Source: an uncultured Bacteroidota bacterium (lineage in GTDB: Bacteria; Bacteroidota; Bacteroidia; AKYH767-A; JABDAW01). Taken from it: DNA of 64,000 nucleotides. The notes beneath the pieces were generated by a model. It saw nothing but the letters and a program-made list of their open reading frames with translations, was not told the origin of the DNA and did not search any database. Shown piece by piece: positions 1 through 64,000 of the stretch. The stretch is taken from positions 1,428-65,427 of the forward strand of contig CAIMUP010000013.1 of the NCBI GenBank assembly GCA_903844645.1. The letters are read 5' to 3'. The translations under genes and the position numbers were made by a program. Positions within the stretch are counted from its first letter, which is position 1. Every line of letters starts with the position of its first letter.

Positions 1-1791
1 CACTTGTTCGGTTTCTTCTCGATATTTAATTCCGATGCTATCAATTCCGTGGAATTAATCAAAGGCGGAATGCCTGCACAATATGGTGGTCGGCTTGCCT
101 CGGTCTTGGATATTTCGATGAAGGAAGGCAACAATCAATCCTTCCATGTGGATGGAGGCATCGGGGTGATTGCATCGCGCCTCACCATCCAGGGACCTAT
201 CGAAAAGAACAAATGTTCGTTCATTATTTCTGCAAGACGGACTTATATTGATGTGCTTGCCGCACCGTTCATCAGCAATTCCTCGCCGTTCAAGGGGAGC
301 GGGTATTTCTTCTATGATTTGAATGCCAAACTGAATTATCAATTCTCGGATAAGGATAAACTTTTCGTCAGTGGGTACTTTGGTCGCGATGTATTTTCTT
401 ATAAGAATTCCGACAATGGTTTCTCTGTAGATATTCCATGGGGCAACACCACCGTTTCGGCTCGTTGGAATCATTTATTCAGCAATAAAGTCTTTATGAA
501 TACCTCGCTGATCTATACCGATTATCAATTCCAATCCAGCTTTACGGAGAGCCAGTTCCAGTTCAGTTTATCTTCCGGCATCCGCGACTTTAATGCCAAG
601 TGGGACTTGAATTATTACCCTAACCTTCGTCATAATATTAAATTCGGAGCGATTTATACCTTCCATATCTTCACCCCGAGTACCATCTCTGGGCAGTCGG
701 GTTCGGTGGTGTTTAATCCTGGCAAACTGCACCTGTATGCCCAAGAGCCTGCCCTGTATGTCAGCGATGATTACGACCTTACTGATAGGATTAAAATTCA
801 TGCAGGCTTGCGGTATTCCGCTTTCCAGCAGATAGGTCCTTATAATTTCTTCCTCCATGATAAAAACGGCTCCATCACGGATACGATTCACTATGCCGAC
901 ATGGCTAACGTAGCTTTTTATCAAGGGTTGGAGCCGCGCGTTTCCATCCGATATTCCATCAATAAAAAGTCATCCCTCAAAGCGGGATATACGATTAACG
1001 ACCAGTACATGCACCTCGTGTCGCTGTCCACGGTTACGCTGCCCACCGATGTTTGGATGCCTACTTCGCAGAAAGTGAAGCCCGAAATCGGTACGCAATA
1101 TTCGATGGGTTACTTCCGAAATTTCAAAAAGGAAACGTACGAAACATCGGTCGAGGTGTATTACAAGGAGATGAAGCACATGATTGATTATGCCGATGGC
1201 TCGACCTACGGCGATAGCTATCAGGACAACTTCGACAAGTCGTTCGTATTTGGCAAAGGATGGTCGTATGGCGTGGAATTATTCATCAAGAAAGACCTCG
1301 GCAAACTGACGGGCTGGATCGGATATACCCTCTCCTATACCAACCGCAACTTCCCTGATAACAACGATTCGATGACCTTCCCCGCGAAGTACGATCGCCG
1401 CCACGATTTATCAGTCGTCGCGAACTATGTTTTCAATGATCATTGGACGTTCTCCAGCCAATTTGTATATGCTACTGGCGATGCGCTGACGGTCGAAACG
1501 GGGCGGTATTTCATCGAAAACCGGATCATGCCGGAATACGGCGCGAGGAATAATTACCGCCTCGACCCATACCATCGCGCCGATGTTTCGGCGACTTATA
1601 TCCGCAAAAAGCATGAGAAATACCAATCGTCCTGGACGTTCTCGATCTACAATGTGTACAACCGCCACAATCCGTATTTCATCTACCCCTCTACGTATGG
1701 CAGCACGGTGTTGAATAACCTGAAATTAACCGAAAAGGAGGTTTCCTTATTCCCGATTCTGCCTTCCGTCACCTGGAATTTTAAGTTTTAA
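1..1791 (+). CDS. TonB-dependent outer-membrane receptor, C-terminal 595 aa (5' end lies outside window)
   Basis: ORF 4..1791 is open to the window edge. It contains a plug-domain-like motif (SVELIKGGMPAQYGG) and has a long beta-barrel-like composition. The terminal ...TWNFKF aromatic C-terminus is typical of OM barrels. A DUF4249-like lipoprotein gene follows immediately, which is the usual partner. Confidence 0.8.
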   Translation, partial: HLFGFFSIFNSDAINSVELIKGGMPAQYGGRLASVLDISMKEGNNQSFHVDGGIGVIASRLTIQGPIEKNKCSFIISARRTYIDVLAAPFISNSSPFKGSGYFFYDLNAKLNYQFSDKDKLFVSGYFGRDVFSYKNSDNGFSVDIPWGNTTVSARWNHLFSNKVFMNTSLIYTDYQFQSSFTESQFQFSLSSGIRDFNAKWDLNYYPNLRHNIKFGAIYTFHIFTPSTISGQSGSVVFNPGKLHLYAQEPALYVSDDYDLTDRIKIHAGLRYSAFQQIGPYNFFLHDKNGSITDTIHYADMANVAFYQGLEPRVSIRYSINKKSSLKAGYTINDQYMHLVSLSTVTLPTDVWMPTSQKVKPEIGTQYSMGYFRNFKKETYETSVEVYYKEMKHMIDYADGSTYGDSYQDNFDKSFVFGKGWSYGVELFIKKDLGKLTGWIGYTLSYTNRNFPDNNDSMTFPAKYDRRHDLSVVANYVFNDHWTFSSQFVYATGDALTVETGRYFIENRIMPEYGARNNYRLDPYHRADVSATYIRKKHEKYQSSWTFSIYNVYNRHNPYFIYPSTYGSTVLNNLKLTEKEVSLFPILPSVTWNFKF

Positions 1792-1844
1792 TGATGGAAA
1801 GGGAGATTTTGAATCATAAAATGGAGTTCAATAAGGGAATTAGT

Positions 1845-2046
1845 GCCGCGCAAATGATTATTAGCGGAGCTCGAATAGGTATTAGAGGAGCTCAAATGGT
1901 TATTAGAGGAGCTCGAATAGGTATTAGAGGAGTTCGAATAGGTATTAGAGGAGTTCGAATAGGTATTAGAGGAGCTCTAATAGGTATTAGAGGAGCTCAA
2001 ATAGGTATTGGAAGAGCTCAAATAGGTATTAGAGGAGCTCAAATTC
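1845..2046. repeat. 21-bp tandem repeat array A, about 9.5 copies, unit GGAGCTCGAATAGGTATTAGA
   Basis: Direct reading: units at 1866-1886, 1887-1907 and onward through 2033, plus partial units at each end. Variants are GTTCGAATA and GCTCAAATG. The array is intergenic between the receptor and the lipoprotein gene. Confidence 0.95.
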
Positions 2047-2077
2047 CATCAATTTGTATTAATAAATTAGCTGTATC

Positions 2078-2974
2078 ATGAAAAAACTACTCTTTCTCCT
2101 TGCCCTGATTCCATTCATCTTTATCGGTTGCGAGAAAGATATTGCCGTGAATTTCCCGCCGCCACCCGATTTATTGGTCATCGAAGGGCACATCGAGCCG
2201 GGCGGATTTGCCTACGTTCACGTTACGCGGAATGCCAATTATTTCGCCTCCACGAATACCGATTCGCTGTTGCAATACCTCGTTACGGATGCCATCGTGG
2301 TAGTTTCTGATGGGATATTAATGGATACTTTGAAACAGACATTCGCCCCGTATTTGGACCCTTATTTCCCTGCTCCGGTGATTTATCTGGGGCAATTAAT
2401 CATCGGGCAACCGAACCATACCTACACACTGAAAGTCATTGCCAACGGGCAAACAGTTACCGCCACGACCTCCATCCCCGGGCTTGTACCGCTCGATAGT
2501 ACCTGGTTTAAGGTGGAGAATAACCTCGACAGTTTGGGATATGTTTACGGACACATGCACGACCCCGATTCCTTGGGCAATGCCTACCGGTTTATGATCA
2601 AACGGATTGGGCATTTCTCCGATGGCAAGCAGAAGGATTTGGGATTTATTGCCGATGTGAATTCGGTATTTGATGATAAAGTAATTAATGGGCAGAGCTT
2701 TGATGGCGACTTCAACCGTCCACATCTGCCGCATGATACCTCGGTCGAGAATCACAATATCGAGAATGGATATTTCAAGAAAGGCGATACCATCGTCCTG
2801 AAATGGATGACCCTCGACCACGATCATTACAAGTTCTGGCAAACCGAAGGTATCGCCGCCAATGGCGCGGATAATCCCTTCGCCTCCCCGACCATTATCA
2901 AGAGTAATATCAAAGGCGGCTTAGGTATTTGGGGAGGCTATGGCACGACCTATGACACGATTATTGCGAAATAA
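2078..2974 (+). CDS. lipoprotein, DUF4249-like (typical downstream partner of TonB-dependent receptors in Bacteroidota)
   Basis: Signal peptide plus lipobox (LLALIPFIFIGC). The size is about 300 aa. Position directly after a TonB-dependent receptor gene. Confidence 0.5.
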   Translation: MKKLLFLLALIPFIFIGCEKDIAVNFPPPPDLLVIEGHIEPGGFAYVHVTRNANYFASTNTDSLLQYLVTDAIVVVSDGILMDTLKQTFAPYLDPYFPAPVIYLGQLIIGQPNHTYTLKVIANGQTVTATTSIPGLVPLDSTWFKVENNLDSLGYVYGHMHDPDSLGNAYRFMIKRIGHFSDGKQKDLGFIADVNSVFDDKVINGQSFDGDFNRPHLPHDTSVENHNIENGYFKKGDTIVLKWMTLDHDHYKFWQTEGIAANGADNPFASPTIIKSNIKGGLGIWGGYGTTYDTIIAK

Positions 2975-2983
2975 AAGATAACT

Positions 2984-3919
2984 ATGGAAGAAAAAGTAAA
3001 ATGTTTAATCATCGGCTCGGGTCCTGCGGGATATACAGCCGCTATTTATGCCGCCAGAGCCGATATGAAACCCGTGCTTTATCAGGGTTTGCAGCCTGGC
3101 GGTCAATTAACCATCACTACCGAAGTAGAGAACTATCCGGGCTACCCCAAGGGCACTATGGGTCCGGAGATGATGGAGGATTTCAAAGCCCAAGCCGAAC
3201 GATTCGGGACAGATATTCGATGGGGATATGCCACCTCGGTGGATTTCTCTGGTGCAGTTCATAAAGTTATTATTGATGAAACCACGACCATCTTCGCCGA
3301 TACGGTAATCATCGCAACCGGTGCTTCTGCCAAGTGGCTCGGATTGGAATCCGAACAACGACTGAATGGTTTCGGGGTATCGGCATGTGCCGTCTGCGAT
3401 GGTTTCTTTTTCAAGAAGCAAGATGTCGCCATCGTTGGTGCCGGAGATACCGCTGCCGAAGAAGCTACTTACCTCGCCAAGCTATGCAACAAGGTGTATA
3501 TGATTATTCGTCGTGATGAGATGCGAGCTTCCAAAGCCATGCAACATCGCGTGCAGAATACTGCCAACATCGAAATTATTTATAACTCCGAAACCAAAGA
3601 AATCCTTGGCGAGAAGACCGTAGAAGCCGTCTTGGTTTATGATATTAAGAACAAGGTAGAGCGGAAACTCGATGTTACTGGCTTCTTCGTCGCGATAGGT
3701 CATCAGCCCAACACCGATTTATTCAAAGGCATCCTCGACATGGATGAAAACGGCTATTTAATCACCATTCCCGGCACTACCAAAACCAATGTCGGAGGCA
3801 TTTTTGCTGCAGGCGATGTCGCTGACCATGTGTATCGCCAAGCCGTTACCGCAGCCGGAACCGGATGTATGGCAGCCATAGATGCCGAAAGATATTTAGC
3901 CGCCAAAGGCATCCATTAA
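2984..3919 (+). CDS. trxB: thioredoxin-disulfide reductase
   Basis: FAD motif GSGPAGYTAAIYAARA, redox-active CAVCD motif and second NAD(P) Rossmann motif GAGDTAAEEA. Length is 311 aa. Confidence 0.92.
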   Translation: MEEKVKCLIIGSGPAGYTAAIYAARADMKPVLYQGLQPGGQLTITTEVENYPGYPKGTMGPEMMEDFKAQAERFGTDIRWGYATSVDFSGAVHKVIIDETTTIFADTVIIATGASAKWLGLESEQRLNGFGVSACAVCDGFFFKKQDVAIVGAGDTAAEEATYLAKLCNKVYMIIRRDEMRASKAMQHRVQNTANIEIIYNSETKEILGEKTVEAVLVYDIKNKVERKLDVTGFFVAIGHQPNTDLFKGILDMDENGYLITIPGTTKTNVGGIFAAGDVADHVYRQAVTAAGTGCMAAIDAERYLAAKGIH

Positions 3920-4089
3920 AAGGGGTAAAATAAATTTTGATTAGATAGCTCGCCTGCCGATCTCCTGAATGTTTTTTCTCATTACAAATTTCCTTTTCTT
4001 GTATTTTTTCGAGTTCCCCGAGGAATGAAATTTCTTTAATCGAGGCATTAGGAAAAAAAGCAGGGCATCAAATTACCCAATTTCATACC

Positions 4090-4345
4090 TTAAGTTTTTG
4101 CTCAAGGCATCACATTACCCGATGTGTGGGGTTGAGCAAAAACTTAATGCTTCACATCATCCAATTTGGAGGTATGGGAAAAAAAGTAATGCCCCACATT
4201 ACCCGATTTTGGGGTATGGCAAAAAACCTAATGCCCCACATTACCCAATGTGATGGTATGGCAAAAAACCTAATGCCCCACCTTACCCAATGCGGGGGTA
4301 TGAGCAAAAAAGTAGTGCCTCACATTACCTAATGTGGGGGTGTGA
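4090..4345. repeat. 42-bp tandem repeat array B, 6 copies, each with an internal short inverted repeat (CACATT...AATGTG)
   Basis: Units such as CAAAAAACCTAATGCCCCACATTACCCAATGTGATGGTATGG repeat head to tail. The array lies between the convergent trxB and symporter genes. The period is 42, which is 2 x 21. Confidence 0.9.
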
Positions 4346-4551
4346 TTTTCAATACATTCAAATATAAAATAAGAATCTCTAAAAATAGCCTCCAAGGTAG
4401 TGATCAAATAGAGCAATCAAAATAAAATAAAAAAATGATTAAATAAAATAATGAAAATTATGATAGACTTCGCAAAGTATTTTTTAATCCTTTTTATGAT
4501 AAATTCATTTACCGGGATAAATTGAAGCAATTTACCGAGGAAGGAGGTATT

Positions 4552-6069
4552 TTATAAACTCACTTTGGGATGAATTTTGTATTTTGCGATTAATAACAAG
4601 CCGATAAAAGTCAGCAGTCCGTTAATCATCAGCATCTCGAATCCGAATTGATAGGAGGTGAATAATTCTTTTGAATAAGTGTTCAGAAGGTAGCAAATTG
4701 TGGGCGGAAAAAGGGCGATGACAGGCACCAATTTATCCCTTACTTGCAGCTTCGTAAAGAGTCCGAAAACAAACAACCCGAGCAAGGGTCCGTAGGTATA
4801 ATTGGCGATGGTGAAGAGGTTATTCAGCACCGATTCTTTGATGGAGGTCTTGAAATAAACGATGACCAACAGCAAAATTATAGCGAAGCACAAATGCACC
4901 ACGCGGCGTACTTGCACTTGCTTCTTCTCGGTCCAGTTTTTTTCTCTGATACCGATAAAATCTATGCAGAAAGAGGTCGTCAAAGCGGTCAAAGCACCGT
5001 CAGCACTCGGGAAGGCTGCAGATATTAATCCGATAATGAAAAAAATACCGGAAACAGGTCCGAGAAAATGCAAGGCAATGGTCGGGAACAGGTCGTCTGA
5101 ATGCACCGGTATCGCAATGTTTTTCGCAGCAGCGAACAGGTAAAGCAATGCCCCCAAACAAAGGAACATAATGTTCACAAAGAAGAGAATAATACTGAAG
5201 GTGAACATGTTTTTTTGGGATTCTTTGAGGGTCTTGCACGAGATATTCTTTTGCATCATCTCTTGGTCTAAGCCCGTCATAGCGATAGCGATAAAAGCAC
5301 CGCCAAAGAAGTGCTTCAAGAAGAATTTTTTGTCGTTAAAATCAGTAACGAAGATGGCGGAATGCGGACGGTTTTTGATATTTGAAATCATATCGGTAAT
5401 GGAGAAGTTCAGTTCTTTCCCGATAAGATAAATCGTGATTACCACGGCTAATAACATGAAGGTTGTTTGCAAGGTATCTGTCCAAACAATCGTCTTTACG
5501 CCGCCCTGAAAGGTATAAAGTAAAATCAATACGATGAATGCCGCAACCGTTACTGTGAAAGGGATTCCCCACTCATCGAAAACGAATATCTGTAACACAT
5601 TAACCACAATATAAAGCCTGAATGACGCACCAATTACTCGCGAAAGCAGGAAGAAAAAAGCACCTGTTTTGTAACTGTATGCCCCGAAGCGTTGCAGTAG
5701 ATAGGAATAGATGGAAGTGAGGTTTAATCTATAATAAAGTGGCAGTAAGATGGTGGCGATAACAGCATACCCGACCATGTATCCTAAGACCATCTGGAAG
5801 TAAGCGAAGTGTTGCGGACCCACCCCTCCGGGTACCGACATAAAGGTTACACCGGATAGCGAAGCACCGATCATTCCGTAGGCTACCAGATACCATTTCG
5901 AGGACCTGTTGCCGATGAAGTAGGTTTCATTCGTGGCGTTGCGGCTGGTAAGATATGTGATGAGGAAAAGCACCGCAGAATACACCACCACGCAGGTTAA
6001 AAGTAAAGAAGGAGTCATTGTTTTTTTATAAGATGAGCAAAGAAACATAAAAGTATGGTAATTTTGCAA
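4552..6069 (-). CDS. sodium:solute symporter family (SSF) transporter
   Basis: About 13 predicted TM segments. SSF-like N-terminal region (FIGNRSSKWYLVAYGMIGASLSGVTFMSVPG). The start may be the internal Met of MTPSLLL at about 6018. Confidence 0.75.
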   Translation of the reverse strand: MQNYHTFMFLCSSYKKTMTPSLLLTCVVVYSAVLFLITYLTSRNATNETYFIGNRSSKWYLVAYGMIGASLSGVTFMSVPGGVGPQHFAYFQMVLGYMVGYAVIATILLPLYYRLNLTSIYSYLLQRFGAYSYKTGAFFFLLSRVIGASFRLYIVVNVLQIFVFDEWGIPFTVTVAAFIVLILLYTFQGGVKTIVWTDTLQTTFMLLAVVITIYLIGKELNFSITDMISNIKNRPHSAIFVTDFNDKKFFLKHFFGGAFIAIAMTGLDQEMMQKNISCKTLKESQKNMFTFSIILFFVNIMFLCLGALLYLFAAAKNIAIPVHSDDLFPTIALHFLGPVSGIFFIIGLISAAFPSADGALTALTTSFCIDFIGIREKNWTEKKQVQVRRVVHLCFAIILLLVIVYFKTSIKESVLNNLFTIANYTYGPLLGLFVFGLFTKLQVRDKLVPVIALFPPTICYLLNTYSKELFTSYQFGFEMLMINGLLTFIGLLLIAKYKIHPKVSL

Positions 6070-6086
6070 CCTGAATCAAAGAAATC

Positions 6087-7532
6087 ATGATAGAAAAGAT
6101 AAAAGCATTTGAAGAAATAGCACGGCAACTGGAGCCGAATGCCCCTATTCGTAAGGGAGTCAGGAAGAAGGTGATAGATTATACAGAAGATTTTCTGGAT
6201 AACATTTATTCTCTGAAAGCCTACGAACAAACTGATGATCAAGGCAAAGGACTCTTCGATTCTCCCATTAATGATGTTACGATAGACATTGAGGAGGCGA
6301 TACAAATCATCTTCGAGAATGTGGATACGCAAGGATTGAATCCGGCTTCTGGCGGACATCTTGGGTATATCCCCGGTGGTGGCATCTATTATTCTGCTTT
6401 GGCAGATTATATGGCAGCTATTACCAATCGGTATGCAGGAATTTTCTTTGCCTCGCAAGGTGCGGTAAGGATGGAGAACCTGTTGATAAAATGGATGGCT
6501 AATATCGTAGGCTATGACGAAGCCGCAAGTGGAAACCTTACCACTGGCGGCAGCCTTGCCAATCTTATCGCGATAGTTACCGCCAGAGATGCCCATAATA
6601 TTAAAGCGAAAGACATCGAGAAAACCGTTATTTATTTGAGTGAGCAAGCACATCACAGCGTGGAGAAAGCCATCCGTATTGCGGGCATGAATGAATGCCA
6701 AAAACGCTTCCTTCCGATGGATGAAAGGTATCGTATCAAACCTGATGCTTTGGAAGAATATATCAAACAAGATCTATCCGATGGCTTGAAGCCCTGGTTG
6801 GTGATCGCTGCTGCCGGAACGACTGATGTTGGGGCGGTGGACCCCTTGGATAAGATAGGAACCATTGCCAATGAATACAACCTTTGGTTTCATGTGGATG
6901 GTGCTTATGGCGGCTTCTTCGCCTTGACCGATGAAGGTAAAACAATCCTCAAAGGCATCGAGAAATCTGACTCCGTAATCATGGATCCGCATAAAAGTTT
7001 GTTCCTGCCTTACGGGCTTGGCGTGGTCTTGATAAAGGACAAGAAACACCTCTACCATGCCCATCATTACTTCGCCAATTACATGCAAGACACCTTGAAA
7101 AATGCCGATGAATTATCCCCCGCAGACCTCTCGCCAGAACTTACCAAACACTACCGCAGCCTGCGATTGTGGCTCCCCCTGAAACTCCACGGCGTAGCCC
7201 CCTTCCGTGCCGCTTTGGAAGAGAAATTACTACTCGCAAAATACTTCTACGACAAGATAAAAACCACCAAAGGCTTCGAGGTATTGATAGCCCCGCAACT
7301 CTCCGTCATCATCTTCCGATACATCCCCAAAAGCGGCGATGCGAACGCCTTCAACGAACGCATCATTCAGGAAATTCACAAAGACGGACGCATCTTCTTT
7401 TCCTCCACCACCATCAACGGAAACTACATGCTGCGCCTCGCCATCCTCTCCTTCCGAACACACCTCGAAACGGTAGATTTAGCCCTCCAAATCATCAATG
7501 AAAAAGTAGCGTTATTAAACCTCAAACCTTAA
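6087..7532 (+). CDS. PLP-dependent amino-acid decarboxylase (group II, aromatic-L-amino-acid/glutamate decarboxylase family)
   Basis: HVDGAYGG motif and the PLP-lysine motif DPHKSLFLPYG. Length is 481 aa. Transcribed divergently from the symporter. Confidence 0.8.
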   Translation: MIEKIKAFEEIARQLEPNAPIRKGVRKKVIDYTEDFLDNIYSLKAYEQTDDQGKGLFDSPINDVTIDIEEAIQIIFENVDTQGLNPASGGHLGYIPGGGIYYSALADYMAAITNRYAGIFFASQGAVRMENLLIKWMANIVGYDEAASGNLTTGGSLANLIAIVTARDAHNIKAKDIEKTVIYLSEQAHHSVEKAIRIAGMNECQKRFLPMDERYRIKPDALEEYIKQDLSDGLKPWLVIAAAGTTDVGAVDPLDKIGTIANEYNLWFHVDGAYGGFFALTDEGKTILKGIEKSDSVIMDPHKSLFLPYGLGVVLIKDKKHLYHAHHYFANYMQDTLKNADELSPADLSPELTKHYRSLRLWLPLKLHGVAPFRAALEEKLLLAKYFYDKIKTTKGFEVLIAPQLSVIIFRYIPKSGDANAFNERIIQEIHKDGRIFFSSTTINGNYMLRLAILSFRTHLETVDLALQIINEKVALLNLKP

Positions 7533-7557
7533 AGCCTTTACATCTTCACGACCATTA

Positions 7558-7592
7558 TTAAATAAAAAAAAGTGGCATTTTTTTATGCCGCT
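7558..7592 (+). terminator. weak rho-independent terminator after the decarboxylase gene
   Basis: GTGGCAT-TTTTTTT-ATGCCGC imperfect hairpin followed by a T-rich tract. Confidence 0.35.
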
Positions 7593-7671
7593 TTATAAAT
7601 ATTTCTTTGATAGAAGTTGGTAAAGTGAGAAATTATTAGTAGTTTTGTGCGCTCAAATAAAAAACACATAG

Positions 7672-8652
7672 ATGAAAAACTCCCACCTACTCTTTTTCTT
7701 TTTTCTTTTTATAATCGGAAAGCCAATGATTGCGCAGAATCTTGTTCCGAACCCAAGTTTCGAGTTACATGATAGCTGCCCTGATAATGAAGACCAAATA
7801 CAAAGAGCAATAGGATGGTCTAAATACAGTAATATTGCTTCTACTCCTGATTATTATAATGCCTGTGATACTGGTGGACAGTTATGCGTGCCACCAGTTA
7901 ATGGGGGATTTACTCAATCATCAGCACATAGTGGTCATGCTTATGGAGCAGTTGTAACATTTGCTAAACAAATTCATAATTATCGTGAGTATATCGGTAT
8001 ACAATTATCTCAATCTTTAACTATTGGTCAGGATTATTTTCTCTCCTTTTATACAACCACTGGAGAAGTATGGGGTTTAGGAATGCCTTCAAATAATCTT
8101 GGTATTCGTTTATCAACTGTTGCTTTTAATCCAAATAATCCAACTCCAATTAATAATTATGCTCATTTATATTCTTCGGCAATTATTAGTGATACCATAA
8201 ACTGGGTACATGTTTCCGGAACAATAACAGCAGATTCGACTTATCATTATTTGGTAATTGGTAATTTCTTTACTGATAGCCTCACGGACACGATTTGCTG
8301 GCGACAGACAAATTCATTAGAATGTTATTATGCAGTTGACGATATTTGCATTACACCTGCTGCTGATTCAATGATATGTATGGAGTTCACTTCAGTTGAT
8401 GAAATAAAATTTCCCGAGGATATTAATGTATTTCCAAATCCGGCAACTGATTTTGTAAATATCGTTTTCGATGAAAATCAAGAAACGGAAATTATATTAT
8501 TTGATATGTTAGGGAATACGATTTACAAGAATCTAATTACAAATAAGAGCGCAAGATTATGTATATCTGCTATTCCGCGTGGATGTTATGAATTAAAAAT
8601 TACCAGCAAGAGAGATTATAAAACTTATATAAAAAAAATTGTTAAACTATAA
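7672..8652 (+). CDS. secreted protein with T9SS type-A C-terminal sorting domain
   Basis: N-terminal signal peptide followed by the LVPNPSFE motif. C-terminal about 80 aa (VFPNPATDFVNIVF...YELKITS) matches the Por/T9SS CTD pattern. Confidence 0.7.
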   Translation: MKNSHLLFFFFLFIIGKPMIAQNLVPNPSFELHDSCPDNEDQIQRAIGWSKYSNIASTPDYYNACDTGGQLCVPPVNGGFTQSSAHSGHAYGAVVTFAKQIHNYREYIGIQLSQSLTIGQDYFLSFYTTTGEVWGLGMPSNNLGIRLSTVAFNPNNPTPINNYAHLYSSAIISDTINWVHVSGTITADSTYHYLVIGNFFTDSLTDTICWRQTNSLECYYAVDDICITPAADSMICMEFTSVDEIKFPEDINVFPNPATDFVNIVFDENQETEIILFDMLGNTIYKNLITNKSARLCISAIPRGCYELKITSKRDYKTYIKKIVKL

Positions 8653-8718
8653 AAAAATAAAATGAAAAACTATTGCTTTCGGTTTAGGAAAAATGCAGGG
8701 CGGTTTAGCTTTTATATT

Positions 8719-8928
8719 GACCTGTTTAAAGTTTATGTCGGTCTGTTTAAAGTTTGTATCGGTCTGTTTAAAGTTTAAACAGGTCTGTTTAAAGTTTGTA
8801 TCGGTCTGTTTAAAGTTTAAACAGGTCTGTTTAAAGTTTAAACAGGTCTGTTTAAAGTTTGTATCGGTCTGTTTAAAGTTTAAACAGACCTGTTTAAAAT
8901 TTGTACAGACCTGTTTAAAAACTATATT
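8719..8928. repeat. 21-bp tandem repeat array C, 10 copies, units GGTCTGTTTAAAGTTTGTATC and GGTCTGTTTAAAGTTTAAACA alternating
   Basis: Direct reading: units at 8719, 8740, 8761 and onward through 8908. Contains palindromic GTTTAAAC cores. The two variants follow an a-b-a-b-b-a-b higher-order pattern. Confidence 0.95.
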
Positions 8929-9076
8929 GACATAGTAAAATGTTATTAATCATAGCATTTATGCTTTTCAGAGGGTAAAATATGCAATAATTACTAAAAA
9001 TAAATCTTCAGAAAATAGTTTAATCGGAATATTATCCCGTTCTTTGCCGCCGTAAAACCAATAAATACATATTAAA

Positions 9077-9712
9077 ATGTCTAACCTACTACCAGGCACA
9101 CCGATAAAAGCAAGTCGCAAATTCATGACTTTCGGAAGAGTAAAGCTTATTGCTGAATATGAATTAGTGAAAACGGGAATGACCAGTCCTGCCGGCATCG
9201 GTCATTATGCAAATCCTACGGTTGCATTCGCCACCATGGACCCTATCAAGCAGGCAATTACTGATGCCTATAACTTAAAAGATAAGGTAACGATGCGGGC
9301 AAGGATCAAGGATTTGAAAGATGACATGCGCAAGAACGCGACTTTTGCTGAAGAACATTGTAACAACGACCTCGCCACGTTGTTATTGAGCGGTTACAAA
9401 GAAGCTCAACAGGGTGGTGGTCCTGAAATAGCCATTGGCGGCACTACTAATTTGAAAGCTGGCGATACAGGAATTGTTGGCGAAATGAAAGGAACTTACA
9501 GAAGACCAGCTGGAACGAAACATGTCGAGGGATGGAGCAAGTTACACAGTGCTCCGGAAACTGCCTGGGCATTGACTGCTGTGACAGATGTCGGAGAAAT
9601 CTTCTGGACAGGCGTAGCGAAAGGTGTGGAAAACGATTACAAAGTTCGTAGTGGTGCCGGTCGCAGAAAAGGTGCATTCAGTTCGGTAGTTACCGAGATT
9701 TGCAGGTATTAA
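9077..9712 (+). CDS. hypothetical protein (no recognisable domain; shares a YANP..AF.T motif with ORFs 29206 and 44324)
   Basis: 211-aa ORF with no signal peptide. Directly downstream of array C and followed by a terminator. Confidence 0.5.
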   Translation: MSNLLPGTPIKASRKFMTFGRVKLIAEYELVKTGMTSPAGIGHYANPTVAFATMDPIKQAITDAYNLKDKVTMRARIKDLKDDMRKNATFAEEHCNNDLATLLLSGYKEAQQGGGPEIAIGGTTNLKAGDTGIVGEMKGTYRRPAGTKHVEGWSKLHSAPETAWALTAVTDVGEIFWTGVAKGVENDYKVRSGAGRRKGAFSSVVTEICRY

Positions 9713-9735
9713 TTTAAGAATTAAATAAACAGGAA

Positions 9736-9778
9736 AGCCTTCGAATTGCAACATTCGGGGGCTTTTTAATTTCTATTT
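9736..9778. terminator. rho-independent terminator, shared by convergent genes
   Basis: AGCCTTCGAA-ttgcaaca-TTCGGGGGCT stem of 10 bp with 2 G-U pairs, followed by TTTTTAATTT. Confidence 0.55.
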
Positions 9779-10356
9779 GATGCCAATTTATCTTTCGCGA
9801 ATTCCATAATCTGCGGGAAGAACTCCTTGAATTCCTCGGCATATAAATCGTAATCTTTTTTTAAATCATGAATCGAAAGTTCCATCTTCGATTGGAATTT
9901 GGCACGGCGAGCCATCCCCGCCAACACCCGTTCCATCCCCTCGAAGTTAGCATAATTATAGAGCCAATTATATTCTATCATATACGGCATCATCCGCCGA
10001 ATACCTGCCGGAAGAATGGCATCCCTCGCAAGGACTATCTCGTAACAAGATTCGGAATAATCGCTTAATGAAATGTCGGAATAATCCCCCCAGTTCGCAG
10101 CCAGGAAATGGTCGTAGAAGATGTCAATAATCACCGGGGAATATTTGTGATACATCGGTCTCAACCGAACTTTTCCACGCTCCACAATAGGGTGCGTATC
10201 GGTGAATTCATCAATGCCGCGATGCAGTTCGATGCCTTTAATAATACCTACCGAATAACCATCGTAATGCTTGCCCACGACCTGGTCGGCAATAAAATTC
10301 CCAATCATTACTTCAGGGTCATCCCCCGAAAGGTAAAGATGAGCGAGAAAATTCAA
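9766..10356 (-). CDS. acpH: acyl carrier protein phosphodiesterase
   Basis: N-terminus MNFLAHLYLS is characteristic of AcpH. Length is 196 aa. Confidence 0.75.
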   Translation of the reverse strand: MNFLAHLYLSGDDPEVMIGNFIADQVVGKHYDGYSVGIIKGIELHRGIDEFTDTHPIVERGKVRLRPMYHKYSPVIIDIFYDHFLAANWGDYSDISLSDYSESCYEIVLARDAILPAGIRRMMPYMIEYNWLYNYANFEGMERVLAGMARRAKFQSKMELSIHDLKKDYDLYAEEFKEFFPQIMEFAKDKLASNRN

Positions 10357-10362
10357 TTGGAA

Positions 10363-10923
10363 TTACTTCACCTTTCCGCAGTAGCCGGAAGTGCGGGTAT
10401 CTATCTTAATAATCTCCCCGATATTCACGAAAAGCGGCACCTGAATCTCGGCACCAGTCTCCAGAGTAGCGGCTTTGAGGGTATTGGTAGCGGTGTTTCC
10501 GCGTTCGCCAGGCTCGGTATAGGTAACTTCTAATTCCACAAAAGTCGGCACATCGCCAATGATCGGGGTCTCGCCCTCGAAGGCTACTTTCACAATCATT
10601 TCTTCTTTGAGGAAACGAACATTTTCCCCGAATAATTCCTCGGGAATATGTACCTGTTCGTAAGTTTCATTATCCATACAAACCAAGTGCTCACCTTCTT
10701 TGTAGATGAATTGCAGTTCCTTGTATTCCATCCTGACCAGCTCCACTTCCTCGCCAGATCGGAAGCGATATTCTGCCGATTTGCCGGTCTTTACATTCTT
10801 CATTTTAGCTTGATAGAAAGCACGAAGATTTCCCGGAGTCCGGTGTTGGTATTCGGTTATTACGCACAATTCGCCGTTGAATCTAATGACCGATCCGAGA
10901 TGAATATCTGATGTTGTTGCCAT
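10363..10923 (-). CDS. efp: elongation factor P
   Basis: 186 aa. KPGKG-like loop region (YQHRTPGNLRAFYQAKMKNVKTGK). The overall EF-P domain pattern is present. Confidence 0.93.
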   Translation of the reverse strand: MATTSDIHLGSVIRFNGELCVITEYQHRTPGNLRAFYQAKMKNVKTGKSAEYRFRSGEEVELVRMEYKELQFIYKEGEHLVCMDNETYEQVHIPEELFGENVRFLKEEMIVKVAFEGETPIIGDVPTFVELEVTYTEPGERGNTATNTLKAATLETGAEIQVPLFVNIGEIIKIDTRTSGYCGKVK

Positions 10924-11009
10924 AGTCTTTATTAAATATAAATTATTATTAAGGGCGGCAAAAATAGGAAAAGGATTTGAGAATGGAATTCGGGCAGTGC
11001 AAATGGTTA

Positions 11010-12275
11010 TTAATTGTTGTTGGATTTTGTTTTAGAATAATGATGCTTCAAGAAAACAAACCAGGCAATGAGTGTACATACCGCCCCCAGCCACATCGTG
11101 AAACTAATCAGTTGAGCCACTACGAAACCCGCTAATATCGGGGGAATGGCTGATGATAGCGAGATGATGCTTTGGTTGATGCCGATGATCTCTCCCTGGA
11201 TTGTTTTATCTGTTGAATTAGAGACGATGGCAAGGGAATTAGGATAGACGAATCCTTGGAATATCGGCAGGAATGGGAACCAGATAAGCGTCATGATGAA
11301 GTCAGTAGGGATGAGCATCAACAGATAACTCAACGCAAAGACGGGCATGAAGATGAGCATGGCGCGTTCCGGCGTGAAATATTTGGTAATCGGGCGGATG
11401 AGGATGCCTTGCGTGATGCCCACCCAGAGGCTGAACCAGGCAATGACATAGCCTAATGTCTTGACATCGAAATCGAACTTTATCTTGGCATATTCCTGAT
11501 AATAAATAATGAAAAAAGCGAAGCCGAGATTCATCAAGAAGATGACAGCGAAGATGTTCTTGAGGTCAGCATTGCGAAAGGCTGTCCTTACATTCCGGAA
11601 GCCTGTAAGAGGAGAAATAATGCTGTCGGGATTGCTGTGAATCATGTCAGGGAATTTAATCAGAAGGAAAATAACATTGGCTAAGGAAAGCAAAGCGATG
11701 AAGAAAAAGGGAGTTGCGAAATTGAACCAACTGACAATGGAAGGGTCAGATAAAAGCCCGCTGCATATAGCTCCTACGATGAATCCCATGCCGAAGCCAA
11801 CGCCGACTAATCCGAAGTTCTTTGCCTTGTTTTCATCCGTACTGTAATCTGCTATGGCAGATTGAACCACCGGCAAACTTGTTCCGCCTAAGCCCGCCAA
11901 AGTCCTTGCGGTGAGCAGTATATAATATTCTTTAAGATAGATTCCAAGCGCGAAAAGCAAGTAGCAAAAGATATTCACAGTGAAGGCAAAAGCGATGACT
12001 TTCTTTCTCCCTATCCTATCCGATATGGCTCCGAGAATAGGTGCTCCGATGAATTGTCCCAGCGACCAGAAGCCCGCCATCAGCCCGAACTTCAAGGTCT
12101 TTTCTGATAATGGAACGGAGGAAGCGAAGATGCTTTGCTTGGCATCGAAATAGATGGAAGCAAAGATCGGGAACGCTACTCCCATCGCGAAATAGTCAAT
12201 GAAGACGGTGAGGAAAATGATGAACAGCGAGAGGTTTGTGTTTTTGTTATTTGGAGAGGATGTTAGCATTGGCAT
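11010..12275 (-). CDS. MFS transporter (drug:H+ antiporter-like)
   Basis: 12 TM segments. MFS signature GAISDRIGRKK sits between TM2 and TM3. Confidence 0.8.
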   Translation of the reverse strand: MPMLTSSPNNKNTNLSLFIIFLTVFIDYFAMGVAFPIFASIYFDAKQSIFASSVPLSEKTLKFGLMAGFWSLGQFIGAPILGAISDRIGRKKVIAFAFTVNIFCYLLFALGIYLKEYYILLTARTLAGLGGTSLPVVQSAIADYSTDENKAKNFGLVGVGFGMGFIVGAICSGLLSDPSIVSWFNFATPFFFIALLSLANVIFLLIKFPDMIHSNPDSIISPLTGFRNVRTAFRNADLKNIFAVIFLMNLGFAFFIIYYQEYAKIKFDFDVKTLGYVIAWFSLWVGITQGILIRPITKYFTPERAMLIFMPVFALSYLLMLIPTDFIMTLIWFPFLPIFQGFVYPNSLAIVSNSTDKTIQGEIIGINQSIISLSSAIPPILAGFVVAQLISFTMWLGAVCTLIAWFVFLKHHYSKTKSNNN

Positions 12276-13794
12276 AATGTTTTTTGTTATGGATTAAATA
12301 ATTCAATTGGTACAAAGAGAATTTAGAATTACTCCAAAGCAAAAGAGGCTTATCGGGATAAATCATTAGGAATTTTTTTGTAGAATCATCGGGGAGGTCG
12401 GTGCAGGTCAAGAGGTATTGAACATTGTACTTCAAATTATTATATGCAATGCTTTCTAATGATTGATTGGCACATAAAATTGTTCGGCGATCAGTATAGA
12501 GATTCAATGCCCTTGGCTTGTTGAATGCAATTTTTGCATCCATCGGAGTATTCCTTTTTATATATTCAAATGCTTCGACAGCTTCTGCTTCCTGCGGTCC
12601 TGGCAAGGTTTCGTTTTGATGTCGGATGATGTTGATGGCACTGAATGAATAAGGAATCAGGATGAATAAGCCGAGAGAAAGGATGATGATATTCTTCTTG
12701 AGTGGGGAATTAATCTTCACCATCATTAAACCAATTACAGTATAATAAATAAGGATGGGAAAGACAGGAAATAAGAATCGCATTCCTGAATTCATATCGG
12801 GATAAAGCAGGAGCGCAAAGAGATAGATGATGACGAAGAAGTCAATGAAATCAACCTTCCTGAAACATTTCTTCAGGAAGCCGATGGTGGTAAATAGCAC
12901 CACCAGCCATTGTGTAAGGATGGCGAGTAAAGGGAATACACCTCCGCCAGACATGAAGAAATATCTGAACGAATGGAGGTAATAACTTGCCTTCATTCGC
13001 AAGATAGGAAAGGATATTGAAGCGAAGTATTCACTGCCGATACCTATTTTAAACAATGCCTTAAAGTCTATCAATACAAACACTATCGTGATGGTGATGA
13101 CTAATGCTCGCTTCATTATTTCAAGTTTTATAGCATTGTTTCTTCTGTTTTTCCATAAGGATATGATGTCTTCAAGAATCAAAGCGGCAAGCAGCACAAT
13201 GCCGATGGTTCGGATGGAAATAAGGATGCCGAGAAGCAATCCGGTAAGGAGATATTTCAATGTCTTGTTTCCTTTTGTCTTTGAATAAACAAGGATCACA
13301 AGGATCAGGAATAAGGTGAATGGAATATCAGACATGATCTCCTCTTTGAAGTTCAAAGTGAAGGGATTATAGGCGAAGATCAGGACTAACAAGATGGAGA
13401 CAAGATCGCTGAAATGCTTGCGGTAGAAGGAAAAGAGTGCTATGCAGAGCAGGAATAGGATAAATGTAACAGTGATGACAAATCCTTTTATACTATTCCC
13501 AACATACAGACAAGTCATTGCCAGGATGAGTGGGAAACCCACAGGACGAGCGGAGATATGCACTCCCGGACTTCTTATATCATCAATGAATCCCGTCGCT
13601 GATTGCGGAATTCCTTTGGTGATGTTTATCGCTTGATGAATGTATTGCGCGAAGTCGTCGCCCCAGTCGTGGCTGTTGCGGATATTGATGAAGAACAAGG
13701 GAATACAGAGGGCATACACAAGTGCAGATGCCATGAACTTCCTCTTAAACAACTTATCCATGATAATCTTGCTCGGCATTGACATTCCAGACAT
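12247..13794 (-). CDS. GT-C fold membrane glycosyltransferase-like protein (ArnT/PMT family-like); start uncertain
   Basis: The first 350 aa are multi-TM, with an acidic DWGDDFAQY motif in the first loop. A soluble C-terminal domain follows. It overlaps the neighbours at both ends, so the true start is probably internal (MDKLFKRKF). Confidence 0.45.
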
Positions 13795-15334
13795 TTTCTT
13801 TCGTCGTGATGTCCGCGATAATATTGTCCACGGCGGTCATGGCGCAGAGCATGGAATGGTCTTGGTTGTTGTATTTGTGCATTCCATTGCGACCGATGAG
13901 GAAAAGATTTTGAAAGGCATCGGTGAAAGTTTTAATCTCCTCAAAACGATCGTAAGTACCAAAGTATGCGGGGTAACTTTTCTTCTCTTTGATGATGATT
14001 GCATCGAGAACATCGGAAGCATCAATGAAACCAAGCTGTTGCAATTCGGCGGTAGCAAAAGCTCTCATATCTTCATCCGATTTATTCCACAACGCATCGC
14101 CTTCATCGCAGAAATAATCCAAGCCCAGCCATACTTTCGAGGTGTCATGCAGCATATAGGGACTGAAATTATTATACACCACTATCCGCCCCAGCATTAC
14201 GTTTGGTTCCTGGACATAGATCCAATTATCAGCGATTAAACTCTTGCCATCGCTGTTCTTATAATTCAACTTATTCAACAATAATCCGACGGATATAAAA
14301 TCGCGATAGATAAGACCGCCGGCTACCTCGCTGACATTAGCAGGTACATCCTGCATTGCCGCAATAAGTTGCTTGACGGGCATAGTGGAGAAGAAGTAAT
14401 CGCCATCATAAATTATTTCTTCGGCATTATCAGAAGTGCCGTCGTCAGTAGCTTTGATGGATGTTATGTTATTCCCCGAAGCAATTATCGAAGTAACATT
14501 TTTATTAAAATGTATCGCTCCGCCTTTCGCCAAAATGATACTGGCTACTTCGTCCCACATCTGCCCGGTGCCGAGTTTCGGATAGAGGAAATGCTCGGTG
14601 ATATGTTCATCGGATGTTGAATTATTAATCCCAATAATTTTCTTTAAAGCATGAATAAAAACTTTGGTAACCGATAAGCCCTTGATGCGTTGCGCGCCCC
14701 ATTCCGGCTTGATTTGGTCGCAGGGCACGCCCCAAACCTTCTCGGTATAGTCTTTAAAGAATGTTACATATAGCTCTTTGCCAAAGCGATTAATCAAGAA
14801 ATCTTGTAGCGAGGACTCTTTGCTGATCGGGAATAATTTCACGAGTAGATAACTCCAGAGAATCTTTGAAATCCGCACCAGTCCCAGGTTTCTGATCATT
14901 TCCATACCGAGCGAGACGGGATAAGAGAAGAAACTATGTAGATAAAATATCCGCGTAAAGCGATCTTTAATCAACAGCACTTTATCTTCCGTCAGCGGAT
15001 CGGGACCGGTGGCGGAGAGCGGTATCTTGCGCTTATTATTTTGATAAGAAATCTCAATATCATTTTGGTTAATGCCCTCAATTCCCTGCAACGGCAGGAT
15101 ATTCAGCCACCAGTTCATCACCCGGTCAGATTTTGAGAAGAAGCGATGCGGACCGATGTCTATGCGGTTGCCTTTATAATTAATGGTCTTCGCAAGTCCG
15201 CCCACAACGCTACTTTTTTCTAATATTATCGGCATGATGTCGGTACGCATGAGGAGTTCGTAGGCGGCGGTCAGTCCGGCAGGACCGGCACCGATGATGA
15301 TAGCAGTTTTTTTCTTTCCCTTAATGTCTTCCAT
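13754..15334 (-). CDS. FAD/NAD(P)-binding oxidoreductase (amine-oxidase/phytoene-desaturase-like fold)
   Basis: N-terminal dinucleotide-binding motif [17 protein letters not shown], then GGLAKT...IDIGPHRFF. Length is 526 aa. It sits at the head of the oxidoreductase-GT-MFS gene string. Confidence 0.65.
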
Positions 15335-15544
15335 GATGGTGGCAAAGAAAGGAAATTCGTGGGGCAGGGATGGAAAACTTTTTTTTCAGAGAATTGTATT
15401 TCTCCACTATTTTTAGTATCATTGCAACCTCGAACAAAAAATGAAGCCTCAAAACACATATAATAATCTCGCAAATCTCTCCAATAATTTTGGAGGTGGG
15501 GCTTGCATATTAAATAGAGTTTGTGTAAACTCGAAGCCGCCTCA

Positions 15545-15577
<33 letters not shown>

Positions 15578-15659
15578 CAAATTTTTTGAAATAACCAAAT
15601 CGGAGAACACTTTTTCTGGTTCGGTTCAAAAAATTTCGTTTTCCTTTTCTAATCTTTCA

Positions 15660-15945
15660 TTAAAGTTTCCAAAAATTTCCGCGATTTTTCAGGAATCTTG
15701 GTCAAGTCGCCAGAGTTTTGACCAAAGTTTCATACGCCCCAGCCAAAGTGTGCCGAACTTCAGCCAAAGTTTTGGAAACTTTGACCAAAGTCCAGCGACT
15801 TTGACCAAAGTAGATGAAGATTCGGTTGAGGTTTCTGAAACTTTGACCAAAGTGGGCTTCACCGTGGTCAAAGTTTCTGCTTTCTCGCCCAAAGTTTCCG
15901 GAAATTCCTCCAAAGTTTCCCAAAAATCCCCCAAAGTTTCTGAAA
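15660..15945. repeat. degenerate 21-bp periodic array (about 13 copies) with a conserved CCAAAGT core
   Basis: CCAAAGT occurs at 15722, 15743, 15764, 15785, 15805, 15847, 15867, 15889, 15909 and 15930. The spacings are 20 to 22 bp, or 42 bp where one copy is missing. Confidence 0.7.
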
Positions 15946-16076
15946 CTTCGGGACCTGTAGGAAGAATATTGGCTGTAAATCAGTCCATTTCTTTCCTGAC
16001 TTCGATTTTCGAGGTCCTTTTACAAAATCCCGCTAACGGAATCCAAATAGAAATTTAATAACTTAATAAATAAACT

Positions 16077-16778
16077 ATGATCATAAATTACAGAGGTCCT
16101 TACAAAGCGGCTACGCTTGACGGGCAAATTGACCAAATCCGAATCATCGGAGTAAAAATGGGAACGTACAAATTAACGTTGGACCTTCTCCAACCGAACA
16201 TTGACCGGGTGAACAACACCTACCTGATGCTTAAATATGTCGATGGCTGCGAAAACAGCGTGGACGGCTACAAAAAAAATCTGAACGATTACAAGCATGA
16301 ATTGTTGAGCGGCGACAAGGCGCATCAGATGAATGCGTTCCCCGTGATGGAGGCGTTTGCCACCGCCCCTGCCGCTACCAAAGGCGGTATTTGGCATTTT
16401 ATCGAAAGCCAACGGAGCATCATGATGGAGCATGATAATTGGACGGACGGCATCGGCGAAGACATGCACCTTTTAGGTCCGATGCGCCAGTTGGATTCTA
16501 ACCTTTATGTGCCCGAAGTGAGGCTGAAAGTGCGAGCCGGAGTTATCGAAGCGATTACCGATTCGGCGATTATCACGAATCATAAACTCTATGTCGGACC
16601 GCAAGGCATTGACCCGATTCCGTTTATCACCGATTTTAAAGGTGCTAAATACGAATATCACCGCACCATCGCGCCCCCGACGACTTCCGAAAAGCTGAAT
16701 GTAATGATTCGCGGCATGTTCGATAATGAAATTATAGGGCACGATTCGGCAATCGTACAGATAGCTTATAAAGGATAA
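16077..16778 (+). CDS. hypothetical protein
   Basis: 233-aa ORF with no recognisable motif. It is followed by a hairpin terminator. Confidence 0.5.
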   Translation: MIINYRGPYKAATLDGQIDQIRIIGVKMGTYKLTLDLLQPNIDRVNNTYLMLKYVDGCENSVDGYKKNLNDYKHELLSGDKAHQMNAFPVMEAFATAPAATKGGIWHFIESQRSIMMEHDNWTDGIGEDMHLLGPMRQLDSNLYVPEVRLKVRAGVIEAITDSAIITNHKLYVGPQGIDPIPFITDFKGAKYEYHRTIAPPTTSEKLNVMIRGMFDNEIIGHDSAIVQIAYKG

Positions 16779-16818
16779 TCTGATGAGTGAAATCCTCCCC
16801 ATTCCGCAAGCTGAAATA

Positions 16819-16852
16819 CCTCCTATTAATATAGGAGGTGTTTCGGTTTTGA
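16819..16852 (+). terminator. rho-independent terminator
   Basis: CCTCCTA-ttaata-TAGGAGG hairpin at 16819-16838, followed by a TGTTTCGGTTTTGATT T-rich tract. Confidence 0.55.
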
Positions 16853-17018
16853 TTCGTGAAATGAGGAAAGAAATTATGGAGGATGAAAATTATACGGAGG
16901 AAGTGGGAATGAATTTTAAATTAATAGGGAAAGAAATAGAGGAGGAAAAATGATGACATAAAAAAAGAGAAACTAAAAACACAAACCATGAATAATGGTA
17001 ATATTATAAGCCTAAAAA

Positions 17019-17065
17019 GGAAACCTCTCACGGAAGTGAGAGCGTTTCCTTTTCTTGTTTTTATT
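17019..17065 (+). terminator. strong hairpin plus T-tract (terminator or leader structure) upstream of the metalloprotease gene
   Basis: GGAAACCTCTCAC-ggaa-GTGAGAGCGTTTCC perfect 13-bp stem, followed by TTTTCTTGTTTTT. Confidence 0.5.
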
Positions 17066-17125
17066 CAAGATAAAAGGGATATGCTAATGCCCTAACCAAG
17101 TAGGCGAAACTAAAAAATTAATCTT

Positions 17126-19681
17126 ATGTACAATTTAAACACACAAACAAAAAGTAACCAGACCCAAAAAGGTCAAACCAAAGAAAAAAAGTTTTGCCAT
17201 GCGAAACTTAATCACTATTTTGCAGTCGTTATGATGATTGCAATGAGTACACTTTTAACACCGGGGGCTAAGGCTCAAGGAACAACAGTATCTTTATCAA
17301 CCACCGTTTCGCATTTCGTGGGTGGAGCAAACATTTCGTGTAACAGTAACAGCGATGGTAGTGTTACCTTATCGGTTTCTGGAGGGACTACTCCTTACAC
17401 CTATTTATGGTCGGACGATGAAACCACCAAAGATGTAAGCGGACTGTTAGCAGGTACCTACACCGTTACGGTAACTGATGCCAGTGTAAGCGGAGTAACC
17501 GCCACGGCATCCATTACTTTAACCGAACCAGATTTGATAATTGCCAACATTGATTCCGCTTCTTTAATTAAAGTAGCGTGTAATGGCGGAAACAACGGAC
17601 AAGCGGGGGTTACGGCATTTGGCGGAACGGGAGGATATACCTATATGTGGGGATGGGGTACAGACACCGTTCAAACAACCCCTATCGCCACAGGATTATG
17701 GGCAGGGAAATGGAGCGTAACAGTAACCGATACTAACGGTTGCCAGGCATATAATACGGCAACTGTAAATGAACCACCACCAGATACCCTATTATTATTT
17801 TCTCTATCTTCCTTAACGTATTACGATTTAGATTCTGCACAAAAAGCAAGATACGATACCATTATGTCTTATCAGGATATTAATACACCGATTTATTTTA
17901 TTAATATTGCACAACTCGGAACTAATTGTAATAATGCGGGTACTTATAAAATAGTAATGCCATTTTTTTATTATGACAGCATCACTGTAACTACAAACGC
18001 AATACATTATATCTCTAATGATGATTATGAGTTTGGAGGTAATATTGTTATGTCTTCACCGTATATTAATGATACAACGATCATTGATTCGTTTGCAACT
18101 TCGCATTTTGACATTGGAACTATAAACTTAATTGCAGATAGTGGTGCTAGATATGGGAATTTAATTTACAATAACGATTATTATAATATTACGGACTTAT
18201 CAGGAGGAATACAGATTATTTATAAGAAAATTTTATCTGCTGGAAGATGTGGTGATAATACAAACTCTGATGATAATAGGACCAATCAATGGACTCCAAA
18301 CTCCGATCCTTGTGTTTATAAGAGATTAAAAATTCTTTTTTGTTTTACACAAGCAGGGTGGACAGAAGCTTGGCATAATTATGGCGGTTCTATGCATTCT
18401 GTTGCACAACAATGCTTAACTAGTTTGGCGAATGTTTGGGGTTATAGTCAAAACCTTCCTGACTTTAGCGAAGCATGGGCATCAGCGGGAGAAATTATGA
18501 ATACCAATTTGATTGAAACTAATGATGCATGGGAGGATATTAAAACATTTTCTGATCAGGATATATCCTATTATCATTATAGACAACAGTACAATGCTGA
18601 TTTAGTAATATTTATTACTAATGCAAATTATACTGATGGTACCACAGGGCAATCAAGGAAACTTGGACCATGGCGAGACAGTGCTTTTGCTATTGTTGAA
18701 GCAAATTATCTTTTTGGTAATTATTCTTTTGCTCATGAAATTGGTCATTTATTTGGAGCGAGGCATGAAACATGCAATGATGATCCTGGTTATCCTCTTT
18801 CATGTGATCCAAATACAGATAATTCTATAGCACATGGGGTTGAACATGACTTTGTTTGGTATAATTGGCTTCATTCTGTAGATTATCATTGTTATTATCA
18901 TGACATTATGGCATATAAACAAAGCTATGCAGGAAATCATGTAATTACCACTGTACCTTGTTATTCCAATACTAATGAAAATTTTGATGGTCCCGATGGC
19001 AGTCCGCATAGTTTAGGAGATTATACAACGCATGATGCCGCCGCGGAAATTAGTAACAATTATGCTGAAGTGATAAGTTTTTATACAGATGGCAACATTC
19101 CATTTAGCATCAATGTGTCAACATGGGCTCCGGGGCTTTGCGGTGATCCACATAATTTACGTGCTCACCTTAACGTAGTAAATTGTAATGGACCTGATGC
19201 TTATTATATAGATTGGTATGCAAATACATCGGGGGTAAATCTTAATAATTCTCATTATGCATCAAATGTTGACCATATTGAAATGGCACATGGTCATCAT
19301 TGGGTTGGTTATGTAAAAATTACAGATGCAACTAATTCGAATTTAACATGGACTGCTGGTTTCAATGTAGCTTCACCTGCACCTTGTCATCAAAGATTTA
19401 ATGACCCATCAAATTCTAATAAAAAAAGCACTAATTCAGTAGCTATATTTCCAAACCCTAATAATGGTTCTTTCACACTTAATATAAACAGTATTATTGA
19501 TGATAAGGCAGCTTATGAAATAATAAATGTAATGGGTCAGCAAGTATTTCAAGAGAATATTATTTTGAATAAAGGAGAGAATATTTTTGAAATTACTAAA
19601 AACAATTTTGTAGCAGGGTATTATATAATAAGGGTAAAGGGTTCTTCAATGACAAACAACTTACCGTTAATTATAGAATAA
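17126..19681 (+). CDS. secreted metzincin-type zinc metalloprotease with N-terminal SprB repeats and T9SS C-terminal domain
   Basis: Two SprB-like repeats (GGTTPYTYLW..., GGTGGYTYMW...). Zinc-binding motif HEIGHLFGARHE (HExxHxxGxxH). The C-terminal about 80 aa matches the T9SS sorting domain. The real start is probably the internal MMIAMSTLL signal peptide near 17231. Confidence 0.75.
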   Translation: MYNLNTQTKSNQTQKGQTKEKKFCHAKLNHYFAVVMMIAMSTLLTPGAKAQGTTVSLSTTVSHFVGGANISCNSNSDGSVTLSVSGGTTPYTYLWSDDETTKDVSGLLAGTYTVTVTDASVSGVTATASITLTEPDLIIANIDSASLIKVACNGGNNGQAGVTAFGGTGGYTYMWGWGTDTVQTTPIATGLWAGKWSVTVTDTNGCQAYNTATVNEPPPDTLLLFSLSSLTYYDLDSAQKARYDTIMSYQDINTPIYFINIAQLGTNCNNAGTYKIVMPFFYYDSITVTTNAIHYISNDDYEFGGNIVMSSPYINDTTIIDSFATSHFDIGTINLIADSGARYGNLIYNNDYYNITDLSGGIQIIYKKILSAGRCGDNTNSDDNRTNQWTPNSDPCVYKRLKILFCFTQAGWTEAWHNYGGSMHSVAQQCLTSLANVWGYSQNLPDFSEAWASAGEIMNTNLIETNDAWEDIKTFSDQDISYYHYRQQYNADLVIFITNANYTDGTTGQSRKLGPWRDSAFAIVEANYLFGNYSFAHEIGHLFGARHETCNDDPGYPLSCDPNTDNSIAHGVEHDFVWYNWLHSVDYHCYYHDIMAYKQSYAGNHVITTVPCYSNTNENFDGPDGSPHSLGDYTTHDAAAEISNNYAEVISFYTDGNIPFSINVSTWAPGLCGDPHNLRAHLNVVNCNGPDAYYIDWYANTSGVNLNNSHYASNVDHIEMAHGHHWVGYVKITDATNSNLTWTAGFNVASPAPCHQRFNDPSNSNKKSTNSVAIFPNPNNGSFTLNINSIIDDKAAYEIINVMGQQVFQENIILNKGENIFEITKNNFVAGYYIIRVKGSSMTNNLPLIIE

Positions 19682-19684
19682 GTT

Positions 19685-20410
19685 ATGAAATATTATATCT
19701 GTATTTTATTGTTGTTTTTTCTATTAAGCAACAAAGTTTTTAGTCAGAGTTTTTATATAATTGGAGGCATGGGATTAAGTGGAGGTTTAGGATATGGATT
19801 AGATGACCATATTATTTTTAAATATAGTAACGGTGTAACCAAAAAAGTTGATGATTATCTTTCACAAAATCCTATATATGGATTTGGTATTTTCGGTTAT
19901 TGTTTATCCAATAAATTTAACATTGAGGTTGGTATTAATAGTTACGGAAAAAATAATAGCTATAGCCATGATGGTCTTCCTTTTTCATATGATAGTGGTT
20001 CATCTAAAAAGGTTCTTCGGATTATGCCTGCTGTTAAATTCAAGTTCACAAAAACTTCCCATTCTTTTTATTTGAAAGGAGGTGCATCACTTGGCTTTGG
20101 CGGTAATGAGTATCGTGCCTTTAAAATTTATAATGATCTACCTCCTTGGGATTCGGGAGGTTATAAAGTTCGATATTCAGGAGGAATTGCGCCTGGATAC
20201 ATGTATGCTATTGGCAAAGATTTTAGTTTTCATCAAGACAAGTATTTTCATTTTTTCAGTTTCTATGTTGAGTTAGTTTTTATAACTAATTCCTGGACTC
20301 CTGCAAAAGAAACGATACTTGAATCATTTGGAAAGATCAACATTCCTTCACTACAATTCTTTTACTCAACAAAAGCAATTCAGATGGGCTTGAAATACAG
20401 TTTTGATTAA
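19685..20410 (+). CDS. secreted/outer-membrane protein, hypothetical
   Basis: Signal peptide present. Gly/Tyr-rich beta-strand-like composition. Sits 4 bp after the protease gene. Confidence 0.45.
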   Translation: MKYYICILLLFFLLSNKVFSQSFYIIGGMGLSGGLGYGLDDHIIFKYSNGVTKKVDDYLSQNPIYGFGIFGYCLSNKFNIEVGINSYGKNNSYSHDGLPFSYDSGSSKKVLRIMPAVKFKFTKTSHSFYLKGGASLGFGGNEYRAFKIYNDLPPWDSGGYKVRYSGGIAPGYMYAIGKDFSFHQDKYFHFFSFYVELVFITNSWTPAKETILESFGKINIPSLQFFYSTKAIQMGLKYSFD

Positions 20411-20432
20411 GCAGAAAAGAGGTAAAAACCAT

Positions 20433-20465
20433 AAAAAGCGGTACACAGTGTACCGCTTTTTTGTT
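20433..20465 (+). terminator. rho-independent terminator
   Basis: GCGGTACAC-agt-GTACCGC perfect stem followed by TTTTTT. Confidence 0.8.
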
Positions 20466-20565
20466 TATATTGTAACCCTTTTTTCCTGCTATTGCTACAA
20501 TATTTTATTGAAGGAGGTATTTTAATTTTATTTTTTTGTCCAAAGAATATTTGTAAAATTCCCAA

Positions 20566-21870
20566 TTACTTACCCTTTATCAATTGACCATTGAGGCGCA
20601 TTAATTCTGTCTCTGCAACTTTGGTGTCATAGCGAGCAAGGATTACTGTGTTTTGGGCTCCCTCATAGCTTTGTTGTGCAACGCTCAAATCTAATGCGCT
20701 GCTGGCTCCAAGGCGATAACGTTCCAAGGCAACATCAAGGGTTTCTTTGGCGAGGGTAGAATTTTCTTCGATTAATTTCAGTGCTTCTAAATCGGTTTGG
20801 AAGGTTCTAAAAGCTTTCAAAAGATTTGATGAAACTTGTAATTTAATATCCTCATACATGAAATTATAGTTCTCGATATTGAGCTTCGCATTGCGGATAT
20901 TATGATTGAGAACCGAGCCGTTGAAAAGATTATAATTAATAGTAAACGATGGTCCGATAGCGACGTTTTGACTTTGAATAATAAAGCCCGCAGCATTTTC
21001 CGATCTGGTGCTCGAATATGCAAAACCAACGCCAAGAGTGGGGTAACGCTGCGCCTGCAATTGCCTTAAACCAAGCCTCGCAATCTTGATGTTTCTTTCA
21101 GATAATTGAAGAACCGTATTCTGTTGAATGGTCGAGGTTTTAAGCTCATCGAGAGAAGGTTTATACGTCAGCGAAATGCTATCCAAAACATTAAAATCAA
21201 GCTCTTCATTTCTGGCAATAACCTGGTTAAGATTTGTCTTGGCATTTGCAAGATTGGTATTCTGTTTAATAAGGGTTGATTTCTGAACATTCAAATCAAC
21301 TCGCGCCTGCAAGAAATCAAGCCGTGAACCAGAACCAAGATTGTATTTCTTTTCGGCAAGAGTTACTTTTTCTTCATAGACTTTGATAGCATCTTTTATA
21401 TTTTTTGCAAGTTCCTTTTGACGAACAACATCGTAATAAGAAAGTATGATGGAACTCACCGTGGTCTCAATAGCAATCTTGGAATTCACTTCGCCGATGT
21501 CTTCCAAAACCTTCAGTTTATCGTAAGAAACAAACATGTTGAAGCCATCAAATAATGTCCAAGAAAGAGCCGCACCGTAATTCAAAGCATCTGTCTTGAC
21601 ACCGGATTTATCAACGACATTGCCTGTGGAATAATCTTGATGTGTTTTGTTCATTGCGGTATTTCCATTCGCATAAAGATTCACTTGTGGCAACATCCCT
21701 GCATTGCCCGGAATGTTATTGTTTTTTGCCATTGCAGCGTTATTTTCCGCAACCAGAATGGAATAATTATTCTTCAACCCCAACGCTATTGCTTGGTCAA
21801 GCGTCAAGAGGTCTTGTGAATAGATTGAAACGGAAATAGAGATAAAAATTAATAGGAATAGATTTTTCAT
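20566..21870 (-). CDS. TolC-family outer membrane efflux protein
   Basis: Signal peptide present. Repeated coiled-coil and beta-barrel architecture in 434 aa. The N-terminus LTLDQAIALGLKNN is a typical OEP start. Confidence 0.8.
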   Translation of the reverse strand: MKNLFLLIFISISVSIYSQDLLTLDQAIALGLKNNYSILVAENNAAMAKNNNIPGNAGMLPQVNLYANGNTAMNKTHQDYSTGNVVDKSGVKTDALNYGAALSWTLFDGFNMFVSYDKLKVLEDIGEVNSKIAIETTVSSIILSYYDVVRQKELAKNIKDAIKVYEEKVTLAEKKYNLGSGSRLDFLQARVDLNVQKSTLIKQNTNLANAKTNLNQVIARNEELDFNVLDSISLTYKPSLDELKTSTIQQNTVLQLSERNIKIARLGLRQLQAQRYPTLGVGFAYSSTRSENAAGFIIQSQNVAIGPSFTINYNLFNGSVLNHNIRNAKLNIENYNFMYEDIKLQVSSNLLKAFRTFQTDLEALKLIEENSTLAKETLDVALERYRLGASSALDLSVAQQSYEGAQNTVILARYDTKVAETELMRLNGQLIKGK

Positions 21871-21876
21871 TGCTAT

Positions 21877-22938
21877 TTAGTGTTTGATAAAATGCTTTTT
21901 CTTTTCAGGAATCAAGAGGGATAAAACGATACTTAAAGTAAGGATGGTACCGATAATTATTAATGAATCTTCGATGGTGAAACCATGTTCTTTGAGCCAA
22001 TCGTTGAAGATCATTTTTATACCGATGAAGACTAATAACACCGATAGTCCATGTTTGAAGAAATGAAATTTATGGATGATATTAATCAATAAAAAGAACA
22101 ATGACCTTAATCCAAGGATGGCAAAAATATTCGAGAAGAAAACGATGTAAGGGTCTTTGGTTACCGCGAAAATAGCGGGAATTGAATCTACTGCGAATAA
22201 AATATCGGTGAATTCTATTATTAATAATACAAGAAAAAGCGGGGTGATCAAATTCTTATGATTTATCTTTACGAAGAATTTATTGCCAACAAAATGTTCA
22301 TGAATGCTAAAATATTTAGAAGCAAATTTCACGACCGGATGGCTCTCTGTTTCTATTTTTTCTTCTTGGTTTCTATTAACGAACATTCTGATGCCGGTGA
22401 AGATTAAAAAGGCGGCGAAGAGATACAATATCCATTCAAATTTTGTTATTAAAAATGAACCGGTAAAGATGAATAGAAACCTAAATAATACCGCCCCTAT
22501 TATTCCCCAAAATAATACGCGATGATACAAACGTTTTTCGACATTAAATGCTGTAAAAATAAGGATGATAACAAAGAGATTATCCATAGACAGTGCCTCT
22601 TCTATGACATAGCCTGTGAGGAATTCCAAAGATAATTCATGACGATAATTGATTACGCTTTGGGTGTAATTATTCTCGATTAAAGCGATCGTTTGTCCGT
22701 ATTTATTAATGTGGAATTTGAGACTCTCCATCGAAGAAATGCCGTGAATATTTTCTCCATAAAAATGAAGAATTAAATAGAAGGCAAAAGCCAAAGAAAT
22801 CCAAACAATGGTTTTCAGTAAAGCTTGTTTAGATCTGACGATATGGTCATGTTTATTGAATACTCCTAAATCAATTATCAGCGCAATGACGATAAAGATC
22901 AGGAAGAAAGAAAAATAGTATAATTCGCCGGAATTCAT
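21877..22938 (-). CDS. TerC-family integral membrane protein
   Basis: Hallmark motif EEALSMDNLFVI and multiple TM segments. Confidence 0.8.
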   Translation of the reverse strand: MNSGELYYFSFFLIFIVIALIIDLGVFNKHDHIVRSKQALLKTIVWISLAFAFYLILHFYGENIHGISSMESLKFHINKYGQTIALIENNYTQSVINYRHELSLEFLTGYVIEEALSMDNLFVIILIFTAFNVEKRLYHRVLFWGIIGAVLFRFLFIFTGSFLITKFEWILYLFAAFLIFTGIRMFVNRNQEEKIETESHPVVKFASKYFSIHEHFVGNKFFVKINHKNLITPLFLVLLIIEFTDILFAVDSIPAIFAVTKDPYIVFFSNIFAILGLRSLFFLLINIIHKFHFFKHGLSVLLVFIGIKMIFNDWLKEHGFTIEDSLIIIGTILTLSIVLSLLIPEKKKHFIKH

Positions 22939-22964
22939 GGCGGCAAAGTTATATTAATGGGAGG

Positions 22965-23366
22965 TTATATTCTTTTTGCAAAAAGGTATCCGATAAAGGC
23001 ACAGGGGATGTACAAAAGTTGGCTTGTAATATTGAACCACATTGGCTGATCGGGCAATGAAATGAGATTCATTAATCCTCCAAAAAATATCACTGCTCCT
23101 ACGATTATTGCGGAACGTGCACTCTCTTTTCCGGCTATTAAAGTTGCGACAAATCCTCCCGCAAAACTTCCGATAATATACCCAAAAAGAATAAAAAGAT
23201 ATGCACCAACGGGCATTCCTTTCATCATTTCTTTGACCGATTCGGGGTTCAAAAAATCCATTCTGGCAGGGGCGGGATAAATTTTCCCGCTGATTTTTTC
23301 CATCAAGGCAATTAATCCGATTGCTATTGCCAAACCTATTATTACAGCTAAAATTCTTTTTGCCAT
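22965..23366 (-). CDS. small membrane protein, hypothetical
   Basis: 133 aa with 3 to 4 TM segments. Confidence 0.4.
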   Translation of the reverse strand: MAKRILAVIIGLAIAIGLIALMEKISGKIYPAPARMDFLNPESVKEMMKGMPVGAYLFILFGYIIGSFAGGFVATLIAGKESARSAIIVGAVIFFGGLMNLISLPDQPMWFNITSQLLYIPCAFIGYLFAKRI

Positions 23367-23846
23367 GATTGTTTTATTTTATTCGATTAAAATTTGTTTT
23401 AGGAGGGGCAAAGGTATAAAAAGGGAGGTTTAGGTTTAAATCAGGGTTAATTTCCTTGTTAATTTTCCATTCCCCAAGGTTATCAATAGATGAAAATGGC
23501 TCCAAAACTTGCCCAAAAGCAATAGCAATAGTGCTAATTAGCAAAGTCACAAAACAAGACCGTTTTGCCATTTAGCATTAATACTCTTGTTTTCGGCAGG
23601 ATTTTTAACCTGAATTACATTAAAACAATGCTTGAAAAGGGTGTCGAAAGCAGACGTAAAACTTTCATTAATGAATCAAACAAGCACTCGACAGACAATT
23701 TTATGGTTTTAATTACAGTGAAACCACTCCTTATATTCAGGGCGCATTTTAGGATGGCGAAAATTTGCAGGCAACAGTTTTATAATTTTCAGAAATTAGG
23801 GTTTAATAGAATTCCTTGGAATATTTTTAGTTACGATAAATTTGTG

Positions 23847-23854
23847 TAGATTTG
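23847..23854 (+). promoter_or_regulatory. Bacteroidota sigma-A -7 element TAGATTTG upstream of gyrA
   Basis: Matches the TAnnTTTG consensus, 47 bp upstream of the gyrA ATG. Confidence 0.5.
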
Positions 23855-23900
23855 CAGCCTTAATAAAAGCAAACGATTTAAAAGATAAATAACAGATATA

Positions 23901-26477
23901 ATGGCAGAAAGAGATAGAATAATTCCGATAAATATTGAGGAAGAAATGAAATCGGCGTACATTGATTATTCAATGTCGGTGATCGTATCGAGGGCTTTAC
24001 CGGATGTAAGGGACGGGCTGAAACCGGTGCACAGACGGGTGTTGTATGGGATGCTCGAGTTGGGAGTGTTGTCTAATCGTCCTTATAAAAAATCCGCGAG
24101 AATCGTGGGTGAGGTGCTTGGAAAATACCATCCGCATGGCGATACTTCGGTGTATGATGCGATGGTGAGGATGGCGCAGCATTGGTCGTTGCGGTATCCC
24201 TTGGTTGATGGGCAGGGAAACTTTGGGTCGGTGGATGGCGATAGTCCGGCGGCGATGCGATATACCGAGGCGAGGCTGAAAAAGATTGCGGAGGAATTGT
24301 TGTTGGATATTGATAAGGATACGGTTGATTTCCGGTTGAACTTCGATGATTCTTTGAAAGAGCCGACGGTTTTGCCTGCGAAGATTCCGAATTTGTTGAT
24401 TAATGGAGCCTCGGGAATTGCTGTGGGAATGGCGACGAATATGCCGCCGCATAATATTACGGAGGTGATTAATGCGTGTATTATTTATATTGATAAACGC
24501 GATGTGACGGCAGAGGAACTGGCGATGTTTGTGAAGGCTCCAGACTTCCCGACGGGCGGAATTATTCATGGCGTGGAAGGTGTGAAGGAGGCGTTTACTA
24601 CTGGTCGTGGGCGGATTGTGATGCGTGGAAAGGTGAATGTTGAAGTGATGGATAATGGTCGCGATAGAATTGTGGCGACGGAGATTCCTTATCAATTGAA
24701 TAAGGCTTCGATGATTAAACAAACTGCCGATCTGGTGAACGATAAAAAGATTGATGGGATCTCTGATCTTCGCGATGAATCGGATAGGGACGGGATGCGA
24801 GTGGTTTATGAATTGCGCAAGGACGCGGTGACGAACGTGGTGCTGAATAGTCTGTATAAATATACGGGCTTGCAGACTTCGTACAGTGTGAATAATATTG
24901 CGCTGGTGCATGGTCGCCCGATGATGCTGAACTTGCGGGATATGATTAAGCATTACATTGATCATCGTCATGAAGTGGTGATTCGGAGGACTAAATTTGA
25001 ATTGGCGGAGGCAGAAAAGCGGGCACATATTCTTGAAGGTTTGTTGATTGCTTTAGATCATTTGGATGAGGTAATTAAATTGATTCGTGCATCGCAAACT
25101 GTTGAAGAAGCGAGGACGGGATTGATGACGAACTTTGAATTATCAGAGATTCAGGCACGTGCTATTCTTGATTTGAGATTACAGAAACTGACCGGGCTGG
25201 AGCGTGAAAAGATTAAGGCTGAATATGATGAGTTGATGACCTTTATTGCTTATTGCAAGAGTGTTTTGGCAGATGAAGGATTGCGTTATGATATCATCAA
25301 AAAGGAGTTGAATGAAATGAAGGATAAGTATGGCGATGCCCGCCGTACTGCTATTGAATTTTCGAGTGGCGATATGTCTATGGAAGATTTGATTCCTGAT
25401 GAGGCGGTTGTTGTTACGATTTCTCACATGGGATATATCAAACGGACTTCTCTTTCTGAATATAAAGTTCAGGGACGTGGCGGAAAAGGTGCTAAAGGAA
25501 CCACTACTCGTGATGAGGATTTCGTAGAATATATTATCCCGGCTACTGCGCATAATTATATGCTCTTCTTCACCGAGCAAGGAAAGTGTTTCTCGATGCG
25601 TGTATTTGAAATACCAGAAGGTAGTAGAACGATGAAAGGACGTGCCATTCAGAATATGATTAATATTCCTCCTGATGATAAGATTAAAGCATTTATCACC
25701 GTAAAGAACATGAAGGATGAGGAGTATATCAAGAACAATTATATCATCATGTGTACCAAGAAAGGTGTTATCAAAAAGACAAGGTTGGATCAATATGCCA
25801 AGCCACGTAAGACTGGGCTATTAGCTATAAAGATTAAGGAAGGAGATCAATTGTTAGAGGCTCATTTAACAGATGGTAATTGCGAGATTATGATGGCTGT
25901 GAAGTCGGGTCGTGCAAATCATTTCCATGAGTCTAAGATTAAACCCCAGGGAAGGAATACCGGTGGCGTAATAGGCATCAGAACGAAGAGAGATAAAGAT
26001 GAAGTTATCGGAATGATAGTCCTTAATAAGAGCGAAGGTGAAACCGTGTTGGTAGTATCAGAGAAAGGCTGCGGTAAGCGTTCTAATCCTGAATTTTATC
26101 CATTGAAAAACCGCGGGGGACAGGGTGTTATCACTTTAAAGATTACCGACAAGACTGGCAAGCTCATCGCTATCAAGAAAGTATCTGATAACGACGACTT
26201 GATGATCATCAATAAGTCCGGTTTGGTCATTCGTTTGGATGTGAAGGATGTGAAGTTGCTATCAAGAAATTCATCTGGCGTTATTCTTATTCGTTTTAAG
26301 GACAAGGATAAAGATAAGATTGCTTCCGTTACCAGTGTGCCGCATTTGGATGATGAAGAAGAGGTAGTTGATGGCATCGAAAACAGCATTACCGATGATG
26401 CCGCGAACGATTCCAATGCCCATGACATTCAGGAGAATAGTGCTACGGACGATGTGTTACCTCCCGACTTTGAATAA
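23901..26477 (+). CDS. gyrA: DNA gyrase subunit A
   Basis: N-terminal motifs [27 protein letters not shown] and active-site YHPHGD. C-terminal beta-pinwheel repeats and an acidic tail. Confidence 0.97.
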
Positions 26478-26507
26478 GTTTATTCGCTAACTAATAATAG
26501 TATAAGT

Positions 26508-27665
26508 ATGAAAAGAATTGTGTTTATTATTCTCATGGCATGCGGTTATTTTGCCGCCTATGCACAACCTTCCAATGTTCAGAGTGCTTGGAGGTATCTT
26601 GGTTACAAAGAATTCGACAAAGCAAAGGAGATGATTGATCCTGCCATTACTAATGACAAGACAAAGAACTCTTCCAAGACCTGGTATTACCGTGGTTTGA
26701 TTTATGAGGGTTTCTATGACACCATTAAGTATGATGTTGCCTCCTTGACTACTGCTGTGGAGAGTTATAAGAGGTCCTTGGAGCTTGATAAGAGTGATTA
26801 TGCCGATGAAATAAAGACCCGCTTTCTTATTATCAACATCGAATTCTTTCAGGCAGGTATGAAAATGTACGGAACTAAACGCTTCGATGTTGCGCTGAAG
26901 GCTTTTCAGGGCGTTATCTTGATCAATCCTACCGATTCAGGTGCGATGAAGAACGCGGCAATATGTGCCTGGAAGGGAAACAACAACGCACTCGCCAAAG
27001 AGTATTATGCGAAGCTTATTCAGATGAACTTCAACGATATTTCCATCTATTCTTCCCTCGGTTCCTTGTATTTGGAGGACAAAGACAGCACCAAATATTA
27101 CGAAACCATCAAGGCGGGGAGGACAAGATACCCTGCCAACACCGATTTCATGAACCTCGAGGTCGCGTATCTTATCGCGGCGAACAAATCTAATGATGCC
27201 ATCGAGGGTTTGAAAGCAATATTGAACAAAAACCCTAACGATACGACCATGTTATTCGCCTTGGCGAGCATTTACGACAAGCTCTCGGTGGATTACAGCA
27301 AGAAGGGCGACATGAACGAGTTCCAAAAGAACTTTTCATTAGCCGAAGAGACTTATAAAAAGGCTATCGAGGTGAAGCCGGATTACTTCAAAGCGAACTT
27401 CAACCTCGGCGCACTCTATATCAATATCGCGGTGGATATGATTAACAAAGCGAACGACATTCCTACTGATAAAAACAAGGAATATGAAGCCGCGAAAGCT
27501 AAATACGAAGTCATTTTGCGCCAGGCAAAGCCTTATTTCGAGAAGGCATTAGACTTGCAGCCTAAAGATGAAGGTACATTGACCGCACTACGTCAACTTT
27601 ATGCTCATTTGAACATGACGGACAAGGCGCAGGAGATGAAAAAGCGCCTCGAAGGTAACAAATAA
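26508..27665 (+). CDS. secreted TPR-repeat protein
   Basis: Signal peptide present. TPR-like helical repeats run throughout. Confidence 0.65.
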   Translation: MKRIVFIILMACGYFAAYAQPSNVQSAWRYLGYKEFDKAKEMIDPAITNDKTKNSSKTWYYRGLIYEGFYDTIKYDVASLTTAVESYKRSLELDKSDYADEIKTRFLIINIEFFQAGMKMYGTKRFDVALKAFQGVILINPTDSGAMKNAAICAWKGNNNALAKEYYAKLIQMNFNDISIYSSLGSLYLEDKDSTKYYETIKAGRTRYPANTDFMNLEVAYLIAANKSNDAIEGLKAILNKNPNDTTMLFALASIYDKLSVDYSKKGDMNEFQKNFSLAEETYKKAIEVKPDYFKANFNLGALYINIAVDMINKANDIPTDKNKEYEAAKAKYEVILRQAKPYFEKALDLQPKDEGTLTALRQLYAHLNMTDKAQEMKKRLEGNK

Positions 27666-27688
27666 AGCTTAAACATTCGTGCATTCAG

Positions 27689-27714
27689 AACAAACAACCT
27701 GGATGTTTGTTTAA
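27689..27714. terminator. bidirectional hairpin terminator between convergent genes
   Basis: AACAAACA-acctgga-TGTTTGTT perfect 8-bp stem. Confidence 0.5.
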
Positions 27715-27935
27715 TGAGCAGTATTGTCATTAGCAGGTGCTGACCCGCCGGCAGATTGAATACCCCAGCCGTTTTGTTCGGTACCAATCATGATATAATT
27801 ATCCCCGCTGGCATTGTCGGTAAAGGTAACGGTTTCCGTGCCATCAGGGGCGATGGTAGCAGATTGGATAATGATGTTTTTTCCACTCGTGTGCACTCCT
27901 ATTGATAGGAGAATTGCAAGGATAATTTCTAACAT
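27711..27935 (-). CDS. small secreted protein, hypothetical (start taken at the internal MLEIILAILL)
   Basis: Signal-peptide-like N-terminus. About 75 aa. Confidence 0.3.
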   Translation of the reverse strand: MLEIILAILLSIGVHTSGKNIIIQSATIAPDGTETVTFTDNASGDNYIMIGTEQNGWGIQSAGGSAPANDNTAH

Positions 27936-28052
27936 AGCTTGTAGTTTATAGTAATTTTTTACAAAAATAGGGATTGTTTTTACACTATCCAAATTTATTT
28001 CAAAAAATGTTTCACTAATCCGCTTCGTCGTATTGTTGCGCCGCGAAAGCGG

Positions 28053-28646
28053 ATGCATTCATACGACGATGATGGTATTAAATACGACCATCCATACCAT
28101 TCTCTGAAAGAGTATCTTTGCATCCTTAATAATAATAAAGGTATGAAGATAAATTTTATATTGGATGGGTTCGATTTTGATGATACCCACCAGGCTCATC
28201 AGGTGTTTGAGAATATTGGGCAAGAGATGGGGAGGGTAATTACCGATAAATTGCGCCATTTGGTGGGCTTTCAGGATGAGCATGGTCAGTTTGGCGGCAC
28301 GATAGAGATTCATGCGAGCATTCATGGTCCTGATTTGAACAAAGCAGATACCGCCCAATATAATAAGGAGTACGATTACTATTTTGATGTTCAGGATGCA
28401 GACCATATTGTGGTCGTTCCGAAGAAAAAAGGTGGTACCAATCCTGATAATATTACCAAAACGGAGAAGACTTATCTGCAAGAAATGATTGATGGTACTT
28501 CCAATAAAATTATTGCTGATGATCATGACAAAAATATAGAAACGGTGAAGTCAAACAAGAAAAGTATTCGATTTAAGACTAAATGCAAGACTCCGGGGGA
28601 CTTGAAAAAATACGTTGATAAACATAAACTCTTATTAAAAGAATAA
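28053..28646 (+). CDS. hypothetical protein (alternative start MKINF at 28143)
   Basis: ORF with no recognisable domain, rich in charged residues. Confidence 0.4.
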   Translation: MHSYDDDGIKYDHPYHSLKEYLCILNNNKGMKINFILDGFDFDDTHQAHQVFENIGQEMGRVITDKLRHLVGFQDEHGQFGGTIEIHASIHGPDLNKADTAQYNKEYDYYFDVQDADHIVVVPKKKGGTNPDNITKTEKTYLQEMIDGTSNKIIADDHDKNIETVKSNKKSIRFKTKCKTPGDLKKYVDKHKLLLKE

Positions 28647-28855
28647 TTCACCCTTTTGAGGGATTGTTTTAGGAACTAATACCTTGTAATTTTGCATCCT
28701 TAATTACAAACAATGGATCATTACAATCACATAGCGAATACAACGGATAGCAATCACGACAGAGGCAATGCTTCTGGAAGGTTTTTCAATGGTGGCGGTA
28801 GTGATATGGATACAAATTGTAGTTTAAACATATGCCAAAAAAACTCAAACATATC

Positions 28856-29095
28856 TTTTAGTAACAATAAGATACCTTTTAGTAACAATAAGATACCTTT
28901 TAGTAACAATAAGATACCTTTTAGTAACAATAAGATACCTTTTAGTAACATAAAGATATGTTTTAGTAACAAAAAGATACCTTTTAGTAACAAAAAGATA
29001 CCTTTTAGTAACAAAAAGATACCTTTTAGTAACAAAAAGATATGTTTTAGTAACAAAAAGATACCTTTTAGTAACAATAAGATATGTTTTAGTTT
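28856..29095. repeat. 21-bp tandem repeat array D, about 11.5 copies, unit TTTTAGTAACAATAAGATACC
   Basis: Units at 28856, 28877 and onward through 29066. Variants are AACAAAAAG and GATATG. Confidence 0.95.
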
Positions 29096-29205
29096 TTCTC
29101 ACCATAGTAAAAGCAATAGTTGCTATGGTGATGGGTCTTTTCAGAATGCCCACCCCTCTCCCTTGTATTCAAAACCAAGTAGTAACATAATAAAATAACA
29201 ATAAA

Positions 29206-29973
29206 ATGAGTCTATTAAAATTAGTATTAGTAAAAATTTCTATCTTCATGATCATCACGAAGGCTTCCATCATGAGGCAGTACCTTTTAGATTGTGTCAG
29301 TGCGGGTTCTGCCTCCACTTTGTATGCCAATCCGGCTATTACCACTGCCTTTTATACCTCGATGACGAATGCTGCGGCTGCCATTCAGACAGCGGTAACA
29401 GTTTGTGCGGCGAACAACACGAAGGCAAACAGGGATGCCATTAAAGATGCTATCGCAGCAGGAAAAGTGGTCGCGGCAAGCTATGCTTCGCAAGTTCAGG
29501 TGATTGCCAATCTCCCTATTAATGCCGCTACCCGCGAGGCAGCAAAGACAAATATTGAACAATCGCATCTGACGGCACAAAAATTAAATCAAACAACCAT
29601 AGGAATACCCGAAACCCCTGTATTAACGGGCGAAAATAACGGCATCGGCAAGATAAAAGTAAAGGTTACCAATCCTGGCGTATCGTATGACCCTAAAACT
29701 ATTATTTTTGTTGCTGTTTCCCTGCCCATAGTGCCTGTAACGGTGCCGCCAACACCTCCTCCGGCTGACCCCGTAGTTACGCTCATAGCAGGACAAGTGA
29801 TGGTAAAGACTTCCGTGGCATGCGAAGTGATAACCATCACCCAGGATGGCAAAGGAAGAGAGGTAGATTTGGTTGGATTGACTGCCGGCACTCGCTTTTC
29901 CATCTCTGCCTACACAAAAAATGGCAATAAATTGGTGAGCGTATTGTCGAACGCTATTATCGTACAGGCATAA
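29206..29973 (+). CDS. hypothetical protein (YANP..AF.T motif; Pro-rich PVTVPPTPPPADPVV segment)
   Basis: 255-aa ORF directly downstream of array D. Confidence 0.5.
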   Translation: MSLLKLVLVKISIFMIITKASIMRQYLLDCVSAGSASTLYANPAITTAFYTSMTNAAAAIQTAVTVCAANNTKANRDAIKDAIAAGKVVAASYASQVQVIANLPINAATREAAKTNIEQSHLTAQKLNQTTIGIPETPVLTGENNGIGKIKVKVTNPGVSYDPKTIIFVAVSLPIVPVTVPPTPPPADPVVTLIAGQVMVKTSVACEVITITQDGKGREVDLVGLTAGTRFSISAYTKNGNKLVSVLSNAIIVQA

Positions 29974-30004
29974 AAGGCGGAAAAGGATACTTTCAGGAAA
30001 TTTT

Positions 30005-30012
30005 GTATCTTT
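30005..30012 (+). promoter_or_regulatory. -7 element TATCTTTG upstream of the antitoxin gene
   Basis: Matches TAnnTTTG, 33 bp upstream of the ATG. Confidence 0.45.
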
Positions 30013-30044
30013 GCCACGAATAAATTGATACTAAAGCTGCCGCA

Positions 30045-30272
30045 ATGAGAAAAATAACCTTAGAGTTACCTGATTCTGTTGAATTAAATGACCAAGAAGT
30101 GGCATTATTAGTAGCCGCAAGTTTCTATGAACATGGAAAACTTTCATTAGGACAAGCCGCCGAACTGGTAGGTCTATCCAAACGGGCTTTTATGGAAGTA
30201 TTGGGCAAGTATGGAGTATCTATATTTAATTATCCTGCCTCCGACCTGTCGAGAGATGTAAAGAATGCATAA
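30045..30272 (+). CDS. UPF0175-family antitoxin
   Basis: 75 aa. The pattern LELPDSVELNDQE...LSLGQAAELVGLSKRAFMEVL is typical of UPF0175. Its 3' end overlaps the downstream PIN-like gene by 8 bp. Confidence 0.7.
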   Translation: MRKITLELPDSVELNDQEVALLVAASFYEHGKLSLGQAAELVGLSKRAFMEVLGKYGVSIFNYPASDLSRDVKNA

Positions 30273-30720
30273 AACAATAGTCTCGGACACGAGTTGTTTT
30301 ATCATCTTTACTAATATTGGGGAATTAGATTTGCTATTTCAGACTTATGGGCAGATAATTACTACCAAAGAAGTCGCTTTAGAATACGGCGAAGAGCTTC
30401 CTGATTGGGTAATTATCAAAGAAGCTAATGATAAAGACTTTCAACATAACCTGGAGAAGAAAATTGATAAAGGAGAAGCCAGTGCCATTGCCTTAGCAAT
30501 AGAAATTATGGATTGTACCATCATTCTTGATGATTATAAAGCCCGGCAAGTGGCAGAACAATTGGGTCTTGATATCACAGGAACGATAGGTGTTATCATT
30601 AAAGCAAAATTAAATGGAATAATACCTTCTATTATACCCTATCTGGATAAAATTAGTAAGACAGATTTCAGAATAACGGATGAACTTAAAGAACAAGCCC
30701 TCACAGAAGCTGGAGAATGA
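30265..30720 (+). CDS. DUF3368-family PIN-like toxin
   Basis: 151 aa. N-terminal IVSDTSCFI has the PIN-like acidic residue. The pairing with UPF0175 is a known type II toxin-antitoxin arrangement. Confidence 0.7.
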   Translation: MHKTIVSDTSCFIIFTNIGELDLLFQTYGQIITTKEVALEYGEELPDWVIIKEANDKDFQHNLEKKIDKGEASAIALAIEIMDCTIILDDYKARQVAEQLGLDITGTIGVIIKAKLNGIIPSIIPYLDKISKTDFRITDELKEQALTEAGE

Positions 30721-30737
30721 TAGTACAAAAGAATAAG

Positions 30738-30745
30738 TATCTTTG
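30738..30745 (+). promoter_or_regulatory. -7 element TATCTTTG upstream of ffh
   Basis: Matches TAnnTTTG, 24 bp upstream of the ATG. Confidence 0.45.
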
Positions 30746-30768
30746 CGCCCTCATAAAATGAACTAACT

Positions 30769-32100
30769 ATGTTTGATAATCTAAGTGATAAGCTCGAAAG
30801 AGCATTCAAAGTCCTGAAAGGGCATGGTAAAATCAGCGAATTAAATGTCGCCGAAACCACCAAAGAGATACGGAAAGCATTGCTCGATGCCGATGTTAAT
30901 TATAAAGTAGCCAAAACCTTCACCGACACGGTTAAAGAGAAGGCATTAGGACAGAATGTGCTCACTTCCCTGACTCCCGGGCAGCTGTTAATCAAGATAA
31001 CTCACGATGAACTTGCCAATCTAATGGGCGGCGAGATGCAAGAGATCAATATGAAGGGTAGCCCTACGGTTATCCTGATGTCGGGCTTGCAAGGAAGTGG
31101 TAAAACGACGCTCTCCGGTAAGCTCGCGTACTATTTAAAGAACAAAAAAGGCAAAAGCCCTATGATGGTCGCCTGCGATGTCTATCGTCCTGCCGCTATC
31201 ACCCAATTAACCGTGCTGGGAGAACAAATAGGCGTCCCTGTTTACTCTGAATTAGAGAATAAAAACCCTGTAGACATCGCCAGGAATGGTATCAAAGCCG
31301 CGAAAGATAAAGGCTGCAACGTAGTCATCATTGATACCGCCGGTCGCCTCGCTGTTGATGAACAAATGATGGCAGAAATCGTCGCCATTAAGTATGCTAT
31401 CAACCCCAGCGAAATACTTTTTGTCGTAGATGCGATGACCGGGCAAGATGCAGTGAATACGGCTAAAACATTCAATGATAGATTAGACTTCGACGGTGTC
31501 ATCTTAACCAAATTAGATGGTGATACTCGCGGCGGAGCAGCCTTATCTATCAAAACCGTAGTGAATAAACCCATCAAGTTCGTCGGAACTGGCGAAAAGA
31601 TGGATGCACTCGAGCCGTTCTATCCCGCGCGGATGGCAGACAGGATACTCGGCATGGGAGATATTGTATCGTTGGTCGAACGTGTGCAAGATCAGATCAG
31701 CGAAGAGGAAGCCGATGCCATGACGAAGAAGATGATGAAGGGAGAACTAACCTTTGCCGACATGCTTTCGCAGATAAATCAGGTAATGAAGATGGGGAAT
31801 ATCAAAGAACTGGCATCCATGCTGCCCGGCGTAGGCAAACAGTTGAAGAATGTGGATATTAGTAATGAAAAGTTTAAGCCTGTTATCGCCATCATACAAT
31901 CCATGACTCCCGATGAACGCAATTGCAAGGTGAAGTTAGACACACGCCGCAAAAGCAGGATAGCAAAGGGCAGCGGCACCACTCCCACCCAAATGAATGA
32001 TTTGATAGCATCCCTCGACAATGCTAAAAAGCAAGCCAAGATGATGACCTCCCCTCAAAACATGAGGAACATGGAGAACATGATGAATAGGAAAAGGTAA
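30769..32100 (+). CDS. ffh: signal recognition particle protein
   Basis: N/G domains with GLQGSGKTT and DTAGR motifs. Met-rich M domain at the C-terminus. Confidence 0.95.
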   Translation: MFDNLSDKLERAFKVLKGHGKISELNVAETTKEIRKALLDADVNYKVAKTFTDTVKEKALGQNVLTSLTPGQLLIKITHDELANLMGGEMQEINMKGSPTVILMSGLQGSGKTTLSGKLAYYLKNKKGKSPMMVACDVYRPAAITQLTVLGEQIGVPVYSELENKNPVDIARNGIKAAKDKGCNVVIIDTAGRLAVDEQMMAEIVAIKYAINPSEILFVVDAMTGQDAVNTAKTFNDRLDFDGVILTKLDGDTRGGAALSIKTVVNKPIKFVGTGEKMDALEPFYPARMADRILGMGDIVSLVERVQDQISEEEADAMTKKMMKGELTFADMLSQINQVMKMGNIKELASMLPGVGKQLKNVDISNEKFKPVIAIIQSMTPDERNCKVKLDTRRKSRIAKGSGTTPTQMNDLIASLDNAKKQAKMMTSPQNMRNMENMMNRKR

Positions 32101-32103
32101 TTC

Positions 32104-34497
32104 TTATGCCTTATTCAAGGCAACGATAGCATCGTAGATGTCCTCGGTATTAGGCTTCGAGAAATAATCTCCATCAGAGCCGTAAGCAGGACGATGCGGG
32201 TGCGAAGTCATAGTTATTGGCGCAGCATCGAGGTAGCGATAACCATTCTGGAGTTCCAAAACTTGTTGCATCATATAAGCAGTGGCGCCACCAGGTACAT
32301 CTTCATCGAGAAAGAGAATCTTGTTCGTCTTTTTAAGGGAGTTCACAATGCTGCCGTGTATATCAAAAGGCAAAAGAGATTGTACATCTATCAGTTCGCA
32401 GGAGATATTGGCTTGTTGCAGTTGCTTCACGGCATCTTGTGCAATGCGACACATCGAACCATAAGTAACTATGGTAATATCACTACCCTCGCAAAGGATT
32501 TCAGGAACACCTATCGGGACTTTATAATCACCAAGATTGCTTGGAAGTTTCTCCTTCAAACGATAGCCATTTAATGGCTCGATAATAAGGCACGCATCGT
32601 CAGAAGCAAGCATGGTATTGTAGAAACCAGCAGCTTGCGTCATGTTGCGAGGCACTAAAATATAGATGCCACGCAGTGCATTAATAATCATACCCATTGG
32701 GGAGCCGGAATGCCATATCCCTTCCAGCCGATGACCTCTTGTTCTGATGATAACAGGTGCTTTCTGACCACCTTTGGTACGGTATTGCAGCGTGGCGAGA
32801 TCATCGCTAAGGATTTGTATTGCGTAAAGCAAATAATCAAGATACTGTATCTCGGCAATAGGTCTCAAACCCCGCATGGCAAGCCCTATTCCCTGCCCTG
32901 CAATAGTCGCTTCACGAATGCCGGTATCGGTAACTCGTATCTCGCCATATTTTTCTTGCATACCAGCAAATCCTTGGTTCACATCGCCTATCTTTCCGAG
33001 GTCTTCACCAAATGCAAGGACGAGCGGATTGTTCTTAAAGATAACATCGAAGTTGGCTTGCAGAATTTCACGACCATCCATCATTGGGGCATCATCGTTA
33101 TAGGTAGCCTTCACTTCTTTAATGTTTAATGCAGCATCTTTTGATTGGCTATGAAGATAGGAATTGTATCTATCGGAGTTCTGTTCTTTGGCTTTGTTAT
33201 TCCATTTTGTTAAAGCATCTTTTGCAACACTGTTTTCATTCTCTATTAATCTCAAAACCTTCTTTACAGAGGACATTACTTCTCTCCGAGATGGATCAAT
33301 GAAGGTGGTGAGTTCATTCTTTATCTTATTAATGAAAGCCGCATTGATACTGGCTTTCGCAATGTCATCAAAGAGAGAACTTATCTCTGCTATCTCTGCT
33401 TTTATGGGATTATTAAAGTCTTCCCAAGCCTTCTTTTTGCATTCTAAGACATACCTCTTTGCATCATATTCTATAGTATGTAATTCTTCTTCTGTAGCGA
33501 TGGTATTTGCGAGTATCCATTCCTTAAACTTCTTGATGCAATCGAAATCTTCTTCCCATGTAAGCCTGTCTTTTCCTTTATATCTTTCATGAGAGCCTGA
33601 TGTCGAATGCCCCTGTGGCTGTGTCATCTCTTGCACATGGAAGATGGCAGGGATATGTTGCTCCCGACAGATGGCAATACCCTTCTCATACATCTCGCAG
33701 AGTGCTGCATAGTCCCAACCTTTGCAGGTGTAGATGTAATATCCATCCTTATCATCGGTCTTTTCAAAGCCTTTGAGGACTTCTGATATACTGTCTTTCG
33801 TGGTTTGATATTTACGCGAAACAGAGATACCATAACCGTCATCCCAAATAGAAATAGCCATCGGAACTTGCAACACTCCGGCTGCATTAATGGTTTCATA
33901 AAAGATTCCTTCACTCGTGCTGGCATCTCCTATGGTGCCAAAAGCAACTTCATTTCCATCAATAGAAAAGTCGGTATAAGGTTTTAATTCAGGATTGTTT
34001 CGATAGATCTTTGAGGCATACGCAAGCCCTAATAATCGTGGCATCTGGGAGCCTGTGGGAGATATATCGGCAGAGGAATTCTTCATCGCAGTCAATTGTT
34101 TCCAGCTTCCATCAGAGTTTAATGACCTCGTTCCGAAGTGTCCATTCATGCTTCTGCCTGCTGATGCCGGCTCCAATTCTACTGAAGGATTGGCATATAA
34201 TTGTGCAAAGAATTCGGTGATGGAATACTGCTTGATGGCGAACATAAAGGTCTGGTCGCGGTAATATCCCGAACGAAAGTCGCCATCCTTGAAAGCCTTT
34301 GCCATCGCGACTTGTGCCAACTCTTTTCCATCGCCAAAGATGCCGAACTTAGCCTTGCCGGTAAGCACTTCTTTTCTTCCCAAGAGGCTTGCTTGCCGGC
34401 TTTCATTCACTAATTTATAATCCTCTAAAACGGTCTTCTTAAATTCGTCGAACGACAGATCTTTGGTCGCCTCTTTTACTTTATTTTCCTTAGCCAT
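32104..34497 (-). CDS. fused E1 alpha/beta 2-oxoacid dehydrogenase (TPP-dependent)
   Basis: 797 aa. The N-terminal half looks like a TPP-binding E1 alpha subunit. The C-terminal half has a transketolase-like E1 beta pattern (IRTRGHRLEGIWHSGSP, ...IIEPLNGY...). Confidence 0.8.
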   Translation of the reverse strand: MAKENKVKEATKDLSFDEFKKTVLEDYKLVNESRQASLLGRKEVLTGKAKFGIFGDGKELAQVAMAKAFKDGDFRSGYYRDQTFMFAIKQYSITEFFAQLYANPSVELEPASAGRSMNGHFGTRSLNSDGSWKQLTAMKNSSADISPTGSQMPRLLGLAYASKIYRNNPELKPYTDFSIDGNEVAFGTIGDASTSEGIFYETINAAGVLQVPMAISIWDDGYGISVSRKYQTTKDSISEVLKGFEKTDDKDGYYIYTCKGWDYAALCEMYEKGIAICREQHIPAIFHVQEMTQPQGHSTSGSHERYKGKDRLTWEEDFDCIKKFKEWILANTIATEEELHTIEYDAKRYVLECKKKAWEDFNNPIKAEIAEISSLFDDIAKASINAAFINKIKNELTTFIDPSRREVMSSVKKVLRLIENENSVAKDALTKWNNKAKEQNSDRYNSYLHSQSKDAALNIKEVKATYNDDAPMMDGREILQANFDVIFKNNPLVLAFGEDLGKIGDVNQGFAGMQEKYGEIRVTDTGIREATIAGQGIGLAMRGLRPIAEIQYLDYLLYAIQILSDDLATLQYRTKGGQKAPVIIRTRGHRLEGIWHSGSPMGMIINALRGIYILVPRNMTQAAGFYNTMLASDDACLIIEPLNGYRLKEKLPSNLGDYKVPIGVPEILCEGSDITIVTYGSMCRIAQDAVKQLQQANISCELIDVQSLLPFDIHGSIVNSLKKTNKILFLDEDVPGGATAYMMQQVLELQNGYRYLDAAPITMTSHPHRPAYGSDGDYFSKPNTEDIYDAIVALNKA

Positions 34498-34659
34498 TGC
34501 CTTTTAATTATGAAATGCAAAAATAGAAAAATTATGTTTCATTAAACAAATGCTACCAAGAATTGTATTCCTTTTATTGTTGCTCCCCAAAGGTCGCAAT
34601 CATAAAAGGAACGTAATGAAACATTTATTTTCCGCCAATTAGGATTCCCTCAAAGCGCA

Positions 34660-34862
34660 TTAATACCCCTATTTTTCCCAATGTACACGTGTACAATTCG
34701 TCCTGCAACTGTGTCGGAGGCAATGTTCGGTGTACTTTGCCCCAACACAGTTGTGTTTGCCAATTCTACATGTGTACTATTGGCAAACACAGTTACTTTT
34801 GCAGAAGTACACGTGTAGAATTGGCAAACACAACTGTGTTTGCCAAATGTACACGTGTACAT
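34660..34862. promoter_or_regulatory. cluster of long palindromes in a divergent promoter region
   Basis: TGTACACGTGTACA is a perfect 14-bp palindrome at 34672 and again at 34838. TTGGCAAACACAACTGTGTTTGCCAA is a perfect 26-bp palindrome at 34822-34847. AATTCTACATGTGTACT and AGTACACGTGTAGAATT form inverted repeats at 34753 and 34806. Confidence 0.6.
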
Positions 34863-35028
34863 TCAAAATCGCCTTATAAAATCACCCTTTTCTGTTTAAT
34901 CAAATGAAACAAAGGATGCCAATCGGGTAGAATCACTCCTTATATATAGGTGTATTATTCGTTTTCTCTTTTCGGGGAATGCCGCCTTTCATCCTTTTAT
35001 CCCTATTTTTAGTATTTTCGCCCCTCGT

Positions 35029-35292
35029 ATGGCAAGATTTATCCTTATATTATTGATTATTTACGTCCTCTTCCGATTGTTTCGGCGGAGTATCTTTGTA
35101 TATACCGTCAATTCGTTTCAGAATAAGATGGAAGAACAAATGCGGAAACAACAACAACAACAAAAGAAAGAATATCAACAACAACAACGCCAAACAAATG
35201 GTAAAACCAAAGTCGAATTCATCCCTCCCGAGAAAAATAAACGCCCCCACGATACCGATGGTGAATATGTGGATTACGAAGAAATAAAATAA
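35029..35292 (+). CDS. small membrane-anchored protein, DUF4834-like
   Basis: N-terminal TM segment, Gln-rich linker and acidic C-terminal GEYVDYEEIK. Confidence 0.4.
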   Translation: MARFILILLIIYVLFRLFRRSIFVYTVNSFQNKMEEQMRKQQQQQKKEYQQQQRQTNGKTKVEFIPPEKNKRPHDTDGEYVDYEEIK

Positions 35293-35323
35293 CCGACTTC
35301 CCTTTTATAAAACAAGATATAGT

Positions 35324-37846
35324 ATGAATAAAAACCTCAAAAACCAACTGATAAAACACGCATTAGTAGTTATGGGATTCATCGCCATAACGATGATTTA
35401 CTTCTCCCCATTGATGGAGAACAAAGAACTGAAACAAGGCGATATAGACCACTGGTATGGCGGCGCAAAAGAGATTCTCGATTTCCGCAAAACACACAAT
35501 GCAGAAGCCCTCTGGACGAACTCCATGTTCGGCGGAATGCCAGCCTATCAAATCTCGGTGCTGTATCCCTCAAACCTGATACAGTATGTGAATAAAGCAC
35601 TGACTTTCGGCATCCCGAACCCCGCAAATTATATGTTTTTATACTTCCTCGGCTTCTATCTTTTGCTCTTGGTCATGAAGATAGATTGGCGGCTTGCGGC
35701 ATTAGGAGCTATTGCGTTTGGGCTGTCGTCTTATCTAATAATCATCATCGAAGCAGGGCATAATACCAAGGCAGAGGCAGTAGGATATATGGCTCCCGTA
35801 CTGGCAGGCATCATCCTGACCTATCGCGGAAGATTCCTGATAGGCGGGGCATTAACAGCATTGGCGATGGCGTTGGAAATTAATTCAAACCATCCGCAAG
35901 TAACGTATTATTTGTTCATGATTATCGGATTGATGCTCGCCGTACAACTTTATACCACCTGGAAAGAGAAGGCATGGAAAACTTTTATCACTGCATCAGG
36001 AATTGTAGGCGTGGTAACGGTATTGGCAGTGCTGACCAGCATCACAAGCCTCTGGGCAACGGCAGATTATGGCAAATATTCCACCCGTGGACAGAGCGAG
36101 TTGGCAGCTAAGAAATCATCTACTGGATTGGATAGGGATTATGTCTTCGGATGGAGCTACGGTAATGCCGAAGCATGGACGTTGTTGGTATCTAATTTCA
36201 AGGGTGGAAGCAGTTCCTGGCCCCTCGGTAAAGATGAAAGTACGTTAGAGAAAGTAAGTCCTAATTACCGTCAAAACATTGCGCAATTCCCTTCTTACTG
36301 GGGCGATCAGCAGTTCACCTCCGGTCCGGTGTATGTCGGGGCGATCATTTGTTTTCTGTTCTTCTTAGGATTATTAATAGTGGATGGGAATGACAGGTGG
36401 TGGTTGCTCGGAGCGACTATCCTTTCTATCGTATTGGCATGGGGAAAGAATTTTCCGGCATTTAATTATTGGATGTTCGATCACTTTCCGGCATACAACA
36501 AGTTCCGTTCGGTAACCATAGCATTAATCATTGCCGAGTTTGCGATGCCGATATTGGCTATCCTCGCATTAAATAAAATACTTAATACCCCGAAATTATT
36601 AGAGACAAAACGTAAGCAATTATTCATCGGGATGGGCGTGGCATTGGGGATAACCATTCTCATCGCCGTATCGCCAACCATGTTTGGGGATGTATATAAA
36701 GCCAACGAATACGAACAACTGAAAGGCGAGATTAAAAAACAAGGAGCGAACGATACCCAAGCCGTCGAGTTCTTGGATAATATCGAGATTGCGCGTAAGG
36801 CGGTGCTGTCTGCCGATGCGTGGAGGAGTTTTATATTTATTGCCCTGGCATGCGGGATGATATATGCCTTTACCCGATTCAAATTCAAGAAAGAATACCT
36901 GATAGTGGGCGTAGGATTATTGATAGTTGTAGATTTATGGGCGGTAGATAAACGGTATTTGAATGATAAGGATTTCGTGGAGGTGAAACATGCCGGAGTG
37001 CCGTACGAACCGCATAAGGTGGATCAGGAAATCCTGAAAGATCCTTCGCCGAATTATAGGGTGATGAACTTGCAAGACCCCTTCAACGATGCCCGAACGA
37101 GCTACTTCCATAAATCTATCGGGGGGTATCACGGAGCTAAATTGAAGCGCATCAAAGAACTCATTGATTACCGCCTCGACCCGGAAGTACAGATGATAAT
37201 AGCCTCCTTCAAATCGAAAGATCCGGCAACGATTGACAGAGCTATCGCGAGTGCCACGTGCATCAATATGCTGAATGGAAAATATATTATCTATAGCCAG
37301 GATGCCCCGCCGTTGCCGAATCAACATGCGTTGGGGAATTGCTGGTTTGTGAAGAACTTCAAGATGGTTGCCAATGCCGATTCAGAGATTAATGCTATGG
37401 GGACTTTCGACCCTGCTACATCTGCCGTGGTTGATCATCGGTTCATGCCTTTGGTGGAGGCAATTCATCCTATGTTTGATTCCACGGCGACCATTAAATT
37501 AACCAGCTATCAACCCAATGATTTGAATTATGAATCTAAAGCATCCACAGAGCAACTCGCCGTCTTCTCCGAGATATACTTCGATGGGGGCTGGAATGCT
37601 TATATTGACGGGAAGCTGACCCCTTACTTCCGCACCGATTATTTATTGCGGGGCATGAGTGTTCCGGCAGGGTCGCATAAGATAGAATTCAAGTTTGAGC
37701 CGACACTTTATTCCACTGGGGAACATATTTCCTTGGTCAGTTCCTTGCTATTATTAATCCTGGTGGGCGGGGTTTCCTTCAAATTCATCAAAGAAAAATT
37801 GGCAGAACCAGAGCCGCAATCACAGCCCAAGGCGATGAAGAAATAG
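35324..37846 (+). CDS. YfhO-family membrane protein
   Basis: 840 aa. The N-terminal region (FSPLMENKELKQGDIDHWYGGAKEILDFRKTH) and the multi-TM topology match the YfhO family. Confidence 0.75.
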   Translation: MNKNLKNQLIKHALVVMGFIAITMIYFSPLMENKELKQGDIDHWYGGAKEILDFRKTHNAEALWTNSMFGGMPAYQISVLYPSNLIQYVNKALTFGIPNPANYMFLYFLGFYLLLLVMKIDWRLAALGAIAFGLSSYLIIIIEAGHNTKAEAVGYMAPVLAGIILTYRGRFLIGGALTALAMALEINSNHPQVTYYLFMIIGLMLAVQLYTTWKEKAWKTFITASGIVGVVTVLAVLTSITSLWATADYGKYSTRGQSELAAKKSSTGLDRDYVFGWSYGNAEAWTLLVSNFKGGSSSWPLGKDESTLEKVSPNYRQNIAQFPSYWGDQQFTSGPVYVGAIICFLFFLGLLIVDGNDRWWLLGATILSIVLAWGKNFPAFNYWMFDHFPAYNKFRSVTIALIIAEFAMPILAILALNKILNTPKLLETKRKQLFIGMGVALGITILIAVSPTMFGDVYKANEYEQLKGEIKKQGANDTQAVEFLDNIEIARKAVLSADAWRSFIFIALACGMIYAFTRFKFKKEYLIVGVGLLIVVDLWAVDKRYLNDKDFVEVKHAGVPYEPHKVDQEILKDPSPNYRVMNLQDPFNDARTSYFHKSIGGYHGAKLKRIKELIDYRLDPEVQMIIASFKSKDPATIDRAIASATCINMLNGKYIIYSQDAPPLPNQHALGNCWFVKNFKMVANADSEINAMGTFDPATSAVVDHRFMPLVEAIHPMFDSTATIKLTSYQPNDLNYESKASTEQLAVFSEIYFDGGWNAYIDGKLTPYFRTDYLLRGMSVPAGSHKIEFKFEPTLYSTGEHISLVSSLLLLILVGGVSFKFIKEKLAEPEPQSQPKAMKK

Positions 37847-37867
37847 GTTGAATATTTCATTCCAAAA

Positions 37868-37909
37868 GAAAGCCCTCCCGACATAAAATTGGGAGGGCTT
37901 CTTTTTTTA
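37868..37909 (+). terminator. strong rho-independent terminator after yfhO-like gene
   Basis: AAGCCCTCCC-gacataaaatt-GGGAGGGCTT perfect 10-bp stem followed by TTTTTTT. Confidence 0.85.
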
Positions 37910-37950
37910 GCTAAAAGGACGATTTGGGAAGCCCGAAAAATTTTTCCGCT

Positions 37951-38200
37951 ATGAATATCTTTTGCTTCGGGATGAATATCCTTTGCTTCGGGATGAATAT
38001 CCTTTGCTTCGGGATGAATATCCTTTGCTTCGGGGTGAATATCTTTTGCTTCGGGGTGAATATCTTTTGCTTCGGGATGAATATCCTTTGCTTCGGGATG
38101 AATATCCTTTGCTTCGGGATGAATATCTTTTGCTTCGGGATGAATATCTTTTGCATCGGGATGAATATCTTTTCATCCGGCTTCAATACATTTTCATCCC
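37951..38200. repeat. 21-bp tandem repeat array E, about 12 copies, unit GCTTCGGGATGAATATCCTTT
   Basis: Read directly. Variants are GGGGTGAATATCTTTT. Confidence 0.95.
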
Positions 38201-38358
38201 GGGTTAATGTCTTACATGAACTTTTCCCCGTTATAAAACCCGATTTGGAGGGGTAAAAAGGGAGGTTTTTGGAAATTCTCCACCCTCCATTTCCCACTTT
38301 TAAGTCTCCATTCCCCATTTTCCATTCCCCATTCTTTTTCCATTGTCAGGAAATTTTA

Positions 38359-38366
38359 TAGTTTTG
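38359..38366 (+). promoter_or_regulatory. -7 element TAGTTTTG upstream of the PPIase operon
   Basis: Matches TAnnTTTG, 33 bp upstream of the ATG at 38399. Confidence 0.45.
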
Positions 38367-38398
38367 CCCGCCTAACACTAAAATTATATCATAAAATA

Positions 38399-40354
38399 AT
38401 GAAAAAAATAGCAGTAAATTTTTTAATCTTAACCATCGCGATAGTAGCTACCATCGCCCTCAAAGCCCAAGGCAATGACCCGTTATTAATTACCATCGGG
38501 AATGAAAAAATCACCAAGTCGGAGTTTGAAAAGGTCTTCCGCAAAAACAACAGCAAAGGCAACCCGTCAGATCAAAAAGCCGCTGCCGATTACCTTGAAC
38601 TGTTCGTCAATTATAAATTGAAGGTCAAGGAAGCCTGCGAAATCGGGATGGATACCGCCAGCACCTTCGTAGCCGAATTGCAGGGATATAAAAAACAATT
38701 GTCCACCCCCTACCTCGTGGATAAAGAAGTTACCGACAAGCTCATGCACGAGGTTTATGACCGCATGAAAAAAGATGTTCATGCCGCCCATATCCTTTTC
38801 AAATGCCCCTCCGATGCGTTGCCCAAAGATACCCTTGAGGCTTATAACAAGGCGATGACGGTACGTATCCATTTAATAAAAGGAGAAGATTTTGCAAAGG
38901 CAGCACGCGAGAACTCTGACGATCCTTCTGCCAAAGAAAATGGCGGAGATTTAGGATATTTCTCTGCCATGCAAATGGTTTATCCGTTTGAATCAGCCGC
39001 CTTCAATGCCAAGGTAGGCGAGGTTTCGATGCCTACCCGCACTAAATTTGGTTATCATTTAATAAAAAAATTAGACGAACGGAAAGACCCGGGAGAAGTA
39101 ACCACGGCACACATCATGGTCAAGATAGCCAAAGATGCGAAGCCTGAAGATTCGACCAAAGCAGCGCAGAAGGTTGCGGAATTAGTTCAGAAATTAAAAG
39201 ATGGCGGCAACTTCGAGGAACTCGCCAAACAATATTCTGATGATGGCGGATCGAGCAAAAATGGCGGCGTTTTGCCAGCCTTCAAAACAGGTCGCATGGT
39301 TCCGGAGTTCGAGGCAGCAGCATTTAATTTGAAGAACAAAGGCGACATATCGGATCCCGTTCGGACTTCTTATGGCTGGCATATAATAAAATTAATCAGC
39401 CGTAAAGACATCGGCAGCTACGACGAAATGCAAACCGAATTGAAAGCCAGTATTGGCAAAGATTCGCGGTCAGAGGTCAGCAAGTCGTCCATGATTGCGA
39501 AGATTAAAAAAGAATATAATTTTAAACAAGACACCAAGACCCGCGATGAGTTTTTTGCTGTTTCCGATTCATCATTGATTAATGGCAAGTGGACTTCTGA
39601 TAAAGCCGAAAAACTGACAAAAACCATGTTCACCTTAGGCGATAAACAATTTACCCAAAAGGATTTCGCGACCTACATCGTTGCCCACCAAACGGCACGG
39701 AAGAATACCACGCCCCAAGCTATCGTGAACGGCATGTATGAATCTTATGTCAGCGAATCCGCGATGACTTACGAGGAGAATCGGTTAGATGTCAAATACC
39801 CTGAATTTAAAGACCTGATGCAAGAGTACAAGGACGGCATCCTCCTTTTTGATTTGACCGATAAAAAAGTATGGTCCAAGGCTGTCAAGGATACTGTCGG
39901 CATGAAAGAATATTATGAAAAGAACAAAATAAAATACCAGTGGGGCGAACGCGTACAGGCTACCATCTACAATTGTTCTTCCGAAGAAATGACCGGAAAA
40001 GTACGGGAGTTAATCAAGAAGAAAACATTGAGCAACGACTCTATCTTGGCTATCATAAACACCACCTCCCAGTTGAATCTTTCTATCAAGGAAGGGAAAT
40101 ATTCCAAGGGCGATAATCAGTTTGTTGATTCCATCAAATGGCAGAAAGGATTGTCGCCGAATGTTGTTTCCGGCAAGTCCTTTGTCTTTGTGGATGTGAA
40201 AGAAAAGCTCGCCGCCACCGGTAAAACATTGGAGGAAGCAAAAGGACTTGTTACCGCCGATTATCAGGCAGCTTTGGAGAAAGAATGGATCGCTACATTG
40301 CGAGCCAAATTTCCATTTACGGTCGATCGGAACGTGTTGGCAACGATTAAATAG
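38399..40354 (+). CDS. peptidyl-prolyl cis-trans isomerase, parvulin/PpiC-type (PpiD/SurA-like, 651 aa)
   Basis: Signal peptide present. Two parvulin-like segments (AHILFKCP..., FGYHLIKK..., GWHIIKLI). Confidence 0.75.
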   Translation: MKKIAVNFLILTIAIVATIALKAQGNDPLLITIGNEKITKSEFEKVFRKNNSKGNPSDQKAAADYLELFVNYKLKVKEACEIGMDTASTFVAELQGYKKQLSTPYLVDKEVTDKLMHEVYDRMKKDVHAAHILFKCPSDALPKDTLEAYNKAMTVRIHLIKGEDFAKAARENSDDPSAKENGGDLGYFSAMQMVYPFESAAFNAKVGEVSMPTRTKFGYHLIKKLDERKDPGEVTTAHIMVKIAKDAKPEDSTKAAQKVAELVQKLKDGGNFEELAKQYSDDGGSSKNGGVLPAFKTGRMVPEFEAAAFNLKNKGDISDPVRTSYGWHIIKLISRKDIGSYDEMQTELKASIGKDSRSEVSKSSMIAKIKKEYNFKQDTKTRDEFFAVSDSSLINGKWTSDKAEKLTKTMFTLGDKQFTQKDFATYIVAHQTARKNTTPQAIVNGMYESYVSESAMTYEENRLDVKYPEFKDLMQEYKDGILLFDLTDKKVWSKAVKDTVGMKEYYEKNKIKYQWGERVQATIYNCSSEEMTGKVRELIKKKTLSNDSILAIINTTSQLNLSIKEGKYSKGDNQFVDSIKWQKGLSPNVVSGKSFVFVDVKEKLAATGKTLEEAKGLVTADYQAALEKEWIATLRAKFPFTVDRNVLATIK

Positions 40355-40405
40355 CAATAAATCGCTGGGCTTGTCGTTAGCTTTTCTTAATCCAATAGAA
40401 CTACA

Positions 40406-41251
40406 TTGTTCAGAATCATTTTTTGCTGCTTAATCATTTCTCTGATGACCTCCTGTTCCTATTTCAAACATAACGACGGCAATGCCGCTGTGGCAAAGGC
40501 TTTCGATGCTACTTTGAATCGGGCTGATGTCGCGGGATTGGTGCCGAAGGGCAGCTCCAAACAGGATAGTGTGATGATAGTGAAGAGCTATATTGACTCT
40601 TGGATTCGGAAGGAATTGGTATTAAGAAAAGCCGAGAAAAACCTCTCCGATGAGGCGAAGGATGTAGAGAAACAATTGGCAGATTATAAGAATTCTTTGA
40701 TAATTTATGCTTATGAAAAGGAACTGGTTCGCCAGCAATTAGATACCACGGTGAAGGATGCGGAGATCGAAAAATATTACAACGAGCACCAGGGAAATTT
40801 TGAATTAAAGGATAATATTATCAAGGTTTTGTACCTTAAATTACCGAAGACTGCGCCGAGACTTTATACCGTGAGGCAATGGTATAAATCCTCCAAGGCG
40901 AATGACCGGAAGTCGCTTGAGGACTATGCGCATCAGTATGCCGTGAATTATTATTTCGATGATAATTCGTGGTTGCAATTCGATGATTTATTAAAAGAAA
41001 TTCCGATTAAAACCTACGATAAAGAGCAGTTCTTGAAGAACAACCGGTATGTCGAAATCGAGGATTCGATGAATCTGTATTTCGTCAATATCAACGGCTT
41101 CAAAACTAAGGAAAGTACCTCGCCGCTCTCGTTTGAAAAGGATAATATCAAGAGCATTATTATCAATAAAAGGAAGCTGAAATTGATTGAGGATATGGAG
41201 AAAAAGGTGTACGACGAGGCGGTGAAGGGCAGCGATTTCAAGATTTATTAA
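40406..41251 (+). CDS. lipoprotein in the PPIase operon (SurA-N-like chaperone domain?)
   Basis: Lipobox SLMTSC. About 280 aa. Confidence 0.5.
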   Translation: MFRIIFCCLIISLMTSCSYFKHNDGNAAVAKAFDATLNRADVAGLVPKGSSKQDSVMIVKSYIDSWIRKELVLRKAEKNLSDEAKDVEKQLADYKNSLIIYAYEKELVRQQLDTTVKDAEIEKYYNEHQGNFELKDNIIKVLYLKLPKTAPRLYTVRQWYKSSKANDRKSLEDYAHQYAVNYYFDDNSWLQFDDLLKEIPIKTYDKEQFLKNNRYVEIEDSMNLYFVNINGFKTKESTSPLSFEKDNIKSIIINKRKLKLIEDMEKKVYDEAVKGSDFKIY

Positions 41252-41281
41252 TAAAATGGACAAAAAGATGCTTTTTCTATT

Positions 41282-41444
41282 AAATACGACTACAATGATG
41301 CCGTCATCTCCTACAATGATAGCGTCATCTACTACAATTATGCCGTCATCTACTACAATTATGCCGTCATCTACTACAATGATGGCGTCATCTACTACAA
41401 TTATGCCGTCATCTACTACAATGATGGCAACTTCGACTACACAT
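41282..41444. repeat. 21-bp tandem repeat array F, about 7.5 copies, unit ATGCCGTCATCTACTACAATT
   Basis: Read directly. It lies between two co-directional operon genes, with 16 bp before the surA-like start. Confidence 0.95.
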
Positions 41445-41459
41445 TTATTACATTAATTC

Positions 41460-42830
41460 ATGAAAATAATCAAAAATATAACGGGAATTTTTTTCTGCAT
41501 CGCGCTGCTGAATTCCATTGATACCGTGGCGCAGGTGAAAATTCTGGATCAAGTAGCAGGGGTGGTCGGGGATAAGGTGATTCTGCAATCCGACATCGAA
41601 TCGCAATATCAGCAATATATGCTCCAAGGCGGGGTGGATAATCCAGCCATTCGCTGCGAAATTATGTATCAGATGTTGATTAATAAACTGCTCCTGAATC
41701 AAGCAATATTAGATAGCGTAGAAGTTTCGGGCACGGCTGTAGAGGAGGAATTGGATAAACGGATGCGGTATTATATCTCCCAAATCGGCTCGCAAAAGTT
41801 GCTGGAGGAACGTATGGGAAAATCGGTATTGGAGCTGAAAGCCGACTTCAGAACGCTGATTAAAGACCAGATGCTGACGCAACAAATGCAACAAAAAATT
41901 ACGAAAGATGTGAATGCCTCGCCATCGGATGTGAAAAGTTATTACGAACACATCCCGAAGGATAGTTTGCCGAGGGTAGAATCGGAATTTGAGATACAAC
42001 AAATCGTTCGGCATATAGAAGTTACCGATGAGCAAAAAAAGGAAGTGAAGGATAAATTGGAAGGTTATAAACAAGAGATTTTGAAGGGTACTCGGGACTT
42101 TGTCGCCACTGCCGTTTTATACTCTCAAGACCCCGGTACTACTAAAAAAGGCGGTGAATTAGGCTTCTTCGGGAGGGGCGATATGCAACCTGCTTTTGAG
42201 GCTGCCGCATTCCGCCTTCGTCCGGGTGAAATATCGGATATTATTGAAACGCCGTTCGGGTATCACATCCTGCAATTGATTGAAAGAAGGGGCGAACAGA
42301 TTAATGTCAGGCATATCTTATTACATCCAAAAGTAAGCGATGATAATATTGACAAAGCGAGTAAATTTTTGGATAGTTTGAAGACGGAAATTAATAATAA
42401 AACCATCACCTTTGCCGATGCGGCGATGAAATTCTCTGATGATGCAGATACCAAGAACAATGCCGGACTGATGCAAAATGTGCAGGATGGAACAACCAAA
42501 TTTGAGGCTACCACGATGGATAAAACCCTGTTCTTCCAGATAGATAAATTGAGCATCGGGGAGCTATCGAAGCCTGTATCTTATTCTGACAGAGAGGGCA
42601 AGGCTTCGTTGCGGGTATTGATGGTGAAATCGAAAACAGCTCCGCATACCGCGAACTTGAAAGACGATTATCAGAAGATTCGCGGGGCGGCTTTGCAGGA
42701 GAAACAGAACCTCGCCTTGCTGGATTGGGTGAAGAAGAAGCGTGCTAATACGTTTGTGAATATCACGAAAGATTATCGCAAGTGCGATGCCATAAAGGAC
42801 TGGTTGAAGAATACCGCAACAACGAATTAA
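41460..42830 (+). CDS. surA: chaperone SurA-like peptidyl-prolyl isomerase
   Basis: Signal peptide present. SurA N-terminal domain followed by a parvulin domain (FGYHILQLIERRGEQINVRHILL). Confidence 0.7.
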   Translation: MKIIKNITGIFFCIALLNSIDTVAQVKILDQVAGVVGDKVILQSDIESQYQQYMLQGGVDNPAIRCEIMYQMLINKLLLNQAILDSVEVSGTAVEEELDKRMRYYISQIGSQKLLEERMGKSVLELKADFRTLIKDQMLTQQMQQKITKDVNASPSDVKSYYEHIPKDSLPRVESEFEIQQIVRHIEVTDEQKKEVKDKLEGYKQEILKGTRDFVATAVLYSQDPGTTKKGGELGFFGRGDMQPAFEAAAFRLRPGEISDIIETPFGYHILQLIERRGEQINVRHILLHPKVSDDNIDKASKFLDSLKTEINNKTITFADAAMKFSDDADTKNNAGLMQNVQDGTTKFEATTMDKTLFFQIDKLSIGELSKPVSYSDREGKASLRVLMVKSKTAPHTANLKDDYQKIRGAALQEKQNLALLDWVKKKRANTFVNITKDYRKCDAIKDWLKNTATTN

Positions 42831-42848
42831 ATAAGAAAAATTAAGACT

Positions 42849-43817
42849 ATGGATATAAAATTTAACTCCGATGTAGAAGCAGTGGATTCCCTGGTGGGGA
42901 CTTACAAGGACCTTCGCAAAGAAATTGGGAAAGTGATTATCGGGCAAGACGATATTGTGAAGGATGTGCTGATCTCTATCTTCGGGCAGGGACATTGCTT
43001 GCTGGTGGGTGTGCCGGGCTTGGCGAAGACGCTGTTGGTGAATACGATTGCGCAGACGTTAGGCTTGACGTATAACCGGATTCAGTTTACGCCTGACTTG
43101 ATGCCGAGTGATATTATCGGGACGGAAATATTGGATGAAACTCGTAAGTTTCGGTTTATTAAAGGACCGTTGTTTGCGAATATTATCCTTGCCGATGAGA
43201 TTAACAGAACTCCACCAAAGACTCAGTCGGCGTTGTTGGAGGCGATGCAGGAACGGACTGTTACTGCTGCCGGAACGCGGTATGATTTGGGGAAGCCGTT
43301 CTTTGTGTTGGCGACGCAAAACCCGATTGAGCAGGAGGGGACTTACCCGTTGCCGGAGGCGCAATTGGATAGGTTTATGTTTAATGTGTGGTTGGATTAT
43401 CCAAAATTTGAGGAGGAGATACAGGTGGTGAAGAATACGACCTCGAATTATAAACCGGAGTTAAAAGTTATTATTCATGGGGAAGAGATTGTGTATTTTC
43501 AGGACTTGGTGAGGAGGATTCCTATTGCGGATAATGTGTTGAATTATGCGGTAACCTTGGCGCAGAAGAGCAGACCGAATACGGCATTGGCTACGGAGAT
43601 GGTGAATACTTATCTGTCGTGGGGTGCTGGTCCGAGGGCTTCGCAGTATTTGGTGATTGGGGCGAAGGTGAACGCGATATTCAATGGGAAATATTCTCCT
43701 GATATTGAGGATGTGCAGGCGGTGGCGGCGGGTATTCTGCGGCATCGTATTGTATTAAATTATAAGGCGGAAGCTGAACGGGTTTCGGTGGAGAGCATTG
43801 TTAAAAGCCTTATTTAA
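42849..43817 (+). CDS. MoxR-family AAA+ ATPase
   Basis: Walker A GVPGLAKT and Walker B ILADEINR. The size is about 320 aa. Confidence 0.9.
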   Translation: MDIKFNSDVEAVDSLVGTYKDLRKEIGKVIIGQDDIVKDVLISIFGQGHCLLVGVPGLAKTLLVNTIAQTLGLTYNRIQFTPDLMPSDIIGTEILDETRKFRFIKGPLFANIILADEINRTPPKTQSALLEAMQERTVTAAGTRYDLGKPFFVLATQNPIEQEGTYPLPEAQLDRFMFNVWLDYPKFEEEIQVVKNTTSNYKPELKVIIHGEEIVYFQDLVRRIPIADNVLNYAVTLAQKSRPNTALATEMVNTYLSWGAGPRASQYLVIGAKVNAIFNGKYSPDIEDVQAVAAGILRHRIVLNYKAEAERVSVESIVKSLI

Positions 43818-43869
43818 GAGAAGAATCCGGGGGATTCAAATCAGTTTTTGGTGTCTGGAGCAGTTTAAC

Positions 43870-44163
43870 GGCTGTTGATTGGAGAAAGTCGGCTGTTGAT
43901 TGGGGAAAGTTGACTGTTGATTGGGGAAAGTCGGCTGTTGATTGGGGAAAGTCGGCTGTTGATTGGGGAAAGTTGACTGTTGATTGGGGAAAGTCGGCTG
44001 TTGATTGGGGAAAGTCGGCTGTTGATTGGGGAAACATGGACGTAGATTGGGGAAACATGGACGTAGATTGCGGAAACATGGACGTAGATTGGGGAAACAT
44101 GGAGGTAGATTGTAGAAACATGGAGGTAGATTGCAGAAACATGGAGGTAGATGGGTTTTACAC
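43870..44163. repeat. 21-bp tandem repeat array G, 14 copies in two blocks (GGCTGTTGATTGGGGAAAGTC x7, then GGACGTAGATTGGGGAAACAT x7)
   Basis: Units run from 43870 through 44143 in exact 21-bp steps. Confidence 0.95.
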
Positions 44164-44323
44164 TTAAAATGCCAATAATTTTAATACAAAATGCTTTGTT
44201 TTTTCTACTTTTCATTTAATTATATCAAAAAAAGCAAAACAATTTCTCCGAAAATTTGGCAGTTACAAGAAATTTTAGTTAATTTGCATCCATAATCTAA
44301 AAGATAGACTTAAAATAACAAAA

Positions 44324-45259
44324 ATGAATCACAGAGAACTCGCACAAATGGAAAGAAACGGAGGACTGTTTACGTTCCTCGCCTTGGCTTCGAGCCATAC
44401 AATTTATGACTCCAATGGCAACTTCGTCATTGAAAGGGATGGACAAGCCGCGAAACATGTTATTACGCTTGACAAAGCCTCGAAAGCGGGGATTGACAAT
44501 AAAGGTTTTAGCGCAGATAAATTGGAAAAGAAAAACCTTTTGGCGGATGAAGCAGCGTTGCTTTCGGGCTACGCATTCGTGAAATGGGGTCCTACTAAAT
44601 TGAACAAACCAGCCTTTGCTTTACAATGCCACACGTTTGCTACGGATTATTTAGGAATTGCCGATGTTGAATGTACCGCTCTTGCACAAGCTGCTCACGA
44701 TTTGATGTTCAATAATAGCGGCGACCTGACGGGTTATGTAGCCGCGGGGGATTTGACACATTTGCAAACAACGATCAACAACTTTACGGCTGCTGACGGC
44801 TCTTCGCAATCGGTGAATGCGGCATCGCCAGCGGATACGGCAGCATTTAAAACGGCATTGAGAAACGAAAATAAGTGTATTCCTGACCTCTTATTTATGG
44901 TGCGACCTTTTAAAACGATTAATAAAACTTTCTACGATAAAGTGGTTCTGTTGTGTGAATTGCCTGCCGTTTCAGTCTTACATACCGATGTGATCGTTAC
45001 GGTTTTGAAGACGGAAAATAATGAGGTGATAACGGATGCGCATGGGACACTTTCGAACACTAAAAAGACGGACGATACGGATATTCATGGGGAATTGGAA
45101 ATAGATGAAGTACATTCTGGCAAAGCCATCTTGACGATTACGCAACCGGATCGGGTAACGATTGTGGAAGAGATAACGATTCAAATAAAGCATGTGAATC
45201 ATTATACGGTACACATGACGCTGAAACCGGTGCCTCCGCCGATACCTCCGGTGGTTTAA
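44324..45259 (+). CDS. hypothetical protein (weak YANP-like motif NKPAFALQCHTFAT; C-terminal PVPPPIPPVV)
   Basis: 311-aa ORF directly downstream of array G. Two consecutive terminators follow it. Confidence 0.5.
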   Translation: MNHRELAQMERNGGLFTFLALASSHTIYDSNGNFVIERDGQAAKHVITLDKASKAGIDNKGFSADKLEKKNLLADEAALLSGYAFVKWGPTKLNKPAFALQCHTFATDYLGIADVECTALAQAAHDLMFNNSGDLTGYVAAGDLTHLQTTINNFTAADGSSQSVNAASPADTAAFKTALRNENKCIPDLLFMVRPFKTINKTFYDKVVLLCELPAVSVLHTDVIVTVLKTENNEVITDAHGTLSNTKKTDDTDIHGELEIDEVHSGKAILTITQPDRVTIVEEITIQIKHVNHYTVHMTLKPVPPPIPPVV

Positions 45260-45265
45260 GAAGCC

Positions 45266-45343
45266 TCACCCCTGCCCCTCTCCAAGGGGAGAGGGGTGAA
45301 TAATGAATAAGTCCTCTCGGTGAAAGTCGGGAGGATTTTTTTT
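45266..45343 (+). terminator. two tandem rho-independent terminators
   Basis: First hairpin is CCCCTCTCC-aa-GGGGAGAGGGG at 45275-45296. Second is CCTCTCG-tgaaagt-CGGGAGG followed by TTTTTTTT at 45313-45343. Confidence 0.7.
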
Positions 45344-45349
45344 GTTTGA

Positions 45350-46390
45350 TTGTATTCTAATTCCCTGAAAAATTTCTACTTTTGCACGATGGAAATAACT
45401 AATAATAACTACGATGAATTGATAGACGGCATCGGCAAATTGCTTCGTCAAGGGAGGCAAAAAGCTGCCCGAGAAGTGAATTCCATTTTGGTAAATACCT
45501 ATTGGGAGATAGGTAAATATATTGTAGAGTTTGAGCAGCATGGAAATGAAAAAGCCGAGTATGGAACGCAATTATTCGACCGCCTTTCAAAAGACCTGAC
45601 GAAGGCTTATGGCAAGGGATTCAGCCGTTCTAATTTTTTTCAAATCCGGTCTTTTTATCTTAAATTCCCAATTGTCCAGACATTGTCTGGACAATTGACA
45701 TGGAGTCATTACATAGAAATTATAAAGGCTGATCACCCATTAGAAATTGGCTTCTATTCCAAGCAATGCGTCAAAGATAAATGGACTGTCAGAGAGTTGA
45801 AACGCCAAATGAAAAGCATGCTCTTTCATCGCCTTGCTTTGAGTACCGACAAGGCTGGCTTTTTGAAATTAGCCAATGTAGGGCATGAGGTAATGGAAGC
45901 TGAAGATTTATTGAAGGAACCCTTCGTACTGGAATTCCTGAATATCCCTGAACATTATCAATATCTGGAAGGAGAATTAGAAGAGAAAATCATCAATAAC
46001 CTGCAACAGTTTTTACTCGAATTAGGCAAAGGATTTGCGTTTATCGGTCGACAATACCGGATGACATTAGGCGGCAAACACTACCGCTTAGACCTCCTGT
46101 TTTATCATCGAATATTAAAATGCTTTGTCCTCATAGACCTTAAACGCGGCGAGATAGACCACCAAGATATTGGACAAATGAATCTCTATCTGAATTACTT
46201 TAAAAAAGAAGAAAATACCGAAGACGACAACGAACCGGTAGGCATTATTTTAGGAGCGACAAAAAACGAAATTTTAGTGGAATATGCCACCGCCAGCATC
46301 ACCAACAAAGTCCTCCTGGCGAAATATCAAATGTACCTGCCCAGGGAAGAACAACTCCGCAATGCTCTCATCAAATTATTAGATGAATAA
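45350..46390 (+). CDS. DUF1016/YhcG-family protein with C-terminal PD-(D/E)XK nuclease domain
   Basis: The N-terminal helical DUF1016 region matches the YhcG family. C-terminal motifs are ...LDLLFYHR...LIDLKRGEIDHQDIGQMNLY, giving the D...(D/E)xK pattern. The start may be MEITNN at 45389. A TACTTTTG box sits at 45379. Confidence 0.65.
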   Translation: MYSNSLKNFYFCTMEITNNNYDELIDGIGKLLRQGRQKAAREVNSILVNTYWEIGKYIVEFEQHGNEKAEYGTQLFDRLSKDLTKAYGKGFSRSNFFQIRSFYLKFPIVQTLSGQLTWSHYIEIIKADHPLEIGFYSKQCVKDKWTVRELKRQMKSMLFHRLALSTDKAGFLKLANVGHEVMEAEDLLKEPFVLEFLNIPEHYQYLEGELEEKIINNLQQFLLELGKGFAFIGRQYRMTLGGKHYRLDLLFYHRILKCFVLIDLKRGEIDHQDIGQMNLYLNYFKKEENTEDDNEPVGIILGATKNEILVEYATASITNKVLLAKYQMYLPREEQLRNALIKLLDE

Positions 46391-46395
46391 TTTCC

Positions 46396-46403
46396 TACTT
46401 TTG
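46396..46403 (+). promoter_or_regulatory. -7 element TACTTTTG
   Basis: Matches TAnnTTTG, 21 bp upstream of the ATG at 46424. Confidence 0.4.
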
Positions 46404-46423
46404 CTCCTCAAATCAAACAATAA

Positions 46424-48589
46424 ATGCGCTTGAAAAAGATACTGGTTATACTCATTCTTCACTTTTCAGTGTTCGTTCTTCACTGTTCCGCCCAGCAGGT
46501 TCCAGAATTGTGGGGAATGACTCCTACTGGTGGAAGTGCCTTTAAAGTATATGGTGACGGAACAAACTTCTTAGACTTTCATGATTTCAATAATAACACC
46601 GGAGGTTATCCTGAAGGATATTTTACAATATATAATAACAATGGTATTCTATATGGAGTAGCAAAAATGGGAGGTGCTTATGATAGCGGAGTAATTTTTA
46701 GTATTGATACAAGCACTTTCACTTACACGGTTTTGTATAATTTTAGTGGTCCTTTGGGTACGTTTCCAAATGGAAGTCTTTTGCTTGGCAGCAATAATAA
46801 GTTTTATGGAACTACTAATAGCGGGGGGAATAATAGGAAAGGGGTGATATTTAGTTTTGATCCTTCAACAAACATTTATTCTGTTGAACATTATTTTACT
46901 GACACTACATATTGTAGTGTGGCAACTTTGATGCAGGCGAATAATGGATTAATTTATGGATCATTATGGGCTGGTGGAACTCATCATCACGGTTTAATTT
47001 ACAGCTATGATCCTGTAACCTCTGTTTATAATGATATATATAATTTGGATACTACAATATTTGTAACTAATTCTTCTTCACCAAGATTTATTCAAGCTAC
47101 TAATGGTTTAATTTATGGCTTGGGAGCTGTTGTTGGAAATATTGGAGGGGGTGAAATATTCAGCCTTAATCCAAATACTAATATACTTCAGATTTTATAT
47201 AGGTTTGATACTTCAAATGCAATTGGAGTTGTTCCACACGGTAGCTTAATTCAGGCAAACAATGGCTTACTTTATGGTATGACTTGGTATGGAGGTTCAA
47301 CAGGTTGTGGTGGAATTTTTAGTTTTGATATTTCAACTAATACTTGCATTAATGTATATAATTTCAGTTATCCAACAGGAAAAAATCCAACTGGAAGTCT
47401 TATGCAAGCAAGTGATGGCAAGTTATATGGAATGGCGAGATTGGGAGGATTAAACAATAAAGGCACACTATTTCAATATGATCTTATAACAAATACTTAT
47501 ACCGATATTCATGATTTTAATGGTTCAGATGGTTCTTTGCCAACCTCTGATTTAATAGAGTTTCCTTGTACTTTAAAATCACTAACAACAAGTAGCAATT
47601 CAAGTATGTGCCTAGGAGATAGTATCGTTCTTCATGTTAATGGTGCTATTAATTATCACTGGTATCCTGGGAATTTTACTGATAGTATAATTACAGTTCA
47701 TCCTACTGCAACTACAACCTACCTTGTTACTGGTTCTGTTAATTTATGTAGTAAAACGGATACTATTATTATTACAATTATCCCTCCAATAACCGTCACC
47801 TCTTCCTTCACCGCCGATACCCTCAAAGGCTGTGCTCCGCTTACTATTCAATTCACGAATACGAGCAGTAATGGTGTGCATTATCTTTGGAACTTTGGCG
47901 ATGGTGGTACGAGTACTGCTGTGAATCCTGTGCATACCTATAGCGATTCGGGGAAGTACACGGTTACTCTCACTGCTACCAATGATACTTCGCAATGCGG
48001 AAGGTATGTGAATACGAAGGTGAAAACGAATTATATAGAAGTGGGAAGCCCCATACAGGTAACGAGTAGATTTACCGCCAGTACGGTCTTTGGCTGCGTG
48101 CCGCTGGAGGTTGATTTCACGAATACAAGCATCAACGGAACTACCTTTCACTGGCTGCTCGGCAATGGGGAAACGGATACCGCGAAGAACCCGCATCATA
48201 TCATCTATCCCGATTCGGGCACCTTCCACGTAACGCTGATTGCTTATAACGAAAGTCCGCTCTGCGCCAACTCTCCCGATGTGTGGACTGTGGATATAAA
48301 CACGGGTATCTGCGACCTCGAATTCCCGAATGTCTTCTCTCCGAATGGCGATGATGTGAATGATTATTTTCAGTTCCTCGCGAAGGGATACACGCATTGC
48401 AACCTCATCATCTTCAACCGCTGGGGACAGTTGATTTATGAATCGCCGCTCACCGATACCTTCTGGAATGGCAAAATCAACAACACCGAAGCAGAGGTGC
48501 ATGACGGGACTTATTATTATCTTTTCACGGCTACGGATTTCTATGGAAAGGCTTTTGCGCAGAAGGGGTTTATTACCGTGATTCGGTAA
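46424..48589 (+). CDS. secreted protein with GloVer (choice-of-anchor) tandem repeats, two PKD domains and T9SS type-B C-terminal domain
   Basis: Signal peptide present. Six or more repeats of the form GG..(V/I)FS.D.....Y.V.Y.F. Two PKD-like segments (FTNTS.NG..Y.W.FGDG). The C-terminal ...FSPNGDDVNDYF...NRWGQLIYES...GTYYY matches the gliding-motility-associated CTD. Confidence 0.75.
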   Translation: MRLKKILVILILHFSVFVLHCSAQQVPELWGMTPTGGSAFKVYGDGTNFLDFHDFNNNTGGYPEGYFTIYNNNGILYGVAKMGGAYDSGVIFSIDTSTFTYTVLYNFSGPLGTFPNGSLLLGSNNKFYGTTNSGGNNRKGVIFSFDPSTNIYSVEHYFTDTTYCSVATLMQANNGLIYGSLWAGGTHHHGLIYSYDPVTSVYNDIYNLDTTIFVTNSSSPRFIQATNGLIYGLGAVVGNIGGGEIFSLNPNTNILQILYRFDTSNAIGVVPHGSLIQANNGLLYGMTWYGGSTGCGGIFSFDISTNTCINVYNFSYPTGKNPTGSLMQASDGKLYGMARLGGLNNKGTLFQYDLITNTYTDIHDFNGSDGSLPTSDLIEFPCTLKSLTTSSNSSMCLGDSIVLHVNGAINYHWYPGNFTDSIITVHPTATTTYLVTGSVNLCSKTDTIIITIIPPITVTSSFTADTLKGCAPLTIQFTNTSSNGVHYLWNFGDGGTSTAVNPVHTYSDSGKYTVTLTATNDTSQCGRYVNTKVKTNYIEVGSPIQVTSRFTASTVFGCVPLEVDFTNTSINGTTFHWLLGNGETDTAKNPHHIIYPDSGTFHVTLIAYNESPLCANSPDVWTVDINTGICDLEFPNVFSPNGDDVNDYFQFLAKGYTHCNLIIFNRWGQLIYESPLTDTFWNGKINNTEAEVHDGTYYYLFTATDFYGKAFAQKGFITVIR

Positions 48590-48603
48590 GACAATTGTTT
48601 TGC

Positions 48604-48611
48604 TAATTTTG
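48604..48611 (+). promoter_or_regulatory. -7 element TAATTTTG
   Basis: Matches TAnnTTTG, 25 bp upstream of the ATG at 48636. Confidence 0.4.
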
Positions 48612-48635
48612 CGGTTCATAAAATAAATTATCGTC

Positions 48636-49475
48636 ATGAAAAATGTAATCAAAATAATGTTGTTTGTTGCGGTTGCAACTTGCCTTTTCTCTTGTGGAGG
48701 AAACACAAATACGAATGTTGCGAAGACTAAGGATACCATCCCTGTGCCGCCGCCACCTAAACCTTATGCCGAGGAGGTGAATGGCATTAAAGTTTCGGAG
48801 GCTCCGAACTCTCCGGAATTCCCTGATGCGAAGCTGCAATTGCTATCGCCGAAAAAGGATACGGTGTTGAAAATCGGGAATAATAAATTCCATTATCATG
48901 TCGAGAATTACACGCTCGGCATGCTTACCGAAGGTTATTATAAAATGAAATGCGCCAACTCGATGAAGGGTCAGCATATTCATTATATCTTGGATAATAC
49001 GCCGTATTATGCCTCCTACGATTCGGTCTTTGAACGCCCTGTGCCGAGTGGCAAACATTTATTGTTGAGTTTCTTGTCGCGGTCGTACCACGAAAGTATC
49101 AAGAATCAGGACGCGTACACTCTCACTCAACTCGTTGCCGGCAAAGGCACGGATACGCTGAAAGATTATGATATGAATGCGCCGTATCTCTTCTATTCTC
49201 GCCCGAAAGGGGAGTATAAGGGCGAGGCAGAAACGAAGAAATTATTGTTGGATTTCTACCTCGTGAATACCACCCTTTCTCCGACAGGAAACAGGGTGAA
49301 GGCGACCGTCAATGGCAACGATTTTATCCTTACGAAATGGGTGCCTTACATGATTGAAGGCTTGCCGATGGGAGATAATAAAATCACGCTGCAATTGCTG
49401 GATAAAAACAACAAACCGGTGCCAGGCATCTTCAATGATTCAGGCGAAAGGAAGTTTGTTTTGAAAGAGAAATAA
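48636..49475 (+). CDS. lipoprotein, hypothetical
   Basis: Lipobox LFSCG. Length is 279 aa. Confidence 0.5.
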   Translation: MKNVIKIMLFVAVATCLFSCGGNTNTNVAKTKDTIPVPPPPKPYAEEVNGIKVSEAPNSPEFPDAKLQLLSPKKDTVLKIGNNKFHYHVENYTLGMLTEGYYKMKCANSMKGQHIHYILDNTPYYASYDSVFERPVPSGKHLLLSFLSRSYHESIKNQDAYTLTQLVAGKGTDTLKDYDMNAPYLFYSRPKGEYKGEAETKKLLLDFYLVNTTLSPTGNRVKATVNGNDFILTKWVPYMIEGLPMGDNKITLQLLDKNNKPVPGIFNDSGERKFVLKEK

Positions 49476-49505
49476 GAGGTTTTTTTCATTCCGATTATCA
49501 TTGAT

Positions 49506-49913
49506 TTGATGCATAAAAACCAGGAATCATTCTCTATTAAAAAGCGATTCAACAGCTTCGGATATGCCTTCAACGGCATTAAAATATTATTCAGAACCGA
49601 ACACAATACTTGGCTACATTTATTCGCTACGGTGGCGGTACTTGCGGCAGGATTTTTCTTCCATATTTCGGTTTTGAGTTGGTTTATGCTCGTTGTCGCC
49701 ATTGCTTTGGTTTGGATTACGGAGGCATTAAATACTGCCATCGAATACCTCGTTGATTTGGTTTCTCCCGAGTACCATCCCTTAGCTAAAAAAACGAAGG
49801 ATATTGCGGCAGCGGCGGTGTTCATCGCCTCCTTTTTTGCATTCATATTAGGAATAATAATAGTGTATCACGAGTGGATTTTACACTATCAAACCATTTG
49901 TTTAGGGCTTTGA
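49506..49913 (+). CDS. dgkA: diacylglycerol/undecaprenol kinase (DgkA family)
   Basis: Three TM segments. Hallmark motif EALNTAIE. The size is about 120 to 135 aa. Confidence 0.75.
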   Translation: MMHKNQESFSIKKRFNSFGYAFNGIKILFRTEHNTWLHLFATVAVLAAGFFFHISVLSWFMLVVAIALVWITEALNTAIEYLVDLVSPEYHPLAKKTKDIAAAAVFIASFFAFILGIIIVYHEWILHYQTICLGL

Positions 49914-49926
49914 AAAGGGAAAAAAG

Positions 49927-50167
49927 CCGACCGGATTTGGGAAAGATGCGGTCGGATATTTCCTTTCTCCGGTCGGATATTTCTTTTTTCCGGTCGGATA
50001 TTTCTTTTTTCCGGTCGGATATTTCTTTTTTCCGGTCGGATATTTCTTTTTTCCGGTCGGATATTTCCTTTTTCCGGTCGGAGATTTCTTTTTTCCGGTC
50101 GGAGATTTCCTGTTTCCGGTCGGAGATTTCCTTTTTCCGGTCGGATATTTCCCGTTACCGACCATTA
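49927..50167. repeat. 21-bp tandem repeat array H, about 11 copies, unit CCGGTCGGATATTTCTTTTTT
   Basis: Units at 49949, 49970 and onward through 50138. Variants are GGAGATTTCC. Confidence 0.95.
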
Positions 50168-50299
50168 ATTTTTGGCTGATTAACGGAAGAAAATATATCT
50201 TTGACCCCTTACCAAAAAAATGAAGCCGCAAAAAGCGATTCCGAAGGACATAAAATGAATGAAACAAAACATAATAGTAAACTTAAAACAGACAGATAA

Positions 50300-51691
<1,392 letters not shown>

Positions 51692-51721
51692 ATCCCAAAT
51701 AACCTTAATAATGATATAATT

Positions 51722-52849
51722 ATGGAAATAACAATCAAAAAAGTCGAAAACGGAGCCGATAAGAAGAAGTTTATTGACTTCGTTCATGATTTATATGCCG
51801 ATGATCCGAACTATGTGCCTGAACTTTACATGGCGCAAAGCGATTTGATGAATCCTAAGAAGAATCCTTTCTTTTGGCATTCCAAGGCGGATCTTTTTCT
51901 TGCTGAACGCGATGGAAAAGTGGTAGGAAGAATCGCCGCCATAAGGAATAATAATTATAATGAATACGCGAAAACCAAAGTCGGCTTCTTCGGGTTCTTC
52001 GATGTTATAAATGATTATGAAGTGGCTAAGAAATTACTCGATACCGCTAACGATTGGATTAAAAAGGAAGGCTTGACGGACATTATAGGACCTACAAATT
52101 TCTCTACCAATGAAACTTGCGGCTTATTAGTAGAAGGTTTGGATTCTGCGCCTGTAATTATGATGACTTATAACAAGGCTTATTACAAAACCTTCTTAGA
52201 TAAATATGGTTTTACTAAGCAAATGGACCTGATTGCATACGTCCTGGACCCGATGGATATGCCGGAAAAGCTATTGCGATTAGCAAAAGGGATTGAGGAG
52301 CGTTTGAAGAGAAGAAACATTACCGTCCGCAAGATAAATATGAAGGATTTTAACAACGAAGTAGCCAAAGTAAAGGAAATTTATAATGCTGCCTGGGATA
52401 AAAATTGGGGTTTTGTGCCGATGACGGATGACGAATTCAAATTCCAGGCTAAGGATATGAAAATGATATTAGATAAAGACTTCGCGTATGTAGCCGAAGA
52501 CAACGGAAAGGTCATCGCGTTCTCATTAACTATTCCGAATGTGAACGAGGTGTTCAAAACCATCAAGCGGGGCAGGTTATTCCCGACGGGGCTGTTAAAA
52601 TTAGTATTAAATAAGAGCAAAATATCCAGCGTACGTGTGATTACATTGGGGGTGTTGGAGGAATATCGGAAGCTGGGTATAGACGTCGTGTTTTATGCTA
52701 AGAACATGGAAACCGCCCAACAGAAAAAACTTAAATATGCAGAGGCTTCCTGGATTTTAGAGAACAATAAGGAGATGAATTCTCCCTTAATTTCCATCAA
52801 TGCGAAGCCTTATAAAACATATCGTATCTTTGAGAAGAAGATAGTATGA
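51722..52849 (+). CDS. GNAT-fold N-acyltransferase-like protein (candidate lipid N-acyltransferase, bCerS-like)
   Basis: 375 aa with an acyl-CoA N-acyltransferase-like pattern in the C-terminal half. Sits between the SPT-like gene and the SDR gene. It overlaps the downstream gene by 4 bp, which indicates an operon. Confidence 0.5.
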   Translation: MEITIKKVENGADKKKFIDFVHDLYADDPNYVPELYMAQSDLMNPKKNPFFWHSKADLFLAERDGKVVGRIAAIRNNNYNEYAKTKVGFFGFFDVINDYEVAKKLLDTANDWIKKEGLTDIIGPTNFSTNETCGLLVEGLDSAPVIMMTYNKAYYKTFLDKYGFTKQMDLIAYVLDPMDMPEKLLRLAKGIEERLKRRNITVRKINMKDFNNEVAKVKEIYNAAWDKNWGFVPMTDDEFKFQAKDMKMILDKDFAYVAEDNGKVIAFSLTIPNVNEVFKTIKRGRLFPTGLLKLVLNKSKISSVRVITLGVLEEYRKLGIDVVFYAKNMETAQQKKLKYAEASWILENNKEMNSPLISINAKPYKTYRIFEKKIV

Positions 52850-53853
52850 AGAAAGTTCTGATTACTGGTGCTAGCGGCTTTGTTGGTAGCTTCTTGGTGG
52901 AAGATGCCTTAAAAAAAGGCTACGAAGTATATGCCGGAATCCGCGGAAGTAGCAGCCGCAAGTATCTTCCTGATGAACGGATTAAATTTTTATCTCTCGA
53001 CTTCGGGAATACCAATCATCTTACCAAAAGTCTTGACGATTTTGCCCAAGAAAATAACGGCGGTTTCGATTTTATTATTCACGGAGCGGGGATTACGAAG
53101 GCAAATAATATTCAGCATTATTACGATGTCAATTATCTTAATACAAAACATTTTGTCGAAGCATTAATTACCACAAAAACGATCCCGAAAAAGTTTATTC
53201 AGGTAAGTTCGCTCGCCGCTTTTGGTCCGGGCAATCCAAAAACATTAGAGCCGATCAATCATACTCATAAGCCGATGCCGGTAAGTAGTTACGGAAAGAG
53301 TAAATTAGTTGCCGAAGAATATTTTGCTACTCTGAATGACTTTCCTTTTATTATTTTTCGCCCCACGACGGTATATGGTCCGAGGGAGCGGGATCTTTTC
53401 ACGGTTTTCCAGATGGTAAATAATGGTTTTGAATTCTATATCGGGAGGAAACCACAGCATCTTACCTTTATTTATGTCAAGGATTTGGTAACGCTGATGC
53501 TGGATTCGTTGGAGAGGGATATTATTAACAAATCGTACTTTGTTTCGGACGGAAAAAGCTATGAATCGAGCCTGTTGAATACTTATATTAAGCAGGGGCT
53601 GAATAAAAAAACCATCAAACTTACGATGCCGGTCGCGGTGGTGAAGGCTTTGGCGTTTACTTTAGAGAAAAGTTTCGGGTTATTTAATCAAATTCCGACC
53701 TTAAATAGTGAGCGGGTGAAAGAATTTGAGAGTACGAATTGGAAAGTATTCACGGATGACCTTTTCTTAGACTTCAATTTCAAACCGGAGTATGATTTGG
53801 AGCGGGGCGTGATGGAAACCATCGCCTGGTATAAGCAAGAAAAGTGGTTGTAA
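52846..53853 (+). CDS. NAD-dependent epimerase/dehydratase family SDR (candidate ketosphinganine/ceramide reductase)
   Basis: N-terminal TGASGFVGSFLV Rossmann motif. Catalytic YGKSK motif. Confidence 0.8.
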   Translation: MKKVLITGASGFVGSFLVEDALKKGYEVYAGIRGSSSRKYLPDERIKFLSLDFGNTNHLTKSLDDFAQENNGGFDFIIHGAGITKANNIQHYYDVNYLNTKHFVEALITTKTIPKKFIQVSSLAAFGPGNPKTLEPINHTHKPMPVSSYGKSKLVAEEYFATLNDFPFIIFRPTTVYGPRERDLFTVFQMVNNGFEFYIGRKPQHLTFIYVKDLVTLMLDSLERDIINKSYFVSDGKSYESSLLNTYIKQGLNKKTIKLTMPVAVVKALAFTLEKSFGLFNQIPTLNSERVKEFESTNWKVFTDDLFLDFNFKPEYDLERGVMETIAWYKQEKWL

Positions 53854-54368
53854 GTCATTTTGAGCCAAAACGGTACCTATTTACTGAAATTCGGTAAGGT
53901 TTTCCCGATATTCTCTGCATAATCCTACGATATTACCTTGATATTTGATTATATATCGAAGGAAATCTCTCATAAATAATCCCAAAAAAGACTTATTTAC
54001 TAAGAATGGTCTATACTTTTATCCAGCGAAACGATGGTTTCATCGGGCTAAACCATAGTTTAAACAGATATTAGACCTCTTTCATTGTTGTCTTTTCAAT
54101 GATCGTATAACAATCTCGGAGGGACGGCATCTTTTTTTATTCGGTAGTAAACGATGATTTATAATAGAGGTCTATTCTTGGGAATAACTATCTAAATCGT
54201 GTGAAATGTGATCTTATACAGGCAGTTTCGGTAGTAAATAGGGGTAGTAATGATCTCGTCCAGAGGGTATTTAATAGTGTTTGGAAGGGTTCTTTAGGTA
54301 ATAATAATGAATGTGTACATACATTTTGTTCGGTGTATATGCCGCCGAGTTATTACAATATAAATTAT

Positions 54369-54558
54369 CCGTCATCATATATGAAAACGGACAATCGTAA
54401 TAGTTATTATTGTATTAACTATTGTAATTATTGCTTTAGCAATAGTAAATATGACCATAACGATACCTTGGGCGATATTTTCTATCGTTACTGCAATAAT
54501 AACATATGTAAAAGGTATCCTTAGGATACCAATTATACGTTTTCATATATGATGACGG
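54369..54558. repeat. 21-bp perfect inverted repeat pair (CCGTCATCATATATGAAAACG at 54369-54389; its reverse complement at 54538-54558) flanking a 148-bp segment that contains the 17-bp palindrome GGTATCCTTAGGATACC
   Basis: Read directly. The palindrome is at 54514-54530. Confidence 0.85.
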
Positions 54559-54565
54559 ACGAAAA

Positions 54566-54746
54566 GGATAGTAAAAGCTGTTATCACGATAGTTATTGTT
54601 GTTATCACAATGGTAAAAGCGGTTATCACAATAGTTATTGCTGTTATCACAATAGTTATTGTAGTTATCACAATAGTTATTGCAGCTATTACAATTGTAA
54701 AAGCAGTTATTATAATAGCTATAACAGTATTCACGATAGCGATGAC
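54566..54746. repeat. 21-bp tandem repeat array K, about 8 copies, unit TGTTATCACAATAGTTATTGC (alternating with ...AATGGTAAAAGC)
   Basis: Units at 54579, 54600 and onward through 54726. Confidence 0.9.
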
Positions 54747-54978
54747 AAAAACTGTAAGTACATTCATTAGTAATACCATATAAATAGCACAATAGATGAA
54801 GAAATTAAAGGTAAAACGGATGGTTTATATCAGGATTAATGATGTCCCTGACACCCGAATGGTGATTCTTTCCATGTTCCTGACAGGTTTTTTCACCTGA
54901 TAGGTTTTGAGAATTGGAATTCCTATCGTTTCATCAGGTTTTGGGATTACAATTTGGAGGGAAAGGCTTCCTTTTTTA

Positions 54979-55500
54979 TCAAAGCCGATAGTAAAAGGCA
55001 AATTCGGCAGTTACCGTAATGGTTTGGAAGCTGTCGTATCCGCCAAAACCTCCCATTAAATCGACAACGATAGGAGAAGTGCCGGTATATAATTGCAAAT
55101 CCAAGCCGAGACCTGTATTATAGGTCGAATTTGTTTTAACATATCGTTGCCCGGGATAAGTTCCGTAGCCAGAGGCTGGAGTATATTCTTTTTTGTAGAA
55201 GACAGAGTTGGCAAAATAGAAGTAAAGCCCGGCATCTTTAGACTCGCGAAGCCTTTGCAATAACGTAATGCCGAAACTTACTGTAGAATTGTCGTCTTTT
55301 TGATAGTACGGAGCGAAATTGACCATCGCCCCGAAATTTTCGGGAATATATCGGTACGAAAACCCATAGCCCGTCGTGAATCCGGCACCTACGCCGACAT
55401 AATTGTTATAATGTTTTTGCCCGGTAGCATAGTCCTGCGCATGTATTTTATTAATAAAAACGATGGCGATAAGGGCGATTATCAGAAGTTTGTTTTTCAT
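54979..55500 (-). CDS. small outer-membrane beta-barrel protein (OmpW/OmpA-barrel-like)
   Basis: Signal peptide present. 173 aa with alternating aromatic beta-strand pattern. C-terminal ...FAFYYRL. Confidence 0.55.
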   Translation of the reverse strand: MKNKLLIIALIAIVFINKIHAQDYATGQKHYNNYVGVGAGFTTGYGFSYRYIPENFGAMVNFAPYYQKDDNSTVSFGITLLQRLRESKDAGLYFYFANSVFYKKEYTPASGYGTYPGQRYVKTNSTYNTGLGLDLQLYTGTSPIVVDLMGGFGGYDSFQTITVTAEFAFYYRL

Positions 55501-55609
55501 GAATAATTTGGTTAGCTTGGTTCGTATTTTGAATGGTAAAACGGGGCTTGGCTATGGATTAGTATTTAATTTTATTAAATAAATACCGCCCCCTGATAAG
55601 AATATTTTA

Positions 55610-57781
55610 TTATAAGTTCTTCTGTAAATAATCTAACCACATCTGATACAAATGTTGCCTACTATTTCCTCCCGAAATGCCATGATTTTTGTTCGGATAG
55701 AAGAACGTGTCGAACTGTTTGTTAGCCTTTATCAAAGCATTGACAAACTCCATCGAGTTTTGGAAATGAACATTATCATCCGCCGTACCATGAATCAATA
55801 ATAGCTTTCCTTTTAATTTATCAGCGTAATAGATAGGGGAGTTTTCGTCATATCCTTTCGGGTTTTCTTGTGGCGTTTGCATGTATCGCTCTGTATAAAT
55901 GTTGTCATAGTATCGCCAATTCGTAACGGGGGCAACGCAGATGCCGGTTTTGAATACATCGGCACCCTTTGTCATACAAAGCGCGGTCATAAACCCACCA
56001 TAACTCCACCCTTGGATACCTATTCTGGAGGCATCTACAAAAGGAAGCATCTGGAGGAATTTAGCAGCCTCTATTTGGTCATCACTTTCCAGCTTTCCCA
56101 TGTTAAGATAAGTACATTTCTTAAACTCTTCGCCCCGATTCCCTGTTCCGCGGTTATCAACCGATACAATTATGTACCCATTGTTTGATAAAAGCTGATG
56201 CCAGAAGTAATCCCGACCGCCCCAGGAATCATTGACTGTGTTTGCACCAGGTCCGCCGTAAACAGTCATAAGAACAGGGTACTTTTTGGTAGCATCAAAG
56301 CCCTTAGGCTTAATAATCCAGGCGTTAAGGTCTACATTAATGGGAGTTTTTATAGTGATAAATTCTTTTTTCTGGATATTATAATCCTGGAGCTTTATAT
56401 TTAATTTGGCATTGTCCTCTAATGTCCGAACCGGCTTACCATCATTGGTATTTAAGGATATATATTCCGGCGAATTGGCATCGGTATGGAAGTTTATAAA
56501 GTATTTAAAATTAGAAGAGAAGTCCGCCCGATCGGTTCCCTTATAATTTGTCAGTTGTTTCTTATTCGTTCCATCGGTTTTGATAGAGAAAATATGGCGT
56601 TCCATAGGAGTCGGCTCCGCACTCTGATAATAAACCGTTTTAGTTGCTTCATCTACGCCATAAAAGTTAGTAATATCCGCCTTAGCCGTAGTAATTTTAT
56701 TCTCTAACTTACCATCCATTTTATAAAGGTATAGCTGATGGTAACCTTCCCCCTCACTCGACCAGATAAAGTGTTGCTTATCCTTCAGGAAAACCATGTT
56801 GTCGGTAATCTCTATATAGGTCTTATTCTCTTCTGTAAGTAAGATAGTCGTTCTCCCTGTATAAGCATCGGCAAGCAATAATTCCAGCTTGTTTTGATGA
56901 CGATTCATCTTATAAATACATAGCGTATTCGGGTCTTGCGTCCATTTTATTCTTGGAATATAGATGTCCGAATCCGGTCCTGTATTGAATTGGTTCGTCT
57001 TCCCAGATCTTATATCATAAACATAAATATTTACCAACGAATTTGCCTCTCCCGCCTTCGGATATTTATAGATATATTCTTCCGGGTAAAGCGAACCGTA
57101 TTTTGCTATCTGATACTGCCGAACTTTGCGTTCATCAAACCGATAAAAGGCTATAAAATTCCCATCATTATTCCAAAAAAAAGCGGGAGCAAATTCAAAT
57201 TCTTCTTCATACACCCAATCGCAAGAACCATTGATTACTTCATTCAGCTTTCCATCATACGTTACTTGCTTTTCCGAACCATTGACGAGGTCTTTTACAT
57301 AAAGATTATTATCTCTTGCAAACGCCACTTTATTTCCATCAGGAGAAAGCGAGGCATACTGCTGCTTTCCCTTGTCAGACACAGGAGTCAGGCTCTTTGC
57401 CTTACGATCATAAATATAATAAATAGCTTTATAAGAACGGCGATAAATAGCCACGACATCAGTCTTAATAATGATGCGGCTTTCGTCAGCATTAAATTGA
57501 TAATCGCCAATATTTATCTTCTCTTTTAATGATTTTTCGGAGAGAATGGTATCAACCAATTTGCCTGTTTTATATTCATACCGAAGTATCGCGCCATCGG
57601 CATAAGTAGTGTAATGCAAGCCATCTTTCATGGATGTAATTCCGTTCACAGTCTCGGCTTTGAAGGTGTTATTTTTCCATATATCATCCAGCGTGATGTC
57701 TTTTTTATTCTGCTGCGCAACGATGGTAGTACCTATAAAAAGGAACGCCATCAGTAATTTATTTTTCATATTTCTTTTCAT
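55610..57781 (-). CDS. S9-family serine peptidase, dipeptidyl-peptidase IV-like
   Basis: Signal peptide present. The N-terminal region has a beta-propeller pattern. Catalytic GWSYGG motif, and the Asp/His region near the C-terminus (...HGTADDNVHF...). Confidence 0.85.
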   Translation of the reverse strand: MKRNMKNKLLMAFLFIGTTIVAQQNKKDITLDDIWKNNTFKAETVNGITSMKDGLHYTTYADGAILRYEYKTGKLVDTILSEKSLKEKINIGDYQFNADESRIIIKTDVVAIYRRSYKAIYYIYDRKAKSLTPVSDKGKQQYASLSPDGNKVAFARDNNLYVKDLVNGSEKQVTYDGKLNEVINGSCDWVYEEEFEFAPAFFWNNDGNFIAFYRFDERKVRQYQIAKYGSLYPEEYIYKYPKAGEANSLVNIYVYDIRSGKTNQFNTGPDSDIYIPRIKWTQDPNTLCIYKMNRHQNKLELLLADAYTGRTTILLTEENKTYIEITDNMVFLKDKQHFIWSSEGEGYHQLYLYKMDGKLENKITTAKADITNFYGVDEATKTVYYQSAEPTPMERHIFSIKTDGTNKKQLTNYKGTDRADFSSNFKYFINFHTDANSPEYISLNTNDGKPVRTLEDNAKLNIKLQDYNIQKKEFITIKTPINVDLNAWIIKPKGFDATKKYPVLMTVYGGPGANTVNDSWGGRDYFWHQLLSNNGYIIVSVDNRGTGNRGEEFKKCTYLNMGKLESDDQIEAAKFLQMLPFVDASRIGIQGWSYGGFMTALCMTKGADVFKTGICVAPVTNWRYYDNIYTERYMQTPQENPKGYDENSPIYYADKLKGKLLLIHGTADDNVHFQNSMEFVNALIKANKQFDTFFYPNKNHGISGGNSRQHLYQMWLDYLQKNL

Positions 57782-58017
57782 ATAATTTGGGGCGAAATTA
57801 GTATAATTAAGGATAATAATATGATGAAGTATTTGATAAAAATAAGGATGACAAAAGGAATGCTACACGACAAATTATTTTTTCATAAACTTCAGATTCA
57901 TCTACTAAATGACTACAATTTTTATCTAATAATTTGGAGAATTAATGCCTGCAAAACGGAACAAATTAAGAGCATAAAAATGTGGCTTCTTTGGAATAAA
58001 ATTCTGAATAAGAGGGA

Positions 58018-58158
58018 TTCCGACTCGGCTGCGAATGATTTCGTCGTGACTGCGACTATTTTCATCATGACTGCGACCATTTCCGACTAGATTGCGACTA
58101 TTTTCATCGTGACTGCGACCATTTCCGACTAGATTGCGACCATTTTCATCGGAAATCC
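58018..58158. repeat. 21-bp tandem repeat array J, about 6.5 copies, alternating units TTTCATCGTGACTGCGACCAT and TTCCGACTAGATTGCGACTAT
   Basis: Units at 58018, 58039, 58060, 58081, 58102 and 58123. Confidence 0.9.
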
Positions 58159-58436
58159 TCCTATGCATGTTTTGCTTATACCAATCAACACTTTAGCTAC
58201 TTCTCAGGGCATCAAAACAGGGTTAAAACGACCAAAAACAGACTAAAAGAGGATTAAAAAGACTATTCGCGGCATGATAAAAAAAGTCCTTCTCCAACAA
58301 AGTATTTGAGACCGAAACGACGAAGAAAAGGACATCCCTCGAAACTTAACGATCCCGAATTATATCCCCATCAAGCACCCTCGGACAGGGCAAAAGTTGC
58401 CTAAATTATGGGGTGCTAAAATTACTTTTAAGAAGA

Positions 58437-60386
58437 TTATTTGCCTCCTGCCGCGGCTTGTGCTTGCTTTTCTTTGGCAAAGCAATCGTTTGCATCAACT
58501 TCATCTTTCATAAAATTATAAGTGATGCCCATCATGTGATAAGTGCTGGCGCGACTGACATTATCCTTCTCATATTTCAACGATTCGTTGAAGTTATCAA
58601 TGGCTTTTTGGTACTGCCCGAAAGTGCCGAAACAACTACCCAGATTTTTCCATGCATCAGAGTAGCGAGGGTTCCACCGAACAGCATTTTGGAAGTCATC
58701 CAAAGCCCGTTGGTACTGCCCTCCTTCAAAGAAAATCACGCCACGATTATTAAATGTTTTATCATCCGCGCGGTTGTATTTTAATGCCGAATCATAGTTC
58801 GCATAAGCGGCAACAGTGTCCCGCATTTTATGATAAATAACCGCCATATCGCGGTAAGCATCGAAGTTTTGTGGGTATAGTTGCGTAGCTATTTTTAATT
58901 CCGCAATGGCATGTTTGTAAATGGCATCTTTCTTCACGGAATCCTTCTCGTTTTTTGCATCTCTGTTCTTTAATTCAATGCCATATAGATAATGATTACG
59001 GGTACTGTTCGGACCATCCACAATGCCTGATAGATAAAGGGACATGTTATCGTACCATACCGGATTTCGCGTAACAGTTTTGAAGGAATATAAAGCCAAT
59101 ATAATGCAAGCTACTCCTATTACTTTTGAATTGGTTTTAAAGAACTCGCCAATCGAAGTATTTGCGGTAGTGATGTTCTCTGTTTTGAAAAGTTTGGTTA
59201 ATAAAAGTGCTACCACCAACGCGAATCCTAAAGAAGGCATAAAGGTTAAACGATCTGCCATTACCGTACCGATGATGACCACAATATTTGACACGATGGA
59301 GATGGTGATTAAGTAGAATAAAATGGCAAATGCGATGGTATCTTTTTCTCTTATTTTATAAACAGCATAACCAGCAATGCAGATATATACCACAACAGAT
59401 AAAAGTATACGCCAATCGGAGAGCGGCAGGAGGTTAATTTCAGAGAAAGAATAATCGTCTGAAAGGTGTATCGGGAATACAATTAAAATAAGATAACGAC
59501 CTAAGACATACATTGCATTTGGCCCGCGAATAAAGAAGTTTGGCGCACTGGCAAGTACATTATCAATGGGTAAAACAGACTTTGTATTGACAATGCCTCC
59601 TAATGCATTTCCACGTAAAGCCATATACACGAAGACGGCGAGAAAAAGAGGTAAGACGGCGGTGATATTCTTGTTTCTCGGGAGGTTTTTAAAGGTAAAT
59701 AACAAGATAGGTATGACTGCAATCATGGTTATCGCGCTTTCCTTTGCCATCATCGCTAAGAAGAATGCGAAGATAGAGAGAAAGAGTTTGGGAGTAGTGT
59801 TCTTTTCAAGATAATCCAACAACCATTGAACTGTTAATATGGAAAAGATAAGACAAAGAATTTCATCGCCGCTCTTTATATTCGCAACTACTTCGGTATG
59901 CACAGGATGCGCCATGAATAAGAGTGTTCCGATGAATGAAATGACTAAATTATTTTTGAATAATCGGGATAGGAAATTAAATAATAAGAAACCGCACAAG
60001 GCATACAAACATATATTAATAAAATGCCCGAATGCCGGAATATCAGGTGCTAATTGCCACTCTATTGCGAACATAACAAGAGATAAGGGTCTGTATAGTT
60101 CATCATTACTTGCCCAATATCCGTAGCGATAGGAGGTATGCAACAATGTTCCGATACCACTAAAGCCTTGTTGCACGACATGGTTCTCTTTTATCGTGGA
60201 ATAATCGTCTAAAGTGTAGGTATAAGGAATAGTTTGCGCATAAAGCAAGAAGCTAAACACGGCAACAATTACTCCTAATGCAAGCTTCAATTGGTTCTTG
60301 CTGGTTTTCTTTTCGGTAGTGATAGGATTAGATGTTTGTGCTAATGCTATCTTCTCTTTTTTCGTTAATTTCTTTTGTTGTGCCAT
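58437..60386 (-). CDS. membrane protein with N-terminal multi-TM PMT_2/DUF1736-like domain and C-terminal TPR repeats (TMTC-like putative protein O-mannosyltransferase)
   Basis: About 11 TM segments, then TPR-like repeats in the last 200 aa. Conserved pattern ...ELYRPLS...MAKESAIT. Confidence 0.55.
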   Translation of the reverse strand: MAQQKKLTKKEKIALAQTSNPITTEKKTSKNQLKLALGVIVAVFSFLLYAQTIPYTYTLDDYSTIKENHVVQQGFSGIGTLLHTSYRYGYWASNDELYRPLSLVMFAIEWQLAPDIPAFGHFINICLYALCGFLLFNFLSRLFKNNLVISFIGTLLFMAHPVHTEVVANIKSGDEILCLIFSILTVQWLLDYLEKNTTPKLFLSIFAFFLAMMAKESAITMIAVIPILLFTFKNLPRNKNITAVLPLFLAVFVYMALRGNALGGIVNTKSVLPIDNVLASAPNFFIRGPNAMYVLGRYLILIVFPIHLSDDYSFSEINLLPLSDWRILLSVVVYICIAGYAVYKIREKDTIAFAILFYLITISIVSNIVVIIGTVMADRLTFMPSLGFALVVALLLTKLFKTENITTANTSIGEFFKTNSKVIGVACIILALYSFKTVTRNPVWYDNMSLYLSGIVDGPNSTRNHYLYGIELKNRDAKNEKDSVKKDAIYKHAIAELKIATQLYPQNFDAYRDMAVIYHKMRDTVAAYANYDSALKYNRADDKTFNNRGVIFFEGGQYQRALDDFQNAVRWNPRYSDAWKNLGSCFGTFGQYQKAIDNFNESLKYEKDNVSRASTYHMMGITYNFMKDEVDANDCFAKEKQAQAAAGGK

Positions 60387-60431
60387 AAGTTATTTGTTAT
60401 TGAAGGGGACAAAATTAAAGATTATCGGTGA

Positions 60432-61655
60432 TTACTTCTCACCTTCTAAATCATGCCCCATTTTATCCCGTTTCGTGTTGAGATAATCCTTGTTATGGAT
60501 GTTCGATTTTATTGCAATCGGTACGTTTTCCACGATCTCCAGACCATATCCTATCAAGCCCGCTCGCTTCGTCGGGTTATTCGACATTAATTTCATTTTC
60601 GTTACGCCCAAATTCCTTAATATTTGAGCACCCACCCCGTAATCCCTTTCATCCATCTTGAACCCGAGAGCAATATTTGCCTCCACCGTATCCATTCCTT
60701 CTTCTTGCAGTTTGTATGCCCTTAATTTATTCAACAATCCGATGCCCCTTCCCTCTTGATTGATGTAAACTAAAACCCCTTTCCCGGCTTCTTCAATCAT
60801 CTTCAAGGCTCTATGAAGTTGAGGTCCGCAATCGCAGCGGCAACTCCCGAAAATATCACCGGTAAGGCATGACGAATGTACCCTTACCAACACCGCTTCG
60901 TCCTTCTCCCATGTGCCTTTGATGATAGCAAGGTGCTCTTGATCGGTGTTGATTTGTTTGTAAGCGATTAACTTAAAATCGCCCCAGGCTGTCGGCAAAT
61001 TCACCGTTACTTCCTTCTCAATAAGGCTCTCTTTCGAGAGGCGGTATTTGATTAAATCCTCTATCGAAATTATCTTCAAATCGAATCGTTCGGCTATCTT
61101 GAAAAGGTTCGGCAGACGCGCCATCGTACCGTCTTCATTCATTATTTCTACCAGCACTCCCGCCGCTTCGAAGCCGGCTAAGGATGAAATATCAACCGTT
61201 GCTTCCGTATGTCCGGCTCTTCTTAAAACACCGCCATGCTTTGCTTTCAAAGGGAAAATATGTCCCGGTCTGCCCAGATCTTTTGGCATGGTTTCAGGAT
61301 TAATTAAAGCCTGAATCGTCTTGCTTCTATCGCTTGCCGAGATGCCTGTCGTGCAGCCATGTCCCAACAAATCCACCGAGATGGTGAATGGTGTTTCATG
61401 CGACGAGGTGTTCTTCGTAACCATCATATCTAATGCCAATTCCGCGCACCGTTCTTCGGTAATCGAGGCACAAATCAAGCCTCTGCCGTGGGTCGCCATA
61501 AAGTTCACAATATCAGGCGTCGCGTTGCGGGCAGCAGTTACGAAGTCGCCCTCGTTTTCGCGGTCCTCATCATCCACTACGATGATTACTTTACCTTGCC
61601 TGATGTCTTCCAGAGCCTCTTCGATGGTATTTAATTTATGTTGTACGATGTTCAT
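60432..61655 (-). CDS. ribBA: bifunctional 3,4-dihydroxy-2-butanone-4-phosphate synthase / GTP cyclohydrolase II
   Basis: DHBP synthase motifs [11 protein letters not shown] and GHTEA. GTP cyclohydrolase II zinc motif [18 protein letters not shown]. Confidence 0.92.
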
Positions 61656-61699
61656 GGCGTGTTTTTTAATTCTATGGCGGCGAAATTAAGAAAATTGTT

Positions 61700-61960
61700 G
61701 GCGTTCGATTATCCGTTCTCGATCATTCGCAATCTTTATCCAAAGATACGTTTTCTCTCATCAAAAAATACTCGGATTGGTACCAAGAAAAGCATCATGC
61801 AGATACCTTCTCTCGGTATTCATTCAGGGAATCGCGATCTGTTGGTTCAAAGACTCGTTTCTTATACACAATACTGCCTCTGTTGTATTCCATTCAGCCT
61901 CCTTTTAGCTGCTAATCGCGATTCTGAAGCCAAAAGTCGAGATATTGAAACAATGAATCG
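61700..61960 (-). ncRNA. candidate diverged FMN riboswitch in the ribBA leader (unresolved)
   Basis: The sense-strand leader ends ...CCCTGAATGAATACCGAGAGAAGG, which resembles the FMN aptamer 3' end ...CTGGATGGGAGAAGG. It also has GAACCAACAG compared with the consensus GAAGCCGACAG, and a P1-like TCTCG...CGAGAG pair. The conserved GGGTGAAATTCCC consensus is replaced by AGAATCGCGATT. The leader is part of a large palindromic region, so the assignment is uncertain. Confidence 0.3.
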
Positions 61961-62237
61961 TACCCATTAACCACTTAATTGAAGTGAAAGACTATTTTAG
62001 TATAATGAATGACTCATTAAGTATAATGAAAGACTATTTTAGTATAATGAATGACTAAAACACTAATATGAAAGACTAATTACCAGACATGAAAGACCAC
62101 TTCATGTCTGGCAATTAGTCTTTCATATTAGTGAATTAGTCTTTTACCTTAATAAAGTAGTTAATCATTATACTAAAATAGTCTTTCACTTCAATTAAGT
62201 GGTTAATGGGTACGATTCATTGTTTCAAGGTCTCGAC
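61936..62237. repeat. about 300-bp near-perfect palindrome (arms of 70 bp or more at about 97% identity) at the centre of a larger degenerate inverted duplication
   Basis: The left arm is GTCGAGATATTGAAACAATGAATCGTACCCATTAACCACTTAATTGAAGTGAAAGACTATTTTAGTATAATGA, and its reverse complement is found at 62165-62237. Nested palindromes lie inside (CCAGACATGAA...TTCATGTCTGG, and CACTAATATGAAAGACTAATT and its complement). Confidence 0.85.
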
Positions 62238-62499
62238 TTGGAATGATAAAATGGAGGAATGGCATCCGATTATCGAGGTATTTAATAAGATAGAGGCGAT
62301 GAATAATACGATAATGACGATACCGAATCATCTGATCAAGATTCCCCAATAAATACCACCGAATACCGACCGATAGGAGGCGAAATGTGAAAACAGAACC
62401 GCTATTTTCGGTACCTTTCTCGGGAATAAAAGATAATAAGTCGCGATGAACATTCTTAGATATTCATCATCTTTATCAAGCCCGAAAAAAGGGAGTATC

Positions 62500-63948
62500 T
62501 TATTTTAAATTCTTCTTAGCCTGCTCGATAGTAATTTTTTTATCGCCACTAAAAGCGACCACAAAAGCATCTTTGATACCCGCATTCACGACCATATTTC
62601 GTAGCTGAACCGCAGTATCGTAATCCCTTACCGAACCAGCAAAATAATAGGTCAAACCATCAGCATCCTTGGTGTGGGAAATACCTTTGTTGCTTAATTT
62701 TAAGAACAGATCCACCACCTCAAACGGCACCTGCTCGCGGTATGCCCCGAGTTGCACTTTGAAGCTGATCGTAGCCGCATCAATCGTTTCTTCGGTAGCT
62801 TTAAATTCGGGTTGCTTCGGGGGTTGAACAGGCGTAGTGTCTTTAATAATAACAATCGGGTTTGCCTTTACCGGTGCGGGTTCTGGAGTTTTTGTCGGAG
62901 GAATCGGCGTAGTGAATTTCATTGGGATAACGGTCTTTTCCAACTCTCGGGCTTGGTTCAAATTGATTCTGGAACCCTTGTAATATGCAACCACAAAAGC
63001 ATCCGGAACAAGCGTCCTCGCGATGTTGTTTTTAGCTGCATCGGCAGGAGGAAAGTAATTATAAAGCCCCGATAAAAAACGATAATAACCCTTGGCAGTA
63101 ACTTCGGTATTTAATGGTTTTAATGATTCAAGAATACCAGGCGGAGTCGCATTTCCATACACACCAACCTGAACCGTGTAGAACAATCCTTCATTATTTT
63201 TAATGTTAAAAGAAGAGGTGTTGGTAGGCGTGTTGTTGTTTTGAACAGCGGTGTTAGATGCGTTATTCGGGACATCAATAGGGGTTTTGATAGCCGCCAC
63301 CGGGGAGGTTTTTACCGCATTCCTGAAGGTATAAAGATTAATGTCGTTAGCTTCTGGGGCATACTTTTCAGGATAGATATTGTTGGCTTTAAGCACCTTC
63401 GTTTCCTCGACATAAACAAACTGATAGGTTTGCTGTTGAGGCGAAGTGAGGGCATGAATTAGTAAGCCCGCATCGTATATAGAAATCCTTTTTCCATCTC
63501 TGTATGCCACCACAAAAGCATCCCGATAACCCATTGCTCTAATCTCTTTCTTAGCCAAATTAGCACTCTCGAAAGTCTGGAATAAACCCGCAGTATAGCG
63601 CAACCACCCATTAGGTCCGTCCTCATAGGTAACAGGTTGTAAGCCTCTGAAAGCATCTCCCGAAACAGGTGCTCGGAATGCCCCAATCTGTACTTTAAAA
63701 TACAAGCCATCCGGTAATTTTTCGTTATGAGGAATTGGTTTTATTTCATTGTTGACAGTCTTCTCTTTGCTAATGTTAAAGACATATTTATTGGAAGAGG
63801 TATTTGCTTTTTCTTCCTTTAGTTTGTCGTTAATAATTTTTAAAGTATCTTTATTCGGTAAGTCAGATTTGTTGGCAACAACGGTCGTTGTGAGCTTTTC
63901 TTTTAGCATTATTGCCTCCGCTTTTTGATTATCCGATACTCTTGCCAA
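62500..63948 (-). CDS. SPOR-domain (peptidoglycan-binding) repeat protein; N-terminus may extend beyond the window
   Basis: Three SPOR-like units (FKVQ(L/I)GA(Y/F)R...DAFVVA). Pro/Thr-rich linkers separate them. Confidence 0.6.
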   Translation of the reverse strand: MARVSDNQKAEAIMLKEKLTTTVVANKSDLPNKDTLKIINDKLKEEKANTSSNKYVFNISKEKTVNNEIKPIPHNEKLPDGLYFKVQIGAFRAPVSGDAFRGLQPVTYEDGPNGWLRYTAGLFQTFESANLAKKEIRAMGYRDAFVVAYRDGKRISIYDAGLLIHALTSPQQQTYQFVYVEETKVLKANNIYPEKYAPEANDINLYTFRNAVKTSPVAAIKTPIDVPNNASNTAVQNNNTPTNTSSFNIKNNEGLFYTVQVGVYGNATPPGILESLKPLNTEVTAKGYYRFLSGLYNYFPPADAAKNNIARTLVPDAFVVAYYKGSRINLNQARELEKTVIPMKFTTPIPPTKTPEPAPVKANPIVIIKDTTPVQPPKQPEFKATEETIDAATISFKVQLGAYREQVPFEVVDLFLKLSNKGISHTKDADGLTYYFAGSVRDYDTAVQLRNMVVNAGIKDAFVVAFSGDKKITIEQAKKNLK

Positions 63949-64000
63949 ATCCTTTGCAACAACATAAATACTATCGGCATCATGTTGCTTGATTTCGGCA

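Follow-up and report, generated by a model that had tools for sequence, protein, structure and literature searches.

Mutually unrelated tandem arrays with a shared period of 21 or 42 bp in the intergenic spacers of one bacterial lineage

Why should tandem repeats whose units are unrelated in sequence agree on one length? The window (the whole 64-kb stretch of DNA that was analysed) raises this question in spacer after spacer. It contains 13-15 head-to-tail arrays with a period of 21 bp, together with one whose primary period is 42 bp. Arrays occupy 15 of the 18 intergenic spacers longer than 170 bp and take up 31% of the non-coding DNA; their share of the window is about 5%, compared with about 4% in a preliminary description of this DNA. 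Tandem Repeats Finder (TRF) recovers each array listed there to within ~10-25 bp. The announced count of 13 does not agree with the 12 actually listed, and the list is incomplete, missing an array and its inverted partner (61985-62110 and 62111-62200), a lattice that continues to ~62447, and repeats at 54399-54452 and 38287-38334. The observation itself is confirmed as real and is stronger than was reported: the arrays are far beyond chance expectation.

The arrays sit between real genes, in operon-internal, terminator-to-promoter, convergent and divergent spacers and in both orientations (coordinates are those of the window and carry no strand). Array A (1845..2047, 21 bp x about 9, unit TATTAGAGGAGCTCAAATAGG; TRF 1859-2044, x 8.9) takes up the spacer that separates a TonB-dependent receptor gene from its DUF4249 partner, as assigned with Pfam. 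Array C (8700..8928, 21 bp x 10; TRF 8711-8919) has two unit types, a 63-bp higher order and a palindromic unit, TTTAAACAG-GT-CTGTTTAAA. Array D (28847..29097; TRF 28847-29093, x 11.8) holds 12 copies of the 21-bp unit AAAGATACCTTTTAGTAACAA, and array E (37945..38215, 21 bp x about 12.5; TRF 37951-38213), downstream of an intrinsic terminator at 37870-37900, has decaying copies at its right edge. Array F (41282..41445, 21 bp x 7, 63-bp higher order; TRF 41289-41426, x 6.6) fills the spacer upstream of a SurA-like gene, while array G (43866..44163, 21 bp x 14; TRF 43868-44152, x 12-14), downstream of MoxR, consists of two blocks whose unit types have diverged from each other. Array H (49927..50167, 21 bp x 10-11, unit CGGTCGGATATTTCTTTTTTC; TRF 49949-50152, x 9.7) begins 14 nt past the DgkA stop codon. 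Array I (51503..51691, 21 bp x 7-9, 42-bp higher order; TRF 51563-51690, x 6.1) ends 30 bp ahead of the next gene and overlaps the last ~14 codons of the upstream aminotransferase-family gene, the one place where the arrays are not strictly intergenic as first described. Array K (54399..54750), in a convergent spacer, has a degenerate left part (54399-54566) and a right part of alternating units (54567-54750, 21 bp x about 8; TRF 54568-54722, x 6.8). Alternating units, with a 42/63-bp higher order, also make up array J (58018..58160, 21 bp x about 6.5; TRF 58018-58151, x 5-6). The complex M (61934..62447, z21 = 12.2), to which the overlooked array and its inverted copy belong, forms a ~300-bp imperfect palindrome with arms at 61934-62058 and 62115-62239 that are 86% complementary, and its right part, up to about 62447, is a degenerate 21-bp lattice with a CGA core. 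Higher-order blocks of 42, 63 and 84 bp within arrays make visible the ongoing local duplication and divergence that had been suggested earlier.

The next question is "how exclusive is this period?" Our clade sample comprises 150 kb in all, from the window genome and relatives whose SurA is at least 69% identical. Within it, each of the 22 arrays that reach four copies has a period of 21 or 42 bp. At a copy identity of at least 90%, period 21 accounts for 27 runs and the other periods from 15 to 41 (18, 24 and 27 bp included) for 0, which is the peak at 21 in related DNA that the preliminary description had named as a check. None of the about 30 clade arrays has a period of 20 or 22. In the controls, 1.43 Mb from outgroups and 80 other genomes, period 21 is represented by three two-copy runs and by no multi-copy array; the array periods there are broad (8, 9, 12, 14, 16, 39 and 120). 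The trait is confined to one uncultured Bacteroidota lineage: relatives with 69-82% SurA identity have arrays, and those with 54-55% and the 80 other genomes lack them.

Array B (4090..4345, primary 42 bp x about 6, in a convergent spacer; TRF 4111-4341, x 5.5) has an identity of 0.78 at lag 42 versus 0.20 at lag 21, as its first reading had it, and its unit holds a hairpin with a 9-bp stem, CCCCACATT-ACCC-AATGTGGGG. Primary 42-bp units with unrelated halves occur here and in L101, so the rule is "multiples of 21" (two or four helical turns) rather than a single fixed step of 21 nt.

Could the assembly have made the arrays? All of the ~150 kb of clade DNA comes from short-read metagenome assemblies, which fragment at arrays, and 21 is the smallest k of MEGAHIT and SPAdes, so that de Bruijn assemblers starting at k = 21 might create period-21 cycles. 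Array C is the end point of four independent contigs, contigs L105-L107 end at complex M, and an N-gap of scaffold L001 falls inside array E; absolute copy numbers are therefore uncertain. However, the same arrays are recovered from different samples in four types of assembly (MEGAHIT k141, SPAdes, JGI and Logan (k=31) contigs), their copies are diverged (59-96% matches) with 42/63/84-bp higher-order patterns and degenerate lattices, the units differ from species to species, and the control contigs, also largely metagenome assemblies, lack such arrays. An assembly artefact is an unlikely source of the arrays, and we give next to no credence to cycles at k = 21.

Copy number between otherwise identical samples differs by exact multiples of 21 bp, and differences of +42, +63 and +84 bp between samples are seen. 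The locus of array A is longer by 63 and 84 bp in other samples, and sample L106 has one more 21-bp unit in array K, the remaining 11.5 kb being identical. The arrays behave as hypervariable VNTRs, which had been anticipated. They are non-coding, and turnover is fast: in the sister taxa L093 and L099, one and the same spacer, its flanks conserved, holds arrays that are unrelated to each other, with decaying edge copies in L099. The spacer that array F fills is only 12-40 bp in three relatives, which points to a de novo gain of this array, and in a 71% relative it contains a small 21-bp array of unrelated sequence.

We turn to what the units might share. No robust motif common to units of different arrays is found, nor any residual similarity between arrays, and the units have no 7-bp substructure (lag-7 z = -0.4). 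Likewise, neither a common flank motif, TIR or TSD nor a general transposon signature is found at the arrays. With periods 20 and 22 missing as well, these results support the core inference of the preliminary description, that the same length in unrelated sequence points to a length-selecting process and not to the spread of one element. Unrelated units of 21 or 42 bases imply a sequence-blind, length-measuring process that is undescribed so far. Alternatively, one ancestral 21-bp family may have spread and drifted beyond recognition, with the period preserved by in-register amplification (the "library" model). Divergence followed by amplification of variant units can indeed be seen in the two blocks of array G, the a/b units of array C and the edge copies of array E and L099. 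The clade indel:substitution ratio, however, is 22:101, and at 0.22 indels per substitution turnover should often amplify 20- or 22-bp variants, of which there are 0 among about 30 arrays; this contradicts simple inheritance of the period from one family. Since the arrays also lack mutual similarity and array F appears to have been gained de novo, we consider common descent very improbable.

The main rival explanation is mutational. A lineage-specific replication, repair or recombination activity may duplicate DNA in quanta of 21 nt, for example by nicks staggered two turns apart and then filled in, or by a polymerase or recombinase whose slips have a constant length; the arrays would then be neutral or mildly deleterious by-products, tolerated in non-coding DNA only. 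This would suit the sharp lineage restriction, the disregard of sequence and of spacer type, the extremely fast turnover and copy-number variation, a curvature that is not clearly optimised (see below), and the finding of no promoter box, Rfam family or consistent terminator signal in the arrays. A precedent for a mutational period bias is the preference for heptamer periods in many prokaryotes, reported as unexplained in surveys (PMC4679880, citing Mrazek 2007; PMC6344855). On the other hand, the two halves of the primary 42-bp units are unrelated, the shared flank motif that a site-directed enzyme would need is absent, and the 53 kb of coding DNA is free of arrays although 21 bp is frame-neutral. 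Copy numbers are mostly 6-14, and "newborn" arrays of two or three copies are so few that the size distribution is unlike the geometric one expected from neutral births.

The decayed arrays also bear on this choice. In the degenerate array of a divergent spacer at 15700..15950 (TRF 15888-15940 plus a degenerate lattice back to 15722), the sole conserved part is a core, CCAAAGT, within a full dyad, CCAAAGTTTC-N-GAAACTTTGG; elsewhere the core occurs at chance level. Successive cores are spaced by 21, 21, 21, 20, 42, 21, 21, 21 and 21 bp, while the rest of each unit is ~45% diverged. If the copies of degenerate arrays were identical before decay set in, this lattice should show about 17 register breaks at the ratio of 0.22, and 1 is seen (P about 1e-6); at an assumed ratio of 0.1 the deficit has P = 0.004. 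The register is far better kept than the clade indel rate predicts, which argues for a spacing constraint. Because of this and of the primary 42-bp units, the evidence leans to a spacing constraint over a 21-nt mutational step, the two options originally named, and we judge duplication in 21-nt quanta to be unlikely.

We tentatively favour, at somewhat less than even confidence, an explanation in which slippage is the engine and helical phasing is the filter. Arrays would arise in intergenic spacers of every type. Slipped-strand mispairing or unequal sister-strand exchange, probably assisted by hairpin-prone, dyad-symmetric units, would add or remove whole units, and between sister species the arrays are wholly replaced. 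DNA geometry would decide which arrays persist. The lengths 21 and 42 bp are the smallest whole numbers with an integral count of 10.5-bp turns (two or four), so that each copy presents the same helix face. Small bends per unit may then add coherently along the array, and the feature maintained may be a one-sided, bent lattice. The most plausible reason would be a platform that an abundant, sequence-tolerant nucleoid-associated protein (a candidate architectural protein) binds or wraps, or else a structural spacer between transcription units. As a point against the phasing reading, neutral or selfish satellite DNA typically shows very fast turnover and private sequences as well.

Dyad symmetry, overlooked in the preliminary description, is enriched: a stem of at least 5 bp is present in 9 of 20 units versus 2.2 expected (p = 1.3e-4), which fits dimeric binding sites or hairpin-assisted slippage. 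With a wedge model, the predicted coherent curvature is 80-400 degrees per array, highest in array D, as a consequence of the phasing. The predicted bend per unit, however, exceeds that of column-shuffled controls only modestly (its median rank is about 0.15) and is below average in arrays C, H and K, so the curvature is not clearly optimised.

The hairpins could instead act in RNA. Arrays would then be 3' UTR or intercistronic RNA whose hairpins serve as 3'-end stabilisers, terminators or sponges for RNA-binding proteins, in the manner of enterobacterial REP/BIME elements. In co-directional spacers the array usually starts 14-100 nt past the upstream stop codon, arrays A, F and I lie inside apparent operons and hence must be transcribed, the units are hairpin-enriched, and strong RNA folding is predicted in some arrays. 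We nevertheless find such a role improbable: about half of the units lack a stem of at least 5 bp, convergent and divergent spacers hold arrays too and both orientations occur, there is no Rfam match, T-tracts are inconsistently oriented, array E sits past a strong terminator, and a 21-nt period is structurally meaningless for single-stranded RNA or A-form helices.

Each of the lengths 21, 42, 63 and 84 is also divisible by 3, so the period alone cannot separate helical from codon arithmetic. The arrays could be frame-neutral inserts of seven codons that are translated either as small ORFs between cistrons, with the translational coupling proposed for mycobacterial MIRUs, or as peptides of heptad repeats. 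An ORF across array A (1791-2081; 96, 117 or 124 aa among samples) shares bases with the stop codon of the gene before it (TGATG) and the start codon of the gene after it (ATGA); in arrays A, D, F and I a sense frame free of stops ends -3 to +8 nt from the next start codon, and substitutions in array K are 3-periodic (phase sums 18/2/8). Yet the post-hoc probability that the A/D/F/I pattern arises by chance is about 0.03, and 47 of 72 frames (65%) are open where base composition predicts 63%, which shows no avoidance of stop codons. The most "synonymous" frame has stops in 5 of 12 arrays, array M has them in 5 of 6 frames and 62195-62447 in all frames. Moreover, a frame-changing 1-bp register shift leaves the CCAAAGT core intact as DNA sequence, convergent and divergent spacers again hold arrays, and codons would equally permit periods of 18, 24 or 27 bp. 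The seven-codon arithmetic noted earlier is correct; selection at the level of translation is not found in these arrays and seems to us quite improbable.

A literature search gave no description of such a repeat class, in agreement with the preliminary description, and known systems resemble it in part only. Iterons of plasmid and secondary-chromosome origins (R6K, pSC101, RK2, P1) are direct repeats of ~17-22 bp spaced ~21-22 bp apart, likewise tandem in several copies on one helix face and often partly dyad-symmetric. They have one sequence per replicon, bound by a cognate Rep encoded nearby, and mark the origin, whereas the arrays here, at dozens per 100 kb, have private sequences, lie among housekeeping genes without a rep gene and turn over completely between sister species. 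Bacterial VNTRs and MIRUs share the intergenic, often intercistronic, head-to-tail arrangement and whole-unit copy changes between close genomes, and the ORF of array A resembles a reported MIRU arrangement. MIRUs, however, form one sequence family of 46-100 bp, while these arrays are mutually unrelated, and ordinary VNTRs have a wide range of periods, in contrast to the quantisation at 21n and the extreme density here. REP/BIME elements are also intergenic, typically just past stop codons, with hairpin-forming units and a possible role as targets for architectural proteins (gyrase and IHF in E. coli; putative for these arrays); they have a genome-wide consensus, alternate in orientation in BIMEs and are mobilised by RAYT transposase, unlike these head-to-tail arrays without consensus or TIR/TSD signature. 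Eukaryotic satellites (curved, and described by a "library" model) similarly keep a period amid rapid sequence turnover, with higher-order repeats, decaying edges and predicted curvature; their periods are nucleosome-length or 5-10 bp and their arrays megabase-scale and heterochromatic, against 130-300 bp in bacterial spacers. The long heptanucleotide SSRs and cyanobacterial STRR/TAACTGA repeats (PMC4679880, with Mrazek 2007 as cited there; PMC6344855) show a comparable lineage-dependent, intergenic and unexplained period preference, 21 being 3 x 7, and like the 21n arrays are seen in some Bacteroidota; the arrays here differ in having no internal 7-bp periodicity and no shared heptamer, the unit being private to each array.

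Two further observations concern short sequences. AAAG/CTTT is present in 12 of 21 units against 0.33 in real intergenic background (p about 0.02, uncorrected), and a minor feature, a CCATTCC-type short repeat (38287..38334; period 7/14/21, 2-4 copies by TRF), adjoins array E.

The arrays of the window are real, and Tandem Repeats Finder (TRF) recovers all those listed in the preliminary description with boundaries within ~10-25 bp. Arrays with a period of 21 bp are found at 1859-2044 (A), 8711-8919 (C), 28847-29093 (D), 37951-38213 (E), 41289-41426 (F), 43868-44152 (G), 49949-50152 (H), 51563-51690 (I), 54568-54722 (K) and 58018-58151 (J), an array with a period of 42 bp (B) at 4111-4341, and a degenerate array with a CCAAAGT core at 15722-15937/15940. 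The thirteen arrays announced at the outset are twelve in the list itself, and that list misses an inverted pair of 21-bp arrays (61985-62110 and 62111-62200) inside a ~300-bp palindrome, a degenerate 21-bp lattice that runs up to ~62447, a left extension of array K (54399-54452) and a small 7/14/21 repeat (38287-38334). TRF output and register prints show the units standing head to tail, the structure by which a VNTR or minisatellite (unit of ~10 bp or more) is recognized.

According to the ORF listing, the translations and Pfam, all of the window arrays are intergenic. Their surroundings are those of an ordinary Bacteroidota chromosome, with genes for GyrA, Ffh, EF-P, TrxB, RibBA, MoxR, SurA-like rotamases, T9SS Por_Secre_tail/CHU_C proteins, and a TonB receptor with its DUF4249 partner. 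An array is present in 15 of the 18 spacers longer than 170 bp. Together the arrays cover 3.3 kb, or 5.1% of the window, and of the non-coding DNA they occupy 31%. If our reading is right, a bacterial genome can give about one third of its non-coding DNA to repeats defined by length alone. Upstream of the window, the next 7.9 kb of this genome (contig L108) include two additional arrays. That contig also contains a 156-bp period (2115-2597, 3.1 copies) within the gene of a Por_Secre_tail (T9SS-secreted) protein, an ordinary coding domain repeat that is unrelated to the 21-bp arrays.

The next question is how exclusive the 21-bp period is. We compare a clade sample of ~150 kb (the window genome and relatives at 69-82% SurA identity, short-read metagenome assemblies only), graded relatives fetched via the SurA-like protein, and 80 control loci (1.38 Mb) from other Bacteroidota and other phyla fetched via MoxR, with identical TRF settings throughout. 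The clade has 22 arrays with at least four copies and a period of at least 8 bp, 21 of them with period 21 and one with period 42; the periods, relatives included, are thus confined to 21 and 42 bp and not broadly distributed. The trait is lineage-specific: in relatives at 54-55% SurA identity TRF finds no array of at least four copies and period at least 8 (53 kb in the tally). Among the control loci 13 arrays pass the same limits, their periods scattered over 8, 9, 12, 14, 16, 39, 42 and 120 and never 21, and what matches period 21 there is trivial (1.9-3.3 copies). A lag-match scan at 90% identity or more gives 27 period-21 runs in the clade DNA and none at any other period from 15 to 41.

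The periods are quantized at multiples of 21. Window array B and an array on contig L101 (8352-8513) have a primary period of 42 bp with unrelated halves, and the rule is therefore one of multiples of 21 rather than of a single 21-nt step. A sparse, distant case of the same rule may be the 42-bp array on contig L005 (503-676, 4.2 copies, 94% matches, no 21-bp sub-period), located upstream of a lipoprotein gene where no other genes are present. This contig, the closest GTDB match to MoxR (73% identical), is labelled 'Chryseobacterium gleum' MAG TrE-03may19-215, a species label that looks doubtful.

A period of 21 coincides with an assembler k of 21, and the arrays would then be assembly artefacts, a proposition to which we give almost no credence. 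The copies are diverged and form 42-, 63- and 84-bp higher-order patterns as well as degenerate lattices; contigs assembled from several samples by MEGAHIT k141, SPAdes, JGI and Logan (k = 31) contain the same arrays; the units differ among related species; and the control contigs, also largely metagenome assemblies, are without such arrays. Clade contigs break off or carry N-gaps precisely at arrays, which points to real repeats that short reads cannot bridge and leaves the absolute copy numbers, mainly their upper limit, uncertain. One candidate for copy-number variation, the 'extra 100 bp' on contig L001, was a scaffold N-gap. It is also seen that clade contigs are systematically short or stop at arrays and that gene callers emit spurious repeat 'proteins' of 60-160 aa over them. 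The arrays fragment short-read assemblies and yield spurious small ORFs in MAG annotations, a lineage-specific problem of MAG quality and annotation.

The arrays are non-coding. Open frames number 47 of 72 (65%, versus 63% predicted from base composition), so that stops are not avoided; in 5 of 12 arrays stop codons interrupt the very frame that is richest in synonymous differences; the complex at 61934-62447 (array M) has stops in five of six frames and its lattice (62195-62447) in all six; and the CCAAAGT core is kept as DNA across a 1-bp register shift that alters the reading frame. On the chance level of the open frames, the stops in the best-synonymous frames and the core that crosses a frameshift, we reject a coding or heptad-peptide reading. 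A constraint at the level of translation is likewise quite improbable, since codon constraint alone would permit periods of 18, 24 or 27 bp, which are never seen. There are two observations to be recorded here. Sense frames without a stop run over A, D, F and I, the arrays that abut the next gene (1791-2081, 28713-29198, 41226-41456 and 51459-51719), and end -3 to +8 nt from the downstream start; at array A the frame shares bases with the stop upstream (TGATG) as well as with the start downstream (ATGA), a MIRU-like arrangement that is exact for A only and near for D, F and I. Array K (54567-54750), the only array with a coding-like substitution pattern, has strongly 3-periodic copy differences (phase sums 18/2/8), most of which leave the peptide unchanged in two open frames (plus strand IVIAVIT, minus strand VITAITI). 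We take these frames and this periodicity as a hint, weak and post hoc, that translation is tolerated or coupled, and not as the explanation of the arrays.

We turn our attention to the units. They are effectively unrelated in sequence and share no k-mer beyond chance; with the lack of any 20- or 22-bp arrays, this supports the central inference drawn in the preliminary description, that a common length with unrelated sequence points to a length-selecting process. What the units do share is an enrichment in dyad symmetry: 9 of 20 units contain a stem of 5 bp or more (2.2 expected, p = 1.3e-4), and 3 of 20 one of 7 bp or more (0.18 expected). Examples are CCAAAGTTTC-N-GAAACTTTGG, TTTAAACAG-GT-CTGTTTAAA and CCGAAGC-A-GCTTCGG, and the dyad-symmetric sequences are private to each array. 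Several candidates for a common motif are rejected. An AAAG/CTTT core occurs in 12 of 21 units against 4.3 in shuffled ones, but real intergenic 21-mers of the same genome have it at a frequency of 0.33, which leaves no significant excess (p ~0.02 uncorrected). CCAAAGT as a dispersed site has a chance-level frequency outside its own array, and the arrays do not read as promoter arrays, the Bacteroidota -7 box TAnnTTTG being absent from them (1 of 67 hits). A composition of three heptamers is rejected as well, with lag-7 autocorrelation inside units at z = -0.4. No conserved leader or flank motif is found around the arrays, and the TIR/TSD signature is absent, with inverted flanks in 2 of 21 arrays and direct flanks in none. 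One of those two is the array at 19105-19269 of contig L083 (21 bp x 7.6), flanked by the 26-bp inverted repeat AACTTCCCGAAGTTTTCCTAAAACCT and its complement. Rfam and tRNA scans give no match in the arrays, and we regard a function at the RNA level as improbable.

The arrays are hypervariable and change by whole units. Over 11.5 kb the only difference between the window and a contig from another sample (L106) is one extra 21-bp unit in array K; in two further samples, gene coordinates imply 63 and 84 additional bp in array A and 42 in an upstream array. The VNTR behavior expected between samples is thus confirmed, and with tandem structure and whole-unit copy variation both present, the arrays are bacterial VNTRs, or minisatellites, and would serve as very fast markers for following populations across samples. 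The first strain-level look-ups returned the same population (at least 99.9% identity). Copies at the edges have decayed further than those in the centre, and variant units occur as amplified blocks, the pattern classically left by slippage or unequal exchange. Copy numbers are mostly 6-14, and isolated duplications of 2-3 copies are rare.

Between species the arrays are rapidly replaced, neither their positions nor their sequences being conserved. The spacer that holds array F is only 12-40 bp long in three relatives, and in a 71% relative it holds an unrelated small array. In two sister taxa (contigs L093 and L099), with genes ~90% identical in DNA, the MoxR-SmpB spacer has a 21-bp array in both; the ~400-bp array segments cannot be aligned, and the flanks (350 bp on the left, 31 bp on the right) are 84-86% identical. 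The same pair gives 22 indel events per 101 substitutions in ordinary non-coding DNA of the clade. This rate bears on common descent, the proposal that all arrays inherit their period from one ancient family, because full sequence turnover at such a rate should yield 20- and 22-bp arrays; none exist, which disposes of inheritance from a single family and makes it a very improbable account.

The degenerate array at 15722-15937 keeps its register despite decay. Neighbouring units are only ~0.56 identical, and the CCAAAGT cores are spaced by 21, 21, 21, 20, 42, 21, 21, 21 and 21 bp, a single register break where ~17 would be expected under neutral decay (P ~1e-6; P = 0.004 at half the indel rate). 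We take this as evidence that the spacing is constrained. This array adjoins an (AC)14 microsatellite (15547-15574) in the same divergent spacer; a contig from another sample (L090) has (AC)17 there, its sole indel across 10.8 kb.

The reading that we tentatively prefer, at somewhat less than even confidence, combines a slippage engine with a helical-phasing filter. The engine would be slipped-strand mispairing or unequal exchange, the usual mechanism in tandem repeats and one that hairpins promote. The filter would be helical geometry, 21 and 42 being the smallest integers at which 10.5-bp turns come out whole; a period of 10/11 or 31/32 would add a rotation of ~17 degrees with every unit. 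Such units may form a one-sided lattice for a putative abundant, sequence-tolerant architectural protein, which would account for the period and the dyad symmetry, and also for why any sequence is tolerated and the register conserved. In a wedge model with parameters of the Bolshoy-Trifonov and De Santis tables, each array has a predicted coherent curvature of 80-400 degrees, a direct consequence of exact phasing; the predicted bend per unit is only modestly above that of shuffled units (median rank ~0.15), so that curvature is not clearly optimized.

The main rival is a clade-specific mutational quantum, e.g., cuts staggered two turns apart followed by fill-in, which would account for the lineage restriction and for the indifference to sequence. 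It leaves unexplained that primary units of 42 bp exist, that newborn arrays are scarce and that the register is conserved, and we consider it rather unlikely. Possible, if doubtful, is a dedicated molecular ruler at work across the genome, either an enzyme that duplicates arbitrary DNA in quanta of two helical turns (21 nt) or a lattice of nucleoid protein that acts as template and selector for 21-bp phasing. The organism would then be continuously rewriting sequence-independent periodic DNA into its intergenic regions; to our knowledge no such system has been described in bacteria. The ruler-based repeat duplication of Cas1-Cas2 follows a logic comparable to that of the proposed 21-nt quantum enzyme.

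The trait is bacterial minisatellite DNA unlike the described VNTR classes, from which it differs in its strict common period, private sequences and extreme density. Iterons come close, as direct repeats of ~17-22 bp phased at about two turns where the arrays are exactly 21 bp. In the iteron-like platform first suggested, the two-turn phasing stands, but the shared sequence, cognate Rep and origin context do not: iterons are one sequence at an origin with a cognate Rep nearby, whereas the arrays have private units, housekeeping neighbours (no rep gene among them) and a density of dozens per 100 kb. Unlike CRISPR, the array units are contiguous and without spacers, and the CCAAAGT lattice, with a 7-nt core and a 14-nt variable part, is far below CRISPR dimensions. 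REP/BIME elements have a genome-wide consensus palindrome, where the dyads here are private, and among the annotated genes in ~72 kb of the window genome there is no RAYT (IS200/IS605-like) transposase. MITEs carry TIRs and a TSD, and the arrays are generally without either; MIRUs form a shared 46-100-bp family, of which the arrays have no counterpart. Heptamer SSR/STRR repeats have a 7-bp period, which is seen here only in minor repeats (38305-38335; L083 4411 and 18777).

Many prokaryotes have an excess of heptanucleotide repeats that lacks an explanation (PMC4679880, citing Mrazek 2007; PMC6344855), and conceptually this is the nearest precedent for the arrays. Full-text literature searches return heptamer-repeat papers and no account of a 21-bp repeat class, in agreement with the preliminary description, whose author knew of none in Bacteroidota. 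If our reading is right, the old question of why prokaryotic tandem repeats favor certain periods, such as the heptamers, becomes experimentally approachable. The signal here is extreme, follows a binary rule (21n or nothing) and has a phylogenetic boundary. The choice between selection on phasing and a ruler-like mutational process is directly testable, and a comparison of genomes across the boundary (SurA identity at least 69% versus at most 55%) could reveal the factor, be it an architectural protein or a ruler-like enzyme. Short heptamer repeats of ~5 copies (TCTCCAT, CAATTGA, TCATTAT, TTTTACA) occur at 38287-38335 of the window, at 4411-4445 and 18777-18812 of L083, and at 9633 and 11095 of L007, thus in the clade and in a Saprospiraceae MAG, and recall the heptanucleotide SSR phenomenon.

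Two further structures of the window deserve mention. The imperfect palindrome of ~300 bp at 61934-62239 has 125-nt arms that are 86% complementary, each with a 21-bp array, in opposite orientations, and three independent contigs end at it; palindromes of ~300 bp are unstable in E. coli, which has SbcCD. The period-41 repeat at 34744-34861 (2.8 copies), in a divergent spacer upstream of a YfhO-like gene, contains nested palindromes (e.g., TTGCCAAATGTACACGTGTACAATTGGCAA), has a very strong predicted fold (-0.55 kcal/mol per nt) and may be a different kind of element.

Follow-up and report, generated by a model that had tools for sequence, protein, structure and literature searches.

Tandem 21-bp arrays located 5' of three orphan genes in an uncultured Bacteroidota bacterium

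Three open reading frames (ORFs 9077, 29206 and 44324) in the window (the whole stretch of 64,000 nucleotides that was analysed) are real, conserved and lineage-restricted genes of uncultured Bacteroidota, which form two or three families and not one; the one cis element common to all three is a 21-bp tandem array just 5' of the gene. Their most probable role is that of cis-regulatory elements phased with the DNA helix. The best explanation for the whole, with a probability of roughly one half, is that the genes represent orphan families, those of ORF 9077 and ORF 29206 sharing an ancient domain, and that each gene is accompanied by an inherited, phased array which putatively sets its expression. 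The features of the window are summarized in Table 1.

Table 1. Genes, 21-bp arrays and promoter-like boxes in the 64-kb window.
Feature	Position	Strand	Description
Array A	1859..2044		Between OM beta-barrel and DUF4249 genes; next ATG 33 bp on
Array C left edge	8694..8708	+	Conserved; TGCAGGGCGGTTTAG
Array C	8711..8919	+	10 copies of 21-bp unit GGTCTGTTTAAAGTTTGTATC / ...TTTAAACA, 63-bp super-period (TRF)
Putative Bacteroidetes-type -7-like box	9039..9051	+	GTTCTTTGCCGCC; ~38 nt before ATG of ORF 9077
ORF 9077	9077..9712	+	211 aa; orphan family; N-terminal helical region probably akin to that of the 29206 family
ORF 5' of array D	28053..28646	+	197 aa; weak C-terminal GerE/LuxR-type HTH match
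Putative -7 box	28687..28695	+	TAATTTTGC; 160 bp 5' of array D
Array D	28847..29093	+	11.8 copies of AAAGATACCTTTTAGTAACAA (TRF)
ORF 29206	29206..29973	+	255 aa; predicted N-terminal helical domain and C-terminal FN3 domain
Array E	37951..38213		5' of PpiC-type rotamase gene
Array F	41289..41426		33 bp before SurA-like rotamase gene
Array G	43869..44152	+	~8 copies of CGGCTGTTGATTGGGGAAAGT, then ~6 of GATTGGGGAAACATGGACGTA (TRF)
Putative -7-like box	44279..44291	+	TTAATTTGCATCC; 45 nt before ATG of ORF 44324
ORF 44324	44324..45259	+	311 aa; own orphan family
Array H	49949..50152	+	CGGTCGGATATTTCCTTTTTC; 5' of aminotransferase gene; 10 phased copies of GGTCGGAKATTT
Array I	51563..51690		Between aminotransferase and GNAT genes; 31 bp before ATG
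Array J	54568..54722		Between convergent genes
Array K	58018..58151		3' of TMTC-like gene, 5' of DPP-IV gene (minus strand)
Array L	61985..62200		Two sub-arrays in opposite orientation, 5' of ribBA (minus strand)

The coordinates of the three ORFs and the period-21 array before each of them, as given in a preliminary description of this DNA, were confirmed (arrays with TRF), and all five peptide strings quoted there were found in place. The surroundings are chromosomal housekeeping genes (EF-P, Ffh, RibBA), and no relatives were found among viral contigs. ORF 9077 has six orthologues with 62-67% identity and 93 invariant columns, and yielded no match in Pfam, NCBIfam or PHROG. The family of ORF 29206 comprises 75 HMM matches (~60 of full length) among 1.84 billion representatives, that of ORF 44324 four members. 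The last ~115 residues of ORF 29206 resemble a fibronectin type III domain (FN3, PF00041) both by profile (PDB profile match, 5.8e-6) and by predicted fold (AF2 model with a pLDDT of 73, matched by Foldseek to FN3 domains with a target TM of up to 0.78), whereas no relative of the N-terminal helical domain is known and the protein carries no signal peptide. Pfam fn3 was hit in 6 of 44 family members, every time below threshold, and FN3 was not detectable in ORF 9077 and ORF 44324. Regarding the ORF 5' of array D, the Pfam GerE match (E 2.5e-4) is below the curated cut-off; the position of this gene is held by Sigma-70 r2/r4-like genes in loci L005, L006 and L017, and one MAG contains two 29206-family modules, L016 and L017, both of which include an array and a sigma-like gene of their own.

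The preliminary description regarded the three proteins as apparent distant paralogues with a common N-proximal motif, two of them also with a similar proline-rich segment. Pairwise BLASTP among the three ORFs found nothing (E > 2). Smith-Waterman z-scores against 500 shuffles were 1.6 (9077/29206), -0.1 (9077/44324) and 3.6 (29206/44324), the last dropping to 1.3 with both proline runs masked. With profiles the proposal gained support for one pair of the three. The hhalign comparison of the orthologue profiles of 9077 and 29206 scored 31.6 (P 4.2e-4, probability 34%), a value reached by none of 200 column-shuffled profiles (mean 13.7, sd 2.1, maximum 20.2), and restriction to the N-terminal domains gave a P of 1.5e-4 and a probability of 51%. 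The alignment falls in the register of the motif originally proposed (YANP), and the two family HMMs are reciprocal best non-self matches among the 312 window ORFs; a search of the 1.84 billion representatives with the 29206 profile yielded no 9077-family protein at E <= 0.001. On these sequence comparisons a remote homology between the 9077 and 29206 families, limited to the N-terminal domain, is probable. This helical domain would be ancient and common to both, with the C-terminal FN3 domain as an addition in ORF 29206.

ORF 44324 is without detectable relation to either family in such comparisons, its hhalign scores, whole and by domain, being at chance level (E 0.07-0.7); its AF2 model (pLDDT 36) is too poor for a fold comparison. 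A single accessory family of three distant paralogues, each served by an array, is therefore quite unlikely. It is favored by the otherwise rare array linkage common to all three families, by the collinear Smith-Waterman alignment of residues 34-191 of ORF 29206 with residues 160-311 of ORF 44324, which includes an ANPxxTxAF-like motif and the terminal proline run, and by the best hhalign match of this pair, non-significant, which falls on the same motif. However, the motif originally indicated in ORF 44324 (92-126) is not part of that alignment, the signal is gone after masking, and the proline run is missing from 2 of the 4 members of the 44324 family as well as from many of the 29206 family; the proline-rich likeness is compositional and not kept in orthologues.

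The pairing of an array with a following gene recurs in other organisms. All 12 independent loci, orthologous or paralogous, that represent the three families in other metagenomes and MAGs (L009, L011, L020, L022; L005, L006, L015, L017, L024; L012, L014, L023) have an array with a period of 21 (or 42/63/84) bp directly 5' of the gene, always with an array-to-ATG spacing within 55-190 bp. The genes flanking these loci differ, and other arrays of at least four copies were not found in ~50 kb of flanks of the relatives' loci. Unit conservation within the 9077 and 44324 families is 15-17/21 versus a null maximum of 14/21 (array C and L022, 17/21; array G and L012, 15/21; L012 and L014, 15/21); array C and L009 agree in 13/21. 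The exact left-edge 15-mer of array C (TGCAGGGCGGTTTAG) also occurs at the array left edge in L022, and its core TGCAGGGCGGT at that of L009 and L011. Since units and left edge are conserved within these two families, the arrays are inherited and constrained. The units are wholly different between arrays and within the 29206 family, and thus nothing points to one common factor.

Arrays of this kind are not confined to the three ORFs: within the window similar ones lie next to at least seven housekeeping genes that are unrelated (DUF4249, two rotamase, aminotransferase, GNAT, DPP-IV and RibBA), and two arrays are situated between convergent genes. Arrays in intercistronic gaps, 31-33 bp from the ATG, or between convergent genes are unlikely to have a promoter role. 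Every array of at least four copies has a period of 21 bp or a multiple thereof, and the only other periods among longer-unit repeats are 41-42-bp palindromic-unit repeats at 4111-4341 and 34744-34861 (2.8 copies in the latter). CRISPR arrays were rejected, as the units are head-to-tail and have no spacers. Contigs often break within the arrays. No description of such arrays was found in the literature searched.

Regarding the suggested variation in array length, array D comprises 9.6 copies (42 bp or two units fewer) in L018, another sample of the same species, compared to 11.8 in the window, a difference that short-read assembly collapse could explain; array G is identical in three assemblies, L001 and L002 among them, and contigs L003 and L004 break off within this array. 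The suggested promoter-proximal location agrees with the short distance to the ATG, but which of array and putative promoter comes first depends on the family. Boxes equivalent to the one preceding ORF 9077 (TnnnTTTGC) are present at -37 in L009, L011 and L022, and those of the 44324 family at -52 in L012 and -48 in L023, so that the putative promoter box lies between array and ATG in both families. In the 29206 family it lies 5' of the array: the box at 28687..28695 is conserved in L015 together with the next ~50 nt, and no -7 box occurs between array and ATG in 6 of 6 loci. These boxes may function as promoters.

In the proposed mechanism each gene is inherited together with its head-to-tail array, the unit of which corresponds to two turns of the DNA helix. 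Concerted evolution would homogenise each array within a lineage; in two families both a core and the left edge of the array are additionally conserved. The array would provide helically phased protein-binding sites, or in-phase bends, that set the expression of the adjacent gene, from a position 5' of the promoter in the 9077 and 44324 families and from inside the transcribed leader, beside a sigma-like or HTH regulator gene, in the 29206 family; slippage would add or remove units. What the analysis demonstrates is the genes, the homology statistics, the conservation of the arrays and their positions; we infer that proteins bind the arrays, that the arrays affect expression and that copy number tunes it.

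An unlikely alternative is that DNA shape alone matters, any unit repeated every two turns adding its bend in phase to give curved or stiff DNA without any sequence-specific factor; DNA of this kind might attract nucleoid proteins or insulate adjacent genes. The uniform period of arrays with unrelated units, their presence at intercistronic and convergent sites and the absence of a 7-bp sub-period (a shift of 7 gives no excess of cyclic self-matches) are in line with it. On the other hand, unit cores and the array edge are kept across orthologues whose proteins are just 62-67% identical, and the unit of array H is identical in 19/21 positions to that of L020, a 9077-family array from another organism, which indicates a sequence-specific constraint. 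The same cores and edge, together with the strict period, argue against functionless, slippage-prone minisatellites that persist neutrally in permissive spacers 5' of dispensable genes. This possibility, decidedly unlikely, would fit a window unusually rich in arrays beside many unrelated genes, the frequent contig breaks inside arrays and the lack of unit conservation in the 29206 family, but not the retention of the array at the same position in 12/12 loci despite shuffled synteny, nor the array-free flanks of the relatives' loci.

Autoregulation, in which the product of the downstream gene binds its own array in the manner of iteron/Rep or centromere/ParR systems, is very unlikely. Unit length and phasing resemble those of iterons, and in the 9077 and 44324 families nothing but array and gene is linked consistently; however, searches of Pfam, NCBIfam and PDB found no DNA-binding domain in the three proteins, the context is chromosomal with many arrays beside housekeeping genes, and in the 29206 family the separate sigma-like/HTH gene is the better candidate. 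Translation of the arrays into heptapeptide repeats, within leader ORFs or N-terminal extensions, is highly improbable. ORFs do traverse every array. The one through array D begins 26 nt past the -7 box, stops 8 nt short of the 29206 ATG and opens with residues similar to those of the L015 equivalent, and P0039 was called with a KSKTSTP-repeat extension. But orthologous arrays encode heptapeptides that have no relation to one another, several reading frames are open on both strands, as expected of a 21-mer, and it is at the DNA level that features are conserved.

The TAAA tract of Neisseria nadA is an example of a contingency locus with a tandem repeat in the promoter or 5'-UTR. Reported cases also include the 7-bp repeats of Haemophilus influenzae hmw1A (PMC8262952), an SSR within a 5'-UTR (PMC12721329) and tandem-repeat copy number in M. 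tuberculosis (PMC12817950). As in contingency loci, the present tracts are head-to-tail repeats just 5' of a gene, in its putative promoter or leader region (either 5' of the promoter or inside the leader), with a unit number changeable by slippage; they differ in having 21-bp units in 7-12 copies instead of units of 1-7 bp, in being kept at orthologous loci whose proteins are just 43-67% identical, and in that the expression switch is putative here. Iteron arrays accompany Rep genes, and centromere repeats (parC) accompany ParR. These share with the present arrays direct repeats of ~20 bp that are helically phased, lie beside a gene and have a module-specific sequence, whereas the present arrays are chromosomal, number a dozen in 64 kb and also adjoin housekeeping genes. 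Assignment to a known iteron/Rep or centromere/ParR module was rejected, as no Rep, RHH or winged-helix domain was found in the adjacent proteins (Pfam, NCBIfam, PDB), and so was such a module on a plasmid or phage replicon, given the housekeeping chromosomal context and the absence of viral-contig relatives. The heptanucleotide STRR repeats of cyanobacteria and the REP/BIME elements of enterobacteria are lineage-specific extragenic repeats, abundant between genes and of structural or obscure role, in which they resemble the present arrays. The latter differ from both in having direct, not inverted, copies and a unit private to each array with no genome-wide consensus; STRR-type heptamers were rejected on the shift-7 result, the arrays having no 7-bp sub-period.

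Bacterial tandem repeats are usually short-lived. Here, arrays with a strict period of two helical turns are kept at the same genes across organisms (proteins 43-67% identical) and homogenised separately per lineage. It is a tentative and rather doubtful extension that inherited 21-bp arrays in helical phase serve this lineage as a general device, regulatory or architectural, an undescribed class of cis element co-evolving with the gene or the adjacent sigma-like regulator, of which the three orphan families would be the oldest and most faithful clients. In practical terms, the arrays repeatedly cause contigs to break when metagenomes of the lineage are assembled. If the arrays regulate expression, they would open a new and readily spotted way into gene control in Bacteroidota, where promoters and regulators are poorly mapped, and would give a hint at what three orphan protein families do.

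The window comes from the chromosome of an uncultured Bacteroidota bacterium; T9SS sorting domains, DUF4249, EF-P, Ffh and RibBA are encoded in it, and the same proteins were seen in metagenome assemblies and MAGs only. Using Tandem Repeats Finder, about a dozen head-to-tail arrays were found (see table) whose period is 21 or, as a super-period, 42 or 63, the unit sequence differing from array to array. Their density is exceptional, with a period-21 array roughly every 5-6 kb beside unrelated genes. The ORFs 9077, 29206 and 44324 follow arrays C, D and G, as the preliminary description had it, and every peptide string quoted there was found in the ORFs. Arrays are not peculiar to these three ORFs, as others in the window adjoin the genes for DUF4249, two rotamases, an aminotransferase, GNAT, DPP-IV and RibBA. 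Three arrays fill intercistronic gaps, leaving 31-33 bp before the next ATG, and two are enclosed by convergent gene pairs. No FMN riboswitch was detected with Rfam at array L and ribBA, and Rfam and tRNA scans for known RNAs were empty. A heptamer sub-structure of the arrays was rejected. The window also holds two REP-like repeats with a period of 41-42 bp and with inverted repeats inside the units (CACATT...AATGTG and TTGCCAA...TTGGCA, respectively), and a perfect (AC)14 dinucleotide tract.

Coordinates of the arrays and associated features (L0xx, loci or contigs from other metagenomes, MAGs or samples)
Feature	Locus	Position	Remark
Period-21 arrays (starts)	window	1859, 8711, 28847, 37951, 41289, 43869, 49949, 51563, 54568, 58018, 61985	
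Array C	window	8711-8919	then ORF 9077-9712
Array D	window	28847-29093	then ORF 29206-29973
Array G	window	43869-44152	then ORF 44324-45259
Array H	window	49949-50152	upstream of aminotransferase
9077-family array	L020	1-126	
Array K	window	58018-58151	after TMTC-like gene
Array L, sub-arrays	window	61985-62078 + 62116-62200	opposite orientations, TGAAAGACTA / TAGTCTTTCA; upstream of ribBA
REP-like repeat	window	4111-4341	between convergent genes
REP-like repeat	window	34744-34861	between divergent genes
(AC)14 tract	window	15547-15574	
Sigma-70 r2/r4-like or HTH gene	window	28053-28646	small; just upstream of array
Sigma-70 r2/r4-like or HTH gene	L005	3059-3697	small; just upstream of array
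Sigma-70 r2/r4-like or HTH gene	L006	2924-3562	small; just upstream of array
Sigma-70 r2/r4-like or HTH gene	L017	2000-2635	small; just upstream of array
ORF through array D	window	28713-29198	
Equivalent ORF	L015	2613-2999	
UPF0175/DUF3368 pair	window	30045-30720	directly 3' of ORF 29206
YhcG/DUF1016 nuclease	window	45350-46390	directly 3' of ORF 44324
TMTC-like gene	window	58437-60386	minus strand
TMTC-like gene	L012	1407-3619	
44324-family gene	L012	3769-4678	called as 225 aa only

All orthologues and paralogues of the three families (named after the ORFs) with obtainable DNA were examined. A period-21 array, in some cases with a super-period of 42, 63 or 84, lies directly upstream of the gene in 12/12 independent loci outside this organism (9077 family: L009, L011, L020 and L022; 29206 family: L005, L006, L015, L017 and L024; 44324 family: L012, L014 and L023, the last cut by a contig end), so that the proposed recurrent pairing of array and gene is borne out. 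The arrays end 55-190 bp before the start codon, the gene neighbours vary among the loci, and no further arrays of at least four copies were found in about 50 kb of their flanking sequence. In one MAG there are two modules of the 29206 family, and an array belongs to each; in gene calling, one family member was given an N-terminal KSKTSTP repeat, a translated array. Regarding the 44324-family gene of L012, an in-frame upstream part (MTHRDIAQMRRN...) is apparently broken by a stop, and the gene may be a pseudogene or reflect a sequencing error. The same contig carries a TMTC-like O-mannosyltransferase/TPR gene, 64% identical to its orthologue in the window; a period-21 array follows the gene in both organisms, with unrelated units and a different next gene.

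Regarding copy number, three assemblies have array G in identical form, and the window version of array D has 11.8 units vs 9.6 in another sample with an identical protein, a difference possibly caused by short-read collapse. Several contigs end within arrays; since many independent assemblies break inside them (L003, L004, L019, L020, L023 and further contigs), assemblies of this lineage are systematically fragmented by the arrays.

The arrays are inherited and constrained. The best cyclic matches between units were 15-17/21 within the 9077 family and 15/21 within the 44324 family, as compared with at most 14/21 for shuffled units, and four arrays of the 9077 family, those in the window, L009, L011 and L022, have the left edge TGCAGGGCGGT in common. 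The 29206-family units are dissimilar to one another. The unit of array H is 19/21 identical to that of the 9077-family array of L020, and both arrays end in an inverted CCGACC copy, a likeness which suggests that a trans factor is shared or that arrays have moved. Apart from this match and those within families, unit comparison revealed no motif common to the arrays.

The 9077 family has boxes resembling the Bacteroidetes-type -7 element (TnnnTTTGC) at about -37, and the 44324 family has them at -45 to -52, in both cases between array and gene. In the 29206 family none was found between array and gene (0/6 loci), and in 4/6 loci a box precedes the array by 93-160 bp; the arrays of this family are therefore probably transcribed. 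The upstream box and a leader of about 50 nt are conserved between the window 29206 locus and L015. A sigma-70-like or HTH gene precedes the 29206-family arrays in at least four loci, and the entire three-part module of regulator-like gene, array and 29206-family gene is duplicated in one MAG. (The peptidase of L006 is not an orthologue of DPP-IV.) An ORF runs through array D, starting 26 nt past the -7 box and stopping 8 nt before the 29206 ATG, and its first residues, MDHYNHIANT, resemble MFYNNHIAPT of the equivalent L015 ORF, the repeat peptides of the two being unrelated. Coding arrays were rejected, because orthologous arrays encode unrelated heptapeptides.

The three ORFs had been described as looking like distant paralogues sharing an N-proximal motif and, in two of them, a proline-rich segment. 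Pairwise BLASTP gave no match among them, and their orthologue sets are small, separate for each ORF and without cross-matches in any of the searches. In profile-profile comparison the N-terminal helical regions of the 9077 and 29206 families were aligned in the register of the described motif (E 3.4e-4). When the 29206 family was represented by a profile of 46 sequences, the score was 31.6 (P 4.2e-4), vs a mean of 13.7, a standard deviation of 2.1 and a maximum of 20.2 for 200 column-shuffled profiles; the N-terminal domains alone gave P 1.5e-4 and a probability of 51%. With the HMM of either family, the other protein was the best non-self match among the 312 window ORFs. ORFs 9077 and 29206 are probably paralogues, and the link is remote: a 29206-profile HMM search of 1.84 billion representatives yielded 75 proteins (about 60 full length), none of them 9077-like or belonging to the 44324 family.

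The proposed kinship did not extend to 44324, which is without detectable relation to either of the others: its profile comparisons with both families were at chance level, whole and by domain. Single-sequence Smith-Waterman scores against shuffles were unremarkable except for 29206/44324 (z = 3.6), where the alignment uses 44324 residues 160-311 and not the described motif at 92-126. With both proline runs masked the value fell to z = 1.3, and the proline-run match was rejected as a sign of kinship. The run, absent in half of the 44324 family and in many 29206-family members, is a linker or tail that varies.

In the AF2 model of 29206 (pLDDT 73), helices span residues 11-129, a long hairpin among them, and are followed by a beta domain similar to fibronectin type III (PDB profile 5.8e-6, and Foldseek). 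This was the only result of PDB profile searches with the three proteins, and no relative of the helical domain was found in PDB, BFVD or Pfam, including Foldseek of the model. The 44324 model (pLDDT 36) was unusable. Searches of Pfam, NCBIfam, PHROGs and PADLOC yielded no meaningful match and no function for the three proteins; a weak match of 9077 to PDC-M05B (E 0.002) was set aside. A viral origin was rejected, as viral contigs contained no relatives of the three proteins. Downstream of ORF 29206 lies a toxin-antitoxin-like pair, and downstream of ORF 44324 a PDDEXK nuclease (PADLOC candidate PDC-S02, E 1e-133).

Taken as a whole, the preliminary description is partly confirmed in its observations and partly supported in its interpretation, the pairing with arrays being borne out, the kinship of 9077 and 29206 being probable and that of 44324 not being supported. 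No description of such arrays was found in the literature searched (full text). What is common to all three families is their tie to 21-bp arrays that are conserved and helically phased, and these arrays are the real finding; they would most likely tune expression, as binding sites or bends arranged in phase.

Follow-up and report, generated by a model that had tools for sequence, protein, structure and literature searches.

A large palindrome within an array of 21-bp units upstream of ribBA on a Bacteroidota chromosome

Introduction

In the part of the published Borg account considered here, tandem repeats are pervasive, their units are unique to each locus, and they occur in intergenic as well as genic DNA (PMC9879509). 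The number of units varies within populations, the repeats are near-absent from related genomes, and the lengths of the intergenic units vary, being divisible by three in just 14–38% of cases (PMC9879509). For genome-wide arrays with a 21-bp period in bacteria, no description was found in the literature. Short phased repeats with a geometry comparable to that discussed below are familiar from plasmid iterons and from the centromeres of type II partition systems, which have 20-bp repeats. Long DNA palindromes are thought to be poorly tolerated by bacteria.

Here we describe the spacer upstream of ribBA in a 64-kb window (the whole stretch of DNA that was analysed). Our preferred reading, held with moderate confidence, is that this spacer is a locally evolved, non-coding and hypermutable 21-bp minisatellite consisting of two mirror-image arrays, the centre of which was recently made palindromic.

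The ribBA spacer and its surroundings

The presence of gyrA, ffh and surA-like genes marks the window as ordinary chromosome. Both neighbours of the spacer, ribBA and a SPOR-domain gene (Table 1), are on the minus strand, in agreement with a preliminary description of this DNA, which had them on one strand; its observation that a large palindrome fills the spacer upstream of ribBA is also upheld, in the form of a 306-bp core with periodic flanks. A lag-21 scan flags 61551–62450, and no other 21-periodic stretch of the window is as long.

Bacteroidota promoters recognized by the Bacteroidetes sigma-A have the −7 consensus TAnnTTTG. The sole match to it within the spacer region is TATCTTTG, which probably marks the promoter of ribBA. 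Covariance models gave no match to the FMN riboswitch (RF00050), either in 61000–63000 at E <= 1 or across the whole window at the gathering score. No other Rfam family was found in 61000–63000 at E <= 1, apart from spurious matches of the miRNA-hairpin and precursor type; since these lie on the palindrome hairpin only, a structured RNA at the locus was rejected. An earlier suggestion, that the region is a fossil duplication of the ribBA leader, is left without support by these searches, as neither the riboswitch nor any other family scores.

Table 1. Coordinates of the spacer, its neighbours and the repeats within it.
Feature	Position	Strand	Description
ribBA (DHBP synthase / GTP cyclohydrolase II)	60432..61655	-	Gene downstream of the spacer
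ribBA–SPOR intergenic region	61656..62499	.	844 bp; ~40 units of 21 bp, single phase
Left flank	61656..61933	.	Decayed 21-bp units ending ..ATCGCGA / TCGAGA; same register as the core
TATCTTTG	61741..61748	-	Candidate promoter of ribBA; 86 nt before the ATG of that gene, not within the core
Core palindrome	61934..62239	.	306 bp; GC 29% vs 38–40% in the flanks
Outer left arm	61934..62007	+	Non-repeated units A and B, then the first TGAAAGACT unit
Left-arm array	61985..62089	+	Five 21-bp TGAAAGACTATTTTAGTATAA-type units; TRF period 21, unit stack
Central hairpin / cruciform nucleation site	62069..62125	.	Near-perfect; alignment and fold
Right-arm array	62104..62188	-	Inverted orientation; four full 21-nt register rows
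Outer right arm	62166..62239	-	Mirror of 61934–62007 (72/74)
Right flank	62240..62499	.	Decayed TCGCGA-type 21-bp units; mirror register as the core predicts
SPOR-domain gene	62500..64000	-	Gene upstream of the spacer; ORF continues past the window end

A palindromic core built of 21-bp units

The near-perfect core of about 300 bp reported in the preliminary description is confirmed at 61934–62239. A repeat search defined arms at 61934–62058 and 62115–62239 (125 nt, 86% complementary), and gapped alignment showed 61945–62007 and 62166–62228 to be perfectly complementary over 63 nt; when the AAGTCGAGA edges are included, the outer arms are complementary at 72 of 74 positions. At the centre is a hairpin with a stem of ~20 bp (about 62074–62093 and 62101–62120), a 7-nt loop and one arm-to-arm mismatch. 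Folded as single-stranded DNA, 61920–62255 reaches −121.4 kcal/mol, compared with −24.8 ± 3.9 for shuffled sequences (z = −24.9). Small nested palindromes, of which CACTTAATTGAAGTG is an example, are found within the core, as had been noted before.

Both arms are composed of 21-bp units in one register, a feature that was missed at first reading. There are five TGAAAGACT-type units in the left arm and four in the right, and in the mirror alignment the right-arm array is shorter by exactly one unit. A 10-nt half, TGAA(A/T)GACT(A/C), is conserved in the left-arm units and the remaining half is variable. TRF assigns a period of 21 to both arms, and their lag-21 autocorrelation is 0.64 and 0.58. 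Coding heptad repeats were considered and rejected: the arrays of the window show no excess of open frames, and both arm arrays contain stop codons in all six frames.

Identity between the arms was followed outward in mirrored 21-nt units, for which ~5.6 matches are expected at random. Starting in the repeat part of the core, the matches are 15, 12, 21, 21 and 19; they then fall sharply, to 12, 5, 11, 10, 9, 11, 8, 8, 8, 6, 7, 3 and 6. The most diverged part of the core is its middle (62006–62068 against 62126–62167), where the left arm has its additional unit. The outward decay of identity previously described is thus neither smooth nor monotonic, with the repetitive middle of the core most diverged and the unique-sequence outer 63 nt perfect. 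The accompanying idea of a homogenized centre holds to the extent that some homogenizing or duplicating event made the centre near-perfect or kept it so. The sharp drop in identity at the core edges, along with a drop in GC content (0.29, compared with 0.38–0.40 outside), would also fit an inserted element.

Decayed repeats in the flanks

The flanks had been taken for inverted copies of each other at 60–70% identity, and this is not what the comparisons show. Ungapped identity on the antidiagonal of the palindrome is 36% over 278 nt (other antidiagonals, 26.5 ± 3.2%), the antidiagonals at −42, −21 and +21 are as high as the true one, and the flanks score equally when compared directly, without inversion (0.373 vs 0.374). 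Because direct and shifted comparisons match the true antidiagonal, the signal in the flanks reflects a shared, degenerate 21-bp periodicity. The motifs offered as examples of inverted copies (GGTACC, CGGTATTC and GGGAATC..GATC) are present and collinear, but the best local alignment between the left flank and the reverse complement of the right extends over merely 34 nt at ~76% (61815–61848 vs 62325–62357). Its score is 26, against 18.6 ± 2.5 for shuffles (maximum 28), and under more permissive schemes it falls at roughly the 99th percentile of shuffles. Symmetry does reach beyond the 306-bp core, weakly.

The lag-21 autocorrelation of the flanks is 0.366 and 0.381, compared with 0.26–0.27 ± 0.03, and it is also raised at lags 42 and 63. 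The right flank is in direct phase with the left as well, the distance from 61832 to 62441 being 29 × 21. When the profiles of the two flanks were matched, the best score was found exactly at the rotation set by the mirror axis of the core (1.69) and, in direct orientation, precisely where the two are in phase (1.34); shuffled sequences reach a maximum of 0.38 ± 0.11 on average. Since the profiles match at the mirror-predicted and in-phase rotations, the core corresponds to a whole number of units within a longer phased array. The outermost units of the core (…AAGTCGAGA and …ATGAATCGTAC) carry the flank-type motif in identical columns. Judged from its sequence, the core is continuous with the flanks and not foreign to them. 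In a 71%-identical relative, SPOR is followed by an amino-acid permease gene; the possibility that the flanks derive from such a gene was rejected, as tblastn gave no match.

Arrays across the window and in related genomes

A strong array is defined here as one with at least three copies and a period of at least 10. All 13 strong arrays in the window have a period of 21, 42 or 63 (TRF); at 80 other Bacteroidota ribBA loci these periods account for 7 of 37 arrays. With 13–15 arrays in 64 kb, the density is about one per 5 kb. Strictly 21-bp arrays occupy about half of the intergenic regions of the genome, and the ribBA spacer is the largest example. The units of different arrays in the window are unrelated beyond chance, the best unit-to-unit matches being at chance level, and per-column conservation revealed no layout of constant and variable halves common to them; on these two grounds a motif common to all arrays was rejected. 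A second and weaker mirrored pair of arrays is located at 54368–54452 and 54475–54559.

An independent assembly of the same species (L002) differs from the window by one additional 21-bp unit in the array at 54568–54722, with no SNPs in 11.5 kb. Exact-period arrays with unrelated units are numerous in this genome, and in them whole-unit changes far outpace point mutation. Arrays of 21 or 42 bp are also found in relatives with at least 83% RibBA identity, and are essentially missing from relatives with 81% identity, among them GCA_016721705.1 and GCA_964269775.1, and from the 80 other Bacteroidota loci. No orthologous locus was found among relatives with 92%, 84%, 83% and 81% RibBA identity; the genes upstream of ribBA differ in every one, so that there is no homologous spacer for comparison. 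In metagenomes, the pattern TGAAAGACTA-N32-TGAAAGACTA occurs in 47 contigs, several of which have 21-bp arrays, with one conserved locus present in four contigs. These contigs were rejected as homologous arrays, because their likeness to the window unit beyond the 10 nt demanded by the pattern is not significant.

Alternative explanations

One alternative model for the origin of the core is an inserted element. In this model a MITE-like, non-autonomous transposon, AT-rich and 306 bp long with long terminal inverted repeats, was inserted into an older repeat region; we consider this unlikely, and likewise unlikely its corollary, that the subterminal 21-bp units are transposase-binding repeats as in Tn7/Mu-type ends. 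The size of the core, its GC content (0.29 vs 0.38–0.40) and its potential to fold as a hairpin over its whole length are as expected of such an element, as are the complementary ends (72/74, with 63 nt perfect), the sharp identity boundary at 61934/62239 and the phased subterminal repeats directed inward from either end. Short-read contigs also stop at the repeat boundary (at 61944 twice, and at 61974), although the inverted repeat itself would explain these breaks equally well. The preliminary description, which raised the MITE alternative, proposed looking for target-site duplications at the core edges and for further copies; in the sequences covered, neither search gave evidence for a MITE. 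Scanning the ends within about ±12 nt found three 4-mers only, none of them abutting the ends of the inverted repeat, and there is no adjacent transposase gene. The core is single-copy as judged from the 64-kb window, related contigs, and public collections scanned for exact words: neither the rest of the window (63.6 kb) nor 1.75 Mb of fetched loci yielded a second copy, exact 21-mers of the core had no match in GTDB species genomes, JGI metagenomes or IMG/VR, and blastn against plasmids and phages gave no match. Furthermore, the 21-bp phase of both flanks is kept across the core, for which an arbitrary insertion has a 1 in 21 chance, and the outer core units bear the flank-type motif. The behaviour of short-read assemblies also bears on whether the palindrome could be a fold-back chimera in the source contig of the window, an artefact that we regard as highly improbable. 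All five independent short-read contigs end inside the palindrome or at its edge (the stop at 61974 is 61944 + 30, from a k=31 assembly), so the right arm and right flank are seen in the window only; in addition, the SPOR protein of this organism is absent from the records, a homology search giving no match above 71% identity. However, the left arm up to the centre is base-for-base identical in two contigs from other samples and other assemblers (L001 and L004), the arms are not exact copies, differing by one unit and by many mid-core substitutions, and the SPOR ORF into which the right flank runs is intact and shares 71% identity with that of a relative.

Functional readings of the arrays can be weighed in the same way. 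Five and four conserved 10-nt half-sites at 21-bp spacing, converging around an AT-rich hairpin, exceed the three phased direct repeats of ~17–22 bp that mark an iteron array, and their geometry resembles that of plasmid iterons and 20-bp-repeat centromeres. Still, it is improbable that an initiator or ParR-like protein binds the locus cooperatively, whether as iterons at a replication origin or as a partition site of the centromere type: the neighbours are ribBA and the SPOR gene, with no rep, par or dnaA gene, the housekeeping genes of the window place it on an ordinary chromosome, and there is no plasmid or phage similarity. DnaA boxes are not clustered (two one-mismatch boxes in the flank; 24 in the window vs 19.4 expected), for which reason oriC was rejected, and a dozen other arrays with unrelated units in 64 kb cannot all be origins or centromeres. 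Also unlikely is an element acting in RNA, in which read-through from the SPOR gene folds into a ~300-nt hairpin upstream of ribBA that serves as a terminator, insulator or RNase III substrate. The shared minus-strand orientation of the two genes and the very strong fold are consistent with this, and a terminator consensus scan of the minus-strand centre found a 20-bp stem with 7 GC pairs followed by the tail TTTCATATTA, 400 nt past the SPOR stop. Against it are the poor T-tract and the lack of an Rfam family match; moreover, a hairpin of 20–30 bp would do, so the 21-bp units, the periodic flanks and the other arrays are left unexplained. Very unlikely, finally, is an inverton of the Bacteroidales type, in which the 63-nt perfect inverted repeats bracket a ~158-bp segment flipped by a site-specific recombinase. 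The perfect repeats at 61945–62007 and 62166–62228 do enclose a segment with unlike halves, and the breaks of short-read assemblies at the palindrome would fit as well. Even so, there is no TAnnTTTG promoter within 61934–62239 and no adjacent recombinase gene, L001 shares the orientation of the window through 62086, and flipping would alter little because the bracketed segment is itself nearly palindromic.

A model for the origin of the locus

In the minisatellite reading that we prefer, the whole 844-bp spacer would be an old array in which the outer units have decayed. The central ~300 bp would recently have been turned palindromic. The route may have been fold-back (template-switch) copying, with the short hairpin at the centre as the primer, or else arm-to-arm conversion within an extruded hairpin. 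Later divergence of the arms may have been restricted almost solely to the tandem-repetitive parts, by gain, loss and shuffling of units, the arms staying identical, or nearly so, at the centre and over the 63 outer nt that are not repeated.

Unless it is simply repeat instability that the cell tolerates, the element probably acts at the level of DNA. Since the TGAAAGACT half-site recurs every two helical turns, every copy would face the same side of the helix, with the arms opposing each other. Such geometry would give either phased, intrinsically curved DNA or a platform for cooperative protein binding, which would sit 190–500 bp upstream of the site that is likely to be the ribBA promoter. 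Were transcription to enter from the SPOR gene, a long hairpin would also form at the centre and could block read-through. Helical phasing is at most a rationalization of the strict 21-bp period.

More tentatively, and with doubt prevailing, the lineage may possess a dedicated, sequence-independent process that makes and maintains 21-bp arrays, including mirror-image ones, in about half of its intergenic regions. Such a process might rest on a protein or filament that binds DNA with a footprint of two helical turns and steers slippage or recombination; alternatively, phased, curved DNA might be selected for. If this were true, the arrays would represent a previously undescribed chromosome-architecture or regulatory element of bacteria and not random repeat instability.

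The palindrome was apparently caught soon after its birth in a hypermutable array, and may serve as a natural example of how palindromes originate and decay. The wider pattern may matter more, in that sequences unrelated to each other are all held to one period, two helical turns long, within one small clade; a fixed period of this type suggests that intergenic DNA is under a physical or enzymatic constraint. Should the arrays bind protein or bend DNA upstream of promoters, gain and loss of units would tune expression across the genome. On the practical side, array loci break short-read assemblies.

Comparison with known repeat systems

As far as the part of the Borg account considered here extends, the likeness lies in the many locally born arrays with locus-specific units, intergenic as well as genic, in the variation of unit number, and in near-absence from related genomes (PMC9879509). 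Borgs are archaeal extrachromosomal elements, whereas the arrays described here are on a bacterial chromosome, every strong one has a period of 21, 42 or 63, and mirror-image arrays are not met in that part of the account (PMC9879509). With bacterial VNTR or minisatellite loci, which are attributed to replication slippage, the arrays share head-to-tail units, gain and loss of whole units between samples, and a higher-order 42- or 63-bp structure; unit number is polymorphic here both between the arms, which differ by one unit, and between samples at 54568–54722. They differ from VNTR loci in that the period is always 21 or a multiple of it despite unrelated units, in a density of about one array per 5 kb, and in the two arrays of the ribBA spacer, which oppose each other as a palindrome.

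Correia, ERIC, RUP and MITE-type repeats resemble the core in being small, AT-rich, non-coding and intergenic, with long inverted repeats that can fold as one hairpin. In contrast to them, the core is single-copy in the data searched, has no target-site duplication, and consists of phased 21-bp units that run on into its flanks. Iterons and 20-bp-repeat centromeres likewise present a conserved site of ~10 nt at intervals of about two helical turns, all on a single DNA face, in two sets of opposed orientation, but here no rep or par gene is nearby, the context is chromosomal and housekeeping, and many unrelated arrays are found in the same genome. The palindromic centre itself resembles fold-back or template-switch palindromes, which also have at their centre a short hairpin with an asymmetric loop, identity that ends abruptly on the outside, and arms that were evidently identical once. 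What distinguishes this palindrome from others of the fold-back kind is that it lies within a pre-existing periodic array, the phase of which was kept, and that its arms later diverged by whole units.

Structure of the spacer

The spacer between ribBA and a SPOR-domain gene, reported in the preliminary description as a giant degenerate palindrome between genes on one strand, does contain a palindromic core, and the two genes do share a strand. A repeat search places the arms at 61934-62058 and 62115-62239 with 86% complementarity. In gapped alignments, 61945-62007 is perfectly complementary to 62166-62228, the outer arms are matched at 72/74 once AAGTCGAGA at their edges is included, and the palindrome centre (62069-62125) is an almost perfect hairpin. 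Folding of 61920-62255 as single-stranded DNA yields -121.4 kcal/mol, compared with -24.8 ± 3.9 for shuffled sequences (z = -24.9).

The 21-bp unit is the organising principle of the region. TRF identifies period-21 arrays in both arms; the right arm, read as the reverse complement from 62230, runs A', B', U1', U2', U4', U5', centre, in the register of the left arm and with one unit fewer. The half-site TGAA(A/T)GACT occurs once per 21 bp and points inward on both arms, and stop codons are present in all six reading frames of both arm arrays.

The flanks had been described as inverted copies at 60-70% identity. The motifs cited are present, but the real figure on the palindrome's antidiagonal is 36%, against a background of 26.5%, and shifts of -42, -21 and +21 are equally high. 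The best local alignment covers 34 nt (61815-61848 with 62325-62357; score 26 vs 18.6 ± 2.5 in shuffles, or about the 99th percentile of shuffles under looser scoring), and comparing the flanks in direct orientation gives a peak equal in height to that of the inverted comparison. The flanks resemble each other in both senses because each (61656-61933 on the left, 62240-62499 on the right) has a degenerate 21-bp periodicity: lag-21 autocorrelation is 0.366 on the left and 0.381 on the right, vs 0.26-0.27 ± 0.03, with lags 42 and 63 also raised. Flank units in core register finish in ..ATCGCGA, ..TCGAGA or ..ATCGCCT, the motif TCGCGA being a palindrome in its own right. Unit profiles of the flanks score highest exactly at the rotation predicted by the core mirror axis when inverted (1.69) and exactly at the in-phase rotation when direct (1.34), against a mean maximum of 0.38 ± 0.11 in shuffles. 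Periodicity and phase therefore make the whole 844 bp a single phased series of about 40 units; no other 21-periodic stretch in the window is as long as this mirror-arranged, non-coding region.

Unit turnover

Identity had also been said to decay outward from the centre. Matches per mirrored 21-nt unit contradict this within the core (21 for U1 and B, 19 for A, 12-15 in the repetitive middle) and loosely agree with it outside, where they drop sharply to 12, 5, 11, 10, 9, 11, 8, 8, 8, 6, 7, 3 and 6 (chance about 5.6). The arms are identical in their non-repeated parts and divergent in their tandemly repetitive parts, which makes sense if whole-unit change is much faster than substitution. This difference in rate was observed directly: across 11.5 kb, a contig of the same species from another sample (L002) differs from the window by one additional 21-bp unit at 54568-54722 and 0 SNPs. 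For L001, another contig of the species, the count is 2 SNPs across 11.7 kb. Unit number is thus hypermutable. On the minus strand across 54568-54722, gene callers give a putative Cys/Asn/Tyr-rich peptide of 78 or 85 aa (..NNYCDN..).

Arrays across the window and relatives

The palindrome locus is explained by its context of many intergenic 21-bp arrays. All 13 non-overlapping arrays in the window (at least three copies, period at least 10) have a period of 21 or one of the higher-order periods 42 and 63, compared with period 21 in 7/37 arrays from 80 other Bacteroidota ribBA loci (~1.3 Mb), where array density is about seven-fold lower. The window has about one such array per 5 kb, in roughly half of its intergenic regions of at least 120 bp, and they are near-absent from the 80 other loci. 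Arrays of 21 or 42 bp are also present in relatives whose RibBA is 92%, 84% or 83% identical, and are absent from 21 kb of two relatives at 81%. Strictly 21-bp arrays are in lineage-specific excess.

Units at separate loci are unrelated in sequence, several arrays have dyad-symmetric units, and the arrays show no open-frame enrichment. TAnnTTTG boxes, where found, sit between array and downstream gene. A second mirror-image pair (54368-54452 and 54475-54559; 85-nt arms, 72% complementary) lies in a 1.1-kb convergent intergenic region.

Individual arrays differ in build. That at 43869-44152 has two blocks sharing the half unit GATTGGGGAAA, the other half being GTCGGCTGTT eight times and then CATGGACGTA six times; its units seem to evolve by swapping one half. 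At 34730-34861, between divergent E1 dehydrogenase and YfhO-like genes, the 41-bp-period array consists of nested perfect palindromes (TGTACACGTGTACA, AACACAGTTGTGTT, TTGCCAA..TTGGCAA). A degenerate array, rather than a gene, may underlie the 205-aa ORF at 15441-16058, whose sequence is periodic at 21 bp (CCCAAAGTTTCC-type units) and contains several inverted repeats.

Locations of arrays, promoter-like boxes, genes and repeat units (window positions unless a contig is named; left-arm units are 21-nt rows counted from 61943)
Feature	Position	Strand	Detail
Array	1859-2044		period 21
Array	4111-4341		period 42
Array	8711-8919		period 21
Array	15888-15940		period 21, 2.5 copies
Array	28847-29093		period 21
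Array	34744-34861		period 41, 2.8 copies
Array	37951-38213		period 21
Array	41289-41426		period 21
Array	43869-44152		period 21
Array	49949-50152		period 21
Array	51563-51690		period 21
Array	54399-54722		period 21
Array	58018-58151		period 21
TAnnTTTG box	38359		ahead of gene at 38399
TAnnTTTG box	50196		ahead of gene at 50300
TAnnTTTG box	61741-61748	minus	ahead of ribBA
ribBA	60432-61655	minus	downstream of spacer
SPOR-domain gene	stop at 62500, start past window end	minus	other neighbour of spacer
Left-arm unit A			TATTGAAACAATGAATCGTAC
Left-arm unit B			CCATTAACCACTTAATTGAAG
Left-arm unit U1			TGAAAGACTATTTTAGTATAA
Left-arm unit U2			TGAATGACTCATTAAGTATAA
Left-arm unit U3			same sequence as U1
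Left-arm unit U4			TGAATGACTAAAACACTAATA
Left-arm unit U5			TGAAAGACTAATTACCAGACA; central hairpin next
ATGAAAGACTATTTATGGCTT locus	L124 3910-4079		downstream of pnuC / AAA_28 operon
ATGAAAGACTATTTATGGCTT locus	L135 245-456
ATGAAAGACTATTTATGGCTT locus	L109 576-742
ATGAAAGACTATTTATGGCTT locus	L130 566-716

Repeat loci were also seen elsewhere. One conserved non-coding locus recurs in four metagenome contigs: there the hairpin GTGCCGTTTTCTACTGGATAATGGCAC precedes 7-10 copies of the 21-bp unit ATGAAAGACTATTTATGGCTT, and that the unit's sequence is kept across species suggests a bound protein. A different Bacteroidia MAG (contig JAUHWY010000039.1, 2547-13052) has another repeat system. At many of its intergenic sites there are units of 43-57 bp in which GAATGAT heptamer runs are joined to a hairpin rich in GC (..AAAGACGGAATGC..CCGTCTCTC).

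Genomic setting

The window is ordinary chromosome with 41% GC, including gyrA, ffh, SurA-like PPIases, MoxR and DPP-IV. GTDB species genomes contained no close relative (top RibBA identity 75-76%), and gene order around the ribBA/SPOR locus is conserved in none of the relatives found. Beside the closest SPOR relative (71% identity; L086, 1597-2357), an amino-acid permease gene follows after 17 bp in place of the palindrome and ribBA. Cumulative GC skew is maximal at ~54-56 kb, where gene orientation flips from mostly plus to mostly minus (about 53850-55000); both features would be consistent with a replication terminus some 7 kb away from the palindrome, though a stretch of 64 kb is too short for certainty.

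Origin of the palindrome

A MITE, an alternative raised in the preliminary description, would suit the sharp identity boundary at the core edges and the fall in GC to 0.29 in the core, vs 0.38-0.40, but we consider it unlikely. There is no target-site duplication, and the core is in phase with both flanks, its outer units bearing the flank-type motif. The core is also single copy in all data searched: an arm 26-mer occurs twice in the window, once per arm; blastn-short was negative in the rest of the window and 1.75 Mb of fetched loci, bar the same locus in two contigs of the species (L001, L004); an arm 21-mer has no exact match in genome, metagenome and viral collections; and blastn against plasmids and phages was negative. 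All five independent short-read contigs with identical RibBA stop at window positions 61894, 61944, 61944, 61974 and 62086, breaks for which an inverted repeat alone would suffice.

An RNA hairpin or terminator is less probable again: Rfam gives no known family in the palindrome, its sole matches being miRNA-precursor models, far under gathering scores and attributable to generic long hairpin shape. Rfam also shows no FMN riboswitch upstream of ribBA. An iteron site appears more doubtful than that, and an inverton very improbable. Assembly artefact is the least credible explanation. The locus lies outside every named family tested.

On balance we lean, with slightly better than even confidence, towards an old 21-bp array evolving in place, with a recently palindromised centre. 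The origin of this centre may lie in fold-back template switching at the short central hairpin or, alternatively, in conversion between the arms, and the repetitive middle would since have drifted through unit turnover. The preliminary account is confirmed for the core and in part for the flanks, and its interpretation is partly supported. A 21-bp period would correspond to two helical turns, which would set every half-site on one DNA face and make any such array coherently curved. Judged from sequence, the region might plausibly serve ribBA as a platform for proteins, as a curved element upstream of the gene or as a block to read-through.

Comparison with known systems

The locus fits best as a novel form of bacterial minisatellite or palindrome, and its most interesting aspect is the strict 21-bp period as a genome-wide rule. 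Our literature search found no description of genome-wide 21-bp arrays in bacteria. Among published systems, Borg elements with their pervasive tandem repeats come closest; the unit lengths of their intergenic repeats are, according to PMC9879509, free to vary.
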